Of a DNA stretch of 64,000 bases, positions 1 to 64,000 are shown one piece after another. Location of the stretch: positions 1 through 64,000 of the IMG/VR virus record IMGVR_UViG_3300045961_000282; one strand, written 5' to 3'. The notes beneath the pieces were generated by a model, which made no database searches, was not told the origin of the DNA, and saw only the letters and a list, made by a program, of their open reading frames with translations. Position numbers and translations under genes: made by a program. Positions within the stretch are counted from its first letter, which is position 1. Every line of letters begins with the position of its first letter. Source of the DNA: a virus.

Positions 1-432
1 ATGGTGAATGTTCTCCCCCCTCACCCCGCATATCTCACACGAATTCCCGCTGCGCTCCCTGACCAGCGCTTTTATTTCCTCCCCGATCATGCTATATTGA
101 TCTTTTGTAGCACGCCAGCACTCCAATATCCCTTGACACCGGTACCCATGCCCCGAATGCTCCCATGCCTCTTCGTCCTCGGTCCCATGGTTTCCCCTCG
201 TGTCGTGCTCGTTCCTATCGTTCCCGTCGTTCCCATGGGTTCTGTGGGTTCCGTGGGTCCCGCTCCCCTGTTCCCCTCTCTGGTCTGGTACACGTCTGCG
301 CGATGGAGGAGTACGCCCTCCCTGTGCGCGCCGCGCCTTCGCGAGAGCGTGGGGGAATGCGCACGCACGTTGAGTAGCGCCGCGCGAAAGTGGGCGTGCC
401 GCGCCGAATTCCTCACCAGCGAGGCGGATTCC

Positions 433-1749
433 TCACAACAGGTCGAACAGGCTCGGCTCGTCATCCTCGGTCTTGGTCAACTTGTGGTGCGTCACCGGGT
501 CACGCCTCTTGGATATCCGTGCCACCGTCAGGTCGAGGTACTTCTCCTCGCGCTCGATAGCGATGCAGCGCATCCCCTCCAGCACGCACGCCTCAGCCGT
601 GGTGCCGCTGCCCGCAAACGGCTCGAGGACTGCCCCCCCCTGCGGGGTCACCAGCCGCACCAACCACCTCATGAGGTCCAGCGGCTTCACCGTCACGTGG
701 GCGACCCCATCCACCACGGGCCTCTCATCAGCCCCCGCCTTGGCGGTGTAGAAGAATCGCGACGCGCCGCCGAAATCGCCGTGGTCACGGATTCCCACGT
801 TCTCCGCACCGGCTCTCTGCATTCCGTGGTCCTGCGCCCACGACCCCCCGCCGCTCTTCTTTCCTGCCGATACCTTTGCCACCCCCGTGTTCGTCCCTGA
901 CTTTCCGCTCTGCTCATCAAGGAGCGCCGCGGCTTCCGTATCCAGCGTGACATTCGCAGGCCATCTCCCGGGAGCGTCGTAATTCGTTCGCTCCACCATT
1001 GAGAAATCGCCGTACACCGCATTGCCGCCGGGTTCGGTGCCGAAGTCGGCGTGCCGGTTCTTGTCCTTGCTCTCCCGCTCATCAGCCTCGTTGGCGAACC
1101 CGATCCGGCATCCATCGATGTTCAGCGCCCCCGTGCCGTGCTCCAGTACGTTCGCGGCCACCGTTCCCGCCAGCGGCTTGCGCGCCAGCACGATGGGCTC
1201 GAACGCCGGTTTCAAGGCGGTGGCCCACCCCTGCCACTGAACGGCCCCTGAGGTGGCAGGGACAGTGTCAGCGATCTCGATGTCCGCGTACCCCTCACCG
1301 GGGTTGCCGTAGTTGCCCCCGCGCATATCGCCCGCGCGCTTGACCCGCGTCCCCACGACCTCGCGCGTCGCACCCGCCGCCTTGTCGATGGCCTTGCTCA
1401 CGTCCATTGCCTTCGGGAATCCCGAACCATACATCCATACCAGTGAGTCGCGGATCTCGAATCCTGCATCCTCGATCGCGCATGCCATCCGGTGGTAGGT
1501 CCGTGTGCCGCCGAACGAGATCAGATGTCCGCCGGGCTTGAGAACGCGCAGGCACTCGCCCCACATCGCGACGTTGTAGGCGATCCCCGTGGCGTCCCAG
1601 CCCTTGCCCATGAATCCCAACTCGTAGGGCGGGTCGGTCACCACGGAGTCCACCGAGTTGTCGGAGAGTTCCCTGAGCACCTCAAGACAGTCGCCGTGGT
1701 ACAGGGTGACGCCGTGGTTGTCATAGTGGGGGGTCAGCACAGGGGTCAT
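433..1749 (-). CDS. DNA methyltransferase (N4-cytosine/N6-adenine, beta class)
   Basis: TDPPYE catalytic motif followed by EPFAGSGTT AdoMet-binding motif. Start refined to internal ATG at 1749 (protein MTPVLTPHYDNHGVTLYHGDCLEVL). Confidence 0.85.
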   Translation of the reverse strand: MTPVLTPHYDNHGVTLYHGDCLEVLRELSDNSVDSVVTDPPYELGFMGKGWDATGIAYNVAMWGECLRVLKPGGHLISFGGTRTYHRMACAIEDAGFEIRDSLVWMYGSGFPKAMDVSKAIDKAAGATREVVGTRVKRAGDMRGGNYGNPGEGYADIEIADTVPATSGAVQWQGWATALKPAFEPIVLARKPLAGTVAANVLEHGTGALNIDGCRIGFANEADERESKDKNRHADFGTEPGGNAVYGDFSMVERTNYDAPGRWPANVTLDTEAAALLDEQSGKSGTNTGVAKVSAGKKSGGGSWAQDHGMQRAGAENVGIRDHGDFGGASRFFYTAKAGADERPVVDGVAHVTVKPLDLMRWLVRLVTPQGGAVLEPFAGSGTTAEACVLEGMRCIAIEREEKYLDLTVARISKRRDPVTHHKLTKTEDDEPSLFDLL

Positions 1750-1792
1750 GCTAATACGTACGCACACGTCCGTAGCGCCGCGCGAAAGGAGA

Positions 1793-1826
1793 AGAGCCCC
1801 GGCGCCGTTCGTGGCACCGGGGCTCT
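1793..1826 (-). terminator. GC-rich hairpin between GHKL and methylase genes
   Basis: Perfect 10-bp inverted repeat AGAGCCCCGG...CCGGGGCTCT with 14-nt loop. On the minus strand it is followed by UCUCCUUUCG. Confidence 0.45.
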
Positions 1827-1840
1827 TCTGTTGGGGTTGG

Positions 1841-4084
1841 TCACGCGGCCCGCTTGGCACGCACCGCCTTCTTCAGCGAACCGAGGAACCCGGCAGCGAT
1901 CTGCTTCTGCGGGTAGTACCCACGCAGCGAGTTGGAGAAGTTGAACGGCTTGACCGCCTCGTCCATCATCTCGACAGTCACGCCGTCGGTGGGGTCCCAC
2001 ACTCGCGCGACGGGGTCCCACTTGCCCTGCGCCAACAGGTGGGCAGCGACGGCCTGTGCGCAGGCCATGTAGGAGCCCTTGACCGCCTTCTCGACGGCCC
2101 ACGCCTGCGCCGGGCCGTACTCAGCCTGCTTGTCCTGCACCGCCGCATAGATCACGGGGCTCTCCCCATCGACCCACTCGTCGGGCTTGGTGTACGGCGC
2201 GCCGTCGTGGAACTTGCGATCCGCCGGGGCGACTTCGGGGTCATGGCCCTTGAGCCACACCACTCCCGAAGTGCCGCTGCCCGCCATGCCCGGCAGACGG
2301 AACAGGGCCACGGCCCCGCGTGCCTCATCAGATGCCCACTCGGGGTGGTCACCGGGAACCCAGTGCACCTCGGGCAGCGCCGCTGTCACGACGGCCTTGG
2401 TCGCCCGCTTCCCGGTTGCCGTGATCTCGCCACCCTTGCGGTCACCCTCTGCGTCGGGCGTGGCGGGCGGGTTCGGATTCGGCTCGCCCCGCTTGCCACC
2501 CGTGCGCGGGTTGCGCCGCCGGAAGCCGGTCGTCCCGGTGGTGCGGACCTTCGGCTTCTTCCCGCCGATGATGGCGATCTCGCGAGTCAGTGCGCCCTTG
2601 AGCGCCTCCGCGATCCGCGAGGTCGTCTTGGCGTCCAGCGCCGAGGCGCCCGACGTGCCCGAGGCCCAAGCGGCGTCGAGCAGCGCACGGATCGCGGGGG
2701 GGAACTTCGCGTCGGACTGGAAGTCCCTGCCCCACTCGCGCATCAGGGTCTCGATCGGCTCCGAGTGACGGAACGTCGAAGTGGCCACAAGGTGCGAGCG
2801 CGACGGGTCCATGCCCACGCCGGGTACCAGCGGCTCGCCGGTGTCCCGGTTCGCCGGGCGGTAGACCTGCGGGGTGATGGTCATCCAGACCTGCTCCTGA
2901 ACGCTGCCCGCGTCGATGCCGAACTGGCGGAACCGGGGGTTCGCGTCGGCCTCGCTGACAAAGTCCATCACGTCATACAGGCCCAACTTGGACGCCGCCG
3001 ACACGGCCATGATCGTCCCGACGCCGCCGGGGTTGATCTCCGTGGAGGAGCCACCCTTGCGGACAGAGCCCGAGGCAAGTGTCGAGGCGAACTTCGTGAT
3101 GACCCAGTCCACCGTCGCGGGGATGCCGTCGGCAGAGGTGACCGCCACCGATCCTTTGTCCACGAGGAACGTCGGGTTGTAGAGGTGCGACTTCAAGCCC
3201 TTGATGAACCGCCACTGGGTACGCTTGTGGCCTCCCGAACCATACTTCTTCGGGATCAGGGTCTCGTCATCTTCGGACTTGGGCCACTCGGACTTCTCGG
3301 TCCAGATGCGGAACTCCAGCGCCCGCACGGTGATCGTGTCGGGCACGTCCCAGATGCGCGACTCGAGATACTTGGCTAGTCCGTACTTGCTGGACTCGGC
3401 CTCGCGCTCGGGGTCACCGAGGATGGTGTCGTTGGTGCCGTCGCCCATGAACACCACGGCAGTTCCGGTATCGGGATCCCCCAAGTTGTCGAACGCCTCA
3501 TCCATGACCTCCTGCCAGTCGGTTCCCTCGTCGAACGGGAGAGTGCCCGCCTCGTCGAAGAACAGGACCTGCGGGCGGTGAATGGAGCGACGCACGACCT
3601 CGTCGTCGTCGTTGAGGCCCCATAGGCGCAGCAGCCCGTACTCACCGACGGAGTCGTCGCGAACATAGATCGCGATGGCGTCGCCGTCCTCGACGGTGCG
3701 GGTCAGGTACACCACGCCCGCCGGGTTGAAGTAGGCCGAGGCAACCTTGGCGCCCTGCCCGAGGTTGTCCGCGCTGCCGCCGCCACGCGTCGAACGCCCG
3801 CCTCCGATCTTGTTGATGCAGTCGCTCAACTCGCTGCGGGTCATCCCGCTTCCGTTGTCGGCGATCATCCGGCGGTAGATGTTGCGGTTGCGGGCGGTGA
3901 CGAAGTCGGCGGTGAACGACACGAGCGTCGCGCCAGCCTCGATGGAGTTGAAGCCGAACTCACGCGCCCACTGGTACGCGCGGCCCATGGAGTAGGCCAT
4001 CTCGATCATGATTGCGTTCTGCCCGAACGTGGTGTGCTCCACGTCCGAGTAGGTGTGTGGCTTTGCCACAGTCGTTACTGTCAT
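1841..4084 (-). CDS. GHKL-superfamily (MORC/HATPase-like) ATPase, large multidomain protein
   Basis: N-box-like REFGFNSIEAGA, G1 box IADNGSGM, Gly-rich G2 region. Start at ATG 4084 (MTVTTVAKPH). 747 aa. Confidence 0.6.
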   Translation of the reverse strand: MTVTTVAKPHTYSDVEHTTFGQNAIMIEMAYSMGRAYQWAREFGFNSIEAGATLVSFTADFVTARNRNIYRRMIADNGSGMTRSELSDCINKIGGGRSTRGGGSADNLGQGAKVASAYFNPAGVVYLTRTVEDGDAIAIYVRDDSVGEYGLLRLWGLNDDDEVVRRSIHRPQVLFFDEAGTLPFDEGTDWQEVMDEAFDNLGDPDTGTAVVFMGDGTNDTILGDPEREAESSKYGLAKYLESRIWDVPDTITVRALEFRIWTEKSEWPKSEDDETLIPKKYGSGGHKRTQWRFIKGLKSHLYNPTFLVDKGSVAVTSADGIPATVDWVITKFASTLASGSVRKGGSSTEINPGGVGTIMAVSAASKLGLYDVMDFVSEADANPRFRQFGIDAGSVQEQVWMTITPQVYRPANRDTGEPLVPGVGMDPSRSHLVATSTFRHSEPIETLMREWGRDFQSDAKFPPAIRALLDAAWASGTSGASALDAKTTSRIAEALKGALTREIAIIGGKKPKVRTTGTTGFRRRNPRTGGKRGEPNPNPPATPDAEGDRKGGEITATGKRATKAVVTAALPEVHWVPGDHPEWASDEARGAVALFRLPGMAGSGTSGVVWLKGHDPEVAPADRKFHDGAPYTKPDEWVDGESPVIYAAVQDKQAEYGPAQAWAVEKAVKGSYMACAQAVAAHLLAQGKWDPVARVWDPTDGVTVEMMDEAVKPFNFSNSLRGYYPQKQIAAGFLGSLKKAVRAKRAA

Positions 4085-4111
4085 TTGTTCTGTTATCCGT
4101 TTCCCGTGGTT

Positions 4112-4134
4112 CCGGGCCACACGGTGTGGTCCGG
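4112..4134. promoter_or_regulatory. imperfect inverted repeat upstream of GHKL gene
   Basis: CCGGGCCACAC-GG-TGTGGTCCGG about 28 nt upstream of the GHKL start, inside a 170-nt intergenic region 4085-4256. Confidence 0.3.
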
Positions 4135-4256
4135 CGAGTGGGTCACGGCGCAGTGCGTCGCGTCCCGGGGTGCCACTAGCAGCCGAATATGCGTGGCTAG
4201 CCCAGCGTATCACGCCGGAGTCGAATCAGAAATGCGTCAGCAATCGGTGGCGGGGG

Positions 4257-4673
4257 TCACCGGCAGGTGTGCGGCGAACCATAGTCACACCCGCAATCCT
4301 CCTCATCCCACCAGTCCAACTCACGCGCTTCCTCCGCCGTGAGCCGCCGCGCCGAGCCGGGGATCTCCTCCCCGAATTCGTGCATCCGGCAGAACACCTC
4401 GTAGAGCACCGTGCGCACCGTGCGGGGGTAGTAGTCCTCGCCCTGTTCCTCAGCGTCGGCTTGGGCCTGTTCGTCATCCCAGAACGGCCAGCGCCGGTCC
4501 AGCCAGTCCGGGGTGCAGCACCCGCACAGCCGCGTGCGAGCCATCGCCTCACCGACGACCTCCTTGAGCGCGCCGCGCCAACCGAGGGCCTCGGTCCATT
4601 CCCGCACGGCCTTGACCTCGCGCATCTCCCCGCGCACGGTGCGGTGGAGCCGAGGGGGGATGGTGATGTTCAT
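4257..4673 (-). CDS. hypothetical protein (Cys-containing, acidic)
   Basis: Clean ORF with protein-like composition; last gene of the coupled operon. Confidence 0.5.
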   Translation of the reverse strand: MNITIPPRLHRTVRGEMREVKAVREWTEALGWRGALKEVVGEAMARTRLCGCCTPDWLDRRWPFWDDEQAQADAEEQGEDYYPRTVRTVLYEVFCRMHEFGEEIPGSARRLTAEEARELDWWDEEDCGCDYGSPHTCR

Positions 4674-4682
4674 GTCCCCATT

Positions 4683-5069
4683 CTACCGACGCGATTTCCT
4701 CGGCGGTCCCTGCGGGAACTTGATGAAGTCGCGATTCTCGGCGAAGAACAGCAGCATGTCCACCCGCGTCTTGGCCTCGGCGCAGACCTTGTGGAACTCG
4801 CGGTCGTCTTGGTCGAACGCCCGGCTGGCCATCTCGTCGGTGAACACCCGCAGCGTGCGCACGTTGCACAGGAAGCCGCCCTCGGCCTCCTGTGCCGGGG
4901 GGATGATCAGCGCCTTGTCCAGCGCCCTGTCCAGCGCCACCGTGAGGTCGCGCAGTGCGGCGAGCACGTCGCGCAGCCTGTTCACGCTCCCGGCCCTGCG
5001 CGCCTGCTGCGCGAAGTCGACGTGCTGGCCGATCAGGTTCAGGTGCCCTTCGATCTGCTCGTTCATCAT
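4683..5069 (-). CDS. hypothetical protein
   Basis: Starts MMNEQIEG; ATGA overlap with upstream stop at 5066-5069. Confidence 0.5.
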   Translation of the reverse strand: MMNEQIEGHLNLIGQHVDFAQQARRAGSVNRLRDVLAALRDLTVALDRALDKALIIPPAQEAEGGFLCNVRTLRVFTDEMASRAFDQDDREFHKVCAEAKTRVDMLLFFAENRDFIKFPQGPPRKSRR

Positions 5070-5452
5070 GCCGATCGCCGAGCGGGGAACTCGATGAGGT
5101 CGGTGACCGCCGTGCGCGTGCGCAAGGACCGGACCCGATCCAGCGCATCGGCATGCAGCGCCGTGAAAAGGGCCCGCTCGCAATTAGGTTTCCGGACGTT
5201 CCCGAACAGAATTTCGAGTTCGTTATTGAGCGACCCCGCGCTCTGCACGAAACTGAATTCATGGATCGGCCCGATCCCGACGACCACCGATTCGCCGAGC
5301 AGCCGCTGGAATCCTGCCATCATCGTCACGGCCCCGCGGATGCTGAACCGGACCCCGTCCATGTCGTCGTCCTCCCAGTAGTCGCTGGCCGCCTGCAGGT
5401 CGGCCTCGATGTTGCCCAGCAGGATCTGCGCGGTCTCGGTCCCGCTGTTCAT
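5066..5452 (-). CDS. hypothetical protein
   Basis: ATGA overlaps at both ends (5449-5452 and 5066-5069). Confidence 0.5.
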   Translation of the reverse strand: MNSGTETAQILLGNIEADLQAASDYWEDDDMDGVRFSIRGAVTMMAGFQRLLGESVVVGIGPIHEFSFVQSAGSLNNELEILFGNVRKPNCERALFTALHADALDRVRSLRTRTAVTDLIEFPARRSA

Positions 5453-5802
5453 CGCGGCTCCATGGGGAACGCATGGAACTCGATGCCCTCGGCCGACTCC
5501 AGCGTGAGCGCGAGGGATCGCTGCGCTTGGCCGCAGCGCTTCGCGAACTCCTTCTGCCCCGGGGTGGCGCGCAGCAGCCCGAGCATCGCGTCCAGATACA
5601 GCAGGGCCTCGGCGAACTTCTCCACCGCGTCCAGTTGACCGATGGCCAGATGCCGGTTCACCTCGCCCATGGCGTCGCGGACGTGTGCGAGGGCCACCTC
5701 GGCGTGGTCGCGTGCGATGGACAGCCCGCCGCCCACGTTGGCCACCGCGGCGTCGTCGAGCAGCCCCGCGATGGGCGCCAGCGCCGCGCGCGGGCCCGTC
5801 AT
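5449..5802 (-). CDS. hypothetical protein
   Basis: Translationally coupled to the 5799..6338 gene. Confidence 0.5.
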   Translation of the reverse strand: MTGPRAALAPIAGLLDDAAVANVGGGLSIARDHAEVALAHVRDAMGEVNRHLAIGQLDAVEKFAEALLYLDAMLGLLRATPGQKEFAKRCGQAQRSLALTLESAEGIEFHAFPMEPR

Positions 5803-6338
5803 CCCGCCGCGGCGAACAGGTCAGTCAGCCGGTCGGGAACCGCCTCGGTGACCTGCGGGGACATCTGGGTCAGCCACGCCAGCATCTGGGTCGCCGGGAA
5901 CGGGGCATCCTCGTCGCTGGTGCCCATATCCACGAAGCCCCCCGCGCCCGAGCGCCAGACCGTCCACCCGCCCGCTGGGTCCACGGCCACGTCGAGGCTC
6001 TCCCCGTTGACCAGCCACGTCACGAACAGCGTGCCGTCGTCGTCCACGGAGGGCTGCGGCGTCGGCGAGGTGATCCGCAGCACCGGGGCCAGCAGGTCGC
6101 GGGCGGCCTGCAGCGCCAACACGGTGCCGGTGGAAACCATACGAACCGTCTCGCCGGTCTCGGCATCAACGACCTGCCAGCCCACCGGGTTCACCACGCA
6201 CAGCCGAACGGCATCGGCCAGCGCCGCGTGCAGGTCGGCGTACTCCGCGCCGCGCGGAACCCCGGCGTTGTCGCACGAGATGCCCTCGTACCCGCGCTGC
6301 GTATACGTGCGCGTCGCCTTGATCAGGTGCAGCCTCAT
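5799..6338 (-). CDS. hypothetical protein
   Basis: Start refined to MRLHLIKATRTYTQRGYEG at 6338 (ATGA overlap with upstream stop). The N-terminal extension in the ORF table looks off-frame and low-complexity. Confidence 0.5.
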   Translation of the reverse strand: MRLHLIKATRTYTQRGYEGISCDNAGVPRGAEYADLHAALADAVRLCVVNPVGWQVVDAETGETVRMVSTGTVLALQAARDLLAPVLRITSPTPQPSVDDDGTLFVTWLVNGESLDVAVDPAGGWTVWRSGAGGFVDMGTSDEDAPFPATQMLAWLTQMSPQVTEAVPDRLTDLFAAAG

Positions 6339-6619
6339 GCTTCCTCCCACGAATCGTCCCAGTGCTCCCCCTCGGCGAACAGCAGCCGTACGCGCGTGCC
6401 CCAGCCCGCCGCGCGGAACAGGCTCTCGGGCGTGCAGTCGAACACGTATACATCCCCGTCCGGGCGCATCACCAGCAGTGCCCACGGGTTGTGCCACGAC
6501 ACCGCCTCGCGAATCCGCTGGTGCCATGCCGTCATGCTCGCCGGGTCGGTGCGCCACGTGTCGGACGGGAACTCCAGCACCGGCCCATCGGCATGCAGGG
6601 TCAGGTCCATGTCAGCCAT
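6335..6619 (-). CDS. hypothetical protein
   Basis: Candidate start MADMDL with GGGGGA RBS; contains REAVSWH (R-x5-H). Confidence 0.45.
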   Translation of the reverse strand: MADMDLTLHADGPVLEFPSDTWRTDPASMTAWHQRIREAVSWHNPWALLVMRPDGDVYVFDCTPESLFRAAGWGTRVRLLFAEGEHWDDSWEEA

Positions 6620-6980
6620 CCTCATCCCCCGAGGCCGAGAGCGGGTAGATCCCCAGCGGAATCCGCTTGCCCTTGTAGCGCTCGTTCGCCTGCGATCTGC
6701 GCTGTATCTGGAAGTCAATCCGCAGGCCCGATGCTCGGACATAGTGATCGGTGATGCTCACCTCGATGAAGTCGGCCAGCGGGTGCCGCGCCCGGCTCGG
6801 GAACAGCCGGTCGTACTCCTCATCGGCGAGCATCACCCGGATGTCCACGTCGCGGAAGTCGGCACGCTCAAGGGCGGACCCCACGAGGTAGGGGGTATCC
6901 AGCGCCTCCCTGACCACGAACGAGGCGAGGTCGATTTTGGCCAGTTCAGGGGCGTCGATGAAGCACCACTTGTCAGCCAT
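6612..6980 (-). CDS. minimal nucleotidyltransferase (MNT)-like protein
   Basis: LVGSALERADFRDVDIRVML matches the G-S-x9-D-x-D NTase-fold motif. Confidence 0.45.
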   Translation of the reverse strand: MADKWCFIDAPELAKIDLASFVVREALDTPYLVGSALERADFRDVDIRVMLADEEYDRLFPSRARHPLADFIEVSITDHYVRASGLRIDFQIQRRSQANERYKGKRIPLGIYPLSASGDEDG

Positions 6981-7332
6981 CGATGCCCCCGATCCGGCGA
7001 ATCTCGGCCTCGATGTCATTGAGCATGTCGTGCTCACGGGCATCCATGCACCAGTGGGCCACATCGCCGGACCCCGCGGGGTCGTAGATCTTGTGCCAAC
7101 TGGCGACGTATGTCGCGATCTCCTCCGTGAGGGCGCGGCGGATGTCCGGCTCGGTGTCGGCGCAGCAGAACTCCAACGCCCTCGCCTGCTCCTCGGCGCG
7201 GATCACCGGCTCGATGGCATCGATCACCGCCTCGGCGAAATCCCAGTCGCTGTCGGCGTGGCCAACAATCCCCTTGCTCCGGTTGGCGACGATGCCCCGG
7301 ACTGCGATCTCCACCAGTTCCTGCCGGTTCAC
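6973..7332 (-). CDS. hypothetical protein
   Basis: GTG start with GTGA overlap to the upstream stop at 7329-7332; contains RSKGIVGH. Confidence 0.45.
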   Translation of the reverse strand: MNRQELVEIAVRGIVANRSKGIVGHADSDWDFAEAVIDAIEPVIRAEEQARALEFCCADTEPDIRRALTEEIATYVASWHKIYDPAGSGDVAHWCMDAREHDMLNDIEAEIRRIGGIDG

Positions 7333-7679
7333 TCCACTCCCCCGATCTGTCGCACGTCCCAATCCACCACTCGCAGCGCGGCTGCATAGCCTTCGCGGTA
7401 CCGCTCGTCGGCGCCGAGCCGCGTCGATTCCACGTGCCTCTTCTCGATGGCCTGCACCATCTCCTCGGTCAGGTGCCGACGCTCCCTTGCAATGAACGAC
7501 GGGTCGCGCCACCCCAGTTCGATCATCTGCAACTGCACGGCAGGCTCGACCAGCGCGACGATCCGTTGGGCGATCGCGTCCGACGCGGCCCGGATTCCCT
7601 CCTTGTCGGTGATGTCCGAGAACAGGATCACCGACGCAGCCTCGCGCGACGCAGCCTCGATCAGTTCCTCGCGCGTCAC
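7329..7679 (-). CDS. hypothetical protein
   Basis: GTG start VTREELIEAAS with GTGA overlap to upstream stop (7676-7679). Confidence 0.45.
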   Translation of the reverse strand: MTREELIEAASREAASVILFSDITDKEGIRAASDAIAQRIVALVEPAVQLQMIELGWRDPSFIARERRHLTEEMVQAIEKRHVESTRLGADERYREGYAAALRVVDWDVRQIGGVE

Positions 7680-8068
7680 GGTGCGCCCCCTGCCCTGTGA
7701 ACGATGTCGGCATAGGTGCTGCACCGACAGGTGTAATCGTAATGCAGCAACTTGAATGGGCACTCGTCAACTACGGCCTTGCCGATTCGCTCTGTGACGG
7801 CGCTGCGCTCCTCGCTCAACAGGGTCGCAGCGATGTCGTTGGGGCTCCACAGGCATGAGCAGAGGTAGTTCAGCCCAGTGTCGTCCATCTCCCCGACGCC
7901 GCACGGCCCGCCGGGATTGGTGCCGTGCGGATCTATCCCATGCGAGCACGAAGGACACGTCACCACCGGCAGCGAGAATGGCTGGGGCGGGGCGGCAGAG
8001 CGCTCCCGTGCGCACCATGAACAGGGGCAGTCGGGATCGTGCGGGCCATCCATCGACGCGCGCCTCAT
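7676..8068 (-). CDS. hypothetical Cys-rich protein
   Basis: MDGPHDPDCPCSWCA...CPSCSHG...CRCSTY; multiple CxC/CxxC pairs. Confidence 0.45.
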   Translation of the reverse strand: MRRASMDGPHDPDCPCSWCARERSAAPPQPFSLPVVTCPSCSHGIDPHGTNPGGPCGVGEMDDTGLNYLCSCLWSPNDIAATLLSEERSAVTERIGKAVVDECPFKLLHYDYTCRCSTYADIVHRAGGAP

Positions 8069-8232
8069 TGCGCCACGCTCTGTCCGCGCTCCCACACCAC
8101 CGGATACTGCTGCCACGGCAGGTCCAGCAGCACCTTGATCACGAAGTCGGCGTCGACCGCGATGGCCGCGGTGAGGTTCGTGTAGATGCCGCACGGCGGC
8201 TCGCGGTCGTAGCAGGCGGCGTACAGGGCCAT
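8065..8232 (-). CDS. small hypothetical protein
   Basis: MALYAACYDREPPCGIYTNL...; ATGA coupling with the next ORF. Confidence 0.35.
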   Translation of the reverse strand: MALYAACYDREPPCGIYTNLTAAIAVDADFVIKVLLDLPWQQYPVVWERGQSVAQ

Positions 8233-8390
8233 CAGTTCTCCCGTTCGGATGAGTTGGACAGGGCAGCGAAGAACCAGTCGGAATCTGGCGGCGCCGGGCG
8301 CTTGGCGCGCCTGCGGTCGGCGAACGCGAACAATACGCCCGAGACGAAGTCCCACACGATCACCAGCAGCGCCAGCGCCGCGACCAGCAT
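8233..8390 (-). CDS. small hydrophobic (transmembrane) protein, about 52 aa
   Basis: MLVAALALLVIVWDFVSGVLFAFADRRRAKRP...; not in the ORF table (<60 aa); stop overlaps the next start (ATGA). Confidence 0.3.
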
Positions 8391-8401
8391 GAGCAACTCG
8401 A

Positions 8402-8695
8402 TCACAGCACCACCGCTTCCTCATCGTCATCGGCACTCAGCAGGTCCAGCACCTGACCCCGGACCCAGCGGGCCTCCGGGGTGTCGGCGGTCAGGGAACG
8501 CACCTTCGCGCGCAGCCCGATCAGGTCAGCGGTGAGCCGCCGGTTCGTCTGCTCCCAGAAGGAGATGGCCAGATCGGCCCGGTGCTTCTCGGCCTCGCGG
8601 GCGGCGTCGAGGTAGGAGCAGATGCACAGCACCGCCTCGTCGCCGGTCCCCACCTTGGCCATGTGGTCAAGGCACGCGGATTGATGTTCACTCAT
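8402..8695 (-). CDS. hypothetical protein
   Basis: Start MSEHQSACLDHMAKVGTG; ATGA overlap with 8692..8883. Confidence 0.45.
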   Translation of the reverse strand: MSEHQSACLDHMAKVGTGDEAVLCICSYLDAAREAEKHRADLAISFWEQTNRRLTADLIGLRAKVRSLTADTPEARWVRGQVLDLLSADDDEEAVVL

Positions 8696-8883
8696 CGCTT
8701 GGGTTCCTCTGTCGTTGGCGGGGCAACCAGTAGGGTCGCGCGGTAGGTCGGTTCCGACGGGCAGCCGTTGGCCGCGCACCACTTGGCCAGCCGTCGCGCG
8801 GCGATGTCCGGCGGGAAACCGCGGCCATCCGGGGCGACCTGCACAACTCGACCACACAGGCGGCATGTCTGCGTGGCCATCAC
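8692..8883 (-). CDS. small Cys-containing protein
   Basis: MMATQTCRLCGRVV...WCAANGCP; zinc-ribbon-like. Confidence 0.4.
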   Translation of the reverse strand: MMATQTCRLCGRVVQVAPDGRGFPPDIAARRLAKWCAANGCPSEPTYRATLLVAPPTTEEPKR

Positions 8884-9146
8884 AGGGCCTCATCGAACAC
8901 GGCAAGGACGCGCTGGTATCCGATGACTCCCAACCCACGGGGCAACGCCTCCACCTTCGCCCGCAGGTCTGCGCGGGTGGCCTCCACGATCCGCACTCGT
9001 TCCTCCAGCGTGAGCCCCGGCCCCTCGCGGACAGCGCGCCCCCGTTCGTCGGCGCGGATGCGGGCCACCCGTTCGCAGTCGCAGAACCGCGTCAGGTCGT
9101 CGGGCAGGAACTCCTGCGAGATGCACATCAGGTCGTGGTCACTCAT
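8880..9146 (-). CDS. paralog family member (Cys-type N-term MSDHDLMC/FCDCERVA plus DLRAKVEAL)
   Basis: Shared motifs with array members; ATGA coupling. Confidence 0.55.
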   Translation of the reverse strand: MSDHDLMCISQEFLPDDLTRFCDCERVARIRADERGRAVREGPGLTLEERVRIVEATRADLRAKVEALPRGLGVIGYQRVLAVFDEAL

Positions 9147-9472
9147 CGCCCTGATCTCCTCAGTTCATCCAGCACGGAATCGTGCGCCGACTTCCACACG
9201 TCCCGGATCAGCGCGTCGGCGGGCCGGGCGCGGTCGTCCGGGTCCGGCCCCTCGTGCATCCATGCGAGCAGGTGGAACGAGTCCATCCCGAGGAACGGCG
9301 GCGTGAGGTCTCGGGCGGCTGCCGCAGCGTCCTCCGCCCGTTGCCGCTCGCGCTCCACCACGCGAGCGATCAGGGCGCAGACGCATCCGAACTCGTGTGC
9401 ATAGCACAGCGGGTCATGGGCGAGTGTCTGCGACAGGTACTCGTCCCGCACCCACTTCTTGTCGGCGCTCAC
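9143..9472 (-). CDS. paralog family member (HDPLC...CVCALIARVVERER)
   Basis: Motif CxCALIARVVERER shared with 9469..9792. Confidence 0.5.
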   Translation of the reverse strand: MSADKKWVRDEYLSQTLAHDPLCYAHEFGCVCALIARVVERERQRAEDAAAAARDLTPPFLGMDSFHLLAWMHEGPDPDDRARPADALIRDVWKSAHDSVLDELRRSGR

Positions 9473-9792
9473 GGCTGGGCCTCCTCATCGAGCAGGGCGA
9501 GAACGGCATCAACACGCACCGTATCGATCACCTTGCCTGACGGCACCCACCCGGTGCCGTTCAGCCACTCGTACTCCATGCGCACCGCGTGGGCGGGCAG
9601 CATCACCACCTTTGCCCGCAGGTCGGCGAGGCGTTCTCGTGCAGCATCTAACTCTGAGTTGAGGCGGTGAACTTCACGCGAGCAGTGCTCGCGCTGCTCC
9701 CGCTCGCGCTCCACCACGCGGGCGATCAGGGCGCAGGTGCACTGCAAGGTCAGCGCGGACGCAGCCGGACACGGGGCGTCATGTGCGTTCAC
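9469..9792 (-). CDS. paralog family member (hybrid: CTCALIARVVERER, ADLRAKV, LALLDEEAQP)
   Basis: Both subfamily motifs present in one protein. Confidence 0.55.
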   Translation of the reverse strand: MNAHDAPCPAASALTLQCTCALIARVVEREREQREHCSREVHRLNSELDAARERLADLRAKVVMLPAHAVRMEYEWLNGTGWVPSGKVIDTVRVDAVLALLDEEAQP

Positions 9793-10037
9793 TGGGCACC
9801 ACCCATGAACGAACGAGCGATCTGCTCAGCGACATCCAGCCCGTCGAGGTACCACTGGTCAGCCGTTGTCGGGCGCTCGCCGAACTCGGCCTTGTCGGAC
9901 TGGTACCGGGCGTCGATGGCCGCCGCGATCTCCTCGGCGACAGCGGCGCGGATAGCAGCGACGCGCTCGCAGTCGCAGAACGCCGGGTTGGTCCACGACG
10001 GGTCAGCGCAGCGGCACATGGGGTCGTGGTCACTCAC
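9789..10037 (-). CDS. paralog family member (Cys type: MSDHDPMCRC...FCDCERVAAIRA)
   Basis: Motif shared with 8880..9146 and 13196..13507. Confidence 0.5.
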   Translation of the reverse strand: MSDHDPMCRCADPSWTNPAFCDCERVAAIRAAVAEEIAAAIDARYQSDKAEFGERPTTADQWYLDGLDVAEQIARSFMGGAQ

Positions 10038-10234
10038 CGCTGGGCCTCATCGAGCAGGGCGAGGACGTCGGAGCGGAGCAGCAACTCGCTCCCGAGAACC
10101 TCCCACGACGGCAGTGCCTCCACCTTCGCCCGCAGGTCGGCGTAAACGCGGGCGATCAGGGCGCACTGGCAGTCGGGGTCGAAGGGATGGTCACGATTGG
10201 GCTTCCACGGACACAACGGATGGTGGGTGGTCAC
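10034..10234 (-). CDS. paralog family member, small hybrid (HHPLC...CQCALIARV, ADLRAKVEAL, LALLDEAQR)
   Basis: GTG start with GTGA overlap at 10231-10234. Confidence 0.45.
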   Translation of the reverse strand: MTTHHPLCPWKPNRDHPFDPDCQCALIARVYADLRAKVEALPSWEVLGSELLLRSDVLALLDEAQR

Positions 10235-10707
10235 GGCCGGGCCTCCTCGTCGCGTGGCGCGATGGCGGAGCATGCGTACCCGTTCCCGGCGAGGCTGTGA
10301 TCGATCGTGTGATCCGACCACCAGTGGCCGTACTCCTCGTCGTCGTGCGGGTCCAGCCGTTCACACTGGTACCCCCCGGACTCCCGGTACTCACAGACGA
10401 ACCGGACGGACCGGTCGGCCACCGGGCACCGGTACGGGCGCTCTCCAGCCTCCTCATCGAACAAGGCGAGGACCCATCTCAGTGCTGCGTTGGAGTGCTC
10501 GTGGGTCGTCGGCAGCAGTGCCTCCACCTTCGCCCGCAGGTCGAGCAGGATCTCCTCCCGAAGGCACGCGCGGGTCACCTCGACCATCTCGCCTTGGATG
10601 ATCGGCTGGACGGTGTCGTAGACGGCAGCGATGATCTCCCGATCCGGGTGGTCGAATTTCCCCACGGCCTGCATCGCGGCGTCGATAGCACGCTCGCGGG
10701 CCGTCAT
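10231..10707 (-). CDS. paralog family A variant with C-terminal Cys/His-rich extension
   Basis: MTARERAIDAA, LDLRAKVEAL, LALFDEEAGE. Confidence 0.55.
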   Translation of the reverse strand: MTARERAIDAAMQAVGKFDHPDREIIAAVYDTVQPIIQGEMVEVTRACLREEILLDLRAKVEALLPTTHEHSNAALRWVLALFDEEAGERPYRCPVADRSVRFVCEYRESGGYQCERLDPHDDEEYGHWWSDHTIDHSLAGNGYACSAIAPRDEEARP

Positions 10708-11150
10708 GGCTTGGCCTCCTCATCGAACAGGGCGAAGACCTCATTGCGTTCGATCAGGGCGAATGTCGTCAACTCTCCGTCGATCATGCGCGCTCCAGTG
10801 CCGCGCGTCCGCAGCCCCTCCACCTTCGCCCGCAGGTCGGAGAGGCGGTCCTCCGCTCTGGCCGCGTCTGCCTGAGCAAGCCCCAGCGCCTCTACCGCTT
10901 CATCGCCGCGCCGCTGTTCGTCGGCGCGGATGATCGGCTCGGTTGCCGCGAGGACAGCCGCCGCGCGGCCCCGCGCCCAGTGGACCGCTGAGCACTCCCT
11001 CTCGGATTGATTGGCGAACGGCGCCCACTCGTCAACGAACAGGGTCGATTTGTGCGCCACGCAGACGTCTCCGAACCGCTTGCACGGGTTGTCGGTTCCT
11101 AGCAGGGCGTTCGCTCCAGCCTCAATGGCCCGCTCTCGGGCGCCGCTCAT
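10704..11150 (-). CDS. paralog family A member
   Basis: MSGARERAIEAG, EPIIRADE, SDLRAKVEGL, ALFDEEAKP. Confidence 0.55.
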   Translation of the reverse strand: MSGARERAIEAGANALLGTDNPCKRFGDVCVAHKSTLFVDEWAPFANQSERECSAVHWARGRAAAVLAATEPIIRADEQRRGDEAVEALGLAQADAARAEDRLSDLRAKVEGLRTRGTGARMIDGELTTFALIERNEVFALFDEEAKP

Positions 11151-11686
11151 CGTCCAACCTCGCAGTCGTACCGTTCCTCGTCCTTGATCCACACGCAGTT
11201 CTCATGCGTGTGCACGTAGTCCGGATTGTCGGCCTTCCCATCCAGCAGGGCGTCGATGGCCTCTGCCTCACGGCTGTCCCGCGGGTAGTCGCCAGCCTCC
11301 CCGCCCAACTCATCGAGCAGTTCAAGGGCCTTGGACTTCCAGCAGTCGCACGCTCGGCGCCGCCGACGGAGATCGCGCGGGCTGGCCCACGAGGCACACT
11401 CGTCCTCGCACAGTTCGCTCTGGATCTTCGTCCGCAGGTCGGTGAGGAATCCCTCGATCACCCGCGAGCACATGTGCGTCGCATCCGCCCTCCCCCGTTC
11501 ATCGGCTCGGATGATCGGCTCAGCGCCATCGAGAACCATACGCGCGATGCAGTCCGGGCAGTCCGCGACGCTTTGCGGATCCCATGTTCCCGCGCCGTGC
11601 TCGGGGATCATGCACTTCTCCCTGCGCCATCGCGCGGCGAGGTTGCTCGCCCCGGCCTCGACGGCGCAAACGCGGGCGTCGCTCAT
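11147..11686 (-). CDS. paralog family A variant, Cys-rich
   Basis: MSDARVCAVEAG, EPIIRADE, TDLRTKIQ; many Cys pairs; GGGAAGGG RBS. Confidence 0.5.
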   Translation of the reverse strand: MSDARVCAVEAGASNLAARWRREKCMIPEHGAGTWDPQSVADCPDCIARMVLDGAEPIIRADERGRADATHMCSRVIEGFLTDLRTKIQSELCEDECASWASPRDLRRRRRACDCWKSKALELLDELGGEAGDYPRDSREAEAIDALLDGKADNPDYVHTHENCVWIKDEERYDCEVGR

Positions 11687-11770
11687 TTCCGACCCTTCCC
11701 TGCTAGGAACTTCTGGTACGGGTGCCACGGCCCTGCCGAGTACCGGCGCGATGCCATCAGCGCCAACCGG

Positions 11771-12250
11771 TCATGTCGCGTCATCGATGGCTCCGTCATC
11801 AAGCAGGGAAAGGAGGTCATCGACAGCCGCGCGATAACCGACATTCCAAGGGCCAATCCCCTCTGACGCGGTCACCTTCGGCAGCGCCTCCACCTTTGCC
11901 CGCAGATCGGCAACGACGGTGCGACGGACTCCGACTTGGTAGTCGGCGTACACCTGTTCATCGACTGCGCGCCAAGCGCGAAATGCATCGTCAAGGATGA
12001 TCCGCTCGACCGCGTCAAGGACGGTGACGGCGATGGCCCGACGATCCCAGCCACCCTTGAACGTCGCCATCGCCTCCGACCCGGCCTCGATGGCCCGCTC
12101 GCGTGCATCGCCCATCGTCGATCTCTCCGCTCGACCGTCCTGCTCAGGCACGGGCCCCGGCCACGGCACCTCACCGAGCACCGGGCACCGGCCATCGCCG
12201 ACCAGACAGCCGTCCGGCATGCAGTCCATGTGGAGCCGAAGGTCACTCAT
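11771..12250 (-). CDS. paralog family member (Cys-type N-terminus fused to family A body)
   Basis: MSDLRLHMDCMPDGC... then MGDARERAIEAG ... ADLRAKVEAL. Confidence 0.5.
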   Translation of the reverse strand: MSDLRLHMDCMPDGCLVGDGRCPVLGEVPWPGPVPEQDGRAERSTMGDARERAIEAGSEAMATFKGGWDRRAIAVTVLDAVERIILDDAFRAWRAVDEQVYADYQVGVRRTVVADLRAKVEALPKVTASEGIGPWNVGYRAAVDDLLSLLDDGAIDDAT

Positions 12251-12599
12251 CGCCAGTCTCCTTGTCCAGCAGGGCGAGGACTTCGCGCAGGGCCACAGCC
12301 GCACCCACGTCGAACGTGTCGTGCGACACCACATACTCGGCGTCGCGTTCTTCAAGCAGTGCCTGCACCTTCGTCCGCAGGTCGGCGTAGATGTGGGCCC
12401 GAGATTCGATCTCGATCGTGGCTGCCAACTCCTCTGCCCACATGCTGCGGCGCTGACGGGAGAGCACGGCCTCCCGCTCGTCGGCGCGGATCACCGGCTC
12501 GGCGGCTTCGACGGCGGCTTCGACTCCGCCACGGATGTCGCTTGCCTTCAACCACGCTTGCCATCCAGCCTCGATGGCGTCGTCGCGGGCGTCGCTCAT
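12243..12599 (-). CDS. paralog family A member
   Basis: MSDARDDAIEAG, EPVIRADE, ADLRTKVQAL, LALLDKETGDE. Confidence 0.55.
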   Translation of the reverse strand: MSDARDDAIEAGWQAWLKASDIRGGVEAAVEAAEPVIRADEREAVLSRQRRSMWAEELAATIEIESRAHIYADLRTKVQALLEERDAEYVVSHDTFDVGAAVALREVLALLDKETGDE

Positions 12600-12811
12600 G
12601 TCAGGGCATCCTCTCGGGCACGACGGTTCTGCACGACGGTGAGCCGGAATGCCACGTTCAGTGGCAGGTCGGACGTGAACTGGCCCAGTGAGATGACCCC
12701 CACCAGACCGGAGAAAATCTCCGCCGATCCGACCAGTACGCCCCACTGGGCGCGACGCAGGAACGGCCTGCTGTGTGCGTGCCGCCACGTGGGCGTGAGC
12801 AGGCCCTTCAC
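12596..12811 (-). CDS. small membrane protein
   Basis: Hydrophobic WGVLVGSAEIFSGLVGVISLGQF; ATGA overlaps both sides. Confidence 0.4.
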   Translation of the reverse strand: MKGLLTPTWRHAHSRPFLRRAQWGVLVGSAEIFSGLVGVISLGQFTSDLPLNVAFRLTVVQNRRAREDALT

Positions 12812-13203
12812 GACTCCTCGCCCTTTTCCGGTACCACGCCAGACCCCTCATCGAGCATCGCGAGGACGCTGGCTAGGGAGCAGCAGCACGACAGCGCATA
12901 CGGCGCGTACGACAGGTAGCACGCCTCCGGGTGCTCTAGCCCGTCCACCTTCGCCCGTAGGTCGGCGAGGAGGGTCTCGCGGGCCTCGCGCTCCAGTTCG
13001 GGGAGCGAGCGCCGCCAGACCTCGCCGTCGATCTTGACCTGCGCGATCTGCTCGTCGGCGCGGATGATCGGCTCGACGGCGGCGAGAATCGTCTCCGCTG
13101 TCTCATACGCCTCCGCGATCGTCTGGCTGACGTAGTTGTCGCGGCGTCCGGAAAGCCACGCCCTCGCTCCGGCCTCGATGGCCTGCTCGCGTGCGTCACT
13201 CAT
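12808..13203 (-). CDS. paralog family A member
   Basis: MSDAREQAIEAGARA, EPIIRADE, ADLRAKVDGL. Confidence 0.55.
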   Translation of the reverse strand: MSDAREQAIEAGARAWLSGRRDNYVSQTIAEAYETAETILAAVEPIIRADEQIAQVKIDGEVWRRSLPELEREARETLLADLRAKVDGLEHPEACYLSYAPYALSCCCSLASVLAMLDEGSGVVPEKGEES

Positions 13204-13507
13204 GATCGACCACCTCCCACTCTCCAACCAACCGTCGCTCGATGCGCAGGTTTGGTTTGCCCCCGGAGTGCCGAGCACCCATGCGAACGATCTTCAGTCC
13301 GCGCAGGGCCTCCTCGAATGTCCTGAGCCTGCCTGCCACTCGACGCTCGTGGCCACCGTCCATCTTTGGGTCGCCGTCATAGACGATCTCGTACTCCCAC
13401 GCCTGCGTGGCGTCGGCCTTGGCCCGCTCGTCGTCGAGAGCGATTGGGGCGCACTCGCACCACTGCTCTGGTACATGACACTGGCACATCGGGTCGGGAT
13501 CACTCAT
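13196..13507 (-). CDS. paralog (Cys-type N-term MSDPDPMCQCH...WCECAP) with C-terminal W-E-V domain
   Basis: C-terminal NLRIERRLVGEWEVV resembles the C-terminus of 15576..16172. Confidence 0.5.
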   Translation of the reverse strand: MSDPDPMCQCHVPEQWCECAPIALDDERAKADATQAWEYEIVYDGDPKMDGGHERRVAGRLRTFEEALRGLKIVRMGARHSGGKPNLRIERRLVGEWEVVDHE

Positions 13508-13871
13508 CTCCGACCTCCTGCTCGAAGAGGGCGAGAACGGCGTCAAAACCGTCCGTGCGCCCGTTGTGCCACGTCGGAATGATGGCGTCCATGTGCCCAC
13601 CGCTGGCCTGCCTGCGGCTGGCGACGGACTCCTCGCGCAGCACTTCCACCTTCGCCCGTAGATCGGCGAGGACGTCACGCTGAGCGCTGTTCCGAGCATC
13701 GTGGACGACTTGCGTCCACTCGGGCAGCGTCATCCGTTCCCGCTCGTCGGCGCGGATGATCGGTTCTGCTGCGTCGATGACGGCAGCGAGGACTGCTGGA
13801 AGATCGAACGGGCTCAGGCCCGACACTGCCCTCGCCCCGGCCTCGATGGCCTGCTCGCGTGCGTCACTCAT
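13500..13871 (-). CDS. paralog family A member
   Basis: MSDAREQAIEAGARA, EPIIRADE, ADLRAKVEVL, LALFEQEVGDE. Confidence 0.55.
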   Translation of the reverse strand: MSDAREQAIEAGARAVSGLSPFDLPAVLAAVIDAAEPIIRADERERMTLPEWTQVVHDARNSAQRDVLADLRAKVEVLREESVASRRQASGGHMDAIIPTWHNGRTDGFDAVLALFEQEVGDE

Positions 13872-14106
13872 TTCCAACCTCCAGAGGCTCGTTGCCCTTC
13901 GGGTCCCATGGCCGGTGCCAGCGGACGCCCATCCAGAGGAATCCCTTGCACTGCTTCGGGTTCTTCCGGGTGCCTTTGCCGCCGAACTGGCAGCCGCGCT
14001 CCGGATAGACCCCGTGACATCCGTTCTCGTCGTGGCGGAACGCCATGTGCCCGCAGTCGTCGCAGAGCGCGCCGGGGCCGTACGGCTGCTCGGGTGCGTC
14101 ACTCAT
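13864..14106 (-). CDS. small Cys/His-rich protein
   Basis: MSDAPEQ...CDDCGHMAFRHDENGCHG...C...C; zinc-binding-like. Confidence 0.45.
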   Translation of the reverse strand: MSDAPEQPYGPGALCDDCGHMAFRHDENGCHGVYPERGCQFGGKGTRKNPKQCKGFLWMGVRWHRPWDPKGNEPLEVGNE

Positions 14107-14401
14107 TGCCAGCCTCCTCATCGAACGCGGCGAGAACTTCGGCGCGGTTCACCGCTGGCTCAGAGCCCATGTTCCATGTCAGCAGCCCCTCCACCTTCGC
14201 TCGCAGATCAGCGAGTAGGGCAGCACGCTCCCGTGGGTACAGGTCTACCCATTCCGCCATTTGCTCCCGCTCGTCGGCGCGGATGATCGGATCGATGGCT
14301 TCGTTGAGCATCTCGGCCAGCGCGCCGTCACCGATGGTCTTGTCGAACCGGGCAACTTCCAGCACGCGGCGCAGGGCGGTCAGTGGATCGCGGTCGGTCA
14401 T
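14099..14401 (-). CDS. paralog family A member
   Basis: EAIDPIIRADE, ADLRAKVEGL, FDEEAGNE; ATGA coupling. Confidence 0.55.
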   Translation of the reverse strand: MTDRDPLTALRRVLEVARFDKTIGDGALAEMLNEAIDPIIRADEREQMAEWVDLYPRERAALLADLRAKVEGLLTWNMGSEPAVNRAEVLAAFDEEAGNE

Positions 14402-14661
14402 GGTTTTCCCTCGGCAATCATTGCGGCCCACTCCGTGTCGTTGGCGAAATCGGAGGGAGTCTCCGCGTCGAGACGCAGGGGACGCCTGCGGTCCGGGTCG
14501 GCTGCGACGGCCCGGATCTCTGCGGCGATCTGCGCGCGCAGAGCCTTCTCCACCACGTCGACCACGGCCAGCCATGGGGTGTCACGATCCATGACGCGGC
14601 TCTTGGGGAAGTCGAGGTAGGCCCGGCGCGCCGCCGCCGCGACCTGCTCTCGTGTCGTCAT
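14398..14661 (-). CDS. hypothetical protein
   Basis: MTTREQVAAAARRAYLDF...; ATGA overlaps. Confidence 0.45.
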   Translation of the reverse strand: MTTREQVAAAARRAYLDFPKSRVMDRDTPWLAVVDVVEKALRAQIAAEIRAVAADPDRRRPLRLDAETPSDFANDTEWAAMIAEGKP

Positions 14662-14999
14662 TTGACATCTCCGATCAGGTGTTCGGACAACGCGCGGGCC
14701 AAGGGTTCGATGTCGGCCGCCAGCGATTGGGGGATCCCATTCACGAACCAGTCGGCGTATACATCGGGCACGAATGTGCAGTTCTTCGGGTCGTCGCATT
14801 CATGGGCATCGAAGGCGTCCGCGCCCTCCTGTGCGAGGTCGCGCATGATCGCCGTGAGCCGCTCGGGGGACACGATCTCGCGGAGCGCCGCGTTCACGAC
14901 CTCCACCGACACGTCGATGGCGGGCCACCGCCGCCAGTCACCCGAGTGCCGATCCAGCGCCCGCGCCCCCGCAGCGTATCCGTCCTGTCGGGCTGTCAT
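14658..14999 (-). CDS. hypothetical protein
   Basis: Real part MTARQDGYAAGARALDRH...; the 300-aa table ORF upstream is a shadow frame. Confidence 0.45.
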   Translation of the reverse strand: MTARQDGYAAGARALDRHSGDWRRWPAIDVSVEVVNAALREIVSPERLTAIMRDLAQEGADAFDAHECDDPKNCTFVPDVYADWFVNGIPQSLAADIEPLARALSEHLIGDVK

Positions 15000-15162
15000 G
15001 CCTGTCCCCCTCTGGTGCGATAACGCAAACGGTTCATGTGGGCACGTTGCACGGCGCGGCGCCTGACGGTCCAGACCCAGAACACCGTCTTGGGCCGGGC
15101 ATCGTCCGGCTCGCGCCACGGAATGACGATCGCGACGCTGCCCCGTCGCTGGTAACGGAAGG

Positions 15163-15594
15163 TCACGGCTGGGCCTCCCCGAGCATGTCGCTGACCATTT
15201 CGAGCGCGGCCACGTAGCCCGCCGCGAACTGCGCCGCGGGCTCGGGGGCGTCGCCGTGCGAATGTGGGCGCAGCGCCTCCACCTTCGCCAACAGGTCGCC
15301 AATGAGTTCGCGGCGGACGTGTGTGGGCAGGTGGTCGATGTGGTTCTCAAGTTCCTCGATGGTCCCTCGGGCACGCGCCCGCTCCTCGTCGCGAGCAATC
15401 GCCCAGACGGCATCGACGACGGCACCCGCCAACGCATCGCGCGCGATGGGGAGCAGGGACAGGGCGCCCAACACCCCACCCGCAGCCTCGATGGCGCGCT
15501 CACGGGCCGGGGCCGCGATGGGTTGTGGGGTGCAGTCGCTGCACGGGCAGTAGGTGCCATGGCCGACGCTGTACGTCACGACTGCACCTCCCAC
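15163..15594 (-). CDS. paralog family A variant
   Basis: ARERAIEAAGG, GDLLAKVEAL. Confidence 0.5.
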   Translation of the reverse strand: MGGAVVTYSVGHGTYCPCSDCTPQPIAAPARERAIEAAGGVLGALSLLPIARDALAGAVVDAVWAIARDEERARARGTIEELENHIDHLPTHVRRELIGDLLAKVEALRPHSHGDAPEPAAQFAAGYVAALEMVSDMLGEAQP

Positions 15595-16172
15595 GGCCCG
15601 ACGACGCGGCGCTCGATGCGCAGGTTGACCTTGGGGTCGTGCGTGCTGCGCAGAACCACGCTGTCATACGCGGCGCGCGCATTCGACAGTGTGGTGAACG
15701 GACCGCCGATCTGGCGGCGGGCGTAACTGCCGTCCATCCGTGGGTCGCCGTCGCAGACGATGACCCACTCCTGCTGCACGGTGGCCGAAGGGCTGGCCGC
15801 ATCGAGGGGGCCGAACAGGACTTCGGCGATGCCGACGACGTAGCCCGCGGCGTGCATCCGCTGGCCGTAACCATACGGATCCTCGCGCATGTCCTCGACC
15901 GGCTTCAGTGCGTCCCGCTTGCCCTTGGCCTCGGTCAGCATCTCGTCGACCTTCCCCTGAAGGTTGGCCAGCAGGGTGGTCTGAATGGCCGAGCGCATCC
16001 GCGGCCACGTCGACTCGGCGGCGCGCCGCCCCTCTTCGTAGAAGGTCGGCTCCACGATGTCGATCACCGCGTCGGCCATGTCGCCAAAGGTCGCCGCATC
16101 CCCCTTCGCGTCGATCACGCGCATCAGCGCCTTGATGCTGCGGGCGCGCGCGTTTCTGCGGGCGGTGCTCAT
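15576..16172 (-). CDS. paralog family A variant with C-terminal W-E-V domain
   Basis: DAVIDIVEPTFYEEGRRAA, LLANLQGKVDEML, C-terminal NLRIERRVVGPWEVQS. ATGA overlap at 16169-16172; N-terminal 220 aa of the table ORF rejected as off-frame. Confidence 0.5.
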   Translation of the reverse strand: MSTARRNARARSIKALMRVIDAKGDAATFGDMADAVIDIVEPTFYEEGRRAAESTWPRMRSAIQTTLLANLQGKVDEMLTEAKGKRDALKPVEDMREDPYGYGQRMHAAGYVVGIAEVLFGPLDAASPSATVQQEWVIVCDGDPRMDGSYARRQIGGPFTTLSNARAAYDSVVLRSTHDPKVNLRIERRVVGPWEVQS

Positions 16173-16474
16173 GCGTCCCCTCCGGTGTACTTCTTGAGTC
16201 GTTCGTTCTGGCTGCGGCCAAGGTTCGGGCACCCATCCCGTCGGTGCTTGGCCACCCCGCTGTTGGACACGAACCGCGCCCCGCATGTCTGGCAGGCGCA
16301 CGGGTGCCCCCCCAGATGGCGGGCCTGCCACAGCATCGGCCGCTCCACGCCGTCGTAGCCGGTGGCGCCACAGGTCAGGCAGGACACTCGCGCGCTCTGG
16401 CCGAGGTACGCGAACTGGTCGCGCCATCCCTCGGGCGGGTTGAGCATGATGCGCCGGGCATCGACGTCCCTCAT
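16169..16474 (-). CDS. zinc-finger-like protein
   Basis: CLTCG...HPCACQTCGARF...H...C pattern. Confidence 0.45.
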   Translation of the reverse strand: MRDVDARRIMLNPPEGWRDQFAYLGQSARVSCLTCGATGYDGVERPMLWQARHLGGHPCACQTCGARFVSNSGVAKHRRDGCPNLGRSQNERLKKYTGGDA

Positions 16475-16884
16475 CGCTCCCCCTCCCGACCGGGGATGTT
16501 GGCCAGCAGCCACCTGACGACGGCCCGGTCGTGGATCCACCAGTCGTAGAGACTGTTGCTCGACAGGTCGAGGGCAACCACGGCCTCAACAGGGGAGTCG
16601 AACCACCGGATCTGGTTACGCAGGTCGTAGCACAGCGACACCATCTCCGACCAGTCGGCAGAGTCGTCGTCCGGGAACGGAGTCGCGGCCTCGAAGGCGT
16701 CGCAGCCCGAGCACGACCCGTACCCGATGACGCTGATGCCGAACCGATCTCCGTCGGACAGGATGTAGACCTCGTCGCCCTGCCACGAACCGAACCGCTC
16801 CGAAGCGGTGATCTCATAGCCCCACGACGCGACAAGACCCCCCAGCGAGGGGTCCACCTCGTACCAGTCAGGCTTCGAAATCAC
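16471..16884 (-). CDS. hypothetical protein
   Basis: MISKPDWYEVDPSLGG...; protein-like composition. Confidence 0.5.
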   Translation of the reverse strand: MISKPDWYEVDPSLGGLVASWGYEITASERFGSWQGDEVYILSDGDRFGISVIGYGSCSGCDAFEAATPFPDDDSADWSEMVSLCYDLRNQIRWFDSPVEAVVALDLSSNSLYDWWIHDRAVVRWLLANIPGREGER

Positions 16885-16902
16885 CCATGAAGCATAGCAC
16901 GG

Positions 16903-17193
16903 TCATGTGTCAGGACAGACACACGGCAGGTCGCAGACGTGCCTGTCCCGCTCGTCGGTGCGGATCTTGGCCTCAAGGCGCTGCAGCCACCCGTCGCAGA
17001 TGTGCTCGCCCCACGACGCAAGGTCATGGTTGATCGTTCCGATCGTCGCCGACAGCCCCGCCACCGCGTCGTGGGCCTCGCACATCGGGATCGCCCACTC
17101 CAAGTCCTCCGCCGGGTTGCGGCAGCCCGGGACGGCGCAGGGGACTTCTTCAGGCATCCTCGACCAGCCGCCGGATCGCCACCAGCACGTCAC
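16903..17193 (-). CDS. Cys-rich hypothetical protein
   Basis: CAVPGCRNP...CEAH...CDGW...CDLPCVCP. Confidence 0.45.
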   Translation of the reverse strand: MTCWWRSGGWSRMPEEVPCAVPGCRNPAEDLEWAIPMCEAHDAVAGLSATIGTINHDLASWGEHICDGWLQRLEAKIRTDERDRHVCDLPCVCPDT

Positions 17194-17341
17194 CTAAGGC
17201 GTCGACTGCACCGTTGCAATACTCCGCTGGCTGACGGTCGTTGAGGCGCCGGTTGCGCCACACATCGCGCAGCAACTCGACCTGCACCTGTACCTCGGTG
17301 AACGCGTCGTCGCGGGCGACGATTGCCTTGTCAATCTCCAC
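17150..17341 (-). CDS. small hypothetical protein
   Basis: ORF with balanced composition. Confidence 0.35.
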   Translation of the reverse strand: MEIDKAIVARDDAFTEVQVQVELLRDVWRNRRLNDRQPAEYCNGAVDALGDVLVAIRRLVEDA

Positions 17342-17780
17342 TAGTGCTCAACCTCTCTCGCATCTGGTCCCACAACCGAACGTCGCCGAACTCATGGGTC
17401 ATCACCTCGCGCCCCAGCAGCGCCTCCGCGCGACGATGGAACTCCTCGGTCGGCAGCGCAAGCGAACCCGTCAGCACCGAGGCGCGGAACGCATCGGCCA
17501 GCGCCTTCTCGGCCTCGGCGCGAACCATAGGCATCACGGCATCGATGACGGTGCTCGCCACGAGGAACCAGTCCGGCCGCCCGTTGCGCAGCGTCGGCGG
17601 CCCGTCGAACATCCGCTCACGCAACTGCGCGACGGCAGCGGTGATCTCCGGGGTCCACTCATCAAGGGACACGTCGCAGGAGATGCACACCTGATGCGCG
17701 CCGCCGATGGTGCAGTGGAAGTTGCCGCACTCGATCCGCTCGGTGGGGCCGTTGCAGCCGGGGCACTCAGGCATCGTCAT
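17331..17780 (-). CDS. Cys-cluster hypothetical protein
   Basis: Real part MTMPECPGCNGPTERIECGNFHC...CISCDVS; N-terminal 100 aa of the table ORF is low-complexity shadow. Confidence 0.45.
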   Translation of the reverse strand: MTMPECPGCNGPTERIECGNFHCTIGGAHQVCISCDVSLDEWTPEITAAVAQLRERMFDGPPTLRNGRPDWFLVASTVIDAVMPMVRAEAEKALADAFRASVLTGSLALPTEEFHRRAEALLGREVMTHEFGDVRLWDQMRERLSTSGD

Positions 17781-18090
17781 CCCATCGGTGACCCTCGGGC
17801 AGGGGGCCGGTGTAGTCGTCGCGCAGCATGCACCGCACGTGTGGCTGCACATGGCTCTTGCACGCGGGACAACAGGTCCGGACGTAGCCGCCTTGGACCT
17901 CCATCTTGTGGTGCGCCATGCGCTCGCGCACCTTGGCGACCGCCACCATCGCCTCGTTCTGCTCGGGGGCAACCCAGCCGTCGGCGACCAGTCGCTTGCG
18001 CTCCCGCTCGGCGACCATGAGGATGAAGTCGCACCGGCAGGGCTCGTAGACCCCAGTGGTGACGCACGGGCAGAACTCATCATGCGACAA
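17767..18090 (-). CDS. Cys-rich hypothetical protein
   Basis: SHDEFCPCVTTGVYEPCRC...CCPACKSH; TTG start assumed. Confidence 0.4.
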   Translation of the reverse strand: MSHDEFCPCVTTGVYEPCRCDFILMVAERERKRLVADGWVAPEQNEAMVAVAKVRERMAHHKMEVQGGYVRTCCPACKSHVQPHVRCMLRDDYTGPLPEGHRWDDDA

Positions 18091-18289
18091 GGTGGTGCTC
18101 CTTCTCGTCGATGATGATGAACCGCAGCGGCAGGTAGATGCGGCTCTCGTAGAACCGTACCGCGCCCTTGGCGCTCCGCCGCAGGTAGAACCGCTGGGGA
18201 TCCTCGTTGAAGGTGTCAGCGAGGCGCTGGTTGAACTCCCAGTTCTCCCCCTGCAGCGGCACGGCATGCAGCCGCCAGCGCTTCGTCAC
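18080..18289 (-). CDS. small hypothetical protein
   Basis: MTKRWRLHAVPLQGENWEF... Confidence 0.45.
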   Translation of the reverse strand: MTKRWRLHAVPLQGENWEFNQRLADTFNEDPQRFYLRRSAKGAVRFYESRIYLPLRFIIIDEKEHHLVA

Positions 18290-18516
18290 GGCTGCTCGAT
18301 CCGCGCCGCCGCCCAGCGCAGCGCCGCTGCGTGGGTCTCGATCTGCACCTTGGGGTGGCGCCCGCGCACGGCGAAGTTAGCCACCACGGCCTGCTCCCGC
18401 AGGTCGGTGGCGATCTGTCGGCGCAGGTGCGCCTCGGCATCCCGCAGCAGGTCGCACTGGCAATCGTCGTGCCCGCTGTGGGGCTCCTGCGGGCACATCG
18501 GGTGGTGATCAAACAT
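18286..18516 (-). CDS. Cys-type paralog (MFDHHPMCPQ...CQCDLL)
   Basis: Same H-x-P-x-C...CxC N-terminal pattern as array subfamily B. Confidence 0.45.
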   Translation of the reverse strand: MFDHHPMCPQEPHSGHDDCQCDLLRDAEAHLRRQIATDLREQAVVANFAVRGRHPKVQIETHAAALRWAAARIEQP

Positions 18517-18772
18517 CGTCGGTCTCGGTCATCCTGAGGAACTCGGTCAGCGAATCGCGGATCTCGCGGGCCTGCTCCCGGGTCAGGTGGGCAACGGCGC
18601 GGGTCCGATCGCTGTCGATGACCCTCAACCATACGAAGGGGCCCTCGATGATCTCGCGGGGCCCGACGACCGCGACCGCGCTCGATTCCTGCACCTCGAT
18701 GGTCTCGCCGCCGGTTCCGCGCACGCGAGCGAACCCGACCAGCCCGCGGGGTCCGGTGAACGTGTCAGACAT
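18509..18772 (-). CDS. hypothetical protein
   Basis: Start MSDTFTGPRG. Confidence 0.4.
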   Translation of the reverse strand: MSDTFTGPRGLVGFARVRGTGGETIEVQESSAVAVVGPREIIEGPFVWLRVIDSDRTRAVAHLTREQAREIRDSLTEFLRMTETDDV

Positions 18773-18962
18773 CGCTGCTCCTCGTGCGCCCCAGATGCAG
18801 GTAGGCCATGACCTCGTCGCGACGGAAGCGCCGATGCCCACCGGGCGTGACGATCACCGACAGCCTGCCGGTGTTCGCCCAGCGGGTCACCGTCTTGGGG
18901 TCGACTCCGAACATCCGAGCGACCTCGACGGGCCGCAGCAGTTCACGATCCTTGGGAATCAT
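18765..18962 (-). CDS. excisionase/MerR-like helix-turn-helix DNA-binding protein
   Basis: LLRPVEVARMFGVDPKTVTRWANTGRLSVIVTPGGHRRFRRDEV is the classic Xis-family HTH. Confidence 0.65.
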   Translation of the reverse strand: MIPKDRELLRPVEVARMFGVDPKTVTRWANTGRLSVIVTPGGHRRFRRDEVMAYLHLGRTRSSDV

Positions 18963-19183
18963 TTCCGGTCCTTCCGTTCAGCCTGAGCGGCTTCGAGCAG
19001 AACGCCTGCGGCAGCGTACAAGCGGTTCGCAGCCCCGGGGTGCAGGGAGCCGACGGAGTCCGCCAGCGCCTCGGCCTGCTCGGCGTAGGTGCCCAACAGC
19101 GACGCCCGCAGGCCCACATGGGCAGCGCACCAGCGCTTGTGGGCCCCCTCGCCGCGACAGCCGCCGCAGTCGCTCACAGCCAC
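18959..19183 (-). CDS. small hypothetical protein
   Basis: Start uncertain. Confidence 0.3.
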   Translation of the reverse strand: MAVSDCGGCRGEGAHKRWCAAHVGLRASLLGTYAEQAEALADSVGSLHPGAANRLYAAAGVLLEAAQAERKDRK

Positions 19184-19515
19184 ACCTCCATGCGGTTCGG
19201 CCCTCCACCGATGGGCGGGTTGAGCAGTTCCAGTACGTCCTTGATCGGGCACTCGCAGTGCCCGTAATCGCTGAGCGCCGCCGGGCAGCAGTCGGCGTGG
19301 GGCAGGTCCTCAACCTTGGCGCGCAGTTGGTCCAGCCACGCCTGCTCGGCGGACGTGGCCCGCTTCTCGGTCGGGGTCACCGCCTCCTCCTTTCCTGTCG
19401 GACTGCTCAGGGCGAAGATGCCCAGCGCGCCGATTGCCACGATGGAGCCGAATGCCACGAAGAACAGCATCGTCGCCGAGATCAGTGCGGCAATCGCCAC
19501 CGCGACCTCAGCCAC
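19174..19515 (-). CDS. membrane protein with QLRAKVEDL motif
   Basis: N-terminal TM helix plus the family motif LDQLRAKVEDLP and CC...C.C. Confidence 0.5.
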   Translation of the reverse strand: MAEVAVAIAALISATMLFFVAFGSIVAIGALGIFALSSPTGKEEAVTPTEKRATSAEQAWLDQLRAKVEDLPHADCCPAALSDYGHCECPIKDVLELLNPPIGGGPNRMEVWL

Positions 19516-19969
19516 GCTCAGGGTCCTCGGGCATGGGCAACAGACCCCCCTCGCGCAGGGCGACCTCGGCGGCCTTGCCGCGCATCCAGTCGGCGGCGCT
19601 GCTGGGGCCGTAGTTGCGCAGGTCGGGGATGAAGGTCGTCTTGACCGCCGCAGCGATGTCGCGGGCCGTCTCAGTGCGGACCACCTGCGCGGGCCACTTG
19701 TCGCCGGGGAACGCGCCGGTCAGCGGCCCGGCCACGCGCACCCGGTAGCACCCGGCGGCGCAGGAGTGGTGGCACGCGCCGCCGTCCGGGCAGCGGCGGG
19801 CCCTCGGGTCGCTCTCGCCCAGCACCTGCACCAGCACCGCAGGGTCGGTCAGCGTCGCCGCGACGATGGCCACGCCCAGCGGGCCGTATTCGTCACCCAG
19901 TCGCTCCAGTGCCTCAACCAGATTCGGGGACGCATTCACGTAGGTCGCATCCACCCATGAATCACTCAT
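19508..19969 (-). CDS. hypothetical protein
   Basis: Start MSDSWVDATYVNASPNLVEALERLGDEYG. Confidence 0.45.
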   Translation of the reverse strand: MSDSWVDATYVNASPNLVEALERLGDEYGPLGVAIVAATLTDPAVLVQVLGESDPRARRCPDGGACHHSCAAGCYRVRVAGPLTGAFPGDKWPAQVVRTETARDIAAAVKTTFIPDLRNYGPSSAADWMRGKAAEVALREGGLLPMPEDPERG

Positions 19970-20123
19970 AGCCCGCCTCCGTGAAGATCTTCCACTCGCC
20001 CGCCGCGTAGCCGAGGATCGCGACCCCGCCCTTGATGAACAGCAGCGCCCCGTCGACGATGGCTGCCGAGTCGGCGCCGACATCCTCCATCTCGCCGTTG
20101 GCAACCGTGACGATCCACCTCAC
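19962..20123 (-). CDS. small hypothetical protein
   Basis: GTG start with GTGA overlap. Confidence 0.3.
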   Translation of the reverse strand: MRWIVTVANGEMEDVGADSAAIVDGALLFIKGGVAILGYAAGEWKIFTEAGYE

Positions 20124-20350
20124 AGATCCTCCAGCAGTTCGAGCACGTCGGACTTCCACACCAGCGGCGACGGGTCATGGTCGGTCAGCGCGAAGGCGGC
20201 GGCGGGCAGCCCCGCGACCTGCTCGCGCAGGCGCGCCGCGAACCGACGGGTCAGTTCCTTGTCGATGCTGCGGATCGTGGTGCACTCGCACCACGAATCC
20301 CCGAGCCGATGGCTGGCCACTGGGCACAGGGGATGGTGCCCCTCAGCCAT
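20120..20350 (-). CDS. Cys-type paralog (MAEGHHPLCP...WCEC)
   Basis: H-x-P-x-C...CxC pattern. Confidence 0.45.
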   Translation of the reverse strand: MAEGHHPLCPVASHRLGDSWCECTTIRSIDKELTRRFAARLREQVAGLPAAAFALTDHDPSPLVWKSDVLELLEDL

Positions 20351-20702
20351 CAGTGCCCCCCATCAGTGCCGCAGCCGCCTCCACATGCCTGCCGACGCGG
20401 GCGCTCAGCACCTCGGTCAGTAGCGCCGCCGCATCGGCCCGCGCCAGCCGGGCGATCAGGATGTCGCGGTTGGTCAGCGACGCCGCGGCAAGGGCCACGT
20501 TCTGTGAACCATACGTCTGCCCGAGCATCTGCAGCGCCGACAGCAACTCCGGTTCCGCGGCTCTGGTTCCGGTGTCCAGCGGCTCCAGTGTCGTCAACAG
20601 GGCGGCGGCAAGGTGCCGGGCGACCGAGCGCGATTCCGACGGCAGCACCATCGGCCATGCGTCGGATTCGATGCGCTCCAGTTCTGCGCGGATGTCGGTC
20701 AT
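20343..20702 (-). CDS. hypothetical protein
   Basis: MTDIRAELERIESDAWPMVLPSE... Confidence 0.45.
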   Translation of the reverse strand: MTDIRAELERIESDAWPMVLPSESRSVARHLAAALLTTLEPLDTGTRAAEPELLSALQMLGQTYGSQNVALAAASLTNRDILIARLARADAAALLTEVLSARVGRHVEAAAALMGGTDG

Positions 20703-21004
20703 CTCGGCTGCACCTCACTGATCCGTACACATACGGTCGTCCCACCACCGATGCTGGTCCATGAACCACCCGCAGCAAGACAGGCCATCTCCTGTTCGTG
20801 GTCGCGGACCATGGAGCGCTCGACGACGAACGTGATCGACCCAAGAGCGATGGCCACGATAAAGCAGACCACCACTCCGATCGTGATGTTCCTGACGCGC
20901 TCGGTGATCTGCTCGCGACGGGCCTGCTCCTCGGCGTTCTTCTCGCGCATCAAGCGAAACTCATGGTCCCGCTCGGCGGAGATCCAGTCGCTGTCATTCA
21001 CAGT
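20699..21004 (-). CDS. membrane protein
   Basis: GTG start VNDSDW; TM helix ITIGVVVCFIVAIALGSITFVV. Confidence 0.4.
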   Translation of the reverse strand, partial: TVNDSDWISAERDHEFRLMREKNAEEQARREQITERVRNITIGVVVCFIVAIALGSITFVVERSMVRDHEQEMACLAAGGSWTSIGGGTTVCVRISEVQPR

Positions 21005-21411
21005 CGGAATCCTCCGTTGGCGGGGACGCCGAACACGGCCGACATCAGCGTGGTCAGGCTGCCGGTCCAGCGCAGCATCACGTCGGTGTACTTCCCGCAC
21101 GCGCACGACGCAGGGTAGACGTTCAGGCCGACCTCATCCTCGTTGCCCGTGAAGGTGTCAGCGAACTGCGAGTAGGTGACTTCGTGAACCTCGGCGCCGG
21201 GCGCGATGATCCAGCGGCACGGCTCGACATCCTTGTCGTAGGGGCGCATGTGCTCCGATGCGTCCCAGTCCTGCCACCCGTAGACGGACACCGCCGCCCA
21301 GCGCCACGGCTCACCGTCGACCCATCCGGTGACCTTGACCTTCTTGGCCGACCGGGCAAGGAACTCCCGAATCCGGATCGCCTGATCCTCGGGCAACGTC
21401 AACTCACTCAT
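20998..21411 (-). CDS. hypothetical protein
   Basis: MSELTLPEDQAIRIREFLARSAKKVKVTGW... Confidence 0.5.
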   Translation of the reverse strand: MSELTLPEDQAIRIREFLARSAKKVKVTGWVDGEPWRWAAVSVYGWQDWDASEHMRPYDKDVEPCRWIIAPGAEVHEVTYSQFADTFTGNEDEVGLNVYPASCACGKYTDVMLRWTGSLTTLMSAVFGVPANGGFRL

Positions 21412-21725
21412 GATCCATCTCCGATGACGTCGAGCACTTCCTTCATCCCCTGTGCACGAATGTGCCCGATGGTCCGCATCACGTACTGGCCCTCGCGGCC
21501 CTCGCGATCGGCCTCGGCGCTGGTGGTGTCCATCAACGCCGTGACCCGCCTCCGCAGGGCCTCGCGCTCACCCGAGACCGCGCGGTCGATCAGGGCGCAC
21601 TGGCACTTGACCCCGCAGCGGCAGTCCCCGGCCTTGCCGCGGTCGTGCCACTTGCTCGTGCCGCCCACGGTGATGCACTTCTCGTCGGCCATGACGGGGC
21701 ACAGCGCGCGGTGCTTGTCAGCCAT
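21408..21725 (-). CDS. Cys-type paralog (CQCALIDRAV motif)
   Basis: MADKHRALCPVMADEKC...CRCGVKCQCALIDRAV shares CQCALIARV with array members. Confidence 0.5.
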   Translation of the reverse strand: MADKHRALCPVMADEKCITVGGTSKWHDRGKAGDCRCGVKCQCALIDRAVSGEREALRRRVTALMDTTSAEADREGREGQYVMRTIGHIRAQGMKEVLDVIGDGS

Positions 21726-21990
21726 TGGCAGTCCTCCAGACCATGAACACGGCGAACCCGAGGACGGCCCAGAATCCGATGGAGATCAGAAATCCGAAGG
21801 CCATTCCCCGGTGCAACAGGTTCCTCATGTGTGCGGGGCAGATCGCCTCGCCGTTCACCACGCGCCACCCGGCCACCCGTTCGAGGTAGCGCAGCGCCTT
21901 GACGTGGCCAGACTCCGCGTCCTTGACCCGGAAACTCTGGACCGCATGGCACACCGAGCACTGGACCTCGATGACTGCAGATTCAGCCAC
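21718..21990 (-). CDS. zinc-ribbon plus transmembrane small protein
   Basis: CSVCHAV...CPAH then hydrophobic C-terminus. Confidence 0.45.
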   Translation of the reverse strand: MAESAVIEVQCSVCHAVQSFRVKDAESGHVKALRYLERVAGWRVVNGEAICPAHMRNLLHRGMAFGFLISIGFWAVLGFAVFMVWRTANG

Positions 21991-22219
21991 GGTTCACTCC
22001 AATCTCGGACTCCATCAGGACGGGGCGGTTCTTTGCGTCGGACAGCGCCATCTCGAGGGCGACGACGACCCCGTCCGGGCCGTCGTCAGAGGCGAAGTCG
22101 GTGGGGTCGGCGGTCATCGCTACGGGACGACCGGCGTCGTCGTAGTAGACCTCATGCAGCGCCCACATCGGACCATCCTTGGTCTCGGTGCGGACGATCC
22201 GGTAGTTCCATGTGCTCAC
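21983..22219 (-). CDS. hypothetical protein
   Basis: GTG start preceded by GGGGGGAAGGG RBS; VSTWNYRIVRTETKDGPMWALHEVYYDDAGRPV. Confidence 0.45.
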   Translation of the reverse strand: MSTWNYRIVRTETKDGPMWALHEVYYDDAGRPVAMTADPTDFASDDGPDGVVVALEMALSDAKNRPVLMESEIGVNRG

Positions 22220-22240
22220 GCTTGCCCCGCCCTTCCCCCC

Positions 22241-22262
22241 ATGCTTGTGGTGTTGCAAGCAT
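22241..22262. promoter_or_regulatory. perfect palindrome ATGCTTG-N8-CAAGCAT
   Basis: Lies between the MazG stop and the next RBS. Confidence 0.3.
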
Positions 22263-22271
22263 AGCACGCGG

Positions 22272-22610
22272 CTAGCGGTTGTCCCCTGATCCCTTGATCA
22301 CGCCACGCGCGGCGCGCCACGCCAGTTTCTCGATGTTGTCGGCCGCGATGTCATCCAACGACAGGTTCAACTCCCGCGCCAGCATGGCGACGTACCACAG
22401 CACATCCCCAAGTTCACCCGCGACGGCCTCGCGGACCTCGGGGGTGACGATCCCGTCGTCGTCGCGCAGGACCTTCTTCAGTTTGCCCTGAACCTCGCCA
22501 GTTTCGCCCAGCCCCAGCCCGAGGTAGGACAGGGCCCGCAGCGAGCCCGTCCCCGCGTCAGGGTAGATCGCTGTCGTCGCAGCGCGATCCTGATATTCAT
22601 TCATGTCCAT
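22272..22610 (-). CDS. mazG: MazG-like nucleoside triphosphate pyrophosphohydrolase
   Basis: TAIYPD, LGLGETGEVQGKLKK, GDVLWYVAMLARELNLSLDDI, NIEKL motifs. Confidence 0.8.
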   Translation of the reverse strand: MDMNEYQDRAATTAIYPDAGTGSLRALSYLGLGLGETGEVQGKLKKVLRDDDGIVTPEVREAVAGELGDVLWYVAMLARELNLSLDDIAADNIEKLAWRAARGVIKGSGDNR

Positions 22611-22613
22611 GTG

Positions 22614-22811
22614 TCATCGCTTCTTTCTGATTTCGAGTTCTGAGCGTTCCATTTCGCCCGTGAACACTTTTGCGTTCAAATGACCGAGATGCCAATAGTC
22701 GCCGCAGGCGTACGCCGCGAGGTGGGCGCCGCGATGCACGGTCCTTGCCGCCGCCTTCGCTTCGCGCTTGGACAGGTACCGCCGCTTCCCGCACTCAGGG
22801 CAGCGGCCGAC
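22614..22811 (-). CDS. small Cys protein
   Basis: GRCPECGKRRYLSKREAKAAARTVH...; start uncertain. Confidence 0.3.
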   Translation of the reverse strand, partial: VGRCPECGKRRYLSKREAKAAARTVHRGAHLAAYACGDYWHLGHLNAKVFTGEMERSELEIRKKR

Positions 22812-22816
22812 ATGGC

Positions 22817-23188
22817 TCAGGGAACCCACTTGTCCACCGCTTGGATGCAATCGGCCACTGCCAGTTCCCACAGCATCCCCGGCGGCTTGGGCAGGTTGGC
22901 CGTCTGGCCCCGCCCGGCGTACTTGTACCAGCGCAGCACGAAGCCCGCGGCCCCGTAGACGAACTGTGGCGGGCAGCCCTCCGGGTGCACGTCGCCCTCG
23001 CACCAGCAGTAGGGGCGCATCTGGAACGTCCCACAGACGAACTCGTCCCCGCCGCTGTTCTGCACCAGCGCGTTGGCGTCGCCGCGCTTCGCCGCGATGG
23101 CGTCCGCGATGACGTACAGCCCCTCGGTGGCCCAGTTCGCCTCGTACTGCATCACTTCGTCGCCCCGTGCCATCTGACCAAGTTCCAT
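22817..23188 (-). CDS. hypothetical protein
   Basis: MELGQMARGDEVMQYEANWATEGLYVIADA... Confidence 0.5.
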   Translation of the reverse strand: MELGQMARGDEVMQYEANWATEGLYVIADAIAAKRGDANALVQNSGGDEFVCGTFQMRPYCWCEGDVHPEGCPPQFVYGAAGFVLRWYKYAGRGQTANLPKPPGMLWELAVADCIQAVDKWVP

Positions 23189-23219
23189 CGTCGCTCGCTC
23201 TCGTGTCGTTGTGCCGTGC

Positions 23220-23399
23220 TCAGTTGCCTATGTAGACCTCGGCGCAGCCGTTGCAGGTGTACCGGGAGCCCTTGCGGGTGAACACGTTAGCCCCGCAGCG
23301 GCACCGGAACGACTTGCCGTTGATCCGCGGCATCACCTGCTCGCGGGGGCGCTTCGCGTGGCGCGCGGCCGTGCGGCGGACCCGCTCAAGGGCGGTCAT
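23220..23399 (-). CDS. small zinc-ribbon protein (about 59 aa)
   Basis: MTALERVRRTAARHAKRPREQVMPRINGKSFRCRCGANVFTRKGSRYTCNGCAEVYIGN; below the table cutoff. Confidence 0.35.
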   Translation of the reverse strand: MTALERVRRTAARHAKRPREQVMPRINGKSFRCRCGANVFTRKGSRYTCNGCAEVYIGN

Positions 23400-23568
23400 G
23401 ATCCACCCGCTCCATGCGGCGCGACGGGCAGTATTCGTTCGGACAGCGCTCGACCTCCCAGCGCTCGTTGCCCCACCAGCGCCCGCCGGGCTTCCACGGC
23501 TGCCACGGCACGAACTCCCCGCAGCACAGCATCTGGAACAGGCCCTGCTTCGGGTCAGCCATCCCCAT
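23386..23568 (-). CDS. small Trp-rich protein
   Basis: MADPKQGLFQMLCCGEFVPWQPWKPGGRWWGNERWEVERCPNEYCPS. Confidence 0.4.
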   Translation of the reverse strand: MGMADPKQGLFQMLCCGEFVPWQPWKPGGRWWGNERWEVERCPNEYCPSRRMERVDHDRP

Positions 23569-24151
23569 CTTGGTCCCCCAGCATCTGCATGATCAGCGGA
23601 GCCTCCCCGTCACCGACCGCCGTGGCCGCCTCGTCGGCGCCCATGAAGAACGCGTCGCCCTGATTGAACCGCACCGCGCCCTCCCAGACCGAATCGGCAA
23701 GGATCGCGTGCGGCTCGTGCCAGTCCTGATCAAGGCGCTCGACGACCATCTGACGCAGGAACGCAAGGCTCTCGTCGGTCACGCCGAGCCACTGGTAGTC
23801 CTCGGGCTTGACCTCGACCTCGTCGCTCTGACGCTCCGAGAATCCGTAGACCCCGCAGCCCACCATCATGTCGGCGCCGGGGTTCCACTCGTAGCCGCTC
23901 CACACCATGACGTACACGCCGTTCTGCGGGCCGCGCTGGGCGAGGATGCACACGTCGCGGTAGTTCACCTCGCCGTGCTGGATCTCCATGATCACGGGCT
24001 CGGTGTACCGGCCCTCGCGCCACGCCTCCGGGTCACGCACGTAGAGCCAGTTCTTGTAGATCTCGACCGTGACCCCCAGCGGACTGGTGAACGCCCCGTT
24101 GCAGGGCCCCTCTGCGGTCAGGGCAAGCGTGTCCCAGTTGGACAGAGCCAT
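23555..24151 (-). CDS. hypothetical protein (first gene of the long minus-strand operon)
   Basis: Start MALSNWDTLALTAEGPC at 24151; followed upstream by a 70-nt intergenic region. Confidence 0.5.
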   Translation of the reverse strand: MALSNWDTLALTAEGPCNGAFTSPLGVTVEIYKNWLYVRDPEAWREGRYTEPVIMEIQHGEVNYRDVCILAQRGPQNGVYVMVWSGYEWNPGADMMVGCGVYGFSERQSDEVEVKPEDYQWLGVTDESLAFLRQMVVERLDQDWHEPHAILADSVWEGAVRFNQGDAFFMGADEAATAVGDGEAPLIMQMLGDQDGDG

Positions 24152-24224
24152 GGCGATTTCCCTTCGTTGTGATATGCGAACCCTATCATGACGAAGTTCC
24201 CTGCCCAGCCGTGCGAGATGTGGC

Positions 24225-24578
24225 ATGCTAACCCGCATGGCTGCCCCCACCGGACTGACCTCGATCCGCCTGCGACTGTTCCCCAGCCGGGTCCACATGC
24301 CCGATGGCACGGTCCACGACACCGTCCTGACGCTGGTCGGGCTGGATCGGGTGTGGTTCTACACCGAAACCGGGCACCTGATCGGTGAGCACATGCTCGA
24401 CGACCTGTGGGGCAACCAGCAGCAGGGCTACGGGCTTCTGGTCAACGGGCAGGAAATACAGGTCAAGCGCGGCGGCGGATGCGGCTGTGGTTCGCGGTTC
24501 CGAAGCACCTCGACCAATCCGTTCCCCGTCCGCATGACCATGTCGCCGATCCCCAAGACTCGCCGGGTCGGTGTCTGA
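24225..24578 (+). CDS. hypothetical protein
   Basis: Plus-strand ORF ending in a Gly/Cys cluster GGGCGCGSRF. Confidence 0.4.
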   Translation: MLTRMAAPTGLTSIRLRLFPSRVHMPDGTVHDTVLTLVGLDRVWFYTETGHLIGEHMLDDLWGNQQQGYGLLVNGQEIQVKRGGGCGCGSRFRSTSTNPFPVRMTMSPIPKTRRVGV

Positions 24579-24632
24579 TGTCGCCCAAAGGGGAACCTGT
24601 CGCGCACTGAGCGCGCGTGGCTGGCGCTGGCG

Positions 24633-24941
24633 ATGAAGGTCGCCGGGCGCTCGGAGGCGGTGCAGCGGCACGGCTGCGTACTGGTCCGCGGTGGACGGGT
24701 GATCGGCATCGGGATCAACCGCTACGTCAACCAGCCCTATCTGGTGTCGCCTGAGCACGCCAAGGCCCACTGCTCCGTACACGCCGAAGTCGCCGCCCTG
24801 CGTGCCGCCGGAACTGCCGCGCGCGCGACGGCCTACGTCGCACGGGTCAACCCTCGCGGCGAGCCGATGCTGTCCGCCCCCTGTCCGGCGTGCGCCGCGT
24901 CGCTTGCGGCGGCGGGGGTTCGACGGGTTGTGCACACCTGA
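24633..24941 (+). CDS. cytidine/deoxycytidylate deaminase family protein
   Basis: CSVHAEVAAL (H/C-A-E) and PCPACAASL (PCxxC) zinc-binding motifs. Frame is open upstream to about 24582, so the true start may lie further 5-prime. Confidence 0.6.
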   Translation: MKVAGRSEAVQRHGCVLVRGGRVIGIGINRYVNQPYLVSPEHAKAHCSVHAEVAALRAAGTAARATAYVARVNPRGEPMLSAPCPACAASLAAAGVRRVVHT

Positions 24942-24960
24942 GCCCTGCTATCGTCGTGTG

Positions 24961-26415
24961 ATGCCTCACACATCCCGGCTTCTGCGCCGCATCGGCATGA
25001 CCGTAGCAATCGTGCTCACAGCAGGGCTGGCCGCCGGGCCGCCTGCGCTGGCTGACACTTCGCCCACGGTGGTGTCGATCACCTTCGACGACGGTTACGC
25101 CAATACCGCCCAAGGGCTCGACGCGATGACTGCGCGCGGACTCAAGGGGACCATCTACGTCAACAGCCAGCGGGTCGGGTACAACTCCCTGTTCCTGACC
25201 CGCAACCAGTTGAGGACCTACCAGCAGAACGGGTTCGAGATCGGCGGGCACTCGCTGAACCATGAGGACCTGAGCGCCCTGTCGCTCGATGCGGCCACGG
25301 CCAACGTGTGCGCCGACCGCAGCAACCTGATGGATCTGGGGCTTCGGGTGACTTCCTTCGCCTACCCGTTCGGTGCGAATACTGCCGAGACCCAGCAGGC
25401 GGTCAAGGCGTGCGGATACAACTCGGCGCGGTTGATCTCCGACCTCAGGTCGCCGACCAGTTGCTTGCGCTGCTCTCCCGCCGAAGCGATCCCCCCGGTG
25501 AAACCGTATGCGATCCGCACCCCTGCCTCGATTCGTGCCGCGTTCACCCTCGATGACGTCAAGGGTATGGTTACGCAGGCCGAGACCGGCGGCGGTGGCT
25601 GGGTCCCGCTGGTGTTCCACCAGATCTGCGACGGATGCAGCACCAACGCCATCACCCCCACGGACTTTGTCGCGTTCCTCGACTGGCTCAAGGAGCGCCC
25701 CGAGAGCACCGTGGTCAAGACGGTCGATCAGGTGATCGGTGGATCCCTGCAGCCCGAGCCCATCGACCCCGAGCCGGTGCCCGAGGAGGACGCGGTCATC
25801 ATCGGCTCGCAGAGCCGGACCATCGACGGGATCAACTCGGCACGCACCACCAACGCCCTGATCCTGTACACCCGCGTGCGGGGCACCACCACCGGGACGA
25901 ACTCCTATGGCACTGAGGTTGCCGTGGTGAACAACGTGGTGACCAAGGTTGAGAACAACATCGGCAACATGGCAATCCCGACCGGCGGCGTAGTGCTGTC
26001 CGGGCACGGCACGTCGGCCACGTGGTTGAAGAACTACGCCAAGGTCGGGGTCACTGTGCAGTTGACGGACTCCACCACCCTGCCGCCCCCGCCGCCTCCC
26101 GTTGTGACACCGACGACGCAGGTCACCATCGGGGCCGCGACTCGCGCGATCGATGGGGTAGACGTTGCCCGCAAGGCCAACTTCCTCGTGATCTACACCA
26201 GCAAAACCGGATCGAGCACTGGCACCAATCAGTATGGTTTCGAGGCGGCCGTGGTCGATGGCGTCATCACCAAGATCGATGGCGTCATCACCAAGATCGA
26301 GAACGGCGTCGGCAACATGGACATCCCGGCGAACGGATACGTCCTGTCCGGGCACGGAACGGCACGCACGTGGCTGTTGGCCAATGCCACCGTGGGCGCC
26401 ACGGTCACCGGCTGA
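24961..26415 (+). CDS. secreted polysaccharide deacetylase (NodB-like) with duplicated C-terminal domain
   Basis: Signal peptide MPHTSRLLRRIGMTVAIVLTAGLAAGPPALA; NodB motifs ITFDDGY and GGHSLNHEDL; two roughly 95-aa C-terminal repeats (IDGINSAR.../IDGVDVAR...). Confidence 0.7.
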   Translation: MPHTSRLLRRIGMTVAIVLTAGLAAGPPALADTSPTVVSITFDDGYANTAQGLDAMTARGLKGTIYVNSQRVGYNSLFLTRNQLRTYQQNGFEIGGHSLNHEDLSALSLDAATANVCADRSNLMDLGLRVTSFAYPFGANTAETQQAVKACGYNSARLISDLRSPTSCLRCSPAEAIPPVKPYAIRTPASIRAAFTLDDVKGMVTQAETGGGGWVPLVFHQICDGCSTNAITPTDFVAFLDWLKERPESTVVKTVDQVIGGSLQPEPIDPEPVPEEDAVIIGSQSRTIDGINSARTTNALILYTRVRGTTTGTNSYGTEVAVVNNVVTKVENNIGNMAIPTGGVVLSGHGTSATWLKNYAKVGVTVQLTDSTTLPPPPPPVVTPTTQVTIGAATRAIDGVDVARKANFLVIYTSKTGSSTGTNQYGFEAAVVDGVITKIDGVITKIENGVGNMDIPANGYVLSGHGTARTWLLANATVGATVTG

Positions 26416-26422
26416 CTCAACA

Positions 26423-26468
26423 GACAACAAACCCCCCGTCCTGCCATCGGACGGGGGGTTTGTTGTTG
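26423..26468. terminator. bidirectional rho-independent terminator
   Basis: CAACAACAAA-CCCCCCGTCC-loop-GGACGGGGGG-TTTGTTGTTG; fully palindromic with T-runs on both strands. Confidence 0.75.
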
Positions 26469-26475
26469 CGGTGGA

Positions 26476-26934
26476 TCAGAAAGGCGGTGCGTCCTGCGCC
26501 GGGGCGCCCCATGCGCCCTGCTGCGCCGGGGCCTGCTGGGGGGCCGGGGGCTGGTTTGGCGCGGTGGGCCACTGGGCGTTCGGCGCGGCCGGGGCGGGGC
26601 GGGAGGCCACCCGGAAGGCGTTGTACTGCCGTCCCGCGCCCGAGGACTTCTTGCCGTCGTAGACCACGGCGAACTCGTCGCCGGGCCGCGGGCGCTGCTC
26701 CTCGACCTCGTTCTTGAGCACGGTGGCCATGCAGTGCACCGCGATGTCGGTTCCGTCGGCCTGCTTGATGGTCACGATCGGGTAGCCGTCGGGGTGGTTG
26801 TCGTTCTTGCGGCGATCGACGGACACCACGATGCCCTCGACGCCATCGCCCGGCTGCTCCCACCGCCACGACGGGGCGTACTCGACACCACTGTCTTCGG
26901 CAGGCTTGCTGCGCAGATCATCCAACAGACCCAT
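26476..26934 (-). CDS. hypothetical protein with Pro/Gln-rich C-terminus
   Basis: GGAGG RBS upstream; protein-like N-terminal domain. Confidence 0.5.
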   Translation of the reverse strand: MGLLDDLRSKPAEDSGVEYAPSWRWEQPGDGVEGIVVSVDRRKNDNHPDGYPIVTIKQADGTDIAVHCMATVLKNEVEEQRPRPGDEFAVVYDGKKSSGAGRQYNAFRVASRPAPAAPNAQWPTAPNQPPAPQQAPAQQGAWGAPAQDAPPF

Positions 26935-27004
26935 GTCGCTGTGTCCTTTCCTCCCGCCTTAGGTCCTTAGCGCCTAGGGCATGCCGGGGAGCCTAATGGG
27001 GCCG

Positions 27005-27220
27005 TCAAGCCCTGTCAACACCCCCGCATCGGTGGTTCGGGAACACTGATCCACAGGACCGGCAGTGGGACATGTCGTGCTGGCTGCCCTTGATGAAGCG
27101 GTGGTAGCGCATGTACTCCGAGGCTGCCCTGCGGCATTCGGGGCAGGGGGGTTCGCCGCTGCGCTGGTGGGCGTTCCATCCTGCATAAGTCCCACATTGC
27201 TCGCGCTTCATGGTAATCAC
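27005..27220 (-). CDS. small zinc-finger protein
   Basis: CPECRRAASEY...HCRSCGSVFPNHRCG. Confidence 0.45.
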   Translation of the reverse strand: MITMKREQCGTYAGWNAHQRSGEPPCPECRRAASEYMRYHRFIKGSQHDMSHCRSCGSVFPNHRCGGVDRA

Positions 27221-27221
27221 G

Positions 27222-27701
27222 CTACGCCTCTGTCCTGAATGCTTCGTCGAGCACCACTCCGGTGACCTTGAGGCCGTCCAACTTGGTGATCCGGGCCCGC
27301 CGCGGCGCGACCACGATCCGGCCGGAGGCGGGCTTGAGCGTCAACCGGGACCTCGGCTGGGCTTCGGGCAGCGGAACCATATCCACATGCCGGGCTGTCG
27401 CCTCGGCGAGCCGCAGCGACTTGTTCACGCTTCGCCACTGCGCGTCCCTGACCCGAGTGGTGGTTGCGCGCATGGCGCGCAGTTCCTTCTCGGCGGCGTC
27501 GAGGTGGGCCATCATCTGCTCGGCCGACCCCGCAGAACCGATGACGTGGTGGCTCTGCAGCATGGTGCGGGCGCGGCCGATGCTGTGGATCGCTCGGACG
27601 GTGTCGGGATCCAACTGCCGCGCGTTGGAGCGCGACGCCCCCTCTGCGGAACGGCGCGCCAGCAGGACCTCATTGACGAACTCGATCGCCGCTTTGTTCA
27701 T
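27222..27701 (-). CDS. hypothetical protein
   Basis: MNKAAIEFVNEVLLARRS... Confidence 0.5.
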   Translation of the reverse strand: MNKAAIEFVNEVLLARRSAEGASRSNARQLDPDTVRAIHSIGRARTMLQSHHVIGSAGSAEQMMAHLDAAEKELRAMRATTTRVRDAQWRSVNKSLRLAEATARHVDMVPLPEAQPRSRLTLKPASGRIVVAPRRARITKLDGLKVTGVVLDEAFRTEA

Positions 27702-28042
27702 TTCGGGGCCTTTGGGAGGTCGAATGTGTCGGAGGTGCCCAGCAGTTCAATCGCGTGAGCGAGGGACACCTGCGCCTGCTTGACCGGGCGCAGGTCCTTG
27801 CGATCCAACAGGTAGACGGTCAGACTGCGCTGTGCGTTGACCAAGAACATCAGCACCGCGCTCGACACGGGGACCCGCGAGGAACCCGTCGGCCCGATGA
27901 GCACGGAGGTGTCCATGGCTTGGATGGCGCGCCCGACGTGGGTCAGGGCGTTGTTGGCGAACAGGCCCCGTTCGTCCTTGGTGCGCTCGGCCACGTCGAT
28001 CAGCAGCAGCAGGGCGGCATTGGCCTCGGTGGCGACGCTCAT
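27698..28042 (-). CDS. hypothetical protein
   Basis: Start MSVATEANAALLLLIDVAERTKDERGLF. Confidence 0.45.
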   Translation of the reverse strand: MSVATEANAALLLLIDVAERTKDERGLFANNALTHVGRAIQAMDTSVLIGPTGSSRVPVSSAVLMFLVNAQRSLTVYLLDRKDLRPVKQAQVSLAHAIELLGTSDTFDLPKAPK

Positions 28043-28392
28043 CACGGCGCCTGCGGGAACGGCACCACCCACGTGGCGTCAAGGCTGGCCCGCGACCGCG
28101 CGGCCCGCCCGGCGAGGGTGGCCAGCGCAGAGTTCATGGTCTGCTTGCCATGCATGCCGCCATCCTCGTACCCCTTGAGGTACACCCCGTAGTCCCACAG
28201 CATCATGGCTGCCGCCTTTTCTAGGTCCAGCCACGATGGGCCGATGACCAGCAGGTCCTCAAGAGTTTCGCGGTACCGACTGATGGTGTGGAACAGCCTG
28301 CCGGGCCTGCCGCTCTTCGCGGTGTGTTCGATTTCCAAGTCGATCTCCCGCAGCCATTTGCGCAGGGGTTCGTTGGGGTCGGTGGTAGTCAT
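28042..28392 (-). CDS. hypothetical protein
   Basis: MTTTDPNEPLRKWLREIDLEIEHTAKSGRPG... Confidence 0.5.
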   Translation of the reverse strand: MTTTDPNEPLRKWLREIDLEIEHTAKSGRPGRLFHTISRYRETLEDLLVIGPSWLDLEKAAAMMLWDYGVYLKGYEDGGMHGKQTMNSALATLAGRAARSRASLDATWVVPFPQAP

Positions 28393-28407
28393 GGTCCCCA
28401 AAGCCTA

Positions 28408-28785
28408 TCACGCCGCTGTGTCGGCGGCTCTCGCGGTGCGCAGCGGCAGTGGGTGGATGTCGGATTTCCCGATGGCCTCGGACACCCACCCGTGTCGGGC
28501 CATGTAGGCCGCGCGCAGCGACAGGGCCCGCGACGTCGGGATGGTGGTGGAGATCGTGCTCAGCACCTCCCGCAGCATCCACAGCCGGACCTCCATCGGG
28601 TAGTGGCCGACCACCACCACGTCCGTGGTCAGGTACAGGTGCAGCACCTTGGCATGCCGGTACGCCGAAGCCAGCCACAGGTGCGCCGTCTCATCGTCAC
28701 CCGCCGCGGCAGCCTCGAACCCCGCCTCGGCGGCCCTCATGATGTGATCGACCCGCCCGAGCGCGTCGCGTTTGGCGTCGTTCAC
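28408..28785 (-). CDS. hypothetical protein
   Basis: GTG start with GTGA overlap at 28782-28785. Confidence 0.45.
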   Translation of the reverse strand: MNDAKRDALGRVDHIMRAAEAGFEAAAAGDDETAHLWLASAYRHAKVLHLYLTTDVVVVGHYPMEVRLWMLREVLSTISTTIPTSRALSLRAAYMARHGWVSEAIGKSDIHPLPLRTARAADTAA

Positions 28786-29183
28786 GCCTCTTGCCTGTGC
28801 AGGTACTCCAGCCACGCCAGCGCGACGGCGGCGACCTGCACCAGTTCCTCGGCCAGCATCTCGGTGGGGTCGCCGTCGAGAACCGATCGGGCCACCTCGC
28901 CGACCTCCTCGGTGAGCACGACAACCTTGTGCTCGGCCGGAATCGGGTGGGCGCAGGTGCGGTTTGGGTGCAGAGCCTCCTGTCGGACCCGCTCAGCCAC
29001 GATTCGATCGAGCAGTACCTCGCGCGCCTCCCGCGCTTCCGGGACGGGACTCAGGTGCACCAGCAGGGCGTCGCGCAGCACCTCGGACTTGCTCTTGCGC
29101 TGCCGCGTGGCGGCCTCGGAGAGCGCGGCGCGCTGCACCGGGTCGATGCGCACGCAGACCGGGGTTGCATCAAACGACGGCAC
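28782..29183 (-). CDS. ribbon-helix-helix domain fused to MazG-like NTP pyrophosphohydrolase domain
   Basis: N-term RIDPVQRAALSEAATRQRKSKSEVLRDALLVHL (RHH/CopG-like); C-term EEVGEVARSVLDGDPTEMLAEELVQVAAVALAWLEY (MazG-like). GAGGAGA RBS before the GTG start. Confidence 0.5.
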   Translation of the reverse strand: MPSFDATPVCVRIDPVQRAALSEAATRQRKSKSEVLRDALLVHLSPVPEAREAREVLLDRIVAERVRQEALHPNRTCAHPIPAEHKVVVLTEEVGEVARSVLDGDPTEMLAEELVQVAAVALAWLEYLHRQEA

Positions 29184-29520
29184 GGAGTTTCTCCTCTGCA
29201 ACGGCAAGCCAGCCCTCGACGTTCTCGCCGCGGGAACTCAGGTAGACCCAGAAGCCAACGATCGAACCATACGAGAACCGCTCGCCGAACTCCTCGACGG
29301 TGCCGCGCCACGCCTTGACCTTCTGTCCGGTGGGGAACGTGCACGGGGCGCCCGCCTCCAGAATGGTCACCACGTCACCATCGCGGCCCACGACGTAGAC
29401 CCAGTACGCCAGCATCTCGTGGAACCGATCGCCGGGCTGCGGGTCCCAGAACGCCTCGGCAGTGGCCCGCTTGGCCTCCTTGAGGCCGGGAGCCTCGGCG
29501 AAGGGGTCCGTGTGCGTCAT
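29170..29520 (-). CDS. hypothetical protein
   Basis: MTHTDPFAEAPGLKEAKRATAEAFWDPQPGDRFHEM... Confidence 0.5.
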   Translation of the reverse strand: MTHTDPFAEAPGLKEAKRATAEAFWDPQPGDRFHEMLAYWVYVVGRDGDVVTILEAGAPCTFPTGQKVKAWRGTVEEFGERFSYGSIVGFWVYLSSRGENVEGWLAVAEEKLRAVV

Positions 29521-29544
29521 ACGTCGAAGCCTATCAACCGCCGA

Positions 29545-29943
29545 TCACCAGCACGGCTTGCTGCGGGAGTACCAGTGCGAGCGTCCGCGCCCGTGGTCCC
29601 ACACGGTCCAGAAGAACCGATCCTGATCTGCGCGCGACCAGCGATTGACAGGCGTTCCAGCCAGCCACGGCTTGCCCATCTTCTTCGCTCCATAGCGGCG
29701 CAGGGGACCCATGACCTGATAGGCCCCAGCGGCGCCGGAGTAGCGATTGACGACCCCGTAGTGCCCCCGAGACTCGCGGTGCACGATGCACTTGCGCACG
29801 GCTTCGTAGCGGGGGCTGTAGAACTTCCCGGTGTACGCCGACGACCGCACGTCGCGCGGGGAGCCCGTGTGCGCCGTGGCGGGCGCGGCAGTCAGCAGCA
29901 GGGCAAGGGACAGCGGAACGGCCACGAGGGCGCGGCGAAGCAT
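29545..29943 (-). CDS. secreted lytic transglycosylase (SLT domain) protein
   Basis: Signal peptide MLRRALVAVPLSLALLLTAAPATA; SLT motif IVHRESRGHYGVVNRYSGAAGAYQVM (E-S...AGA.G..Q). Confidence 0.6.
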   Translation of the reverse strand: MLRRALVAVPLSLALLLTAAPATAHTGSPRDVRSSAYTGKFYSPRYEAVRKCIVHRESRGHYGVVNRYSGAAGAYQVMGPLRRYGAKKMGKPWLAGTPVNRWSRADQDRFFWTVWDHGRGRSHWYSRSKPCW

Positions 29944-29981
29944 CAGGTACCTCCGGTGAGTCGGCGATTCTGGTGGTGGTG

Positions 29982-30188
29982 CTAGTTGGACCAGTTGCGC
30001 ACCGCGGCGCAGATCTGGGCCCGATCGGGGTCGAACCCGATGTCGGCGTACAGGTCGTCGGCGATCTGGTCGAGCAGGTAGGGCAGGGCGGCGGCGATCA
30101 CGCTGTCGGCCACCTCCCGTGGGTTGTCGTATCCATGGAAGGCAGCCGCCTGCGCCCCCGCTTCCAGCCACTTCGCAGTCGCGCTCAT
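29982..30188 (-). CDS. small hypothetical protein
   Basis: Clean small ORF. Confidence 0.4.
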   Translation of the reverse strand: MSATAKWLEAGAQAAAFHGYDNPREVADSVIAAALPYLLDQIADDLYADIGFDPDRAQICAAVRNWSN

Positions 30189-30271
30189 TCGGTCTTTCCT
30201 TTCGGTCGGCCTACAGAGTGCGGATCACAATGTCCGATCAGTCAAGCAGTGTCAAGCACATCACGGCTGAA

Positions 30272-30517
30272 TCAGTCGATGACCTCCATCGGCGCGAACC
30301 GGGCGGCGGCGTCACGCATCATGCAGTCGACGCTGCAGTAGACGCTGTACGCCCCATCGGCACTGCCGTCCGGGTTCGGCCAGTAGATGACCACGAACCC
30401 GTGCTCGCGAGGAGTTCGGCTCCATGTGTCACAGCCGGGCCCCTCGCAGTGGGCGGCGTTGAACCAGAACGGCTGCTCACCCATGGGACACCCGCTTGGC
30501 AATGACCCGGCGGCCAT
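30272..30517 (-). CDS. small Cys-containing protein
   Basis: CEGPGC...CSVDC. Confidence 0.4.
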   Translation of the reverse strand: MAAGSLPSGCPMGEQPFWFNAAHCEGPGCDTWSRTPREHGFVVIYWPNPDGSADGAYSVYCSVDCMMRDAAARFAPMEVID

Positions 30518-30725
30518 GCTCGGTCAGGATCTCGTAGCGCCCCGCTGCAGCCAGCGTCCGCAACCCGTCGGCGTAGGCGCTCAGGGCCATGGAGTCGACC
30601 GTTCCGTCGTCGTCGATGGCACAGCCCTGCCGGGTCAGATCCTCGACCAGATCGAGCAGTTCGTCGACGTCGTTGCGCAGTGCGGCCACCTCGATTTGAA
30701 GGCCCCTCATGCGGTCGTCGCTCAT
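30477..30725 (-). CDS. hypothetical protein
   Basis: MSDDRMRGLQIEVAALRNDVDELLDLVEDL coiled-coil-like. Confidence 0.45.
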   Translation of the reverse strand: MSDDRMRGLQIEVAALRNDVDELLDLVEDLTRQGCAIDDDGTVDSMALSAYADGLRTLAAAGRYEILTEHGRRVIAKRVSHG

Positions 30726-30985
30726 TTCCTGTCCACCTCAAATGCGTGCCAGACAAACGGGCCCTGCTGAACCGTGGCGATGTAGGTCCCCGGGTCGTCC
30801 GGAACGGGGTTGCCGGTGCCGTAGATCGCGATGGTGCGCGGCTCAAGGTCGTTGGTCTGGTTCACGGTTCCCCACAGGGTCAGGTGACCGCCCTGATTCT
30901 GTGCCGTCAGGAACTTGGTCCCCACCGGCACGTCGATCACCTGCAGGTCGGTGACGAGCAGGTTCCACTTCCAGATGCTTTTCAT
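30722..30985 (-). CDS. hypothetical protein
   Basis: Start MKSIWKWNLLVTDLQVIDVP; ATGA overlap at 30982-30985. Confidence 0.5.
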   Translation of the reverse strand: MKSIWKWNLLVTDLQVIDVPVGTKFLTAQNQGGHLTLWGTVNQTNDLEPRTIAIYGTGNPVPDDPGTYIATVQQGPFVWHAFEVDRK

Positions 30986-31857
30986 GGCTGCTCCGTCTGG
31001 TTGAGGATGTTGCCGCCGGGCTGACGCGGGTTGAGGCCCTTCTCGGTCATCAACTTCTCGATGTAGCCGTCCTCGCCGAGCAGGTCGACCCACGGCTTGG
31101 CCTTCTCAGCCTCGGCCTTCTCCACGGCCACCTGCGCCTCCGCAGCGGCGACGCGGGCATCGGCCTCGGCCTTCGCGGCGTCGGCGCGAGCCACGGCGGC
31201 CTGCTGCTCGACCAGCGCCTCCTTGATGCTGGCGGGCGGCTCGGGCTTCTGCAGCGTGATGGAGAAGTTCTGGAAGAACTGCTCGTCGCCGTCGGTCTGG
31301 CGATCCACCAGCCCCGGCAGGAGTTCGAGCACCTCGTTCTCCCACTGCGTCTTGGTCGCAGTGTCGTTGTACAGCGCCGTGTACTTGTACTTCTGTCCGG
31401 CGCGGTCGACGGCGGTGTTCAGCGGCTGCCCGACGTAGAGAGCCAGCGTCTTGTTCCACCCCTCGGGCGTGTTCTGGTCAGTGAAGTAGGCCGCGTTGCG
31501 GTTGCCGATCTTCTCGTGGAACTGACGCAGCGTGTCGCACTCGGTGTTGAGGTTGAAGTTCACCACGCCCGTCACGGACATCTCGATGCCGTCGGCGGTC
31601 ACGAAGGTGATCGGGCCCGTGTCCGCGTTCGCGGTGTCGAACGACCAGTACCGCTGGGATGCGGGGTACTGGTAGTAGGAGTCCGAGATGCCGCCCCAGT
31701 CGCGCGTCGAGGGCTCGATGCAGTCGATGAACGACTGCGACTGCGTGGCACCGCCGGAGTACGCGACCGCCACCATGTCGGGGGGCGTGCTCACGGTCGC
31801 GCACCCCGCGAGGGCGAGCGCCGCCAGTGCGACGGCGGGAATGGTGATCTTCTTCAT
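30982..31857 (-). CDS. lipoprotein with coiled-coil region
   Basis: Lipobox MKKITIPAVALAALALAGC; Ala/Glu-rich coiled coil QQAAVARADAAKAEADARVAAAEAQVAVEKAEAEKA. Confidence 0.6.
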   Translation of the reverse strand: MKKITIPAVALAALALAGCATVSTPPDMVAVAYSGGATQSQSFIDCIEPSTRDWGGISDSYYQYPASQRYWSFDTANADTGPITFVTADGIEMSVTGVVNFNLNTECDTLRQFHEKIGNRNAAYFTDQNTPEGWNKTLALYVGQPLNTAVDRAGQKYKYTALYNDTATKTQWENEVLELLPGLVDRQTDGDEQFFQNFSITLQKPEPPASIKEALVEQQAAVARADAAKAEADARVAAAEAQVAVEKAEAEKAKPWVDLLGEDGYIEKLMTEKGLNPRQPGGNILNQTEQP

Positions 31858-32102
31858 GAGAGTTCCCTTTGCTTGAACTTGGTGATTTGGATGTCGATGA
31901 GGGCAGCGCTGGGGTCCACGTCGAGCGCGTTGCGCGCAATGTCGTGGATCTCATTGACCAGCGTCTGGTACTGCCCGATCCGGTATCGCTGTGAGGACAG
32001 CAGTTCTTCGCGCCTCGCCCGGCGCATTTGTGCCATGACCACGACGAAGGTCAGGACCACCGCCAGTCCGATCACGATGACCAGTGCCAGTCTTGGATTC
32101 AT
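31854..32102 (-). CDS. small membrane protein
   Basis: TM helix LALVIVIGLAVVLTFVVVMA; ATGA coupling. Confidence 0.5.
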   Translation of the reverse strand: MNPRLALVIVIGLAVVLTFVVVMAQMRRARREELLSSQRYRIGQYQTLVNEIHDIARNALDVDPSAALIDIQITKFKQRELS

Positions 32103-32151
32103 AGGCTGAGCCTAGCACGTTGCGGACATGACCCAGTTCCACGTGAAACCG

Positions 32152-32499
32152 TCAGCGCAACCTGCTCCCGCAGCAGCCGTCGCAGGAGTGCGCCGCGAGC
32201 ACCTTCGCCTCTATGGCGCCCCGGCTCTCCATCAGGTACTCCCACTGGTCTGGGTCGAAGTGCCCGACCCCGTGCTCGCAGATGCGCTCGATGAGGCCCG
32301 TGTCGTTGCGCCAGACCTGCGTCATCGCCCGCATGGAGTGCACGGTGCGATGGTGCAGCGGGCAGGCGCCCTGCCCCGCGCACTTCTCGGGTGGGTGTGC
32401 CATCACCTCGACGTCGGAGTGCTCCAACTTGGCAGCGACGAAATCGGACGGAACTATGCCGGTCGGCCAGACGAAGGGGCTCTCAGGCTTCTTGGGCAC
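32152..32499 (-). CDS. hypothetical Cys/His protein
   Basis: CAGQGACPLHH...CEHGVGHFD...HSCDGCCGS. Confidence 0.4.
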   Translation of the reverse strand: MPKKPESPFVWPTGIVPSDFVAAKLEHSDVEVMAHPPEKCAGQGACPLHHRTVHSMRAMTQVWRNDTGLIERICEHGVGHFDPDQWEYLMESRGAIEAKVLAAHSCDGCCGSRLR

Positions 32500-32830
32500 T
32501 GAGCCACTCCTCGAGTCGTGGGTTGATGACGTACTTCTCGCCCCGTTCGATGCGGGAGATCGTGGAGAACGACATGCCCACCTCGCGCGCCAGCGCACGC
32601 TGGCTGAGCCCGGCATCCATCCGCGCCGCGCGCAGCCGCTCGGCCATCGGTGGCTGGTGGATCGGGTGCAGGGCGCAGTCGGGAAGCACGGAGCGCAGGG
32701 AGTCCACGTCGGCGAACCTGCTCACTGTCTCGCCCGCGTACCAGCAGATCACCACCGAACCGTTGAAGAACTCCACGCCCTCCCCGAGCGGGCCCTCATC
32801 TCCGTCGCGCACCAGCAGGAACGGCCTCAT
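32483..32830 (-). CDS. XRE-family helix-turn-helix transcriptional regulator
   Basis: C-terminal AERLRAARMDAGLSQRALAREVGMSFSTISRIERGEKY. Confidence 0.65.
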   Translation of the reverse strand: MRPFLLVRDGDEGPLGEGVEFFNGSVVICWYAGETVSRFADVDSLRSVLPDCALHPIHQPPMAERLRAARMDAGLSQRALAREVGMSFSTISRIERGEKYVINPRLEEWLSAQEA

Positions 32831-33135
32831 GAAGTCACTTCCTTGATCAGGTCGATGGCGTACTGCTGCTCGAACCGGCAGCCCTCACAGGCGATGCAGT
32901 CCTCGGTCGGGTGCCCCTCGGGAATCGTCAGGCTCAGCCACGCAGCAATCTCGAACGGCGGCGCGCCGGATGCGATCTGCTCCAGCACCAACCGATGCCA
33001 GTCGGCGCAGACCAGACAGGCGAAGGAGTTGGGTCCGTGGTCGGACTGTGGATCCACGTCGAACATCGCGTCGATGACGCCGATCGCATAGTCGGCGTCG
33101 ATGTCGAAATCGGGCATGAAGTGATCTTCGGTCAT
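32827..33135 (-). CDS. hypothetical protein
   Basis: Start MTEDHFMPDFDIDADYAIGVIDAM...; Cys pairs CLVC, CIACEGC. Confidence 0.45.
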   Translation of the reverse strand: MTEDHFMPDFDIDADYAIGVIDAMFDVDPQSDHGPNSFACLVCADWHRLVLEQIASGAPPFEIAAWLSLTIPEGHPTEDCIACEGCRFEQQYAIDLIKEVTS

Positions 33136-33341
33136 CTCAGGTACCCCTTCTGCCACAACTGGTCGCGCACCACGGACTTGCGGCCCCCGGCCAGTTGGTG
33201 GTCCAGCATCGACACGGTGTTGCGCGGCCAGCGGCGGAACCTGCGGGGGACGCAGTACCGCCGATGCCACCGCAGCGCGGCCACTGGGTTGTTGGTCATG
33301 ACCCGGCTGCCGCAGTCGGTGCAGTAGGCCTTGTGCTTCAC
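33132..33341 (-). CDS. small zinc-ribbon protein
   Basis: MKHKAYCTDCGSRV... Confidence 0.45.
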   Translation of the reverse strand: MKHKAYCTDCGSRVMTNNPVAALRWHRRYCVPRRFRRWPRNTVSMLDHQLAGGRKSVVRDQLWQKGYLR

Positions 33342-33619
33342 GGGGTCATCCTCACGAACATGTCCCGCAGCGACGCGAGGTAGCCCGCACGCCAGTCCTC
33401 GCTGCGCGCGGCGAAACCGGCGGGCGGGGTCGCCTCGAACTTGTCGGCCAACGCATCGCAGAGCCGAGCGAAGGCGCGGGCGGAGTCGGCGCGAACCATA
33501 TGCACGATGTCCAGCAGCAGCGCGTCGGTGACCTGCCCGTCCCTGACCTCATCGAGCCGATGGCTGATCACCATTGCGATCCGCTCCAGAAGGACCTCGT
33601 CCTCGTCCATCAGGGTCAA
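33338..33619 (-). CDS. hypothetical protein
   Basis: TTG start; MTLMDEDEVLLERIAMVISHRLDEV. Confidence 0.45.
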   Translation of the reverse strand: MTLMDEDEVLLERIAMVISHRLDEVRDGQVTDALLLDIVHMVRADSARAFARLCDALADKFEATPPAGFAARSEDWRAGYLASLRDMFVRMTP

Positions 33620-33809
33620 CTGTGGTCGCCCTCCTCCAGAATCCAGAGCAGGCGGGCACGCTCGGCGCCCAGCCGCGAGAGTTCGGCCTCGTGGCCCTCG
33701 ATGAGGGCATCCACCTCGGCGAGGCGGCGCACGGCGTCAGATGGCATGGCTCGACCTCCCTGTTGCGTGGGTGTGGCCGAAGGCTAGCAGGGAGCGGCGA
33801 ACCGTGCTG

Positions 33810-35612
33810 CTAGTTGTTCGTCCAGCCCGCCTCCGAGAACGTTCCCCACCCCGATGACGGGGCCGCGGGGGGCGGCGCCGAAGATGGAGCAGAGTCTGGT
33901 GGATAGGTCTCGGTCCTCTCGATGGCGGCTCTGACCGCTTCGATCGGATGGTTGTTCGCATCTCGCGGCTCGCATGGCAGCCACGGCCAGTTGTCGGGGT
34001 CATTGCTGCGCCGCAGCGCCACGGGCCACTCCCGCTCGTCGCGCGCCCCGCGCCACGCGAGGAAGTCGGCGTAGTTGAGGTCGGGCATGCCCGGCTGGAT
34101 CGGGGCATCACCGGGCTGCGGGACATGCTCAGGTCCGGGATCCCGGAACGACAGCCCATACCCGAACTCGGGCCAACGAAGCAACAGGCTGGAACCGGTC
34201 GGACGCACCGGACGCACGCCACCCATCTTGTTGGACTTGAATCCGTCACTGTGTGGTGAATGCGCCTCCATCAACGTGGTGAACCCATACCGGGCCCGCG
34301 CCTGATCGATGGTTGACACGACCTTGCGGGTCAGGTCCTCCTCGTTGGGATTGCCGACGAACAGCCGGTACCACGGCCCGATGATGACCAGATCTGGCTT
34401 GAGAATTGCGAGCCGTTCAAAGAACCACGCAACATCATCCGGCTTGGTCAGATCGATTCCCTCGGTCCGATGTGCGAATCGGAACGCCCCCGTCGCGACA
34501 GGCCTGCCCATTTCGATGGCGATTCTTCCCAGATTCCCAAAGGCTCTTCGGTTCTGACGGATCGAGTTCTCTGCATCGAACCATGCCACCCGCTTCGGCT
34601 CGATGCTGGTCATGTAGAAGGGATGGATACCGGCAGCAACACATGTGGCGAACTGGCGAAGGACGCTGCTTTTACCGCCACCCTCAATTCCAGTTATGAT
34701 AATCCTGTCGCCTTTTTCGAGGAGACCCGGAATGAGCCATTCATACTGCTCCTCCGGGCCACTGATCAAGTCGACAAAATCAATCAGCCCCAAGTCGGGC
34801 GTCTCGATCTGATCGGTGATCTGCAGGTCGGCCAGCGTGTGCCCGGCGTTGATGTGGTCGGTGAAGTCCTTGAGATCGTCGGCCGCCTCGGCCACGAAAT
34901 CCACGACCCCGCCGACCTCCTCGATCAGTGACTTGACCAGCCGCGCGTGCTTGCGCCCGGCCTCATCGGCGTCGGCGATGATCGCGACGTGGGCCCCCGC
35001 CTTGAACACGTCGGCGAACTCGGGCAGGAACTTCCCGGCACCGCCGGAGTTGCAGGTGGCCACCAGCCCTAACGACTCGGCGGTGTGGACGTCCTTCTCG
35101 CCCTCAAGGATGTACGTGACCTCCCCCGCTGCCACCGCCGCCAGCACCTTGGGCAGCCGGTAGAGCACCGGGCGCACGCCGTCGAGGTTCCACGACCACC
35201 CGCTGGCCTTGGTCCCGTCGGGGCGGCGCTGGCGAAAGGTCTTCTTGCCGTCAGGGGTGTTGACCCGCACGACCTCGTAGAGCAGCGTGCCCTTCTCGTC
35301 CTCGTAGCGGTAGACCGCCGTCGCGGGCAGGTTGTTGCCGAACTGGTCCTTGACCGGGGTCCACTCTCCCGTGGTTTCCTCCTTGGGTTTCTCGCCCATG
35401 ATGTCGCGGAACGACAGCCCCCACGCATCGAGGATGTTCGGGGTGTCGCACCCTCCGTGGCAGTGGAGCAAAGCCATTCCCGTGTCGCTGACCTTGATCG
35501 CCAGCGACGCCGTGCCATCGTCGTGGGACGGGCACTTCGTCAGCCACTGGTCCCCGGCGCGCGTGATGCGTCCGGCCTTTGCTTCCAGTGCGGGGGGCAA
35601 CGCTCGTGGCAC
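33810..35612 (-). CDS. DNA primase-helicase (DnaG-type zinc finger, TOPRIM, P-loop NTPase)
   Basis: CPSHDDGTASLAIK...LLHCHGGC zinc finger; TOPRIM YILEGEKDVHTAESLG and IIADADEAG; Walker A ITGIEGGGKSSVL. Confidence 0.8.
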   Translation of the reverse strand: MPRALPPALEAKAGRITRAGDQWLTKCPSHDDGTASLAIKVSDTGMALLHCHGGCDTPNILDAWGLSFRDIMGEKPKEETTGEWTPVKDQFGNNLPATAVYRYEDEKGTLLYEVVRVNTPDGKKTFRQRRPDGTKASGWSWNLDGVRPVLYRLPKVLAAVAAGEVTYILEGEKDVHTAESLGLVATCNSGGAGKFLPEFADVFKAGAHVAIIADADEAGRKHARLVKSLIEEVGGVVDFVAEAADDLKDFTDHINAGHTLADLQITDQIETPDLGLIDFVDLISGPEEQYEWLIPGLLEKGDRIIITGIEGGGKSSVLRQFATCVAAGIHPFYMTSIEPKRVAWFDAENSIRQNRRAFGNLGRIAIEMGRPVATGAFRFAHRTEGIDLTKPDDVAWFFERLAILKPDLVIIGPWYRLFVGNPNEEDLTRKVVSTIDQARARYGFTTLMEAHSPHSDGFKSNKMGGVRPVRPTGSSLLLRWPEFGYGLSFRDPGPEHVPQPGDAPIQPGMPDLNYADFLAWRGARDEREWPVALRRSNDPDNWPWLPCEPRDANNHPIEAVRAAIERTETYPPDSAPSSAPPPAAPSSGWGTFSEAGWTNN

Positions 35613-35664
35613 GGAACCTCCTTGGTGGTGTTGATGCCCGAAACCCTAGCAGGCAATCGGTAGG
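35613..35664. promoter_or_regulatory. divergent promoter region
   Basis: 52-nt gap between divergently oriented primase and endonuclease VII genes. Confidence 0.4.
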
Positions 35665-36477
35665 GTGGTCAGCATGCCATGTGCGACCTGCGGAGGCCCC
35701 CTGACCGGACGGGCCAAACGCTACTGCTCCGACTTCTGCGCGAAGGCCAAACCGTGTCGCACCTGCGGGACGCTCAAGGTCGGTCAGAGCCCCTACTGCC
35801 CCGACTGCCGCCGCGACCGCACCCCCAGCGTCGAACTGTGCCTCGACCCCGAGTGGCTGGCCCGGCAGGCCACCCGCGACGAACGACCCAAGCGCAAGCC
35901 GCAGGGAGGCCCCACCGACCTGTGGTGGTGCGCCGGATGCCGCGACTGGCTGAGCCCGCGATGGTTCCTGTCGTGGAAGCAGATCAAGGCGCAGGCCAAG
36001 GTGCCCGACCGCTGCCGCCCCTGTCGGTCGGCCCGCGGCCATGCCGCGAAGATCAAGGCCGAGTACGGCATGACCCCCGAAGATTACGACGCCCTGCTGG
36101 CCCTACAGGGCGGCGGGTGCGCCATCTGTGACGGCAAGCCCAAGACTGAAAGGTTGTCGGTAGACCATGATCATGAGACGGGCGCGGTTCGAGGCTTGCT
36201 CTGCAGCAAGGACAACAGCGAGTTGCTGTCCGGTGTCCGGCACTCGCATCGGCTGGCCTCACGTGCCGCGCTGTACCTGATCAGCCCTCCCGCGCAGACC
36301 GGCGTCGCCGTGCCCTACGCCACGTCCATCGCGACCGAGGAACTGCGCCTGCTGGTGCAGGGCGCAGCGTGCGCGCTGCTGGGGGACGCGGCGCTGGAGG
36401 TGTGCTGCGACGACGTGCCACGACTGCGGGATCTGGTCGACCGGCTGTGGGTGGAGTTGGACCCTACGGCCGGTTGA
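35665..36477 (+). CDS. recombination endonuclease VII-like Holliday-junction resolvase with N-terminal Cys-rich zinc fingers
   Basis: GGCAICDGKPKTERLSVDHDHETGAVRGLLCSKDN is the Endo VII signature. Confidence 0.75.
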   Translation: MVSMPCATCGGPLTGRAKRYCSDFCAKAKPCRTCGTLKVGQSPYCPDCRRDRTPSVELCLDPEWLARQATRDERPKRKPQGGPTDLWWCAGCRDWLSPRWFLSWKQIKAQAKVPDRCRPCRSARGHAAKIKAEYGMTPEDYDALLALQGGGCAICDGKPKTERLSVDHDHETGAVRGLLCSKDNSELLSGVRHSHRLASRAALYLISPPAQTGVAVPYATSIATEELRLLVQGAACALLGDAALEVCCDDVPRLRDLVDRLWVELDPTAG

Positions 36478-37210
36478 TGATCGTCACACCCATGCCCTTG
36501 AACAGGTGCGTCGCCTGCTTGGGGCCCACGCTCGACTTGCCCTTCGGGTCGCTGCCGAACCCGTGCGCCTTCTGGCACGCCCGCACCGCGGCGTCGGTCA
36601 TGTCCCCGTAGTTGCCGGTGACCGGCAGTTTGTCCTGCCCGGGGATGCTGTGGGCGTTGAGGGCCTTCTGCAGCAACCGCACGCTGGCGGAGTCCTTGGT
36701 CCCCGCCTTGAGTTGTTCCAGTCGCACGGTGGGCTTGGGCGGCGCTGGCGGCGGCTTGGGCGCGGCGGGGGCGGGCGACCACTTCAGCGACGGCGCCGGG
36801 TCCACGCAGTTGCCGCAGGACCACGTCCCGGCCTTGCGGTGCCGCTCGAAGTGCAGGTGCGGCCCGGTCACGTTGCCTTCTGCGCCGATCTCGCCGATCT
36901 TGTCCCCGGCCTTCACCTTCGTGCCCGCGGCAACCCGCATCCGCATATGGGCGTAGAAGTCACCCGTGCCGTCGGCGGCCACGATCAGCACCTGCTTGGA
37001 GCCGAATGCCCGCCCGAAGTTGACGTGGCGCACCGTGCCCGGCCGGGCGGCCACGACCTTCGTGCCCAACGGGGCCGCGATGTCGATGCCGGTGTGCTTG
37101 CCAAGACCGTTGCGCCGGTCACATGACCAGTATTTGCTGCGCTTTCCGTATGCCGTCGAAACAGAACGGCCCGGGACGGGATTTCCGATGTCTACTGCCC
37201 TCGCTTCCGA
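36464..37210 (-). CDS. M23 (LytM) peptidase domain plus peptidoglycan-binding domain, in-frame continuation after a TGA stop
   Basis: GKHTGIDIAAPLGT (H-x-G-x-D) and GPHLHFE motifs; LQKALNAHSIPGQDKLPVTGNYGDMTDAAVRACQKAHGF is PG_binding_1-like. The first in-frame start (TTG 37069) lies downstream of the H-x-G-x-D motif. Confidence 0.55.
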   Translation of the reverse strand, partial: SEARAVDIGNPVPGRSVSTAYGKRSKYWSCDRRNGLGKHTGIDIAAPLGTKVVAARPGTVRHVNFGRAFGSKQVLIVAADGTGDFYAHMRMRVAAGTKVKAGDKIGEIGAEGNVTGPHLHFERHRKAGTWSCGNCVDPAPSLKWSPAPAAPKPPPAPPKPTVRLEQLKAGTKDSASVRLLQKALNAHSIPGQDKLPVTGNYGDMTDAAVRACQKAHGFGSDPKGKSSVGPKQATHLFKGMGVTIINRP

Positions 37211-38488
37211 TCAGATGATTCCGGCAGGAATCATTGATTCCTTGGTCGACACGGCCCCACCATTGGTGGGCAGCACGAAGACCCTGCCCCGCCTGCCTGC
37301 GATCTGACTGTCGCTGACCGACTCGACGCGCGGCATCCACGTGATCCGCGTGTCGCGCCACGCGATGGGCCTGCGGTCGGATGCGTAGACCCCGGCCTTC
37401 TTCATCGCGGCAGTGAGTGCTGTCTGTGGGTCTGCCCACTTGGGTCGCGACCGGGGATCGACGTAGACCCCGAGCCCGTACCGCCCCCCGGTCAGCCTGC
37501 AGGCATCGATGCGCACCCCCGAGGCGCCCGACACCTTCACTGCGTCCTGCCCCGCCTTGACGGTGAGGTTCTTCATCCGCAAGGCGTGGGACAGTTCGAA
37601 GAACACCCCGTTGCCTGTCGCGTCGATGCTGCCACCGGAGATGTCCACGTCAGTTGTGGACTGGTCGAACCAGAGCCCGTGACCGACCGCTTCGCGAACG
37701 GTGGGATTGATCAGCGTCACCCCCCGACAGCGGCTGGTCTTGAGTGCCCCCGACTGCGGGCTGGCGGTGAACATGCGCTGCGAGTTCACCTTCGTCCAAC
37801 TCACATTCTCGAGCCGCAGCGTGGTGCACAGCACTGCCGCGATGCCCATCCACCCGCACCGGGACAGCGCAGTGTCCTTGATCACCACCTTGGACCCGGT
37901 CGCTCGCACGGATGCGAACGAACAGGAGTCGATGGTGCATGACTCGATCCGCCCGCCGTCCTTGACCAGAATCGCTGCCCCGTCCCCGGGCGTCGGGCTG
38001 TAGCGCGCCACTGCGACGCCCTTGAGCGTCCCGGACAGGTTCTTGATCGCCACCCGATGCCGCGAGGCGATGATGCCCAGCGCCTCGTCGTCCTTGTGGA
38101 CCCACAGGCGCCCGCCCGCGACAGCGAACGTGCCCCGCTTCACCGCACCCGTGGTGGCGACCCGCCGCAGCCTGCCGTCGCCCGCCCCGCGGCGCGTCCA
38201 CACCTGATCGGCATGCTTGCCCATCGGGTCGGCGAGGTTCTGGCCCTTGGAGAACGCGATGCCGTGTCCATCGACGACAGGCAACTGGCTGTAAGGGGCT
38301 GAGCGCAGTTCGCCCTCGGGGCGCCATCCGGAGATGACCTGCGACCCTTCAAGGGTGGCCTTGCCCTTGCCGTCGAGCGTCGCCCCCTTGGGGATCACCA
38401 GATTCGAGAATCGGTGCGTGCCCGGCTCGAGCACGACCACCCCGCCCTTGTTGAGCGCGGCCTGCACCTGCGTCTGAGTCTGTGCCAT
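37211..38488 (-). CDS. right-handed beta-helix (pectate-lyase fold) protein, tail-associated depolymerase/lysin candidate
   Basis: Parallel beta-helix repeats (NLSGTLKGVAVA..., GSKVVIKDTALSRCG..., GVTLINPTVREAVGHG...). Start MAQTQTQVQAALNKGG with ATGA overlap at 38488. Ends at a TGA that is in frame with the M23 ORF. Confidence 0.55.
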   Translation of the reverse strand: MAQTQTQVQAALNKGGVVVLEPGTHRFSNLVIPKGATLDGKGKATLEGSQVISGWRPEGELRSAPYSQLPVVDGHGIAFSKGQNLADPMGKHADQVWTRRGAGDGRLRRVATTGAVKRGTFAVAGGRLWVHKDDEALGIIASRHRVAIKNLSGTLKGVAVARYSPTPGDGAAILVKDGGRIESCTIDSCSFASVRATGSKVVIKDTALSRCGWMGIAAVLCTTLRLENVSWTKVNSQRMFTASPQSGALKTSRCRGVTLINPTVREAVGHGLWFDQSTTDVDISGGSIDATGNGVFFELSHALRMKNLTVKAGQDAVKVSGASGVRIDACRLTGGRYGLGVYVDPRSRPKWADPQTALTAAMKKAGVYASDRRPIAWRDTRITWMPRVESVSDSQIAGRRGRVFVLPTNGGAVSTKESMIPAGII

Positions 38489-38904
38489 CAACCCAGCCTC
38501 GTGGACTTGCACACGAATCGCATCTGATGGGTCCCCGACGACAACTTGATGCGGAACGCCACCGGCCCGCCGCCGTAGATGGGGTGCTCGATCGGGGTCC
38601 GCCACCGATGCCACTCCGCGCCCCACTTGCGCGCAGGCATCACGGCGTTGTGGCCGGTGGAGTCCTCCTTGGACAGCCCCGACCAGCCGACCCGCACCAG
38701 TTGGACCTCAGCCTCAACCTTGGGGTCGGCGGGCATCCGCACTTGGAAGGAGTGCAGGAACTTCCCGCCCTTCGGGGTGTTGATGACGGCCGCCGTGAAC
38801 CATACGCCACCCTTGACCGACACCGGCTTGTCCGCCGGGGTCTTGTGCATCACCGATTGCCCTTTTGCCCACTTTGTCAGTGGAAGTCCGAGTGCAGCCA
38901 CCAT
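38488..38904 (-). CDS. hypothetical protein
   Basis: Start MVAALGLPLTKWAKGQSV. Confidence 0.45.
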   Translation of the reverse strand: MVAALGLPLTKWAKGQSVMHKTPADKPVSVKGGVWFTAAVINTPKGGKFLHSFQVRMPADPKVEAEVQLVRVGWSGLSKEDSTGHNAVMPARKWGAEWHRWRTPIEHPIYGGGPVAFRIKLSSGTHQMRFVCKSTRLG

Positions 38905-38911
38905 GTGCTCC

Positions 38912-40015
38912 TTATAGTCGTTGGGCAGTAAGTGCGAGCGTAACGTTTTGCGTTGATGCAGAGTTATGGACCACGTATGGGACGATCTCGATCTGGCTGG
39001 TGTTGGACGCCCTGAATATCCATGACAACTCACCACCGGACATTCCGGTGCTACCGTTGATAGAGGAGAATTGAACTCTATCCGCAAGACCCATGGCGAG
39101 TCGAATGCCGATATTCATGTTGCCACCAAAAATTGCATGATAGACAACTAGAAAAACATCACCTGCTGAATGCCCATTGATTCGCAGGCTCGTTGAGGTC
39201 CATGTTGCCCAAATCGGTTGGGTTCCAGAAGGAGTCATCGCCGATGACAGGCCCCGCCACCCGGTTCCTGACGCAGTGCTGTTGTTTACCCACGCGTAAG
39301 CATGCTCAGAATCGGCTCGTCGATCAACGTAGCCTTTCGTGGCGATGCCCAGCGCAGCCGTTGGGTTGCCTGACACCGTCGCTAGCCCTGTTGCGCGATC
39401 GAAGAGCATGGCCGAGCCGAGCGGTGACCCATCGTCGGCGTACCGATTGACCGTCAAACTGCTCCCTGCGTTACCGCCACTCTCGACGTCAGGGTTTTTT
39501 GCGATCAGCCACCGAGTTTTTCCTGCCCTACTTCCAACCAGCATCCCGGCGTGGCCATCCGAGTAGGTGCGCAAATATGCCGTTGTGTCCTTGGAGAGGA
39601 TGAGATCACCGCTCATTGTGTCGCCAGTCTTGGCGACTTTTTGATCGGCATACTGCTTGGTAGCGGCAGCGTTTTGGTCCTGCGGATGATCGACGATCAA
39701 TTGCTCCAATTTTCCATCAAGTTTGTTTATCAATCGAACCTGTCCGGTCACCTCGGTCAGCCGGGCACTCTCCCATTCCGGACCAAGCCAATCTGTAAAT
39801 CCGATGTTCCCAGACATCATGTCGCCGGACTTCTGGACGAACGACGACACATCAGGAGCAGGCCCTTCCGGGCCCGACGGCCCTTCAGGCCCTTGGGCTC
39901 CGTCGGCTCCCGCAGGGCCTTGGGGGCCGGGGGGCCCTTGCGGTCCGCGGGGTCCCGCGATGTTCAGGGACTTCCACTCACCGGTATTTGGGTCGCGGTA
40001 CTTGATCGCGCCCAT
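38912..40015 (-). CDS. tail-fibre-like protein with N-terminal anchor motif and collagen-like repeat
   Basis: MGAIKYRDPNTGEWKSLN then GPRGPQGPPGPQGPAGADGAQGPEGPSGPEGP (G-X-Y x11). Confidence 0.65.
   Translation of the reverse strand: MGAIKYRDPNTGEWKSLNIAGPRGPQGPPGPQGPAGADGAQGPEGPSGPEGPAPDVSSFVQKSGDMMSGNIGFTDWLGPEWESARLTEVTGQVRLINKLDGKLEQLIVDHPQDQNAAATKQYADQKVAKTGDTMSGDLILSKDTTAYLRTYSDGHAGMLVGSRAGKTRWLIAKNPDVESGGNAGSSLTVNRYADDGSPLGSAMLFDRATGLATVSGNPTAALGIATKGYVDRRADSEHAYAWVNNSTASGTGWRGLSSAMTPSGTQPIWATWTSTSLRINGHSAGDVFLVVYHAIFGGNMNIGIRLAMGLADRVQFSSINGSTGMSGGELSWIFRASNTSQIEIVPYVVHNSASTQNVTLALTAQRL
39856..39958 (-). repeat. collagen-like G-X-Y coding repeat
   Basis: GGNCCN triplet periodicity on the minus strand. 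Confidence 0.6.
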
Positions 40016-40067
40016 CAGGCAGCCCTTTCCGAAATGAAATGCAGGTCATGAGAAATCATGCTATTTC

Positions 40068-40868
40068 TCAAATCTTTTTCATGATGTAGGTCAGGGCGTA
40101 ATAAGGTGGGCGGTTTTCGTGCGCCTGCCCGCCTCCCTCGGCTGTGATGCTGTGGCTGTGAACGTTGCTCTGACTCATCCAGCCCGTGGAGAAGTCGTGC
40201 TGGTGATCGGTGTTGACCACGCCTGCGTTCAGGTCATTCCAGTAGCCGCCCGGCGGCGCATCGGTATGTCGCTTGAGGACGTTGCCATCCCACCCACCCG
40301 CCTCTGGCGGCCCGCCCGTCCCGGTCCGCAGGCCAGTGCCGTGTCCGTGGGCGGCGTTGTAGCCGTCTGCCTGATGTCCCGTGCGCCCCGAGTGCGTATG
40401 GTTCACATCGACCTGTGACGTGCTGCCCGTGTGGTTGTGCCACGGCACGTGCTCGATCCCAAGGGTCACCGCCGCCGCGCCACCCGTCGCGCCGTTGGCG
40501 TAGCCCGCACCGGCCCCGACGACGAACCTGTCCCGCAGGTCCGGGGTCGTTGCGGACCCGATGATGGCCTGCAGTTCGGTCGACCCGTGGGCGCTGCCGT
40601 CGCACAGGTGCCACCCCTCCGGAGCGACCGACCCGCCGTAGGCGATCACCGCGCCGATCGGCATGGCGGCATTGAGTTCGGCCCTCTGCACGAACGTCGA
40701 CGTGTCCGGTGCGGGACCCTCGGGCCCCTGCGGACCATCGGCCCCTGCGGGCCCTGCGGGCCCTTCGGGGCCCTGTGGGCCGGGGGGCCCCTGAGGGCCA
40801 CGGGGGCCTGCCGTGTTCAGGGACCGCCACTCACCCGTGTCCGCGTCGCGGTACTTGATGACAGCCAT
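40068..40868 (-). CDS. tail-fibre-like protein: anchor motif, collagen-like repeat, phage tail-collar domain
   Basis: MAVIKYRDADTGEWRSLN, G-X-Y x11, collar motif PIGAVIAYGGSVAPEGWHLCDGS. About 78% nt identity to the 5-prime end of 38912..40015. Confidence 0.7.
   Translation of the reverse strand: MAVIKYRDADTGEWRSLNTAGPRGPQGPPGPQGPEGPAGPAGADGPQGPEGPAPDTSTFVQRAELNAAMPIGAVIAYGGSVAPEGWHLCDGSAHGSTELQAIIGSATTPDLRDRFVVGAGAGYANGATGGAAAVTLGIEHVPWHNHTGSTSQVDVNHTHSGRTGHQADGYNAAHGHGTGLRTGTGGPPEAGGWDGNVLKRHTDAPPGGYWNDLNAGVVNTDHQHDFSTGWMSQSNVHSHSITAEGGGQAHENRPPYYALTYIMKKI
40709..40811 (-). repeat. collagen-like G-X-Y coding repeat
   Basis: G-X-Y x11. Confidence 0.6.
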
Positions 40869-41335
40869 CAGACCGCCTTCTTCTTCTTGGGCTCCGGCTC
40901 TGGTTCACGCTCAACCTCAGGCTCAAGTTCCGGCTGAGCCTCGCCCTCGATCTCAATCTCGGGTTCGTACCCGAACTCGACCTCAGGCTCCGGTTCGTAC
41001 CCCACCTCGGATTCAGGGGCGGCCTCGTATCCAGTCTCGGGTTCGACCTCGGGCTCGTATTCAAAGTCCGGCTCAGGCTCAACCTCGGGCCGATATCCGA
41101 CCTGATCGTCGATGCCGAAGTAGGAGCCCAGCCCCGCCGACACCAGTCCGATGACGCCCGTGCCCAGCACCAGCAGCAGCCCCGTCTCGGCATCGCCGAG
41201 GTTACGGGTCGAGTTCAGTGCGCCCCACAGCACGGCAAAGGTGAGCAGCAGGAACAGGATGCACACCGCAGAGGTGAGCATGATCACGACGCGGGTCACT
41301 CCGGGGTGCGGTTCGCGCTCCATGTCAACGCCCAT
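40868..41335 (-). CDS. membrane protein with acidic EPEVEPE-repeat C-terminus
   Basis: Two TM helices then EVEPEPDFEYEPEVEPETGYEAAPESEVGYEPEPEVEFGYEPEIE; 1-nt TGATG overlap with the downstream gene. Confidence 0.5.
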   Translation of the reverse strand: MGVDMEREPHPGVTRVVIMLTSAVCILFLLLTFAVLWGALNSTRNLGDAETGLLLVLGTGVIGLVSAGLGSYFGIDDQVGYRPEVEPEPDFEYEPEVEPETGYEAAPESEVGYEPEPEVEFGYEPEIEIEGEAQPELEPEVEREPEPEPKKKKAV

Positions 41336-41627
41336 TTATCGACCTGCGGCCGAAGTATCGACCGATGATCGTCGACAGCAGCGACAGCACGCCGCCGGTC
41401 AGGGTCAGGATCAGGTTCTGGGCGTTGCTGGACAGATCAAGTCCGGGCTCACCGGAGGAAGAATCGATCACGATGCCGATGCCCACCATCATGAAGAACA
41501 CCAGAACCGCTCCGGCGGCGATCTGAAGGGCGATCAGGAACCCCGCGTCGAGGTCGCCGCTCCACGCCTTGCCTATCCCACCCTGCTCTTTCTGGGGAGA
41601 GTTGGAGGGGCTAGTCACATCGCTCAT
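41325..41627 (-). CDS. membrane protein (2 TM)
   Basis: LIALQIAAGAVLVFFMMVGIGIVI and ILTLTGGVLSLLSTIIG helices. Confidence 0.5.
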   Translation of the reverse strand: MSDVTSPSNSPQKEQGGIGKAWSGDLDAGFLIALQIAAGAVLVFFMMVGIGIVIDSSSGEPGLDLSSNAQNLILTLTGGVLSLLSTIIGRYFGRRSINGR

Positions 41628-41869
41628 GGCGCTCCTTCCGCGCTTCTCATCTCAGCGATCAGATGTTCCAGAGATTCGATTCTGGTCAGGATGTCGGTCA
41701 TGGTTGCGTCATCCCGCGAAGGCAAGCGCGTCGAGGTGTTGACCCATAACTTGACGTCAGGATCGGTGGGCTCAGTGGGAGAGACCTCGATCTCATCGAG
41801 GGGGTCCCGGGGAACGACCAGTGGAACCCACTTGCCGCCAGCGAGATCGCGGTAGTACAGGATGGCCAC
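41624..41869 (-). CDS. short anchor-motif protein (fibre N-terminal module only)
   Basis: MAILYYRDLAGGKWVPLVVPRDP ... KLWVNT; no fibre body. Confidence 0.5.
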   Translation of the reverse strand: MAILYYRDLAGGKWVPLVVPRDPLDEIEVSPTEPTDPDVKLWVNTSTRLPSRDDATMTDILTRIESLEHLIAEMRSAEGAP

Positions 41870-41871
41870 AG

Positions 41872-42636
41872 TCAGGCCCCCTTGTAGATTATGTGGTTCA
41901 GCGCGAAGTAGGGCGGCATGATCGAGAAGGGCGCGCTTCCGCCGTCAGAAGGAATGGGGTGCGCATGCGGGCCACTGCCGACCTGCCGCAGCATGCTCGG
42001 ATCCCCCTCCAGCAGGGCGGGGTCGATCTGCCACCTGTCCGCGTCGCCCGTGGCCCCCTCGCCCGCGGGCCCCGTCGCGCCACCGTGGTTGTGGCGGGGC
42101 ATGTTGCTCACGGTCAGCGCGACCCGCTCGGCCCCGCCCTTGCTTCCGTGGGGGTATCCGTTGCCTGAGACCAAGATGAACCCGCTGCGCAGGTCGGGGG
42201 TGCGGTCGCTGCCCAGCACCTCTTCGAGAGCCGGAGAGCCGTGCACCGTCCCGTCACACAGGTGCCACCGCGGCGGCGCCAGTCGGCCCCCGAATGGGAC
42301 GATCACTCCGATCGGAACCGAGCCCTGTGAGTCGACGCGCTCGTCGACGTACTCCTTGGTCGCCGCATGGAACGGCTCGTGTGGCGGGCCCACCAGCGAC
42401 AATGGACCCAGCATCCGGTCACCGTCGGCATTGACGAACCGCTTGTCCAAGAAGGTCCAGCCGTCGACCTCGTCTGCGGTGCGAACGACATCATCGGACG
42501 TGTCGATCCAGATCTCGTAGCCGCCCTCCTTGATCGGCGGCTGCGCACCGCCGATCTGCACCTCTTCGGCCAAATCCGTCGTGGCAAACGGACGCCACTC
42601 ATCATCCGCGGGGTCGCGGTAGTACAAAGTGGGCAC
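41872..42636 (-). CDS. tail-fibre-like protein with anchor motif and tail-collar domain
   Basis: GTG start after GGAGG RBS: VPTLYYRDPADDEWRPF; collar motif PIGVIVPFGGRLAPPRWHLCDGTVHG. Confidence 0.6.
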   Translation of the reverse strand: MPTLYYRDPADDEWRPFATTDLAEEVQIGGAQPPIKEGGYEIWIDTSDDVVRTADEVDGWTFLDKRFVNADGDRMLGPLSLVGPPHEPFHAATKEYVDERVDSQGSVPIGVIVPFGGRLAPPRWHLCDGTVHGSPALEEVLGSDRTPDLRSGFILVSGNGYPHGSKGGAERVALTVSNMPRHNHGGATGPAGEGATGDADRWQIDPALLEGDPSMLRQVGSGPHAHPIPSDGGSAPFSIMPPYFALNHIIYKGA

Positions 42637-42831
42637 GGTCGGCCTCCAGCGGGGTGCGGCGCAGCACGAATGTACCAACGGGGCCCCGTGCGGGCGGGGC
42701 GTTTCTGCAACGGTCGTCAAGCAATGTCAGACCCCCCGCCTAGGGTCGCAGTGTGGGTTCGGAACCGGGCCCGGCACCGCGATCCTGATAGGGTTACGGC
42801 AGCATCACCAACGACACAAGGAAGGTCTCCC
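42637..42831. promoter_or_regulatory. divergent intergenic region
   Basis: About 195 nt between divergent genes; GGAAGG RBS before 42832. Confidence 0.35.
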
Positions 42832-43551
42832 ATGGCATCCACCCCCTACGACGACGACTACCAGTCCGTCGCCGAGCGCATCGCGATCTTCCGCACCAAG
42901 CACCCGGATGGGAGCCTGTGCGCCCTTGACCCGGCCAAGCCGTTCGAGATCGTCCACGTCGGCGACAAGGTTTTCATCGCCGTCACCGCGGCGGCCTATC
43001 GCAGTCCCGAGGATCCGGCCCCCGGCGTCGGGCTGGCGTGGCAGGTGTTCCCCGGCACCGACGAGTACACCCGCGACAACGAGTTGATGATCGCCCAGAC
43101 CTCGGCGTGGGGCCGGGCCATCGTCGCCGCGCTGGCCGCCGATGCCAAGAAGATCGCCACCAAGGACGAGGTCCGCGCGGCGCAGTCCAACCGAGCCCCT
43201 GCCAACCCGGCCCCGAGCGCCGCGAGCGCCAACGGCACGGCGGTCAAGCAGGAGGAGCCCCCGCAGTCCACCGACCCCACGGCGGAGTTGTACAACTCGG
43301 CTGTGGTCGATGAGGCGATGCGCCTGATGAAGGCGCCCACCACCACCTATGACGAACTGCGCGACGTCTGGCAGATGCTCTCGCAGGCGCGACTGGGCGC
43401 CCGGCGCATCGACCCGCCGCCCGGCATGGATGCCGATGGCGATGGCAAGGTCCCGATCCTCTCGGCGGTCGCCTTCGTGGGCAAGCAGCGCAAGGAGAAC
43501 GCCCCCGCCGCGCAGACCGAACTGGCGGTCAACGAGAAGGGTGCGAAGTGA
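42832..43551 (+). CDS. putative recombination (single-strand annealing) protein, tentative
   Basis: GGAAGG RBS; start MASTPYDDDYQSVAERIAIFRTKHPDGS. Immediately upstream of, and GTGA-coupled to, the Cas4-like nuclease. Function inferred from context only. Confidence 0.4.
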   Translation: MASTPYDDDYQSVAERIAIFRTKHPDGSLCALDPAKPFEIVHVGDKVFIAVTAAAYRSPEDPAPGVGLAWQVFPGTDEYTRDNELMIAQTSAWGRAIVAALAADAKKIATKDEVRAAQSNRAPANPAPSAASANGTAVKQEEPPQSTDPTAELYNSAVVDEAMRLMKAPTTTYDELRDVWQMLSQARLGARRIDPPPGMDADGDGKVPILSAVAFVGKQRKENAPAAQTELAVNEKGAK

Positions 43552-45608
43552 CCGACGACCTGACCACTGACGCCGCGACCGACATCGTCCTGCCCGACGT
43601 CCACGAGGCAGCCACGGGCGAGATCCCGCACACCGTCGTGCACTTCAATGCCATGGTCGGCGCGGCGTTCCGGGCGGCCAACGACAAGCGGGCGCGCAGC
43701 CAGCAGCGAGCGCTGGGCATGAGCGAGTTGGGCGGCTGCCGCCGACAGGCCGGGTTCAAGGTCACCAACACCCCGCAGTCCAACCCACAGGGGGACCGCA
43801 CTGACATCTTCGCCGACTCTCGCGAAGCCATGATCGGTTCAATGATCCACGACACGATCCTGCCGCAGATCGCCGAGATGAGCATGACCGCCGAGATCGA
43901 GAAGCCGGTGGTGCTCAAGTTCGAGGGACTGCCCGAAGTCCCCGGATCAGTCGATATGGTTGATGGGGATATCGTGCTGGATCTCAAGTGCCTGTCCCCA
44001 GAAACCCCGATCCTGATGGCGGATGGGCGCGCGAAAAGGGCCGATGAAATCAAGGTCGACGACCTTGTGGTGGTCTACGACCAGATCCACGACAAGTTGG
44101 TCCACGGCACCATCGCGGCAGTCGAGGAGAACGGCGACCAGCCGACCGTCGAGGTGATCACCGAGAGCGGGCGGCGGCTCAAGGTCACCGACGAGCACCC
44201 GGTCTGGGTCAAGGACGATCCCGAGTCGCTGGGCCGCTGGGTGGATGCCTTCGACCTCGAGGCCGGAATGCTGGCCACGCTGGCCCTGTCCGCGCCCGTG
44301 GAGACCCCGCAGCCGTTGCCGGAGATCGGCCCCGATGACCCATGGCTGCTGGGGCTGCTGGCGGCGGTTCAGTTCACCCCCGATGACCTCATGGTCAAGG
44401 TCTCCGACGAGACGGTGCGGGCCGTGGCAATGACGTCCATCGCGCTGATGGAGCCCGGCTACGCCAACGAACTGTGGCGGCGCAACTCGTGGATCGGGCT
44501 GGGCGACCCGCAGATCCCCGACGACGTGATCCTGTCCGGCCCGCGGGCGTGGCAGGAGTGGCTGTCGGGCTTCTCGGCCATGGCCCTGTCGTTCGAGGAG
44601 CGCACGTCGTGGAAGACCCCCAACCGGGCCTTCGCCGAACAGATGGCCGCGATGCTGTGCGGGCTGGGCATCAAGGCCCACATCGGCATGGACGACTACG
44701 GCAAGCCCGTGGTGTCGGTGCGCGACGACTACGGGGTCAAGCGGCTGTCCAGCGCCCTGTGGCTGCGCGGCAACAAGAGCGAGCGGCTGCGGGCCATCGC
44801 CGAGCGGCTCGACGGCACCCGCCCGGAGCACTACGAACTGGACAGGATCACCGCCGTCATCCGCGACAGCGAGCCGACCCGCACGTTGGCCATCGAGGTT
44901 GCCGAGTTCCACACGTTCGTCACCGGGGGTCTGGTCACCCACAACACCGTCGGGTCCAACTCAGCGACCTACTACCAGACCCACGGAGCCAGCCGTCGGC
45001 ACCTGTTCCAGACGCACGGGTACGCCCAAGCCCTGATCAACGCAGGGCACGACATCCGCCACGTCGCGCTGGCCTACATCGACCGGTCCAACGGGCAGGT
45101 CGTGCACATGCACTACCAGCCCTTCGACCCCGGCATCGTGATGGACATCGAGCAGTGGTGGCTGGAGGTCAACTCGGCCACCGACCCGATGGACCTTCCG
45201 CGCGACGAGAAGGGGCCCGGGATCTCGCGGCAGTGCGACTGGTGCCCGTGGCTCAACCTGTGCTGGGGCCCCGATGCCAAGCCCGGCGAGATCGGCCCAC
45301 AGAAGGTCATCGTCCACGAGGCCAGTGACGAGAACGCCGAGGTTGAGCGCTGGCTGCGCGAGTACCACGCCGCGTCGAAGGCTGAGAAGGAGGCGACCGA
45401 GAACAAGAAAATGGCCCGCGCCGTTCTGGCCGACGCCCCTGCGGGTCAGTATGGTTCGTTCGTCCTCGGCTGGAGCCCGGACGGGTCCTACGAAACCCTC
45501 GATGCCGATGCTGCCGAGAAGGCCCTGACCGCCGCCGGGCTGCCGGTGCCCAAGGTCACCCGGACCCGGCAGGGCGCGATTCGGGTGAAGCCCAGCAAGA
45601 AGGTCTGA
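43548..45608 (+). CDS. PD-(D/E)xK Cas4/RecB-like nuclease with C-terminal Fe-S Cys cluster, interrupted by an intein
   Basis: Extein motifs VDMVDGDIVLDLK (D...D-x-K), QTHGYAQAL (QxxxY), RQCDWCPWLNLC (C-x2-C-x5-C) plus an N-terminal GGCRRQ Cys. Confidence 0.7.
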   Translation: MTDDLTTDAATDIVLPDVHEAATGEIPHTVVHFNAMVGAAFRAANDKRARSQQRALGMSELGGCRRQAGFKVTNTPQSNPQGDRTDIFADSREAMIGSMIHDTILPQIAEMSMTAEIEKPVVLKFEGLPEVPGSVDMVDGDIVLDLKCLSPETPILMADGRAKRADEIKVDDLVVVYDQIHDKLVHGTIAAVEENGDQPTVEVITESGRRLKVTDEHPVWVKDDPESLGRWVDAFDLEAGMLATLALSAPVETPQPLPEIGPDDPWLLGLLAAVQFTPDDLMVKVSDETVRAVAMTSIALMEPGYANELWRRNSWIGLGDPQIPDDVILSGPRAWQEWLSGFSAMALSFEERTSWKTPNRAFAEQMAAMLCGLGIKAHIGMDDYGKPVVSVRDDYGVKRLSSALWLRGNKSERLRAIAERLDGTRPEHYELDRITAVIRDSEPTRTLAIEVAEFHTFVTGGLVTHNTVGSNSATYYQTHGASRRHLFQTHGYAQALINAGHDIRHVALAYIDRSNGQVVHMHYQPFDPGIVMDIEQWWLEVNSATDPMDLPRDEKGPGISRQCDWCPWLNLCWGPDAKPGEIGPQKVIVHEASDENAEVERWLREYHAASKAEKEATENKKMARAVLADAPAGQYGSFVLGWSPDGSYETLDADAAEKALTAAGLPVPKVTRTRQGAIRVKPSKKV
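43989..44945 (+). mobile_element. intein (319 aa)
   Basis: N-terminal splice junction K|CLSPETPILMADG; C-terminal FVTGGLVTHN|T. Length is a multiple of 3; internal LLGLLAAVQ resembles a degenerate LAGLIDADG block. Confidence 0.7.
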
Positions 45609-45743
45609 CCCACATCCCAGAGGGCCCCGAAAGCATCGACGCTTCCGGGGCCCTCGGCGTTCGTGGGCACCTTCGGCGGTGCTAGGTTTGAAAGGTCCCG
45701 TTGGGGACACGGACGCCCCCATGGGGGCACTAGGGAGAAGAAG

Positions 45744-46889
45744 ATGAAGCGCACAATCGCAGCCGCTGCAGCGGCTGCGTTGGCGGTCATCGGACTCGCC
45801 TCCCCGGCCACGGCCGCCGAGACAAAGTTCGATCTGATCGCCAACGGTGGCACTACCGCCACATCGCAGGACATCGGTGATGTGTTCGTCACCGATGACG
45901 GGGCCACGCTCGCAGTCCGCGTTGTCCTCAACGGAGAACTCGACGCCAGCAACAACGTGCCCACCCTTGTCTACGGCATCAGCGCCGAAGCGAACTGCAC
46001 CATTGCTGAGTTCCCGCTGTCCAAGGGCAACCCGGTCCCCGGGCAGTTCGACTACCAGCAGGCGTACCCCGATGGGGCGGCCGGACCGTTCGAGTTCACC
46101 CTGACCCGTCCGGCCTGCGATGACCCGCTGGTGGCCGTGCATGCCGACGTCAAGGAACTCGGAAACATTGCGGGGTTCAACTCAGTGTTCCCCGCCTCAG
46201 TGTCGTTCCGCCTCGTGCAGGACACCGGCGCTGACCCAGATGCGTCCTACTTCGACACCACGTTCACGGCGACGTCGGGCCTGCTCGCGGGCGAGACGTT
46301 CAACGGGTGGTGCGTCGACGTTGGGCACAGCGTCTCGATGAACACGACATACCCGGCCACGGCGTACTCGATCCTCGAACTGCCCACCGGGCCGATCGGC
46401 AACATCGACAAGCCGCAGAACCTGCCCGGCGTGATGTGGCTGCTCAACAACTACCGCCCCGGTGATGTGGTGACCGCTGACATCACGCCGAACGACGGGA
46501 TCGCCAACCCGGTGACCCGAACGCTCACCTCGGGCGACATCCAGCGGGCCATCTGGTACATCGTGGACAACACCCAGTCCACATCCGGCCTCGGGGCATA
46601 CAGCGATCCGTGGGCCAAGTACCTAGCGGACCTCGGACTGGCGAACGTCGCCTACGCGCCCGCGAGCCTGTGCGGTCTGGTCGTTCCGATCATCCTCGTG
46701 ACGAACAACAACGGCGTGCAGACGACAATCGCGCAGACCACGCTGGTCGAACTGGGCGTCCCCTGTGCGGACATCACTGCCACGGCGATGGCGATGAACA
46801 CCGCTGTGACGGTCACCGAGAAGGGATCGGTCCGCTACGGCGAACAGTTCCCGGGATCCAATTGGTTCTCCTACGTGATCGCCCTGTAG
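45744..46889 (+). CDS. secreted hypothetical protein
   Basis: GGGAGAAG RBS; signal peptide MKRTIAAAAAAALAVIGLASPATAAE. Confidence 0.55.
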   Translation: MKRTIAAAAAAALAVIGLASPATAAETKFDLIANGGTTATSQDIGDVFVTDDGATLAVRVVLNGELDASNNVPTLVYGISAEANCTIAEFPLSKGNPVPGQFDYQQAYPDGAAGPFEFTLTRPACDDPLVAVHADVKELGNIAGFNSVFPASVSFRLVQDTGADPDASYFDTTFTATSGLLAGETFNGWCVDVGHSVSMNTTYPATAYSILELPTGPIGNIDKPQNLPGVMWLLNNYRPGDVVTADITPNDGIANPVTRTLTSGDIQRAIWYIVDNTQSTSGLGAYSDPWAKYLADLGLANVAYAPASLCGLVVPIILVTNNNGVQTTIAQTTLVELGVPCADITATAMAMNTAVTVTEKGSVRYGEQFPGSNWFSYVIAL

Positions 46890-46900
46890 TACCCCAACGC

Positions 46901-46930
46901 CAAAGGGCCCCGGCTCTCCGGGGCCCTTTG
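46901..46930. terminator. bidirectional rho-independent terminator
   Basis: CAAAGGGCCCCGG-CTCT-CCGGGGCCCTTTG between convergent genes. Confidence 0.7.
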
Positions 46931-46941
46931 CTTGCGCCTAC

Positions 46942-47502
46942 CTAGTCGACGTCCTCTTCCTCGACCACCGTGGCATCCACAACGTTGTCGATGGCCGTTG
47001 CCCGGCCCAGCCGCTCCAACCGTTCGGCCAGCACCGCCGCCGGGTTGGTTTGCCGGACGTTGATATCGATCTCCTGCTTCTGCGGCGGCGGCGTCACGCC
47101 GATGCGGTCCAGCGTCACCTCCACGGCGCGCATCCGCACGTTCTGCCGGGTGTCGGGGCCCAACAGGTCGGCCAGTGCGTCCAGCGCGGTGTCGGCCATG
47201 CCCATCAGCCGCAGGCGCGCAGCCTCCACCACCGCGTCGGCGTAGACGCCCACGCTCGGGAACGACTCATACCCGGCGTGGGCGGCACACTCACTCAAGC
47301 CGCGGATGCTCCAGCGGCCACAGCGCTCCATCGTGTCGGGGTTCACCACCGCCACGCAGCGCATCGTCGGCAGCGGCGCGTCGAGAGTGGGCTCCCAGCC
47401 CTCTTCGATGACCAGCGGAACACCCTCGGGGTCCGGGTCGGTGAAGCGAACGGGTTCGGCAGTCATGGGGTCAGTATGACTCTTTCGAACGGATGCGACC
47501 AA
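46942..47502 (-). CDS. hypothetical protein
   Basis: Protein-like; Cys/His residues in the N-terminal half. Confidence 0.45.
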   Translation of the reverse strand: MVASVRKSHTDPMTAEPVRFTDPDPEGVPLVIEEGWEPTLDAPLPTMRCVAVVNPDTMERCGRWSIRGLSECAAHAGYESFPSVGVYADAVVEAARLRLMGMADTALDALADLLGPDTRQNVRMRAVEVTLDRIGVTPPPQKQEIDINVRQTNPAAVLAERLERLGRATAIDNVVDATVVEEEDVD

Positions 47503-47518
47503 AGAATCTGCTAAGTCG

Positions 47519-49198
47519 TCATTCCCAGATCGTGTACTTGATCTCCAGCCATGGCTTGTTGCTCGAACTGTGATTGTCGGCGTAACCGTAGTAACTGTTC
47601 GACGTCGAGGGCCCCGGGCCCAGAGCGATGCCCTTGGCGCCGCTGAGGAACTTGCTGCGTATGGTTGCGTTCAGGGTCATGTCGACCCAGCCCGGCTTCG
47701 GGGCACTTCCGTTCTGCTGCAGGTCGGTGCTCGCCGATCCGAACTTGGTCGGCTTGCTGCCGTTGGTATGCGTCCCGATGGGGATGTTGCCGCCCGAGTT
47801 GTTGTAGTGGTGCCGGTTGTAGAACTTCAGGCGCACCGAGGTGACCGACACGGCGCTGGACAGGTTGGGAACGGAGAAACCGATCAGCGAGCGCTGGTTG
47901 CCATGGATCGATGAGTAGTAGCCGTAGTACAGGTAGGACCCGGCGTCAGTGCGCTGCGTGCTGTCGCCGTCATAGGACTGCGACCACGATGCATTGCCAC
48001 TCCACGTCTTGGTGACCAACTGCCGGACGGTCACCCCGACTCCGTTCGACGTCGACCCGAGATAGGCTCCGTTGGCCACGTACTCCGCGTAGTAGGTGGT
48101 GCTTCCGCCGGGGGCGACGCCCACCGACGCGGCGCCGCCCGCAACACCCGCCGTGGCAACGACGCCTCCCGACGGAGACCCTGCGCGGAAGTACACCGTG
48201 CCGCTGGGGGCTCCACCGACATAGGCGGTCAGCGTCAGGGATTGCCCGTTGTTGATCGTCCCCGTGGAGGCTGCCAGCGAGATGCTGGTGGGGTAGTAGA
48301 CCGAGATGGTCACGTAGTTCGAGGTCGACGCGAGGTAGTAGCCGTTGGCGACGTACTGCGCCTGATAGGACGTCGACACCCCCGGCGCCACCGCGATCGA
48401 GGCTGCGCCGCCGGAGACCCCGGCAGACCCGATGATTGCGCCGTTGGACCAGAAGTACACCGTGCCGCTGGCGGCGCCGCTGACATAGGCCGTCAGAGTG
48501 GCTGCCTGCCCGTTGTTGATCGTTCCCGTGGATGCCGCCAGCGAGATGCTGGTGGGGTAGTAGACCGCCACAGCGACCCCGCCCGAAGTCGAACCGAGGT
48601 AGTTTCCGTTGGCGACGTACTGGGCGTAGTAGGTGGTCGCCGCACCGGGGGACACGGTGGCAACAGCCCTGCCCCCGGAAACGCTGGCCGTGGCCGCGAT
48701 GGCGCCCGATGCAGACCCCGAACGGAAGTACACGGTTCCCGATGTCGCCCCGGTCACCGTGGCCGTCAGGGTGACAGCCTCTCCATTGTTGATGCTTGCC
48801 GCCGAGGCCGCCAGCGAGATGCTGGTGGGGTAGTTGACCGTCACGGCGACGCCGCCGGAGGTGGAACTCTTCCACGGCGGGTTCTCGACGAATTCTGCGT
48901 AGTAGGTGGTGCTGGCGCCGGGGTTGACGGTGACCTGCCACGGGCTGCTGGTGCTGGTGGCCACGATGGTCCCGGAGGGTGAGCCGGAACGGAACCGAAC
49001 GGTCGAGTTCAGCGGAACGCCCGCCGTCGGCGTCGCCGTGAGGGTGATCCCCGACCCGTAGTTGATCGTTGTCGCCGATGCCGACAGCGAGATGGTCGTG
49101 GCCTTCTGGTACTCCCAGACCAGTACCGCCCCCTTGTAGACGCGCCAGACCTGTGCGCCCCCCCACTTGACGTTCTTCGCTGTGTTCAGAAGCGGCAT
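47519..49198 (-). CDS. tail protein with five tandem Ig-like (BIG-like) domains
   Basis: About 90-aa repeats TSISLAASTGTINNGQ..TLTA.V.GA.SGTVYF.....YYA.YVANG.YL.STS..V.V.VYYP, x5. Confidence 0.6.
   Translation of the reverse strand: MPLLNTAKNVKWGGAQVWRVYKGAVLVWEYQKATTISLSASATTINYGSGITLTATPTAGVPLNSTVRFRSGSPSGTIVATSTSSPWQVTVNPGASTTYYAEFVENPPWKSSTSGGVAVTVNYPTSISLAASAASINNGEAVTLTATVTGATSGTVYFRSGSASGAIAATASVSGGRAVATVSPGAATTYYAQYVANGNYLGSTSGGVAVAVYYPTSISLAASTGTINNGQAATLTAYVSGAASGTVYFWSNGAIIGSAGVSGGAASIAVAPGVSTSYQAQYVANGYYLASTSNYVTISVYYPTSISLAASTGTINNGQSLTLTAYVGGAPSGTVYFRAGSPSGGVVATAGVAGGAASVGVAPGGSTTYYAEYVANGAYLGSTSNGVGVTVRQLVTKTWSGNASWSQSYDGDSTQRTDAGSYLYYGYYSSIHGNQRSLIGFSVPNLSSAVSVTSVRLKFYNRHHYNNSGGNIPIGTHTNGSKPTKFGSASTDLQQNGSAPKPGWVDMTLNATIRSKFLSGAKGIALGPGPSTSNSYYGYADNHSSSNKPWLEIKYTIWE
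47900..49100 (-). repeat. tandem coding repeat of about 270 bp, 4-5 copies
   Basis: Protein-level repeats listed above; nucleotide periodicity is evident. Confidence 0.55.
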
Positions 49199-49207
49199 GG
49201 CCGTCCC

Positions 49208-49576
49208 TCAGACGATCACGTACAGAATCGCGGGATCCTTGGGGGAGGTCGCGTCGTACTGCGCCTGCGTCATGGTTCGGACCTGCCCGTACCGAGCGTC
49301 CAGATCGATCTGGTTGGCGACCACCTTGCCGCCGGTGATCGTCATGCCCCAACCCGTGATCACCTTGATGACGCGACCCACGTTCGGCTGTTGCTCATCG
49401 ACCAGACCTGCACCCGCGGTGAACTCAGCCGCGTTGGTCACCCACGTGTTGTTCGTCGTGTAGGTGACGACCTTGTTGGTCGTGGTGTCGAAGTACATGT
49501 CGCCGGGCTGAGCCCCCGGCGGCGGGGCGCTGAACATCGGGATACCCAGAGGGATGTAGAACTTGTGCCGCATCAT
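49208..49576 (-). CDS. hypothetical tail-region protein
   Basis: MMRHKFYIPLGIPMFSAPPPGAQPGDMYFDTTTNKVVTY. Confidence 0.45.
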   Translation of the reverse strand: MMRHKFYIPLGIPMFSAPPPGAQPGDMYFDTTTNKVVTYTTNNTWVTNAAEFTAGAGLVDEQQPNVGRVIKVITGWGMTITGGKVVANQIDLDARYGQVRTMTQAQYDATSPKDPAILYVIV

Positions 49577-49680
49577 CCCCTCCCTCCTGATCGCCGCGTC
49601 ATGGCAGCGCGCGCGCCGCGGCGCTACTCATGGCGCATGGTAGTCGGCATATGGTTCTGCTGTCTGGCTCTTGCTCACGA

Positions 49681-49929
49681 TCACGGATTGCTTGAATCAA
49701 CCGACGGTTCCGGGCCGCTGATGATCTCGATGGTCACGTCATCCAGCCCGAAGATGTAGGTCATTCCGCCCGTCGCGCCATCCCAGAAATGCACCATCTG
49801 GTTGCCCCACGTGATGGCCAGATCGTCACTTGACTCGAACGTGTTGTCGGTCAGATCGCCGATCAGGATCGAGTTGTCCCCGGCCCAATGGACCTGAACG
49901 CGCTGACCCGCCTTGAAGGGTCCCTGCAT
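49681..49929 (-). CDS. small hypothetical protein
   Basis: MQGPFKAGQRVQVHWAGDNSILIGDL. Confidence 0.45.
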   Translation of the reverse strand: MQGPFKAGQRVQVHWAGDNSILIGDLTDNTFESSDDLAITWGNQMVHFWDGATGGMTYIFGLDDVTIEIISGPEPSVDSSNP

Positions 49930-49938
49930 GGTTGCTCC

Positions 49939-50451
49939 CTACCTCTCTGCCACGGCGAAGTAGTCCACTCGGGTCGCCGTGGTGTTGGTCCGATAGATGT
50001 ACAGCGTGAATCCGCCCGTGCTCGGACTATCTGTTGAAACGTTGACGACCGTTGTCCCGATGACCGAGGAGCGGGCCGAAACGACGAGCGTCGGGGTCAC
50101 CCGGAACCCGCCCTCTGCGTATCCGAATGCCGCCGACGTGTTGGTGTTCGCGACCGGGGTGATGACGACGCTGCCCGCCTTGATCATCCAGTAGTGGTCC
50201 TTGCCCGCGGGGCCCTGAGGTCCCTGTGGGCCTCCGCCACCCTGCGGCCCCTTGGCCCCACCCCATCCCGCAGGGCCCTTGGCTCCAGTGAGACCCTGCG
50301 GCCCCTTGGCCCCTGTGGCGCCAACCGCCCCCTTGGCCCCTGTGGGCCCGATCGCGCCCTTGGCTCCGGTGGGTCCCTGCGGCCCGCGATCGCCGCGCAG
50401 ACCGACGATCTCCCACTCCCCCTGCGAGTTGCGAATCTTGAGGACGGCCAT
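49939..50451 (-). CDS. collagen-like tail-fibre paralog with anchor motif
   Basis: MAVLKIRNSQGEWEIVGLRG then G-X-Y x22. Confidence 0.65.
   Translation of the reverse strand: MAVLKIRNSQGEWEIVGLRGDRGPQGPTGAKGAIGPTGAKGAVGATGAKGPQGLTGAKGPAGWGGAKGPQGGGGPQGPQGPAGKDHYWMIKAGSVVITPVANTNTSAAFGYAEGGFRVTPTLVVSARSSVIGTTVVNVSTDSPSTGGFTLYIYRTNTTATRVDYFAVAER
50199..50400 (-). repeat. collagen-like G-X-Y coding repeat
   Basis: G-X-Y x22. Confidence 0.6.
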
Positions 50452-50465
50452 TTCTACCACGCCCA

Positions 50466-51023
50466 TTGTATGGTTTGGGGATGATCTGCATTCATTGCGA
50501 CAGGCCCGTCCGCTGTCGAGCACTGTGCTCCATGCACTACCAGAGAGACCGCAAAGGACTTCCGATGACCGCTCCGGGCAGAGTGGTTATGAGAGGAGCC
50601 ACCGCCGAGGAGCGCCTGCTTGCTGGCTTGCCCGATAGGCCCGCGGACGGCTGCTGGATGTGGAGAAGATCCACGGCGCGCTTGGGCTACGGCAAGTTGT
50701 ACTGCGACGGTCGTCTTGTGTCCGCTCACCGGCTCGCATACGAGGTGTGGGTCGGACCTATCCCCGAAGGGGCGCATCTGCTCCACGGGTGCGACACGCC
50801 CGCCTGCTGCAACCCAGCGCACCTGCGTCCGGGGACGCATCAAGAGAACATGCAAGACATGGCTACGAAAGAGCGGAGTGGAAGCACCCGACTCTCCGCG
50901 GATCAGGTGCGCGCAATCCGCGCCGATGGGCGCACTTACGGAGACATCGCCGATACGTACAGCATCAGCCGCTCGATGGTCTACAAGATCAAAGCGCGCA
51001 TCTCGTGGCGACAGGTGAGTTGA
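50466..51023 (+). CDS. HNH homing endonuclease with C-terminal AP2/HTH-like DNA-binding domain
   Basis: CWMWRRSTARLGYGKLYCDGRLVSAHRLAYEVWVGPIPEGAHLLHGCDTPACCNPAHL (HNH); RLSADQVRAIRADGRTYGDIADTYSISRSMVYKI. Confidence 0.75.
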   Translation: MYGLGMICIHCDRPVRCRALCSMHYQRDRKGLPMTAPGRVVMRGATAEERLLAGLPDRPADGCWMWRRSTARLGYGKLYCDGRLVSAHRLAYEVWVGPIPEGAHLLHGCDTPACCNPAHLRPGTHQENMQDMATKERSGSTRLSADQVRAIRADGRTYGDIADTYSISRSMVYKIKARISWRQVS

Positions 51024-51026
51024 CAT

Positions 51027-51566
51027 CTAGTACGTCCCCCAAGCGATCCACGCAACACGGCAGTCGTCGGCCGAACCGCTTCGGTTATGCACGACTCCCA
51101 CCAATCCGTTTGCATTCACCTCGGTGATGCCCGCGCCATCCATGCTGTTTCCCCAGTTGTTCTTGACCCCGGTGCAAATAGCGCTGACCGATTGGTAGGA
51201 GAACCCGAAACCAGCACTCCACGTTGTGTACGAATTCGCGGGACAGGTGACGTAGGTCGCACCCCAGATGATCCGCCAGCGGGGTGTGCCGTACCCGCCC
51301 GAGGTCGGGTTCCCGTCATACCCGACTGGCCCCTGCCCCCCCGTGGGGCCGCGGTCACCCTGCGGCCCCTTGGGTCCCTGATCTCCCGTCTGGCCCTTGG
51401 GCCCCATGTCGCCTTGGGGCCCCTTGGCGCCCGCGTCCCCCGTGGCGCCCTTGGCCCCCATGTCACCCGTCGGCCCCTTGGCCCCTTGGGGCCCCGTTGG
51501 CCCAGCAGGCAGGGACAGCAGGGTCCATGCGCCATCGCTGGACCGGCGGTACCGCAAGACGCTCAT
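51027..51566 (-). CDS. collagen-like tail-fibre paralog
   Basis: [22 protein letters not shown] then G-X-Y x21. Confidence 0.65.
51311..51506 (-). repeat. collagen-like G-X-Y coding repeat
   Basis: G-X-Y x21. Confidence 0.6.
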
Positions 51567-52090
51567 GACGGTGACCCCACGCCCACGGCGATCCACTGCA
51601 CGTAGGTGCCAGTGGTGTTGCTGCGAACCACATTGACCTGTGACGACGTCATGCCGGGGCCGGTCATGGTGCCACAGGCGCGCACCGTTCCGGGGACCGA
51701 GGTGCGCGCCGAACAGATGACCGTCGGAAGTTGGGTGAACCCGTCGTAGTAGATGGTCACAGCCGTCGACGTGTTGGACACCGGGGTGATGTAGGCCTCG
51801 CCGCGACGGAAGGTGATCCCCGATGGAACGCCCGGAGCCCCTTGGGGGCCCTGCCCACCTTGGTAGCCCTGTGGGCCCTGATCCCCGGTTGGACCAGTCG
51901 GGCCCTGATCACCCGTAGGCCCAGTGGGCCCTTGATCACCCGTGAGTCCGGTCGGGCCCCGGTCCCCGACGGGCCCCACAGGTCCCTGATCTCCAGTGGG
52001 GCCAACGGGTCCCTGTGGTCCAGTGGGGCCCTTGAGGGGCAGGAGGGCCATCGCCCCCGTCCCCGAGTGACGGTACCTCAGGACGCTCAT
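51563..52090 (-). CDS. collagen-like tail-fibre paralog
   Basis: [21 protein letters not shown] then G-X-Y x23; ATGA overlap at 51563-51566. Confidence 0.65.
51826..52033 (-). repeat. collagen-like G-X-Y coding repeat
   Basis: G-X-Y x23. Confidence 0.6.
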
Positions 52091-52236
52091 GGGTAGTTCG
52101 AAGCCTCATCGATCCAGATCAGGATCGCCGGATCAGCGGGCTCCTGCGTTCCGACAGCAACCTGCTTCGGCTCCGGTGTCGCGAACGGCTTGAACTGCTG
52201 GTCGACCGGGTCGCGGTACCACAGGGTTGCCATCGG
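52087..52236 (-). CDS. short anchor-motif ORF (about 48 aa)
   Basis: [22 protein letters not shown]...[11 protein letters not shown]; ATGA overlap with 51563..52090; below the table cutoff. Confidence 0.35.
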
Positions 52237-52363
52237 GCGGGCTCCCTCCAGTGTTGGCTACTGTGGCAGCGTAGTTGCAGGAGCCCCCTCGGCGACCCTA
52301 GAAACACACATCGCCCGATCGGCTCGAGCGCGACATCCCCGCCGAGGATTGAATCAGACAAAT

Positions 52364-53911
52364 CTACCCGAAGTTGATATAGCCACCTTCGTAAACAAAA
52401 GCACGATATCCATCAACGTAGTGAATAGTTAAAGTTGGCCGCAAAAGGGTATTGCACCCGATACCCCAAACCGGATTTGGGGTATCTCCATATCCCACCA
52501 TCCTCCATCCAAATGGAGTGAAGTCCTGCAGGATATTGTTTGCGTAACACCAGTCACCTCCAGACTGATGCATAGCAACAGGCCCTCTCAGGCCACCGCC
52601 AGACTGAGCCCTATTTCCCTTGTTCCACCACTGCGTGTATGGATTGCTTGGAATCCCAGTGCAATACCAACCCTCTGAGTCCGGAACATGGAAAGTGATC
52701 GAAGTGGCGAGGTCCATAGTTGCCTTGGGGATGTTGTACTCCACCCGAGCGCCTGCAGCAAACAGGTTCTCCATGAACAGAGACGTCTGTGTTTGCTCAG
52801 CGGTTCGCAACGAAACCGATTCGCTGCGACTACGATAGGAGAACGAAACCGAAATCTCCGGTGAATACACCGTATCCGCACCCGCTGATCGAACTCGGAA
52901 GCGCGCGGAAGCCCCAAACCAGCCAATCTCATAATTCCCAGCCGGAATAGCAGAGTTAATCGGAATCGGAGAACCCGACGACATGGTCGCAACGTCAACC
53001 CAGCCCTGATTCGGCAATTGGCGCTGCAGCATCAATGGACCGATGAGATGGGCATTAGCCGTGACGACTGGCGTAAACGTGATCTGCGTGAAGTAGACCT
53101 CGGCACTGGTCGTGCTGGCATCAAGGCGAAGCACCGGGACAGGCTTGGTCAGGGTCTTGGCTGACGTAGAGGCCTTGGCTCCCTCGCCCCCTTCGGAAAT
53201 CCCCGCGAGCCAGTAATAGTATGTGGTGTTCGAAGCCAACCCGGAGTCGCCGCGCGTCGTTTCTCCTGCGGGGATGGTGGCGATCTTTGTGGCATTGGCA
53301 ACGTCCCATGAAGTGCCGCGATACAGCGAGTAGCCGTGGGTCGCGGTGGACTGGGCGTCCCACGACAGCGCGACGCTGGTCTCGCTCGGCACCGCCCTGA
53401 ATCCGGCTGGGGCACCGGGCGGGCGCTCCGTCCATGGCCACACCGTCTCTGTTCCTGTGGTGAAATGCATCACTACCTCAGAAACCGACAAAGTTCGATA
53501 CGTAGGCACCTGAATGCCGTTGAGCCAATACCGCAGTCCGAGGACCAGAACGTCGCAGCCCTCATCCCCGAGTTCGATGCCGCACCATTGTCCGACCGCA
53601 GTGAACTCATGAGCGATGGTCTGATATCCATCCGTCCACGGTCCCGACGACGTGTATGCGTGCGAAATTCTGGCCCTGCCCGCCAGCACGCGAACATCGG
53701 CCTCCATGCGAACTACGTCACCGGAGACGTACCACGGGTTGGTGGCGACCAGCCCCACGCCTCCGGGCGGCGACATCAGGCGCAGGCCATGGTTCGTCCG
53801 TGACACATGCACCTTCTGGTAACCAAGCCCGAAGTTGTCTTTCCACTCGGTCGGCGTGTTCAGTGGGTCGGGAGTGCAATACAGCGCATCACCATCGGCG
53901 AGAAGAGGCAT
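52364..53911 (-). CDS. tail protein with fibronectin type III domain
   Basis: PPGAPAGFRAVPSETSVALSWDAQ...YSLYRGTS...NTTYYYWLAGISEGGEG. Confidence 0.55.
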   Translation of the reverse strand: MPLLADGDALYCTPDPLNTPTEWKDNFGLGYQKVHVSRTNHGLRLMSPPGGVGLVATNPWYVSGDVVRMEADVRVLAGRARISHAYTSSGPWTDGYQTIAHEFTAVGQWCGIELGDEGCDVLVLGLRYWLNGIQVPTYRTLSVSEVVMHFTTGTETVWPWTERPPGAPAGFRAVPSETSVALSWDAQSTATHGYSLYRGTSWDVANATKIATIPAGETTRGDSGLASNTTYYYWLAGISEGGEGAKASTSAKTLTKPVPVLRLDASTTSAEVYFTQITFTPVVTANAHLIGPLMLQRQLPNQGWVDVATMSSGSPIPINSAIPAGNYEIGWFGASARFRVRSAGADTVYSPEISVSFSYRSRSESVSLRTAEQTQTSLFMENLFAAGARVEYNIPKATMDLATSITFHVPDSEGWYCTGIPSNPYTQWWNKGNRAQSGGGLRGPVAMHQSGGDWCYANNILQDFTPFGWRMVGYGDTPNPVWGIGCNTLLRPTLTIHYVDGYRAFVYEGGYINFG

Positions 53912-53915
53912 TTGA

Positions 53916-55439
53916 TCATCCCGTCAGCACATAGAGGACGCCAGCAGCCTTAGTTGGCAAAGCGTTGTACTGCTCTCGCGTACCGAACCACATGCGGTTG
54001 TCCACATAGGCTTTTGTCGCCGCTCCCAACGGCTTCTCGGGATCTCCCGAAAGCGTGAGCGGGCCAATCATCGTGTCGCCCTTGCGCTGGACCGTCGACT
54101 TCTCGCCGTTGGCCAGCAGTTCGAAGCCTTCTGGGCCACGGTAGAACATGTCAACCACATCGATGGCTGACTGCTCAACGGAGAAATCCTTGAAGTCAAT
54201 CGTGAAGATACGGTCGCTCGAAAGAGTCGGTAGTCCCGGATTGCTCATAGCCCCCCATGCACCGACTGAAACAGAAATCGAGATAGATGGGTTGTCTTTT
54301 ACGACAGCCATGACATCAAAAGATAGACTCGTCGCAAGTTTCGGGCCAATCTCCGTAAACTTCCCGGAATAGACTGCACTCAAAATTCGACTTGCGGAAG
54401 TATAGGCATGCTTCTCAGTCCACCCATCACCGATAGGACCGTCCGGAGGGAGCAATGGATCGGATACAGCCAGACCTGCACCAAAAGTTACGTAAACGGT
54501 CACACTCATCGGTTGATCGATCATTGCCGCCGGAACGCTATCGAACAATCGATCGATGTTCAGTTCAATGCGACCCCGAAGACGAACCTCGGAGTTATAG
54601 GTAACTTCCGTCAATGGAATATTGAGAGCGCCAATCGATGTACCGAACTGCCATCCAGAAGGGGTGGCTCCAGCAGAGAACATCGTCTCGATGCGCCCTA
54701 GGTCACCGGGGATCGAACCGCTTTCAGGCTGCGTGAGGACTCCAGCAGGAGTGGCGAGGGCTACGGTTGTGCCGGTGGTGTAGTTCACCGGAGCCGACAA
54801 TTGCCGCGCGGAGACAGTGCGCTCGTTGACCCACAACTTGGCGGTTTCCATGGGCTCGCCGATGGAAACCTCTGGAGGAGTCGCAGAGTCGTCTACGTAA
54901 CCCTTCGTCGCCACGTGGTGAGATTCGGTTGGACTCGGCACCGACAGTGGCCCGATCATCGTGTCGCCAGTCACGTTGATGTAGCGCGCATCTGCTTCAT
55001 CCCACGACGAACCCTCGCCGCCCCCGGCGATGCCGCCCGTGTCGTCGTCGAGGTCAACCCAGATCTCGATGTCCGGCTCCTCAACGGGAGGCTCCTCGTG
55101 GATCCAGACCTCCTTGGCCCCACCACCCCCCGTGCCAGCCTCCGGCTCGGCGTTGGGGTCGATCCAGATCTCGACCTCGGGGTCGACGGGCTCTACGCCG
55201 ATCCAGACCTCATCGACCTCCATCGGCGGGTTGACCCACGCCGCGTCATGGTCGGAGTCGCTGGCCTTGATGAGCATCTGCCCCTCGGTGCCCCCCGCGG
55301 GCACCCCGGGGCCAGCGGGGCCCTGTGCACCGGGTTCGCCGGGCGCGCCGGGCTCGCCCTGCGGACCTGCCGGACCACGTGCGCCCACGATCGGCACGTA
55401 TTGCTGGGATACTTCGTCCCAGACCTTGAGAACGCCCAT
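53916..55439 (-). CDS. tail-fibre paralog with anchor motif, short collagen repeat and E-(I/V)-W-(I/V)-D repeats
   Basis: MGVLKVWDEVSQQYVPIVGARG; GPAGPQGEPGAPGEPGAQGPAGPG; EVWIGVEP, EIWIDPNA, EVWIHEEP, EIWVDLDD. Confidence 0.6.
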   Translation of the reverse strand: MGVLKVWDEVSQQYVPIVGARGPAGPQGEPGAPGEPGAQGPAGPGVPAGGTEGQMLIKASDSDHDAAWVNPPMEVDEVWIGVEPVDPEVEIWIDPNAEPEAGTGGGGAKEVWIHEEPPVEEPDIEIWVDLDDDTGGIAGGGEGSSWDEADARYINVTGDTMIGPLSVPSPTESHHVATKGYVDDSATPPEVSIGEPMETAKLWVNERTVSARQLSAPVNYTTGTTVALATPAGVLTQPESGSIPGDLGRIETMFSAGATPSGWQFGTSIGALNIPLTEVTYNSEVRLRGRIELNIDRLFDSVPAAMIDQPMSVTVYVTFGAGLAVSDPLLPPDGPIGDGWTEKHAYTSASRILSAVYSGKFTEIGPKLATSLSFDVMAVVKDNPSISISVSVGAWGAMSNPGLPTLSSDRIFTIDFKDFSVEQSAIDVVDMFYRGPEGFELLANGEKSTVQRKGDTMIGPLTLSGDPEKPLGAATKAYVDNRMWFGTREQYNALPTKAAGVLYVLTG

Positions 55440-55532
55440 CAGCCCTCCTGCGAACCGCTCACGTCAGGGTCACGGTATTAGACCAGCGCTTCCGAGAGGA
55501 GAAGATTCCGCACTCTCGTCGGCCCGTTGCCG

Positions 55533-55799
55533 TCAGGGGTTGTTGCGCAGGTGCTGAACCGCAGCGAGGATCATCTCGTCGGTGATCACCGCGGGATCCT
55601 CGCCGGGCTTCTCATTGCCCGCCGCGAGCGCCGAGTCCCACGCCGCGCCCCAGCCGGGCTGCGAGGCCCACCGGAAGGCGTTGGTCGACGTCCAGATCTC
55701 CGGGTTCGGGTCACCCTCGGTCGCAGCGCACGCGGTCACCCGGTACCGCATCATGGTGTCCACCGAGATCTTCGCGATGGACAGGTACGAGTCAGCCAT
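55533..55799 (-). CDS. hypothetical protein
   Basis: GGAGG RBS then ATG MADSYLSIAKIS. Confidence 0.4.
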   Translation of the reverse strand: MADSYLSIAKISVDTMMRYRVTACAATEGDPNPEIWTSTNAFRWASQPGWGAAWDSALAAGNEKPGEDPAVITDEMILAAVQHLRNNP

Positions 55800-55801
55800 T
55801 A

Positions 55802-56767
55802 CTACCTCCACGGGATGATGACGAGTGAGTAGCCATCAATCCACGCATCCCTCGTGGATTGGGCCCACAGGGCGAAGGCCCCTTGCCTGAAAAGTACGGC
55901 CATGCTGACGCCATAGGTATCGCCGCCGACCGCCGTGGCCATGACGTTTGCCCACTGCCAGCCATACGGCAGAGCGCTATCGGCAACCGTGTTCCGCTGC
56001 CCCGCGTAGATGCGCTGCCGGTGTGCAACAGTGACCCCGTAGACCAGAGGAACGGTTGCATTGGGACCCGCCGGTCCCTGAGCGCCCTGCGGTCCCTGAT
56101 CACCCCTCACTCCCTTGTCGCCCTGCGGGCCGGGAGACCCTGCAGCGGGCACGAAGTCCTGATACGAAACACCCGACAGGCCCGCGGTGAGGAAGGGCAC
56201 TGAGTCCCCGACGGCGGGACGCACGCGGGCCGAGCCCACCGACAGGGCCCAGTTGTAGGTCGAGAAGACCAGCGTGGCATCTCCGGGATGCTGGACTGGC
56301 TGCGCCTGATCCCACGGCGTGTAGAGGCCACCGTCGTGCTGATGTCCCAGAACCACGTTGTAGGGCTCATCGGCATGCTGAACAACTCCGATGGCCACGG
56401 ACTTCTCTGCGTTCGCCTTCGCCGCATAGCCGATCGCGACCGAGTCGTCGCGCATGTCTGGCCATTGCTCAACACGGTTGCCGAAGGTGGCGTCGATATA
56501 GGCGCCGCCCTGACCGATCAGGGTGCCGCGGCTGCGCGTATCGACCTTGAGGTAGTCGGTGATCGAAGCGCCAGTTCCATCTGCAGAGACGTGCACCTCG
56601 GCGCTGCGGTGATCTGAGTTGATCCCCTCAGTGATGGGCTCCTCGGAGCGGATCGCGAACTGCAGTTTGGAGCCCTGATTCTCAACGGTGAATGGCGGGA
56701 TGTTTGGGTCCTCAGAATCAAAAGTGATTCCGTCTTCTACCGCTTCCAAATCATGCAGATGCTTCAT
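55802..56767 (-). CDS. tail-fibre-like protein with internal collagen repeat
   Basis: GSPGPQGDKGVRGDQGPQGAQGPAGP. Confidence 0.5.
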   Translation of the reverse strand: MKHLHDLEAVEDGITFDSEDPNIPPFTVENQGSKLQFAIRSEEPITEGINSDHRSAEVHVSADGTGASITDYLKVDTRSRGTLIGQGGAYIDATFGNRVEQWPDMRDDSVAIGYAAKANAEKSVAIGVVQHADEPYNVVLGHQHDGGLYTPWDQAQPVQHPGDATLVFSTYNWALSVGSARVRPAVGDSVPFLTAGLSGVSYQDFVPAAGSPGPQGDKGVRGDQGPQGAQGPAGPNATVPLVYGVTVAHRQRIYAGQRNTVADSALPYGWQWANVMATAVGGDTYGVSMAVLFRQGAFALWAQSTRDAWIDGYSLVIIPWR

Positions 56768-57735
56768 AGCCAGATCACCACATAGAAGAGTCGAAAGTAT
56801 TCTCCGTAAGGACCATAGTTATGCACCTGCACCTGCAGGTCGATCCCGCTGGTGATGGCAAAAACCGCAAGACAGTTTCTGTCCACTTCGATTGGCATCG
56901 CCGAAGCGTACAAAAGATTCGCCCCATAGCCAGATGCATTTGGAATATTGATGGTGAGATACTCGTTTGACTTCACATAGAAGTTGTCGGTGCCGTTGAT
57001 TCCCGACGGGGCGACCATTCTGGCGCGGATGTTTCCGTAGTGACTGACTCCCGCAGTTCCTTGCGGGCCCTGCGGGCCCCTGTCGCCCGTGGGCCCCTTG
57101 GGTCCCGTGTCGCCCTTGACGCCGACTGTGCCGGGGTATACCGGAGGAGAGAACCACCCCAGCGAGCCATCTGGCAGGGCGCCGAAGACCTGCCCGGGTG
57201 AACCATATCCAGAGTTGCCCACGCGGAACTTGTAGGCCGTGTCTGCGCGACCGAACGTGTAGTCAGTGACGTGCGGGTACCACCAGTACCCGTACTTGAC
57301 ATGAACTGCCCCGCGGTCCTCTGCTCCCGCTCCGGCCACGAATGAGGGTGACCCGGTCGCGCGCGCCCCGTAGCCGATGGCTTGGGCACGCATGGCCAGA
57401 TCTCCCGCGCTCTCATTGTTACCTTGGGGCGGGGGCGGGACCCATGAATCTGGCACGCCGACGTAGGCGTCCTTGCCGATGGCGATGGCGTGGTAGCCGC
57501 GCAACACGTGGGCGGAGGTGTCTGCTCCGTGGCCCACCACGGTCTGCACGGGTGGCAGGCCACCTCGATCGGAGCGCGAGTTGATCAACAGCGACCCACG
57601 CCCGTCCGGAACGCGCCAGTAGATCGTCGAGCGCCCATCCGTGAACTTGGAGAACACCGACGGAGTTGCCCCGGTGAGTTTCGCAGGCTCGGTGAAGGCG
57701 AACCACGCCTGCCTGATCTTGGTGGCGATCTTCAT
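56764..57735 (-). CDS. tail-fibre-like protein with internal collagen repeat
   Basis: GTVGVKGDTGPKGPTGDRGPQGPQGTAG. Confidence 0.5.
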   Translation of the reverse strand: MKIATKIRQAWFAFTEPAKLTGATPSVFSKFTDGRSTIYWRVPDGRGSLLINSRSDRGGLPPVQTVVGHGADTSAHVLRGYHAIAIGKDAYVGVPDSWVPPPPQGNNESAGDLAMRAQAIGYGARATGSPSFVAGAGAEDRGAVHVKYGYWWYPHVTDYTFGRADTAYKFRVGNSGYGSPGQVFGALPDGSLGWFSPPVYPGTVGVKGDTGPKGPTGDRGPQGPQGTAGVSHYGNIRARMVAPSGINGTDNFYVKSNEYLTINIPNASGYGANLLYASAMPIEVDRNCLAVFAITSGIDLQVQVHNYGPYGEYFRLFYVVIWL

Positions 57736-57736
57736 C

Positions 57737-59227
57737 TCAACCCACCGCGATCCATTGAACGGTGTAGTTGGATGCGGCGTAGGGAGAGGAGTTGTAGACC
57801 ATGATCTCCGCCCAGTTCCCCGATTTCTGCCGGATGCTCACCGGTAGCGGTGGGCCAGACTTCGGGCTCAGCGTGAGGCCCGCGATGTCCCACGGCGCTG
57901 TGATCCCGAGGTAGGCCGCCGCGCCCTTGGCGATGGAGGGGAACGTCACCTGCCCCCCCGCGATGCGCGGGTGCAGATCTGCCCCCGCGGGCCCTTGCGG
58001 GCCCTGTATCCCGACCGCCCCCTTGTCGCCCGGGGGCCCAGTCGGCCCCTTGGGTGCGATACCCGCCACGCCGATGCCGGTGCAGACGATGCTCTCCATC
58101 CGCAGGATCGGCTCGCCTGACCCCTGACAGTCGAACAGAATCTCGAACACCGCCCACAATGGCCCCAATGCGGCGGCCTCGGCAGCAAGGGGCCCCGAGG
58201 TCGCTCCGATCCCGGGGGTCGCCGTCACGGAGGCGTACACGTCGCGACTCGAACCGCCGCGGGCGTTGATGTAGTTCTGGTCGATGACCGTGGTGGCCGC
58301 CCACGTGGTTCCCTGATCGAACGACACCCGCAGCAGGACGCGCGCCCCGTTGAGCAACTGGGCGCCCGCCTTTATCTGGATCGTCATCTGGCAGGGCACG
58401 TTTGCACGCGCCAGACCGAACTTCCATGCGCGGGCGTAGTTCCCGATCGGCCGCGGCAGGGTGCCGACAAAACCGTCGCCACCTTCGGTGTTGTAGTCGA
58501 TGACGTTGCCATCCATGCCGTTGAGGCGACAGCCCGTCGGTTCCTTGTTTGTATGTGGCGCCGGAGCGCAGATGCCAGTCGGGTCAGTGGGTCGAACAGT
58601 CCACTCGGCCCAGAACCACGACCACGTTGGGGAGAACCGCCCCGGCGACTTGGGTCCTGCCCCTCGGTCGTTGAACGCCGGGTCGTAGAACGGTGTCACA
58701 CCCTTGGTGGCCATCCAGTCGCCCTGCCCACGGGTGTACTGCCCGCCGGGAAACCGCCATTCATTGACGCTGCTGGCATTGACAGCGAGCGCCTGCCCGG
58801 GCTGCGGGAGGTAGGCCTTTGTGGGCCATTTGTAGGGCTTGGTGTTGGTGCCCAGTTGCACCACGGGCCCCGTCAGCCCTGCATCGGTGGCCTGATACCC
58901 GATGGCGATGCTGTCCTCGTTGTCAGTGCGCGCCTCTGCGCCGACGGCCACGGAGTTGCGGCCCCGGGCGCGCGAACCATACCCGATCGCAACAGCGCCG
59001 GTGGTGGCCTCGGTGCCGTTGAGCAACGTCGCCCCGGCGCCCAGTTGCTCCGGGGTCTGCGTGGTCATCGCCAGCGCCCCGCCGTCATTCAGCGCGATCT
59101 TGAGTCCGCCGATGTCGGCGACCTGCGAGATGCTGTCGTCGGAAGCGGTGGCTTCAAGGGTCAGCGCAGGGCCCGGCCCCGGAGCGATCATCCGCCCGAA
59201 GTGCTCGATCCGCTGACGCCATTTCAC
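57737..59227 (-). CDS. tail-fibre-like protein with C-terminal collagen repeat
   Basis: GTG start with GTGA overlap at 59224-59227; GIAPKGPTGPPGDKGAVGIQGPQGPAGA. N-terminal 74 aa of the table ORF rejected. Confidence 0.5.
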   Translation of the reverse strand: MKWRQRIEHFGRMIAPGPGPALTLEATASDDSISQVADIGGLKIALNDGGALAMTTQTPEQLGAGATLLNGTEATTGAVAIGYGSRARGRNSVAVGAEARTDNEDSIAIGYQATDAGLTGPVVQLGTNTKPYKWPTKAYLPQPGQALAVNASSVNEWRFPGGQYTRGQGDWMATKGVTPFYDPAFNDRGAGPKSPGRFSPTWSWFWAEWTVRPTDPTGICAPAPHTNKEPTGCRLNGMDGNVIDYNTEGGDGFVGTLPRPIGNYARAWKFGLARANVPCQMTIQIKAGAQLLNGARVLLRVSFDQGTTWAATTVIDQNYINARGGSSRDVYASVTATPGIGATSGPLAAEAAALGPLWAVFEILFDCQGSGEPILRMESIVCTGIGVAGIAPKGPTGPPGDKGAVGIQGPQGPAGADLHPRIAGGQVTFPSIAKGAAAYLGITAPWDIAGLTLSPKSGPPLPVSIRQKSGNWAEIMVYNSSPYAASNYTVQWIAVG

Positions 59228-59487
59228 TTGAAGACCACCCAGTTCACACTGATGTCGCGCGTGGCCCGAAGGGTCAGGGTGTTGGCATCCTTCACAGCCA
59301 CGTCGAGCATGACCATCTCGTTGCCCTCGTAGAAGGTTGCGCTGACGCCGGTGTCGCCGAGGTTGTGGGCGACATCCAGCGGGGTGTGGGCAACCAGCGT
59401 CGCACTGCCGATGGCCTTGGACTTGCTTGACCCCTGAACTGGGATCCACTCATTGAGCGTCGGGTCGCGGTAGTACAGAACTGCCAT
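59224..59487 (-). CDS. short anchor-motif protein
   Basis: MAVLYYRDPTLNEWIPVQGSS. Confidence 0.5.
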   Translation of the reverse strand: MAVLYYRDPTLNEWIPVQGSSKSKAIGSATLVAHTPLDVAHNLGDTGVSATFYEGNEMVMLDVAVKDANTLTLRATRDISVNWVVFK

Positions 59488-59578
59488 CAGTTGCTCCTCG
59501 GTTCAGCGACGACGGACGCCCCTTCGGTCTGTTCGCATGGTACGGACCAACGCGCGGGGGCACACCGAAATACCCTCA

Positions 59579-60424
59579 TCAGGTCCTCCGAAGGGTGTAC
59601 TCGGCGTTGATGTTCAGCCACGCAGGATTCACGGCCTTGGCGGAGACCAGTTGGATCGAATGTCCTGCCGCATCAGGTTTTGCGTCCATGCGCATGGATG
59701 CCGCCGATCCACCCGCCCACACAATTGGCGCCATGGCTTCGATCAGGATGTTGCCCACCAGTGGTCGAGGGTGTGTGAACGTCAGGACGAGATCGAACGG
59801 CGGAGCCTGCCCGAGCGCACCACCGCTGTTGGTGAGCAGTCCGCGCAACTGCCATCGGTTCAGGTCATGGCTGACACGCCACTGACCGGAGTGGTAGTTG
59901 GCATCCCCGAAAGCAGCCCATCGAGGGGCAACGGTGCATCGAACGGCGCTCCCGGGCAGATCGGTGTGTACCGGCTGCCACGCTGAGAACTCTGGGTCGG
60001 GGCCCAGTGAAACGGGCTCCGACCCCAACCAGCACCACTGGCCAACCGGAATCGTTGCAGAGTCGATGACCGCATACAGGTAGTGGTGGATCCCCTCCGT
60101 TGGGGTTGGGGAAAGGTCAATCCTGAACATGTCATTCGACTCAGTGCCAAATGCAGCGATAGAGCGCAGAATGGTCCGAGCCGTTGGCTTCTGGAATGCC
60201 AATGATTCGTCTGCGTAGCAGTACAGAATGTCTGGTCGTCCGGTTTGATTGGCCGTTACCTTGACCAAGCCTCGATACTGGACGTACCCCCGCTCTCGGT
60301 GGTACCGCCACTGGGGCTGTGCCCAACTTGGATGGTAGCGAGTGAATGCTCCTGAGAGAACGGCGTAGGGCCGGGGGCCCGAATATCCAGATTCGTGGAC
60401 GGGGAGCCACGGTGACCACGTCAT
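59579..60424 (-). CDS. hypothetical tail-region protein
   Basis: Large clean ORF; ATGA overlap at 60421-60424. Confidence 0.5.
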   Translation of the reverse strand: MTWSPWLPVHESGYSGPRPYAVLSGAFTRYHPSWAQPQWRYHRERGYVQYRGLVKVTANQTGRPDILYCYADESLAFQKPTARTILRSIAAFGTESNDMFRIDLSPTPTEGIHHYLYAVIDSATIPVGQWCWLGSEPVSLGPDPEFSAWQPVHTDLPGSAVRCTVAPRWAAFGDANYHSGQWRVSHDLNRWQLRGLLTNSGGALGQAPPFDLVLTFTHPRPLVGNILIEAMAPIVWAGGSAASMRMDAKPDAAGHSIQLVSAKAVNPAWLNINAEYTLRRT

Positions 60425-61413
60425 AGGTCACCGCCAATCGGAAATATGCATTCCAAGTTGAACCACATTCCGTTCGGAATTGGATGCCCGGGCTTCACGT
60501 ACAAAGACTGAACCTGATGGTGATAGGTGGCGTGCGCACCACAGTCGTAGCGCGCCGCCATTCCGGTCCAGAGCGACGTCACATTCTCTCCGACGAGGCC
60601 GAAGGACATGGATAGTGTCGTCGGCTTCGGCAACACTCCGGGGTCCATGGACGACACGATGATCACCTCGCCGTAGTCGAGGGCCTTCAATGCCTTTGCC
60701 AACCCCCGGTACTCGACGATCTTCGCCGTAGGGGAGTACCGCCACATCACGCGGTGATGGTCGCCCCCGTCGTAGTGGGTCGCGTTGCCGTTGAACCATG
60801 CTTCGGGGCCGGTCCCGCTCGGAGAGGCCTTGACCTCCATCCATGGCGACCACGTGTCGACCTGACTCGGCACAGATTCGGGCAGCCAGCGGGAGCCGTC
60901 CCAGAACCGGGCATCCTCCCACTGGGAGCCGTCCCACCCCTTGATCTCTGGCTTCCACTGGGTGCCATCCCATGCAACCGGGACCGGCGCATCCCACAGG
61001 GTCAGGTTGCGCACCCAGATCCGTTGCCCCGCTGGGGCGACGTCGTAGAGCATGTCGACCCAGAGCAGCGGATTGCGGTCATGGACCTTCGCGGCCCCCT
61101 GTGCAACCCGCCACGTCGAGTCGCCGATGAGCATTCCATATCCGCTGTAGTTGGTATGCCCACCTGCCATTCCGCCGATGTAACCGTTCACTTCCGCGCG
61201 GTACTCGCAGGTGATCCAGTAGATCTGGTGGCTGATCGGATCGATGGCCGCCGGGGCCTGAAAGAGGCTGTCCCGGTGGCTGTGGTACGTGATCTCGGTG
61301 CACCACTGGGAATCGATCTGCTTGGCCTCAAAGGTGACGGCTCCGTCGGCCGCTATGCCCGACTTCTTCCAACCCTGAGTCAGTGCATGGTTGGCTCGGG
61401 CGATCGCCCTCAC
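60421..61413 (-). CDS. tail-region protein with W-D-G-[ST]-x-W short repeats
   Basis: WDGTQWKPEIKGWDGSQWEDARFWDGSRW. Confidence 0.5.
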   Translation of the reverse strand: MRAIARANHALTQGWKKSGIAADGAVTFEAKQIDSQWCTEITYHSHRDSLFQAPAAIDPISHQIYWITCEYRAEVNGYIGGMAGGHTNYSGYGMLIGDSTWRVAQGAAKVHDRNPLLWVDMLYDVAPAGQRIWVRNLTLWDAPVPVAWDGTQWKPEIKGWDGSQWEDARFWDGSRWLPESVPSQVDTWSPWMEVKASPSGTGPEAWFNGNATHYDGGDHHRVMWRYSPTAKIVEYRGLAKALKALDYGEVIIVSSMDPGVLPKPTTLSMSFGLVGENVTSLWTGMAARYDCGAHATYHHQVQSLYVKPGHPIPNGMWFNLECIFPIGGDL

Positions 61414-61820
61414 AGCGGGACCCAGATCTGCCCGACCGGCGGGTCGGCCGGGGCACTGTGGCTGACGATCACGAAGTTCTGCAACTGCGCCTTCGTTGCG
61501 TACTGCGGGTGCGGATCGGCGGCCTGCTCATGCTCGGCGATGCGCTGCTGCGCCGAGCCGCGCGGGTCGTAGAGCGAGTCGGCCTCGGCGTGGGTGAGGT
61601 ACTTCGAGGTCTCGACGCTGGCGTCGGGATCCAGCCACAGGTCCAAGCCCTCGCGCGGCGCGGGCTCGCCCTCTTGGATCAGGATCTCCTCGGGCACGAA
61701 GATGTTGCCATCCGTGCCGATGACCGCATTGTTGCCCGGGTCGATCGACGGCTCGGGCTTGGGCTGGACCAGCGGGACGAACTCGCCAGTTGCTGGGTCC
61801 TTGTACTTCAGGGTGGGCAT
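61410..61820 (-). CDS. anchor-motif protein
   Basis: MPTLKYKDPATGEFVPLVQPKP; ATGA overlap at 61410-61413. Confidence 0.5.
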   Translation of the reverse strand: MPTLKYKDPATGEFVPLVQPKPEPSIDPGNNAVIGTDGNIFVPEEILIQEGEPAPREGLDLWLDPDASVETSKYLTHAEADSLYDPRGSAQQRIAEHEQAADPHPQYATKAQLQNFVIVSHSAPADPPVGQIWVPL

Positions 61821-61914
61821 CGGTGGCTCCCATCGATCGTCGCGCGCGCCCGCGGCTACCTGTGCGTCAGGGTAGTGGTCGACCCTTGCTCAGCAAGGGC
61901 GATTTCGCACCCAG

Positions 61915-63741
61915 TCACGCGGTGCGCCATGACGCGTTGAGGACGATCCATGCGTCCGTGTTGATCGTGACGCTCGGGTTGCACATCATCTGAACCGTGC
62001 CGCTGGTCTCGAACGAAACCCTTCCCATCGCCCATGCTTCGGGATCGGCCCGGTTGGTCAATACCAGCGCGATCTGGTTCGCCAACTCCGCCGGGCGGTA
62101 CCCGACAGGAACGGTACACAGGACATTGTTGACGTTCCTACCTGTCGTCAACGCCGCGCCCGTCCTACGGAACAGGGCGGAGAAGATGACGATCTGCCCA
62201 ACCCGAGTTACCTTCGCTGCCGCATAGGCGCCCCAGTCTGGGGCATACGCACACTCGACCGTGCCCTTGCCTGCCATTTCGTCGGCGTACGCCTTGGTGG
62301 CCGCATCCTCAGCCACCGAGGGGGTCGCCACTTGGAGTTGGACGAGGTTGCCAAACCCTCCATCCTTGACCTGCATCCGGTTGTTCGACCCCAGACCAAT
62401 GGTTTGGAAGGACACGCCCGGCTTGTGGAACCGAATCCTCGGGTCGGCCGCGTTCTGCACCTCGAAGCCCAGTTGGGCAGTGTTGGTCAACTGCCCAGAC
62501 ATCGTGTCGCCAGTTTCGTTGACCTTACCTGCCAGTGCGGTGGAAACCGCATTCTGACTGGGCGCCTGATCGGTGATGGAGCCCGGAGACATGGAATTGA
62601 TAACTCTGCCGTTGGCATAGGCCTTTGAGGCGTTGACACTCATTGCCCTGTCGGTCTCAGATCCTGCCGAAGTGTTCAGGATTTTTCCGTCGACATATCC
62701 CTTAGTGGCAATTCCAAGATTCGTGGTTGGACTTCCGACAATTTCAATAAGACCAGTTTGATTGCTGATTCTCAAAGCATCGGTGGCCGACGCATAGTCC
62801 TTGCGCCACAGCCGGAACCGCACGTCGCCAGCATCTGCGCCGAGCGAGACTACCTGCGCCACCCACCCCCATCCATCGCGCGCCAACGTCAGGGCCGAAT
62901 CGCCAGTGGGGGACGCGACGGCAAGGGCGTTGGCGTGGCCGCTGGCATCTGCGGTTACTTCGAGTCGAGGGGTTCTCAAAGTTCCGGTCATGCTGTCGCC
63001 ATCGACGTTGACGTACCGCAGGTCGGCCTGCTCCAAGGTCAGACCGCCGCCCGAGTCATCGTCTGTGTCGACCCAGATCTCGATGTTCGGGTCGACAGGC
63101 TGTTCTGCGTCGACCCAGACCTCTTTGACTCCGCCGCCGCTGGATGCCGTGACCGGGATCCACATGTCGTGGTCGGTGGAGTAGACGTGGGTCTTCGCGT
63201 CGCCGTGGGTGACATTGAATACCCGGATGCCGAAGACCTCGCAGGTTGCGCCGCCAAGCAACTCGATGCCGAACTCCTGCGGGGCCTTGTGCATAGAGGT
63301 CAGGGATATGGTTTGTTCCTCGTCCTGAACCTCGGCGAGTTTCCCGCTGACGACGAAACTCTGGGAGACGCGCACCTCGCCAGTCACCTTGCGTACGTCG
63401 AACTCGACGTGGATCGCGTCGCCGTCCTGCCAGCCAGAGGCGTCGTACTGCGCCCGCGCAAGGCCCTTGCTCGCAGGGCCAGTCAGGCGCACCACTCCGC
63501 CGCCCAGAGTCGTCAGAGCGACAGAGTCATAGCCGAATCCAAAGTTCAGTCTCCACTGGGTGGCGTTGGCGCCCCAGCCTGCAGTGATCAGGTTCGGCGC
63601 GATGGGTTCGATCCACACCATGCCCGCGGCGTAGAACTCCGGCGCGCTGGTGCCCACGTAGGGCTCGGCTCCGGCATCCCCCGTCGACACGAGGGGAATC
63701 CACTGGTCCGTGACGGGATCGCGGTACCACAGTTTCGCCAT
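61915..63741 (-). CDS. large tail-fibre-like protein with anchor motif and E-I-W-V-D repeats
   Basis: MAKLWYRDPVTDQWIPLVSTGD; EVWVDAEQPVDPNIEIWVDTDDD; KGYVDGK and KAYADEMAGKG motifs as in 53916..55439. Confidence 0.6.
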   Translation of the reverse strand: MAKLWYRDPVTDQWIPLVSTGDAGAEPYVGTSAPEFYAAGMVWIEPIAPNLITAGWGANATQWRLNFGFGYDSVALTTLGGGVVRLTGPASKGLARAQYDASGWQDGDAIHVEFDVRKVTGEVRVSQSFVVSGKLAEVQDEEQTISLTSMHKAPQEFGIELLGGATCEVFGIRVFNVTHGDAKTHVYSTDHDMWIPVTASSGGGVKEVWVDAEQPVDPNIEIWVDTDDDSGGGLTLEQADLRYVNVDGDSMTGTLRTPRLEVTADASGHANALAVASPTGDSALTLARDGWGWVAQVVSLGADAGDVRFRLWRKDYASATDALRISNQTGLIEIVGSPTTNLGIATKGYVDGKILNTSAGSETDRAMSVNASKAYANGRVINSMSPGSITDQAPSQNAVSTALAGKVNETGDTMSGQLTNTAQLGFEVQNAADPRIRFHKPGVSFQTIGLGSNNRMQVKDGGFGNLVQLQVATPSVAEDAATKAYADEMAGKGTVECAYAPDWGAYAAAKVTRVGQIVIFSALFRRTGAALTTGRNVNNVLCTVPVGYRPAELANQIALVLTNRADPEAWAMGRVSFETSGTVQMMCNPSVTINTDAWIVLNASWRTA

Positions 63742-63834
63742 CAGGTGGGCTCCGATCCTCCAGTTCTGCCGCTCACCGCAGGGTATCGACGCCCACCGCT
63801 GCGGCGGCCCTCAAAACGCGAATCAGCCGTTCAG

Positions 63835-64000
63835 CGGCACCCACCGCGTGCCGTTCCATGCCTTGGCATCCGAGCGCCAGCGGGTGCCGTTCCACATCTG
63901 GATCGGGTCCATCGCAACCCATGCAGAGCCGTTCCATGTCTTTGCTTCAGACTTGTCCTCGGGAACCTGTTGAGGCCCGGCCCATGTCGAGCCGGTGCCG
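63835..64000 (-). CDS. partial CDS (3-prime end) with W-N-G-T-x-W repeats
   Basis: TWNGSAWVAMDPIQMWNGTRWRSDAKAWNGTRWVPLNG*; truncated by the window edge. Confidence 0.4.

What the first reader, a model, noticed from the sequence alone, without database searches (positions are those of the whole stretch)
8402..16172. Tandem array of at least 15 diversified paralogous small genes in two subfamilies with hybrid members, translationally coupled
Across about 7.5 kb, nearly every gene encodes an acidic 65-180-aa protein built from a shared motif set. Family A has MSDAREQAIEAG(A/S) at the N-terminus, EPIIRADE(R/Q) in the middle, ADLRAKVEAL near the C-terminus and an acidic tail such as VLALLDEEAxP or FDEEAGNE. 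Interleaved subfamily B members are smaller with an N-terminal MSDHDPMC-x-C ... F-C-D-C-E-R-V-A or C-x-C-A-L-I-A-R-V Cys3(His) module. Several genes are hybrids: 9469..9792 and 10034..10234 carry both CxCALIARV and ADLRAKVEAL; 11771..12250 is a Cys N-terminus plus family A body; 13196..13507 and 15576..16172 add a shared W-E-V C-terminal domain. This implies repeated duplication and module shuffling. Nearly all junctions are ATGA/GTGA overlaps. I do not recognise these motifs from any characterised phage protein family. A hypervariable, amplified family of small acidic proteins in a phage early region is the architecture expected for an anti-defence or host-takeover arsenal (decoys or DNA mimics), but this is inference only.
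Basis: partly seen in the sequence, partly recalled or inferred. Interest (0 to 1): 0.85.

Follow-up and report, generated by a model that had tools for sequence, protein, structure and literature searches.

The report
Modular small-protein gene array in actinophage
A novel phage of high-GC Gram-positive bacteria carries about 20 back-to-back genes for small helical proteins assembled from a few interchangeable modules; the family is undescribed and its function is unknown, though it may act on host proteins.

Summary
On the minus strand, window 6973-20362 holds a near-continuous chain of small genes joined by 4/8-nt ATGA/GTGA overlaps. Sixteen ORFs match a family HMM; more join by BLAST or motif. 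They form one superfamily: a core helix (EPIIRADER), a second helix (ADLRAKVEAL) and a third (VLALLD-acidic tail). N-caps (helix REQAIEAGA or Cys/His knuckle) and C-terminal parts (a ~68-aa beta-beta-alpha-beta 'WEV' domain, also found stand-alone elsewhere) are exchangeable. AlphaFold gives a confident 4-helix model with no informative structural neighbour. Pfam, PHROGs, NCBIfam, PADLOC, PDB sequences, 50,697 GenBank phages and 185,579 GTDB genomes gave no hit. About 290 metagenomic proteins match, in actinophage-like contigs, often in arrays of 5-8. The array is old: members are 30-45% identical, each is closer to an external ortholog than to its neighbours, and dN/dS is below 1. Motif blocks show excess synonymous identity and 24-35-nt exact tracts, suggesting conversion. 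The acidic tail also encodes the next gene's Shine-Dalgarno and start. The anti-defence or host-takeover role remains inference; a DNA-mimic role is unlikely.

The parts
6973..7332 (-). g00a, 119 aa: family member (N-cap helix + AIEPVIRAEEQ core helix, divergent C-part); lies outside the reported interval
   Evidence: HMM E 1e-26 (this sequence is in the HMM's training set); broader family HMM (built without it) E 2.7e-11; BLASTP to g13, g17, g15
7329..7679 (-). g00b, 116 aa: weak N-type relative
   Evidence: HMM E 0.0096; BLASTP to g00a 2e-3
7676..8053 (-). g00c, 125 aa: Cys-rich protein (11 Cys) with an MDGPHDPDCPC leader and three CxC motifs
8232..8405 (-). 57-aa transmembrane microprotein; its GTG start overlaps the g01 stop by 4 nt (GTGA); not a family member
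   Evidence: GC3 0.88
8402..8695 (-). g01, 97 aa: C..H..CxC leader + C-module-like (DLIGLRAKVRSL ... VLDLLSADDDEE); motif-level member only
   Evidence: HMM E 0.098
8692..8883 (-). g02, 63 aa: basic CxxC...C protein, unrelated interleaved gene
8880..9146 (-). g03, 88 aa: Cys knuckle (HD-x-x-C...CDC) + RIRADERGR + ADLRAKVEAL + VLAVFDEAL
9143..9472 (-). g04, 109 aa: Cys/His knuckle + CVCALIARVVERER helix + unrelated C-part
   Evidence: BLASTP to g05 3e-7; 57-nt DNA repeat D14
9469..9792 (-). g05, 107 aa: knuckle CTCALIARV + C-module (ADLRAKVVML ... VLALLDEEAQP); C-part is closest to external P0007
9789..10037 (-). g06, 82 aa: knuckle (HDPMCRC...FCDCERVA) + AIRAAVAEEIAAAID helix, also seen in P0016 and P0092
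10034..10234 (-). g07, 66 aa: minimal knuckle + C-module (CQCALIARVYADLRAKVEAL...VLALLDEAQR)
10231..10707 (-). g08, 158 aa: full N+C member with a Cys/His-rich C-terminal extension
   Evidence: HMM 6.5e-27
10704..11150 (-). g09, 148 aa: full N+C member; closest ortholog is external P0128 (82 bits, vs 46 bits to the best paralog)
11147..11686 (-). g10, 179 aa: full member with Cys inserts and a C-terminal extension shared with P0035 and P0043
11771..12250 (-). g11, 159 aa: Cys-containing leader + full N+C body
   Evidence: HMM 6e-42
12243..12599 (-). g12, 118 aa: full N+C member (P0034-like)
12596..12811 (-). 71-aa very basic (pI 11.8) ORF that exactly fills the g13/g12 gap with 4-nt overlaps on both sides; not a family member
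12808..13203 (-). g13, 131 aa: full N+C member with a CCC insert before the last helix
13196..13507 (-). g14, 103 aa: Cys knuckle + WEV domain (beta-beta-alpha-beta)
   Evidence: dN/dS 0.07 vs the L010 ortholog
13500..13871 (-). g15, 123 aa: full N+C member; AlphaFold model has 4 helices, pLDDT 88
13864..14106 (-). g16, 80 aa: Cys/His-rich interleaved gene, no detectable relation to the family
14099..14401 (-). g17, 100 aa: full N+C member
14398..14661 (-). g18, 87 aa: weak N-type relative
   Evidence: HMM E 0.005-0.007; BLASTP to g00a 1e-4
14658..14999 (-). g19, 113 aa: interleaved acidic gene, only marginal similarity (g11 1e-3, g06 1e-3)
14996..15166 (-). 56-aa very basic (pI 12.0) ORF that exactly fills the g20/g19 gap with 4-nt overlaps; not a family member
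15163..15594 (-). g20, 143 aa: CPCSDC leader + full N+C body
   Evidence: HMM 1e-34
15576..16172 (-). g21, 198 aa: N-module + divergent C-helix (LLANLQGKVDEM) + WEV domain
19174..19719 (-). Stop-to-stop ORF, start not determined: transmembrane segment + C-module (DQLRAKVEDL ... H..C..CEC ... VLELL); outlying member
   Evidence: HMM 2e-6; sequence
20120..20362 (-). ~76-aa knuckle + C-module protein (HHPLC...CEC ... LREQVAGL ... VLELLEDL); outlying member
   Evidence: HMM 6e-5; sequence

Best explanation
SHOWN.
- The region encodes an undescribed superfamily of small (66-198 aa), cytoplasmic, mildly acidic, mostly alpha-helical proteins. It was found only in actinophage-like metagenomic contigs.
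- Each protein is built from exchangeable modules. The N-cap is either a helix (M-S-D-A-R-E-Q-A-I-E-A-G-A) or a Cys/His knuckle (H-D-P-x-C...C-x-C). Next comes a core helix (E-P-I-I-R-A-D-E-R) and a variable linker.
- The C-terminal part is one of three: the pair of helices A-D-L-R-A-K-V-E-A-L and V-L-A-L-L-D-E-E; a ~68-aa beta-beta-alpha-beta 'WEV' domain; or an A-E-E-I-A-A-A-I-E helix.
- About 20 members lie head-to-tail with 4/8-nt overlaps. No promoter-like site was found and terminator-like sites do not exceed shuffled controls. They are therefore very probably made from one long polycistronic mRNA by coupled translation.
- The conserved acidic tail is dual-coding: it contains the next gene's Shine-Dalgarno and start codon.
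- The array is ancient and maintained by selection, not a recent amplification.

INFERRED.
- Short conserved nucleotide blocks act as homology patches for unequal crossing-over and gene conversion. This would generate the hybrid and half-genes.
- The conserved positions (Ala/Gly-rich helix 1; I-I, L-x-x-x-V-x-x-L and V-L-x-L-L spacings; paired charges) look like a common helical-bundle scaffold. The linkers, which vary in length and sometimes carry Cys, would be the diversified functional surfaces.
- The most likely role is a co-expressed panel of binding proteins, each aimed at a different host (or competing-element) protein during infection. That means host takeover or counter-defence by stoichiometric binding, not catalysis.
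For: - Gene structure and coupling.
- Paralogy and module map.
- Structure: g15 has 4 helices at pLDDT 88. The WEV domain is beta-beta-alpha-beta at pLDDT 70-90.
- No catalytic or known domain. No informative fold neighbour.
- Family exists elsewhere under selection: 227 representatives at E<=1e-3 in 1.84 billion, 290 proteins with the broader profile, dN/dS below 1.
- Each paralog scores higher against an external ortholog than against any neighbour. This argues for individually retained, non-redundant members.
- Arrays with full, N-only and C-only genes recur in other contigs: 8, 7, 7 and 5 copies.
- Modules recombine: WEV occurs alone, with an N-half, or with a Cys leader. Breakpoints fall at IRADE and ADLRAKVE.
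- Motif blocks show 0.686 synonymous codon identity vs 0.484 +/- 0.024 expected, and array-specific codons such as CGG-GCG. Exact 24-35-nt tracts occur between non-adjacent paralogs.
- Tail = SD + start, in the window and in external loci.
- Context is always the small-gene, non-structural arm of actinophage-like contigs. One homolog lies about 1.2 kb from an Acb2/Tad1-hairpin gene.
Against: - There is no direct evidence for any binding partner or phenotype.
- No anti-defence family hit was found, and no HTH (aca-like) regulator lies in or next to the array.
- Tight translational coupling and the existence of half-proteins fit a hetero-oligomeric complex at least as well.
- Transcription timing is unknown. 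The sigma-70 consensus scan is not calibrated for actinobacterial or phage promoters.
- dS is saturated, so dN/dS values for family A are rough.
- Metal binding by the Cys/His knuckle is inferred from spacing only. AlphaFold did not model it confidently.
- Excess codon identity in motifs could partly reflect selection on mRNA or translation, not gene conversion.
Confidence: 0.4

Rival explanations
1. Hetero-oligomeric assembly. The paralogs and the half-proteins (N-only, C-only, knuckle+C) co-assemble into mixed helical bundles or filaments. Translational coupling sets the stoichiometry. The complex would serve the phage's own biology, for example as a replication or transcription scaffold, a chaperone or a compartment, rather than targeting varied host proteins.
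For: - Uninterrupted 4/8-nt overlaps along the chain.
- Heptad-like conserved hydrophobic spacing and a 40-residue central helix.
- Separate N-only and C-only genes recur across loci.
Against: - Copy number varies from 1 to 16 between related contigs. That is unusual for an obligate complex of fixed composition.
- Members are individually exchanged between phages.
- 4-nt overlaps are the norm for all small genes in actinophage arms, including the unrelated interleaved genes.
Confidence: 0.22
2. Largely neutral or selfish expansion ('gene nursery'). The motif blocks and the portable tail-SD-start junction make these genes easy to duplicate and recombine without disturbing expression of downstream genes. 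The array would persist with little contribution to fitness.
For: - The dual-coding junction cassette recurs (ATGAGTGA five times).
- Conversion-like tracts.
- Truncated and hybrid members are common.
- The family is rare overall.
Against: - dN/dS is below 1, and 0.07 for the WEV domain.
- Motifs are conserved across about 290 proteins from many samples.
- Each subfamily has orthologs elsewhere.
- No frameshifted or stop-containing copies were seen in the chain.
- Phage genomes are under strong size constraint (general knowledge).
Confidence: 0.15
3. DNA-mimic decoys (one of the first reader's suggestions). The acidic helical proteins imitate DNA to block restriction, BREX or other DNA-binding defences, as Ocr and ArdA do.
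For: Net negative charge of -3 to -14 and pI 4.3-5.5. All-alpha fold.
Against: - Charge density is modest: D+E is about 15-25%, with 9-16% K+R.
- There is no Pfam hit to ArdA, Ocr or any other family.
- The most conserved residues include arginines and a lysine (R of IRADER, R and K of LRAKVE), which is not expected of a phosphate mimic.
- No mimic appears among the fold neighbours.
Confidence: 0.06
4. Metal- or redox-dependent regulators. The Cys/His-knuckle members, and members with Cys inserts, bind Zn or an Fe-S cluster. They would act like WhiB-type or zinc-finger transcription modulators of host or phage genes.
For: Recurrent H-D-P-x-C...C-x-C spacing directly capping a helix, at the N-terminus and before the last helix. 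WhiB genes are common in related contigs.
Against: - No Pfam WhiB or zinc-finger hit.
- The spacing differs from the WhiB C-x(n)-C-x2-C-x5-C pattern (general knowledge).
- Many full members have no Cys at all: g12, g15, g17.
- Net acidic charge argues against nucleic-acid binding.
Confidence: 0.07

Closest known systems
Multigene families of large DNA viruses (e.g. ASFV MGF110/360/505)
   Same: Tandem arrays of many diverged paralogs in one orientation. Copy number varies between related genomes. Truncated and chimeric members occur. Individual functions are mostly unknown but host-directed. (This comparison rests on general knowledge.)
   Different: The proteins here are much smaller (66-198 aa). 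They are bacterial-virus genes joined by translational coupling, built from swappable sub-domain modules, and share no sequence or fold with those families.
Phage anti-defence gene clusters (anti-CRISPR / Acb / Tad-type islands)
   Same: Small, acidic, non-enzymatic proteins without database matches, clustered in the accessory or early arm. One homolog lies about 1.2 kb from an Acb2/Tad1-hairpin gene in L007.
   Different: Anti-defence islands normally hold unrelated genes, not up to 16-20 paralogs, and Acr loci usually end in an HTH aca gene. No such gene or known anti-defence family was detected here. No functional test exists.
Gene amplification 'accordions' (poxvirus K3L; SegB-driven segmental amplification of anti-defence loci in T-even phage, PMC13096335 abstract)
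   Same: Tandem repetition of a host-interaction locus by recombination. There are signs of ongoing recombination or conversion between copies.
   Different: Accordions are recent, near-identical copies that expand and collapse. These copies are 30-45% identical, with saturated synonymous sites outside the motifs. Each has a closer ortholog in other phages.
Bacillus phage SPO1 host-takeover module and similar early small-gene operons
   Same: A long run of small, mostly unknown, co-directional genes in the non-structural region, presumed to redirect host processes. (General knowledge.)
   Different: The SPO1 takeover genes are not a paralogous family. Here most genes derive from one modular superfamily.
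Orphan module arrays of polymorphic toxin/immunity loci
   Same: Tandem diverged paralogs plus truncated or chimeric cassettes, generated by recombination at short conserved junction sequences. (General knowledge.)
   Different: No toxin domain, secretion-associated gene or immunity family was detected. The context is a phage, not a bacterial competition locus.

Membership tests
Any curated protein family (Pfam-A, PHROGs v4, NCBIfam, PADLOC, PDB sequences) | Significant HMM match above the curated or E<=1e-3 threshold | tested here: not met
   Window members: best hits are MmeI_C E 0.098, CDGP E 0.077 and phrog_21958 E 0.0076, all below cut-offs. Forty-three family members vs PHROGs: 1 weak hit. 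Family profile vs PDB sequences: best E 0.15.
CDGP domain (PF24238), for the WEV module | Match to the Pfam model across family members | tested here: not met
   Only 1 of 7 WEV-domain proteins matched, at E 0.16 and below the 24.3-bit cut-off.
DNA mimics (Ocr, ArdA/KlcA) | Sequence or fold membership in the ArdA or Ocr families | tested here: not met
DNA mimics (Ocr, ArdA/KlcA) | Very high density of surface carboxylates with few basic residues | tested here: not met
   pI 4.3-5.5; D+E about 15-25% with 9-16% K+R; the conserved motif residues include Arg and Lys.
Anti-CRISPR / anti-defence locus | Adjacent HTH regulator (aca) or a known anti-defence gene in the same cluster | tested here: not met
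   No HTH or anti-defence Pfam in window genes 4257-24322 that were scanned. An Acb2/Tad1-hairpin gene lies near a homolog only in L007.
Anti-CRISPR / anti-defence locus | Demonstrated inhibition of a defence system | not testable with these tools
   Requires expression of members in hosts with defined defence systems.
Genomic accordion (recent tandem amplification) | Near-identical copies; closest relative of each copy is another copy in the same array | tested here: not met
   Pairwise identity is 30-45%. For the 15 members with both an external and an internal hit, the best external hit equals or exceeds the best internal paralog in 14 (tie for g08; g06 lower). pS is 0.42-0.60 between paralogs.
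Viral multigene family (tandem diverged paralogs with variable copy number) | Many diverged paralogs in tandem, same orientation | tested here: met
   16 HMM-positive ORFs on the minus strand between 6973 and 20362.
Viral multigene family (tandem diverged paralogs with variable copy number) | Copy number differs between related genomes; truncated or chimeric members occur | tested here: met
   1-8 copies in 21 other loci vs 16 here; N-only and C-only genes are frequent. Chimeras with WEV: P0191, P0194, g14, g21.
WhiB-like Fe-S proteins (for the Cys group) | Pfam Whib match and the C-x(n)-C-x2-C-x5-C motif | tested here: not met
   No Whib hit. The observed spacing is H-D-P-x-C ... C-x-C.
Translationally coupled operon | Stop/start overlaps with an SD inside the upstream gene | tested here: met
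   ATGA/GTGA or ATGAGTGA at 20 of 25 called junctions, plus the overlaps of the gap-filling ORFs. A GGAGG-like SD lies 6-10 nt upstream. Actual coupling is not testable here.

The most novel reading that the evidence does not exclude
The array is a combinatorial 'binder library' of a new fold family. A conserved helical scaffold carries diversified linkers, with Zn-knuckle or WEV-domain add-ons. The phage shuffles these by recombination at short conserved nucleotide blocks. The dual-coding tail-SD-start junction would make every module swap automatically expression-competent. In effect this would be a built-in, heritable diversification system for host-targeting or counter-defence proteins in uncultured actinophages. 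It would differ from DGRs, which rely on reverse transcription, and from accordions, which rely on recent amplification.
Probability: 0.15. Interest if true: 0.85.

Novelty: new variant of a known kind. Interest (0 to 1): 0.55.

Why it matters
Tandem families of 16-20 diverged paralogs are typical of giant eukaryotic viruses and are unusual in tailed phages. This one belongs to a protein superfamily absent from Pfam, PHROGs, NCBIfam, PADLOC, the PDB, all 50,697 GenBank phages searched and 185,579 GTDB genomes. Even so, it recurs in hundreds of metagenomic proteins.

It offers three things:
- A clean natural example of sub-domain module shuffling in phage 'dark matter', with identifiable breakpoints.
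- An example of a conserved protein tail that is constrained because it encodes the next gene's ribosome-binding site and start. This is a caution for motif-based inference.
- A defined candidate set for discovering new host-takeover or counter-defence activities in Actinomycetota phages, where few such proteins are known.

If the proteins turn out to be a structural hetero-oligomer or dispensable, the finding is still a new protein family, but of ordinary interest.

Tried and rejected
- Megablast of the region, and tblastn of g15, P0041 and P0022 against GenBank phages: no match.
- Pfam, PHROGs, NCBIfam and PADLOC scans of members and of 43 family sequences: nothing above threshold.
- The weak CDGP, MmeI_C, Mg_chelatase and phrog_21958 hits were followed up and rejected as noise.
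- Family profile against PDB sequences: best E 0.15.
- Pattern scans of GTDB genomes, run twice, found no relatives. IMG/VR gave 0, then 2 loci.
- The promoter/terminator scan gave nothing above shuffles.
- Literature searches for the motifs and for phage tandem paralog families found no description.
- 'The repeats are a DNA-level artefact, not genes' was rejected on the basis of SDs, GC3, intact frames, external protein homologs and dN/dS below 1.
- 'The motif nucleotide conservation is a universal DNA/RNA signal' was rejected for ADLRAKVE because other contigs use different synonymous codons.
- Recent amplification was rejected.

Full report
**Context.** The window is 66-68% GC and comes from a 206,257-bp JGI metagenome contig. 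It carries tail-tip, tail-collar and collagen-like fibre genes, an N6/N4 methylase and an AAA_25 primase/helicase. The primase/helicase's best cultured relatives are Arthrobacter phages at about 42% identity. There are no tRNAs. The element is therefore a novel tailed actinophage or a phage-like element. I did not inspect the rest of the contig.

**Check of the observation.**
- All genes of the finding lie on the minus strand. I fixed starts from the N-terminal peptides. Nearly every start has a GGAGG-like Shine-Dalgarno 6-10 nt upstream and overlaps the preceding stop as ATGA/GTGA (4 nt) or ATGAGTGA (8 nt).
- 20 of 25 called junctions are such overlaps. The three largest apparent gaps hold small ORFs with coding-type GC3 (0.77-0.88), joined to the upstream gene by a 4-nt overlap.
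- The two gaps inside the array are filled exactly: 12596-12811 and 14996-15166 encode very basic 71- and 56-aa products. ORF 8232-8405 encodes a transmembrane microprotein.
- Coding is thus continuous from about 16884 to 6973, except for one 84-nt spacer and a few short spacers of about 11 nt or less.
- No sigma-70-like promoter was found, and terminator-like sites do not exceed shuffled controls. This fits one long polycistron, although that scan is not tuned to actinobacterial promoters.

**Paralogy.**
- All-vs-all BLASTP in a 26-protein database gives E down to 2e-16 among g12, g13 and g15. It connects g08-g13, g15, g17, g20, the N-part of g21 and g00a as full-length members.
- It also connects g03, g05 and g07 through their C-halves, and g03, g06, g14, g04, g05 and g07 through a Cys-containing N-terminus.
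- An HMM of the full members finds 14 strong ORFs in the window and none on the plus strand. A broader family HMM finds 16.
- Members outside the reported interval are g00a (6973-7332), a membrane-anchored C-module ORF (19174-19719) and a knuckle+C ORF (20120-20362).
- Identities are only 30-45%, so DNA-level repeats are confined to the motif blocks.

**Anatomy.**
- The modules are:
  - N-cap helix MSDAREQAIEAGA;
  - core helix (V)DA(V)EPIIRADERE;
  - helix ADLRAKVEAL;
  - helix VLALLD followed by an acidic tail;
  - an alternative N-cap, H-D-P-x-C...C-x-C, which abuts an IRADER-like helix directly (g03 RIRADERGR vs g10 IIRADERGR; g04/g05 CxCALIARVVERER);
  - a ~68-aa WEV domain (WEYEIVYDGDP...NLRIERRLVGPWEV);
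  - an AEEIAAAIE helix (g06, P0016, P0092).
- AlphaFold2 with a 21-sequence alignment gives g15 as four helices (4-17, 24-47, 50-89, 100-121) at mean pLDDT 88.
- For g14 the WEV domain is beta-beta-alpha-beta at pLDDT 70-90. The Cys leader is not modelled confidently.
- The proteins are moderately acidic, pI 4.3-5.5.

**Is it a known family?** No. Pfam, PHROGs, NCBIfam and PADLOC have no match above threshold. PDB sequences give none at E<0.1. There is no tblastn match in 50,697 GenBank phages with three different queries, and no literature mention of the motifs.

**Distribution.**
- An exhaustive HMMER search of 1.84 billion cluster representatives found 227 proteins at E<=1e-3, about 10 of them from this contig. 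A broader profile found 290. All are metagenomic hypotheticals of about 90-170 aa with the same motif set.
- None was found in 185,579 GTDB species genomes. Only 2 were found in 2.9 million IMG/VR contigs, and 12 more loci in the metagenome scan.
- Longer contigs are actinophage-like, with integrase/cro, WhiB, GP88, Thy1, DUF7352 and lysis genes. The homologs always sit in runs of small overlapping genes. In L007 one lies about 1.2 kb from an Acb2/Tad1-hairpin gene.
- Several of these contigs share other genes with the window.

**Arrays elsewhere.** HMM scans of all fetched loci show that multi-copy arrays mixing full, N-only and C-only genes are typical: 8 in L026, 7 in L025, 7 in L005, 5 in L019 and 1-3 elsewhere. 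The window, with 16, is the largest. A WEV gene lies within about 0.5 kb of family genes in L006 and L011 as well.

**Module shuffling is real.** The WEV domain occurs alone (P0190, P0192, P0193, 70-72 aa). It is fused to an N-half in P0191 and P0194, joined right after the (P)IIR(D)E motif. It is fused to a Cys leader in g14 and P0194, and to a nearly full family A body in g21.

**Age and selection.**
- For the 15 members with both an external and an internal hit, the best external protein scores at least as high as the best neighbouring paralog in 14 (tie for g08; g06 lower). Examples: g09 82 vs 46 bits, g10 66 vs 38, g17 68 vs 43, g14 108 vs 56.
- The paralogs are therefore old subfamilies shared among phages, not a recent local burst.
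- Nei-Gojobori estimates give dN/dS of 0.07 (g14 vs L010), 0.30 (g14 vs L011) and about 0.48 (g09 vs L009), with dS saturated. This is purifying selection.

**Nucleotide-level features.**
- In conserved columns, identical residues use the same codon in 68.6% of pairs, against 48.4 +/- 2.4% expected from local codon usage. Outside the motifs it is 50.7% vs 46.2%.
- For DLRAKVE the window copies use CGG-GCG, while homologs in other contigs use CGC-GCC or CGT-GCC. The uniformity is therefore array-specific.
- Exact 24-35-nt tracts link non-adjacent paralogs only in motif blocks: g13/g15 start, g07/g08, g15/g17. I read this as short-tract gene conversion or unequal crossing-over at these blocks. 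This is an inference.
- The acidic tail is dual-coding. D-E-E-A is GAT GAG GAG GCC, which is the next gene's SD. ATGAGTGA encodes D-E-stop in one frame and M-S-D in the next.
- In other contigs L-I-D-G-G-S-D-x-stop is ...GAC GGG GGC AGY GAT Gnn TGA, which likewise holds the SD and the ATG. Part of the conservation of the tail and of the 'MSD' start is thus imposed by translational coupling.

**Function.**
- Nothing indicates an enzyme, a nucleic-acid binder or a membrane protein. The one exception is the membrane-anchored outlier.
- The conserved positions look structural: Ala/Gly helix 1, I-I, L-x-x-x-V-x-x-L, V-L-x-L-L and charge pairs. The linkers vary in length and content.
- My best reading, at confidence about 0.4, is a co-expressed panel of small binding proteins aimed at different host or competitor proteins (takeover or counter-defence). 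It would be kept diverse by retention of old subfamilies and by module exchange.
- The main rival, at about 0.22, is a hetero-oligomeric assembly of paralogs and half-proteins.
- A largely neutral, recombination-prone expansion (about 0.15) is disfavoured by dN/dS and by cross-phage conservation.
- DNA mimicry (about 0.06) is disfavoured by the modest charge density, the conserved Arg/Lys residues and the lack of any ArdA or Ocr signal.
- A metal or redox regulator role for the Cys members (about 0.07) has no family support.

**Verdict.** It is correct on duplication, shuffling, coupling and novelty of the family. It is incorrect on 'amplified/hypervariable' in the sense of a recent expansion, and untested on anti-defence. 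This is a new modular protein superfamily forming the kind of tandem multigene family known from large viruses but unusual in tailed phages. Interest is moderate to high for phage genomics, limited by the absence of any functional evidence.

Noticed in passing
window 12596-12811 and 14996-15166 (minus strand): Two very basic micro-ORFs (71 aa, pI 11.8; 56 aa, pI 12.0) fit exactly between acidic family genes, with 4-nt overlaps on both sides and coding-like GC3. They have no detectable relatives in the array. Their strong positive charge contrasts with the acidic neighbours.
   Followed up: partly
window 8232-8405 and 8065-8233 (minus strand): A 57-aa single-pass transmembrane microprotein and a further ~55-aa ORF occupy the apparent 348-nt gap between g01 and g00c.
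   Followed up: partly
window 19174-19719 (minus strand): This ORF combines a hydrophobic transmembrane segment with a family C-module (DQLRAKVEDL ... H..C..CEC ... VLELL). It is a membrane-anchored variant of the otherwise cytoplasmic family.
   Followed up: partly
window 17331-18083 (minus strand): The ORF has a Cys-rich region (CPGC...C..C...CxxC) followed by an IDAVMPMVRAEAEK helix resembling the family core helix. Its C-terminus matches Pfam DUF7736 (E 1e-7). The true start was not determined.
   Followed up: no
window 433-1860 and 1841-4213 (minus strand): An N6/N4 DNA methylase (E 6e-26) overlaps by 20 nt a 790-aa ORF with a weak GHKL ATPase (HATPase_c_3) hit. This may be a phage-borne methylase/ATPase pair. 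There is no PADLOC match for the ATPase.
   Followed up: partly
window 43548-45608 (plus strand): A 686-aa ORF has a weak Intein_splicing match spanning residues 156-466. The host protein of the putative intein was not identified.
   Followed up: no
window 38912-40015, 40068-40868, 41872-42720, 55802-56767 (minus strand): Several collagen-repeat, tail-collar and YadA-head-like fibre genes suggest a complex, possibly multi-receptor tail fibre set.
   Followed up: no
window junctions g17>g16>g15>g14>g13 and g12>g11: The identical 8-nt junction ATGAGTGA recurs five times. It encodes '...D/N-E-stop' and 'M-S-D...' in two frames, so the conserved MSD N-terminus and the (G)DE/NE C-terminus constrain each other.
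   Followed up: yes
L007 8478-8810 and 10377-10796; L008 12271-13549: In related contigs the family lies near an Acb2/Tad1-hairpin gene, a WDGH-domain gene and repeated DUF7352 genes. A DUF7352-like ORF also exists in the window at about 30722-31105.
   Followed up: partly
window 24802-26415 (plus strand), 30982-31857 (minus strand): A polysaccharide deacetylase-domain protein lies on the opposite strand, and an SPFH/Band-7 protein is shared with L005. Both are unusual accessory genes for a phage.
   Followed up: no

Follow-up and report, generated by a model that had tools for sequence, protein, structure and literature searches.

In Klebsiella, K1-5 and SP6 phages, secondary receptor-binding proteins carry short conserved N-terminal docking peptides (PMC6872550), and the docking peptides of such proteins have been tested experimentally (PMC13352976). 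Here, a short N-terminal module, referred to as the anchor, recurs in 12 genes of a 64 kb stretch of phage DNA that was analysed as a whole and is called the window. The primase/helicase of this phage is 40-42% identical to its Arthrobacter phage counterparts and, as judged from sequence, the phage is large, uncultivated and of an Actinobacteria-like (high-GC Gram-positive) host group. The features of the region, which reads as a distal adsorption module with lysis genes in between, are given in Table 1. The cluster is broken by a plus-strand HNH endonuclease gene, by a plus-strand three-gene island (42367-46889) and by two holin-like genes. The island holds an exonuclease gene and an adjoining gene without assigned function. 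At locus L024, a comparable gene on the opposite strand, HNH-like in sequence (judged by eye), is found between anchored collagen genes.

Table 1. Features of the anchored-gene cluster and its immediate surroundings (positions in the window)
Feature	Coordinates	Strand	Length (aa)	Description
g61915	61915..63741	-	608	Anchor MAKLWYRDPVTDQWIPL, W-I-E module, beta domain common with g52364, EVWVD/EIWVDTDDD modules, GDxMTG fibre repeats, C-terminal head; HMM 26 bits; PHROG tail fibre matches
g61410	61410..61820	-	136	Anchor MPTLKYKDPATGEFVPL, W-L-D module, HEQAADPHPQY motif, ending ...PPVGQIWVPL; GTGA overlap with next gene
g60421	60421..61413	-	330	Anchorless, fibre-like; WDGxxW repeats; C-terminal domain paralogous to g59579
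g59579	59579..60424	-	281	Anchorless; domain common with g60421 present twice
g59224	59224..59487	-	87	Mini gene; anchor MAVLYYRDPTLNEWIPV and ca. 65 aa without assigned nature; HMM 23.2 bits
Anchorless fibre-like gene	57737..59227	-	484 or 496	YadA-head-like repeat (Pfam YadA_head 34.8 bits), short collagen run, C-terminal domain ending VQWIAVG
Anchorless paralogue	56764..57735	-	323	Collagen run and C-terminal domain
Anchorless paralogue	55802..56767	-	321	YadA_head (Pfam 27 bits), collagen run, C-terminal domain
g53916	53916..55439	-	507	Anchor subtype MGVLKVWDEVSQQYVPIVG, collagen, three E-x-W-I-D modules, GDTMIG repeats, C-terminal Phage_tail_C motif; HMM 17.6 bits; Pfam PF24243 28 bits, over cut-off
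g52364	52364..53911	-	515	Anchorless; N-terminal domain common with g61915 (blastp E = 1.9e-9), fn3-like segment, C-terminus without assigned fold
g52087	52087..52233	-	48	Mini gene; nothing but anchor and one W-I-D module; overlaps g51563 through ATGA; HMM 23.2 bits
g51563 (chain B)	51563..52090	-	175	Degenerate anchor, 23 GXY triplets, 86-aa H-type-lectin-like head; Pfam Collagen 37.6 bits
g51027 (chain A)	51027..51566	-	179	Anchor, 22 triplets, head of A type; Pfam Collagen 49.2 bits
HNH_3 homing-type endonuclease	50466..51023	+		With helix-turn-helix; between collagen chains A and C; Pfam HNH_3 E = 1.8e-11
g49939 (chain C)	49939..50451	-	170	Anchor one residue shorter (MAVLKIRNSQGEWEIV), 22-23 triplets, lectin-like head; Pfam Collagen 39.8 bits
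g49208	49208..49576	-	122	Other N-terminal motif, PPxxPxxGxxYFDTT; C-terminal Phage_tail_C motif; Pfam PF24243 33.6 bits
Ig-like repeat protein	47519..49198	-	559	Four Big_3_5 repeats (273-nt period; Pfam E = 4.4e-20), C-terminal domain without assigned fold
g41872	41872..42636	-	254	GTG start; anchor MPTLYYRDPADDEWRPF, E-I-W-I-D module, fibre repeat, collar-type C-terminal domain; HMM 14.7 bits
g41624	41624..41869	-	81	Mini gene, GTG start; anchor, W-V-N module, short helix-like C-terminal segment
Two overlapping holin-like genes	41325-41627 and 40868-41335	-		Two-transmembrane, by sequence inspection only; second with acidic Pro/Glu-rich tail
g40068	40068..40868	-	266	Anchor MAVIKYRDADTGEWRSL, 11 collagen triplets, tail-collar domain; Collar PF07484 28.9 bits, over cut-off; phrog_1800 E = 4.4e-30
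g38912	38912..40015	-	367	Anchor and collagen stalk close to those of g40068, then GDxMSG fibre repeats, different C-terminal domain
Beta-helix gene	37211..38488	-		Right-handed, anchorless, adjoins cluster; Pfam Beta_helix E = 6.3e-12

An earlier sequence-only reading had proposed that at least 12 genes share one N-terminal anchor, and this was borne out when a 20-column HMM built from the 12 claimed N-termini was run on the six-frame translation of the window. Exactly 12 matches were obtained (14.7-26 bits, E-values of 1.7e-9 to 7.5e-6 in that search), all on the minus strand and all at ORF starts (at the start codon or at most 2 codons off), the best non-anchor match reaching 1.9 bits. Each anchored gene starts at its higher coordinate in Table 1, from 63741 for g61915 to 40015 for g38912; g41872, correctly recognized as anchored, had been assigned to a long TTG ORF but starts at the GTG at 42636 (MPTLYYRDP...). 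The consensus runs from residue 1 over ca. 18 residues: M-[AGSP]-x-[LI]-x-[YIV]-[RKW]-[DNRH]-P-x-T-G-x-[WFYM]-x-[PSL]-[LIVF]. On the identical Logan contig L001, a 13th copy (MGVLKVWDEASGQYVPIVG followed by collagen) is located ca. 3 kb past the end of the window; over 8.6 kb, the Logan and JGI assemblies show no difference. The N-terminus of g49208 also occurs on the gene L001:942-2348.

All 12 anchored ORFs are uninterrupted, each has a GGAG-like ribosome-binding site or overlaps the preceding gene through ATGA, and their GC is 0.60-0.91 at the third position versus 0.42-0.64 at the second; these genes are intact and therefore not pseudogenes, a possibility that had been raised for the additional copies. 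When the anchor DNA of the 12 copies was compared, mean nucleotide identity was 51% and no pair shared an exact match longer than 16 nt. At least six or seven anchor subtypes were distinguished, each having its closer relatives in other phages and not in the same genome. On these sequences the anchor is a genuine module whose conservation is seen in the protein sequence. Between g38912 and g40068 the 5' ends are indeed close, although in place of the announced identity of ca. 78% we measure 73% over 199 nt and 80% when only the initial 54 nt are taken.

Behind the anchor, the bodies diverge as had been described, with GXY runs of ca. 11 to 23 triplets, Collar domains and repeated [LIVM]-W-[LIVM]-D modules. 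Matches to tail-fibre PHROGs, Collagen, Collar, Phage_tail_C and YadA_head support the view that the genes of the cluster encode fibre-like structural proteins. The product of g41872 matches Collar PF07484 slightly under cut-off (22.2 bits), phrog_8469 (E = 1.8e-16) and, by blastp, g40068 (E = 2e-20); the DPHPQY motif of g61410 gave weak matches to P2-like tail fibres, and Pfam and PHROG scans of g60421 returned no match. By blastp, g61915 shares modules with g52364, g53916 and g38912, and in a database of 5.8e9 proteins its sole match is itself, on a 206,257-bp JGI contig. The Big_3_5 protein is probably structural or adhesive, and the beta-helix protein is a possible depolymerase or tailspike-like enzyme.

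An exhaustive profile search of 1.84 billion proteins (E <= 1e-3) gave 157 matches; among the match sequences examined, 104 have the motif at residues 1-5, ca. 90 of which are unannotated metagenomic proteins from outside the window. The GC of anchor carriers ranges from 27% to 71%. Other phage contigs (ca. 15 other loci carrying the module) have 1-3 copies each as compared to 12-13 here, so that the number of paralogs is exceptional, as first supposed. Bodies found elsewhere include a lectin-like head, Collar, a pectate-lyase-like beta-helix (L018) and Gp10_C/Collar (L155), and in L018, L152 and L153 the anchored genes are, like in the window, the last structural genes ahead of the lysis genes. 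Individual blades of Kelch, WD40 and FG-GAP-like propellers are also picked up by this profile, which supports a hairpin fold of the motif. In terms of sequence, the anchor is a widespread, previously undescribed module that is not private to this genome.

Other phages also have the set g51563, g51027 and g49939, as a conserved trio whose collagen lengths match. In the window, the charge ladders of the three chains are acidic in B (Asp at X of triplets 5, 8, 11, 14 and 17; net charge -4), zwitterionic in A (Lys at Y of 3, 6, 9, 12 and 15 together with Asp at X of 5, 8, 11, 14 and 17; net charge 0) and basic in C (Lys at Y of each third triplet; net charge +6). Recurrence, matched lengths and ladders together suggest one ABC heterotrimer, and the three products probably assemble into a single fibre; we infer that the 12 anchored genes are not all independent fibres.

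Many different bodies behind one module, both here and in unrelated phage contigs, are the mark of a shared virion-proximal end. A beta-hairpin is the predicted fold of the motif, and we lean towards a many-fibre adsorption apparatus that re-uses this N-terminal hairpin as its virion attachment end, the three short collagen genes making one heterotrimer, a reading that we hold to be somewhat better than an even bet. The three hairpins of a trimeric fibre would make up the first, virion-proximal node and would mostly lead straight to a collagen triple helix or to a second small beta node (E-V-x-V...P...L-W-V-D); since the anchor and the W-x-D module are parted by a collagen spacer of 0-9 triplets, the two would be successive nodes on one axis. 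The hairpin end would fix the fibre to the virion while the differing bodies (collagen with H-type-lectin-like head, tail-collar, GDxMTG repeats with various C-terminal domains) would give different binding specificities, and with one docking module before different bodies the phage would carry a many-fibre apparatus. A T4gp10-like branching domain was not found among the window proteins scanned; the baseplate genes are located past the limits of the window. The initial proposal of many alternative fibres docking to one common site is supported for the shared N-terminal end and the diverse bodies, but is too simple given the anchor subtypes and three genes that are probably one fibre.

The hairpin could instead serve folding and registration only: as a trimeric beta cap it would nucleate or end a collagen triple helix, or the beta node that follows, and set the chain register, with another part or partner attaching to the virion. 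This is rather unlikely, although a GXY repeat directly follows the motif in 76 of the 104 N-terminal carriers, where collagen begins inside the first 60 residues, and some device for registration is needed in the conserved three-chain sets, whose collagen lengths match. In a secreted, non-phage-looking protein (P0004), this hairpin even occurs 13 times within one chain, in alternation with collagen segments, and this internal use indicates that the basic role may be structural (collagen capping or registering) rather than docking. However, five of the 12 window genes, as well as the family members P0112, P0127 and P0063, have no collagen behind the motif and pass straight to a collar domain or a W-x-D module. 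Moreover, the motif invariably begins within residues 1-5 and opens with a conserved M-[ASPG], which speaks for a function of the free N-terminus, and the conserved N-terminal end of phage fibres is normally virion-proximal (general knowledge and PMC6872550), the hairpin having nothing N-terminal to it. The registration and docking roles are compatible and not mutually exclusive.

It is improbable that most copies are redundant or decaying duplicates with few functional fibres and that the mini-ORFs are what truncation has left. In favour of this reading, three of the anchored ORFs have lengths of only 48, 81 and 87 aa, and Klebsiella phages offer known cases of truncated receptor-binding proteins that retain the docking peptide (PMC6872550). 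These ORFs had been taken for near anchor-only genes, each coupled to the next fibre gene, a description that fits g52087, with its clean overlap, but not g59224, which is not anchor-only because of the residues behind its anchor. The YadA-head-like/collagen gene after g59224 has an ambiguous start (ATG at 59191, or GTG at 59227 overlapping g59224), leaving the coupling ambiguous, and the gene that g41624 overlaps through ATGA encodes no fibre but a holin-like protein with two transmembrane segments. No homologues of g59224 and g41624 were detected elsewhere, nor any similarity of g59224 to the lectin-like head profile. Against decay, all 12 ORFs have the intact frames, coding-type GC3 and translation signals described above, the window paralogues are old and diverged with no recent copies, and g52087 has an orthologue in another metagenome (P0018, 62 aa, in L157/L158) that has the same ...WIDExxNYP-stop end and likewise overlaps a collagen fibre gene through ATGA. 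Being conserved, g52087 is probably functional, possibilities being an adaptor or a site filler; its AlphaFold2 model (15-sequence alignment, pLDDT 78) has two beta-hairpins with strands 5-7/14-16 and 25-28/39-42.

No better chance is given to the anchored collagen proteins binding surfaces non-specifically, as fibres of the head or neck or as whisker-like decoration, instead of being tail fibres: lectin-headed collagen-like fibres fit decoration or primary reversible adhesion, and the genome is large (206 kb contig), but the anchored genes are located in the tail-fibre/lysis region, their products have tail-collar and tail-fibre repeat domains, and in L155 they come directly after gp25-like and Gp10_C baseplate genes. 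Finally, the other option of the sequence-only reading, a conserved 5' module serving as recombination handle for cassettes exchanged, switched or inverted for host range, is very hard to credit: the bodies are strongly mosaic, with modules common to several genes in differing combinations, module shuffling has clearly occurred on an evolutionary timescale, and the cluster includes the HNH endonuclease gene and, in the plus-strand island, the exonuclease gene and its neighbour, but the anchor DNA is diverged (the g38912/g40068 pair being the best), all copies are co-oriented, each anchored gene is equipped with a start codon and a ribosome-binding site of its own, a repeat search gave no meaningful inverted repeats flanking the fibre genes, none of the scanned proteins was recognized as an invertase, and the two assemblies are identical where compared.

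The many-fibre apparatus proposed here, attached through its hairpin ends, would resemble the docking-peptide systems of Klebsiella phages in that multi-fibre adsorption is built on a shared N-terminal module.

A 20-column HMM built from the N-termini of the 12 translated genes of the fibre cluster, and run with filters off against six frames of the whole window, returned exactly 12 matches (14.7-26 bits), the next best scoring 1.9 bits. All 12 are located on the minus strand, which holds nearly all genes of this ca. 66% GC sequence, and all fall at ORF starts; in this search the stretch 1-38.9 kb was free of anchors and the cluster held no overlooked copy, and 12 matches are far beyond what chance would give. 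The genes, named here by their lower coordinate (g61915, for instance), are each preceded by a ribosome-binding site of the GGAG type or overlap the upstream neighbour at ATGA, and in every one the codon-position GC is of the coding type; g41872 starts at a GTG at 42636 (MPTLYYRDP...). A Logan contig, L001, which agrees with the window at every base over 8.6 kb and runs on for 3 kb further, carries a 13th anchored collagen gene (MGVLKVWDEASGQYVPIVG...) outside the window, with two more fibre-like genes upstream. The sequence-only reading had counted at least 12 genes with a common N-terminal motif, a number that the HMM reproduces and that L001 raises to 13.

Collagen and collar domains had also been proposed behind the anchor, and here Pfam and PHROGs agree, adding Phage_tail_C motifs and many tail-fibre families. 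The gathering cut-offs were 27.2 bits for Collagen (PF01391) and 24 bits for both tail collar (PF07484) and H-type lectin (PF09458). The collagen match exceeded its cut-off in g49939 (39.8 bits), g51027 (49.2 bits) and g51563 (37.6 bits) and stayed below it in g38912 (22.1 bits) and g40068 (24.4 bits), which yet contain 11 clean triplets each. Tail collar was found above cut-off in g40068 (28.9 bits) and just under it in g41872 (22.2 bits), a gene that also matches phrog_8469 (1.8e-16) and is homologous to g40068 (blastp E = 2e-20).

Outside this genome, a HMMER profile of the 12 window N-termini (30 columns, E <= 1e-3) gave 157 matches among 1.84 billion representative proteins. The motif lies at residues 1-5 in 104 family sequences, ca. 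90 of which come from outside the window; collagen begins within 60 residues in 76 of these 104 proteins, a [LIVM]-W-[LIVM]-[DNE] module occurs in 26, and the median length is 190 aa. The bodies behind the motif include lectin-like heads, collar domains, pectate-lyase-like beta-helix and Gp10_C/Collar. Ten family clusters for which source names were available all derive from JGI, Logan or ENA metagenomes, none from NCBI or UniRef, and are annotated as "hypothetical protein" with one "Collagen triple helix repeat"; the sole cultured phage with a recognisable copy is Actinomycetia phage DSL-LC01. When IMG/VR was searched with a degenerate DNA pattern for M-x2-L-x-Y-R-D-P-x4-W, 15 loci were obtained, with true members at ORF starts in 8 of them, often two or three in tandem, and another DNA pattern search recovered two true members with M replacing W. 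In GTDB genomes, a strict motif pattern gave no match and a looser one no convincing member among the at least 120 matches listed; judged by the matches listed, the motif seems rare in bacterial genomes and prophages. The family spans 27% to 71% GC, and at its lower limit (locus L155) the anchored genes adjoin gp25-like and Gp10_C baseplate genes.

Anchor copies number three in L019, L022, L024, L029 and L153, two in L014, L020, L025, L152 and L155, and one in L009, L017, L018, L031 and L156, these counts being minimums and most loci spanning only 2-18 kb of their contig. Against 1-3 copies per locus elsewhere, the 12-13 found here are exceptional for this module, as the sequence-only reading had held for the number of paralogues.

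A further 55 sequences match the anchor profile internally only; those inspected were repeat proteins in which the match corresponds to single beta-propeller blades (WD40, FG-GAP-like). In a PDB search, the profile likewise aligned with the strand-turn-strand of Kelch blades (e.g. DPxTxEWxPV). An AlphaFold2 model of the 48-aa product of g52087, based on a 15-sequence alignment, displayed two hairpins (pLDDT 78), of which one pairs residues 5-7 with 14-16 and corresponds to the anchor while the other pairs 25-28 with 39-42 and corresponds to a W-I-D module. In the family alignment 0-9 collagen triplets lie between the two as a spacer, which makes them successive nodes on a trimeric axis rather than one domain. 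Another of the internally matching sequences, P0004, is a secreted-looking protein of 1133 aa with 13 near-identical 47-residue units (…YVDYNTGIVYVRDPEDNTKWVPLNG…), each made of nine collagen triplets and this hairpin motif in alternation; the hairpin is thus also used internally, as a node that links stretches of collagen, in proteins other than phage fibres.

Three anchored genes, g52087 (48 aa), g59224 (87 aa) and g41624 (81 aa), had been read as little more than the anchor, each coupled to a following fibre gene. This description holds for g52087, in which a single W-I-D module is all that comes after the anchor. Its orthologue P0018 (62 aa), present in two other assemblies, likewise ends in ...WIDExxNYP-stop and overlaps a collagen fibre gene at ATGA, so that g52087 is conserved and probably functional. 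A 51-aa profile retrieved only this genome's own mini-ORFs in a protein search, and no homologue of g59224 or g41624 was detectable in protein searches. The possibility that g59224 is a stalk-less collagen fibre was discarded, as hhalign shows no similarity.

About ten fibre-like genes lacking the motif are interspersed among the anchored ones, and further breaks in the cluster are an HNH endonuclease gene and an island of three genes, both on the plus strand, and two holin-like genes (see the table). The three consecutive anchorless paralogues contain a collagen run of 8-10 triplets ahead of a C-terminal domain of ca. 80-92 aa, with a YadA_head match in the first and third; located downstream of g59224, they could represent a second multi-chain set. 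No family match was obtained for the W-rich-repeat proteins of the window and of L001. A second N-terminal motif, PPxxPxxGxxYFDTT...W, is shared by two fibre-like proteins, in one of which collagen stands behind it, and looks like another small beta node at fibre N-termini. The HNH endonuclease gene lies between two anchored collagen genes, and in the IMG/VR locus L024 an opposite-strand gene, HNH-like by eye, is similarly placed; association of a homing-type nuclease with the anchored collagen gene set may be recurrent. In the island, an intein (CLSPETPIL...VTHN/T) splits the exonuclease-type protein, its match to Pfam Intein_splicing (E = 1.4e-5) falling short of the cut-off. Because the two holin-like genes sit in the middle of the cluster, lysis and fibre genes are interleaved; the second of their products has a long acidic Pro/Glu repeat tail. 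The M23-like and beta-helix genes just downstream of the cluster may encode a lysin and a depolymerase. At the other end of the window, the methylase and GHKL-like pair may constitute a modification or anti-defence module. No tRNA gene is present in the window, and a promoter and terminator scan was uninformative except for one terminator-like hairpin.

Features accompanying the anchored genes (window coordinates unless a contig is named)
Feature	Position	Strand	Remarks
Methylase and GHKL-like pair	433-4213	-	N6/N4 DNA methylase (475 aa) overlapping a protein of 790 aa that weakly matches GHKL ATPase
M23-peptidase-like protein (by eye)	within 36464-38488	-	probable peptidoglycan-binding tail
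Right-handed beta-helix protein	within 36464-38488	-	anchorless; adjoins the M23-like gene
Two overlapping holin-like genes	40868-41627	-	two-transmembrane proteins; common ...G.YFG motif
Three-gene island	42367-46889	+	splits the fibre cluster
Island gene, phrog_23738 protein			match at residues 163-294; true start probably near residue 156
Island gene, exonuclease-type protein (686 aa)			phrog_1674/phrog_35747 "exonuclease"; phrog_1706 "CRISPR/Cas system associated"
Island gene, 408-aa protein			hydrophobic N-terminal segment, signal-peptide-like by eye; no family match
Ig-repeat protein (559 aa)	47519-49198	-	four Big_3_5 repeats, DNA period 264-273 nt; C-terminal domain without known family
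Protein with second N-terminal motif	49208-49576	-	fibre-like
Protein with second N-terminal motif	L001:942-2348		fibre-like
HNH_3 endonuclease	50466-51023	+	C-terminal helix-turn-helix
HNH-like gene (by eye)	L024:3030-3605	opposite	between anchored collagen genes
Terminator-like hairpin	52330-52312		upstream of g52087
Three anchorless paralogues	55802-59227	-	484-496, 323 and 321 aa
W-rich-repeat proteins, anchorless, fibre-like	59579-61413	-	WDGxxW-type repeats (WDGTQW, WDGSQW, WNGTRW...); repeated ca. 130-aa domain (W.PW..V...QWRY...YRGL.K)
W-rich-repeat, anchorless, fibre-like	L001:2352-3113		same repeats and domain
fn3 protein			among the anchorless fibre-like genes

The window derives from a 206-kb JGI contig. 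Megablast of 24 kb gave no nucleotide match to cultured phages (50,697 records). In tblastn searches of cultured phages, g61915 had no match and g61410 only weak ones to a DPHPQY motif; g61915 matched only itself in a database of 5.8e9 proteins, no close relative was found in IMG/VR with g61915 or the primase/helicase as queries, and the upstream gene, searched against JGI metagenome contigs, gave no match. In the collections, a related phage shows itself only in two fragments of 917 and 869 bp (L157 and L158), in which the conserved mini gene and a collagen fibre gene come after a gene with AWVQPTGxxDAYPxG...WEPGV repeats. Arthrobacter phages have primase/helicases with 40-42% identity to that of the window, and many weaker matches lie in Microbacterium and Gordonia phages; together with the scarcity of close relatives, this makes a large, novel actinobacteriophage the most likely source of the window.

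Overall, many fibre proteins whose bodies are unrelated begin with a conserved hairpin right at the N-terminus, and the anchored genes adjoin baseplate or lysis genes. These data are best explained by a multi-fibre apparatus with a common N-terminal end, a reading in which we have moderate confidence. Each trimer would be capped by three hairpins at its virion-proximal end and held by them on the virion, while the distal domains would bind different receptors. The earlier proposal of many fibres docking at a common site is therefore retained for the common end and revised for the single site, since the anchors fall into several subtypes and some genes may encode subunits of one fibre. The subtypes are WYRDPV (g61915, g52087), YYRD (g59224, g41872, g41624), KYRDxxTGEWxSL (g38912, g40068), KYKDP (g61410), KVWDE..QYV (g53916 and the 13th gene), YR[RH]S (g51027, g51563) and KIRN (g49939), and every one of them has closer relatives in other metagenomes than within this genome, so that the one site may in fact be several. 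No Gp10-type or other baseplate domain was detected in the window proteins scanned, the baseplate genes lying outside the window; in L155, a distant family member adjoins Gp10_C/Collar proteins.

That some anchored genes encode chains of a single fibre is plausible, if tentative, for the three short collagen genes g51563, g51027 and g49939 (chains B, A and C), the exact register not being derivable. Tandem trios in L019/L029, L022 and L024 have heads that can be aligned with the ca. 87-aa heads of these genes. Across L019, L022 and L024, heads are 38-65% (A-A), 49-56% (B-B) and 48-53% (C-C) identical within groups versus 19-33% between groups; in the window, g51027 is A-like, g51563 B-like and g49939 ambiguous between B and C. 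The collagen segments are matched in length, with 30/30/30 triplets in L019, L029 and L024 and 23/22/23 in the window trio, and in L022 all three end at residue 111 with a single one-residue interruption in each. As in C1q, the trio thus comprises distinct chains of matched collagen length with paralogous heads, in a conserved set. The window collagens further display in-register charge ladders with a three-triplet period: g51563 (net -4) has Asp at X of triplets 5, 8, 11, 14 and 17 and no Lys at Y (one Arg, triplet 8); g51027 (net 0) has Asp at the same X positions and Lys at Y of triplets 3, 6, 9, 12 and 15; g49939 (net +6) has Lys at Y of triplets 5, 8, 11, 14 and 17 and no Asp ladder at X (one Asp, triplet 2). 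Designed ABC collagen heterotrimers follow a principle of basic, acidic and zwitterionic chains (PMC7824840), exactly as seen here, and one heterotrimeric fibre is therefore plausible. If true, no natural collagen heterotrimer would have been described in a phage fibre before this trio, which would also be a counterpart in nature of the designed ABC collagens and a compact model for collagen chain selection.

The trio heads are probably H-type-lectin-like, with sub-threshold support: a consensus of 14 heads matched PF09458 with 17.4 bits (E = 0.0048, profile positions 6-66 of 67) and P0049 with 16.7 bits, both under the cut-off, and single window head sequences gave no match. Their best PDB sequence match (E = 0.25) is the galactose-binding lectin 3wmp, which we take to be the H-type lectin SLL-2. 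The AlphaFold2 model of the head, from an alignment that joined YadA-type C-domains with these heads and was then dropped, reached a pLDDT of only 63 and its fold search was uninformative.

An extension of the heterotrimer reading, which we regard as speculative and rather unlikely as a whole, would make the hairpin a universal first node that registers the chains. The trio would then be a C1q-like ABC heterotrimer of acidic, zwitterionic and basic chains, each ending in an H-type-lectin-like head, and the hairpin subtypes would encode both chain combination and docking place, resulting in a combinatorial fibre set.

Programmed cassette switching, for which the anchor had been proposed as a recombination handle, is rejected on sequence grounds, as anchor DNA has a mean identity of 51%, a longest exact match of 16 nt and a best pair of 73% over 199 nt, as the genes are all co-oriented and complete with their own starts, and as no flanking inverted repeats were found (best arms of 25-33 nt with 70-88% complementarity, scattered). 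No recombinase, invertase or reverse-transcriptase domain was matched among the proteins scanned, which included part of the small ORFs of 1-37 kb, and 37-64 kb contains no template/variable repeat pair (ca. 100 nt, adenine differences), its long repeats being restricted to collagen, Ig-like and the 5' ends of g38912 and g40068. Shuffling over evolutionary time is nonetheless evident from the mosaic bodies and the HNH endonuclease gene.

These data define a widespread and previously undescribed N-terminal module of phage fibres, which could be used as a marker to locate such genes in phages from metagenomes, whether their hosts are high-GC or other bacteria. With 12-13 genes sharing one putative docking end, this phage offers a natural test bed for the number of different fibres per virion, and the hairpin would make it simple to exchange receptor-binding bodies, a practice now in use for Klebsiella phages.

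When compared to known systems, the Mu Gin and P1 Cin cassettes and diversity-generating retroelements similarly provide one phage with alternative fibre tips; here, however, there is neither an invertase or reverse-transcriptase match nor crossover sites or a template/variable pair, and the genes are complete and co-oriented. C1q and the designed ABC heterotrimers resemble the trio in having three paralogous collagen chains of matched length with globular C-terminal heads, and the designed ones also in their acidic, zwitterionic and basic charges in register (PMC7824840), co-assembly being predicted here. Unlike in C1q, the heads are probably H-type-lectin-like rather than gC1q. The ladder is restricted to this phage's trio, being absent from those of L019 and L024. 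Among actinobacteriophages, the comparison was made with Cutibacterium phage PA6, whose collagen-like tail protein (gp19) is encoded just ahead of the endolysin and holin genes (PMC3094311), a proximity to lysis genes also seen here, and whose lectin protein (gp17, H-type) ends in ...NWIAVGV as do the short collagen fibre heads. In PA6, lectin and collagen occur in separate proteins, one copy of each versus 12 anchored genes here, and gp19 has a hydrophobic N-terminus in place of the hairpin motif.

The closest parallel is provided by branched systems of several receptor-binding proteins (RBPs), for which Klebsiella phages KP32, KP34, the Menlow group and PhiK64-1/RaK2, E. coli K1-5/K1E and Salmonella SP6 served as the comparison set. 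Secondary RBPs of Klebsiella, K1-5 and SP6 phages have short conserved N-terminal docking peptides (PMC6872550), and the peptide docking interaction has been validated for such proteins (PMC13352976). In both situations, fibre or spike genes are clustered (12 in the window and one outside), a short conserved N-terminal peptide precedes a variable body, and truncated forms retaining the peptide occur; the gene number is also similar, PhiK64-1 encoding 11 and RaK2 10 RBPs of this type (PMC6872550) versus 12-13 here. The differences are that the peptide sequence is another one and is modelled here as a defined beta-hairpin, that one motif is common to 12-13 genes instead of several unrelated peptides and one anchor domain, and that the window proteins scanned gave no match to a T4gp10-like branching domain, which in the primary RBP of those systems accompanies an anchor domain and receives the peptides. 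Moreover, collagen, lectin-like and collar fibres form the bodies here and beta-helix depolymerases there, the host is probably actinobacterial, and the motif family extends over very distant phages (27-71% GC). By analogy, the known theme would be that of multiple RBPs with N-terminal docking peptides, and what appears new is a widespread hairpin module and its unusually high copy number.
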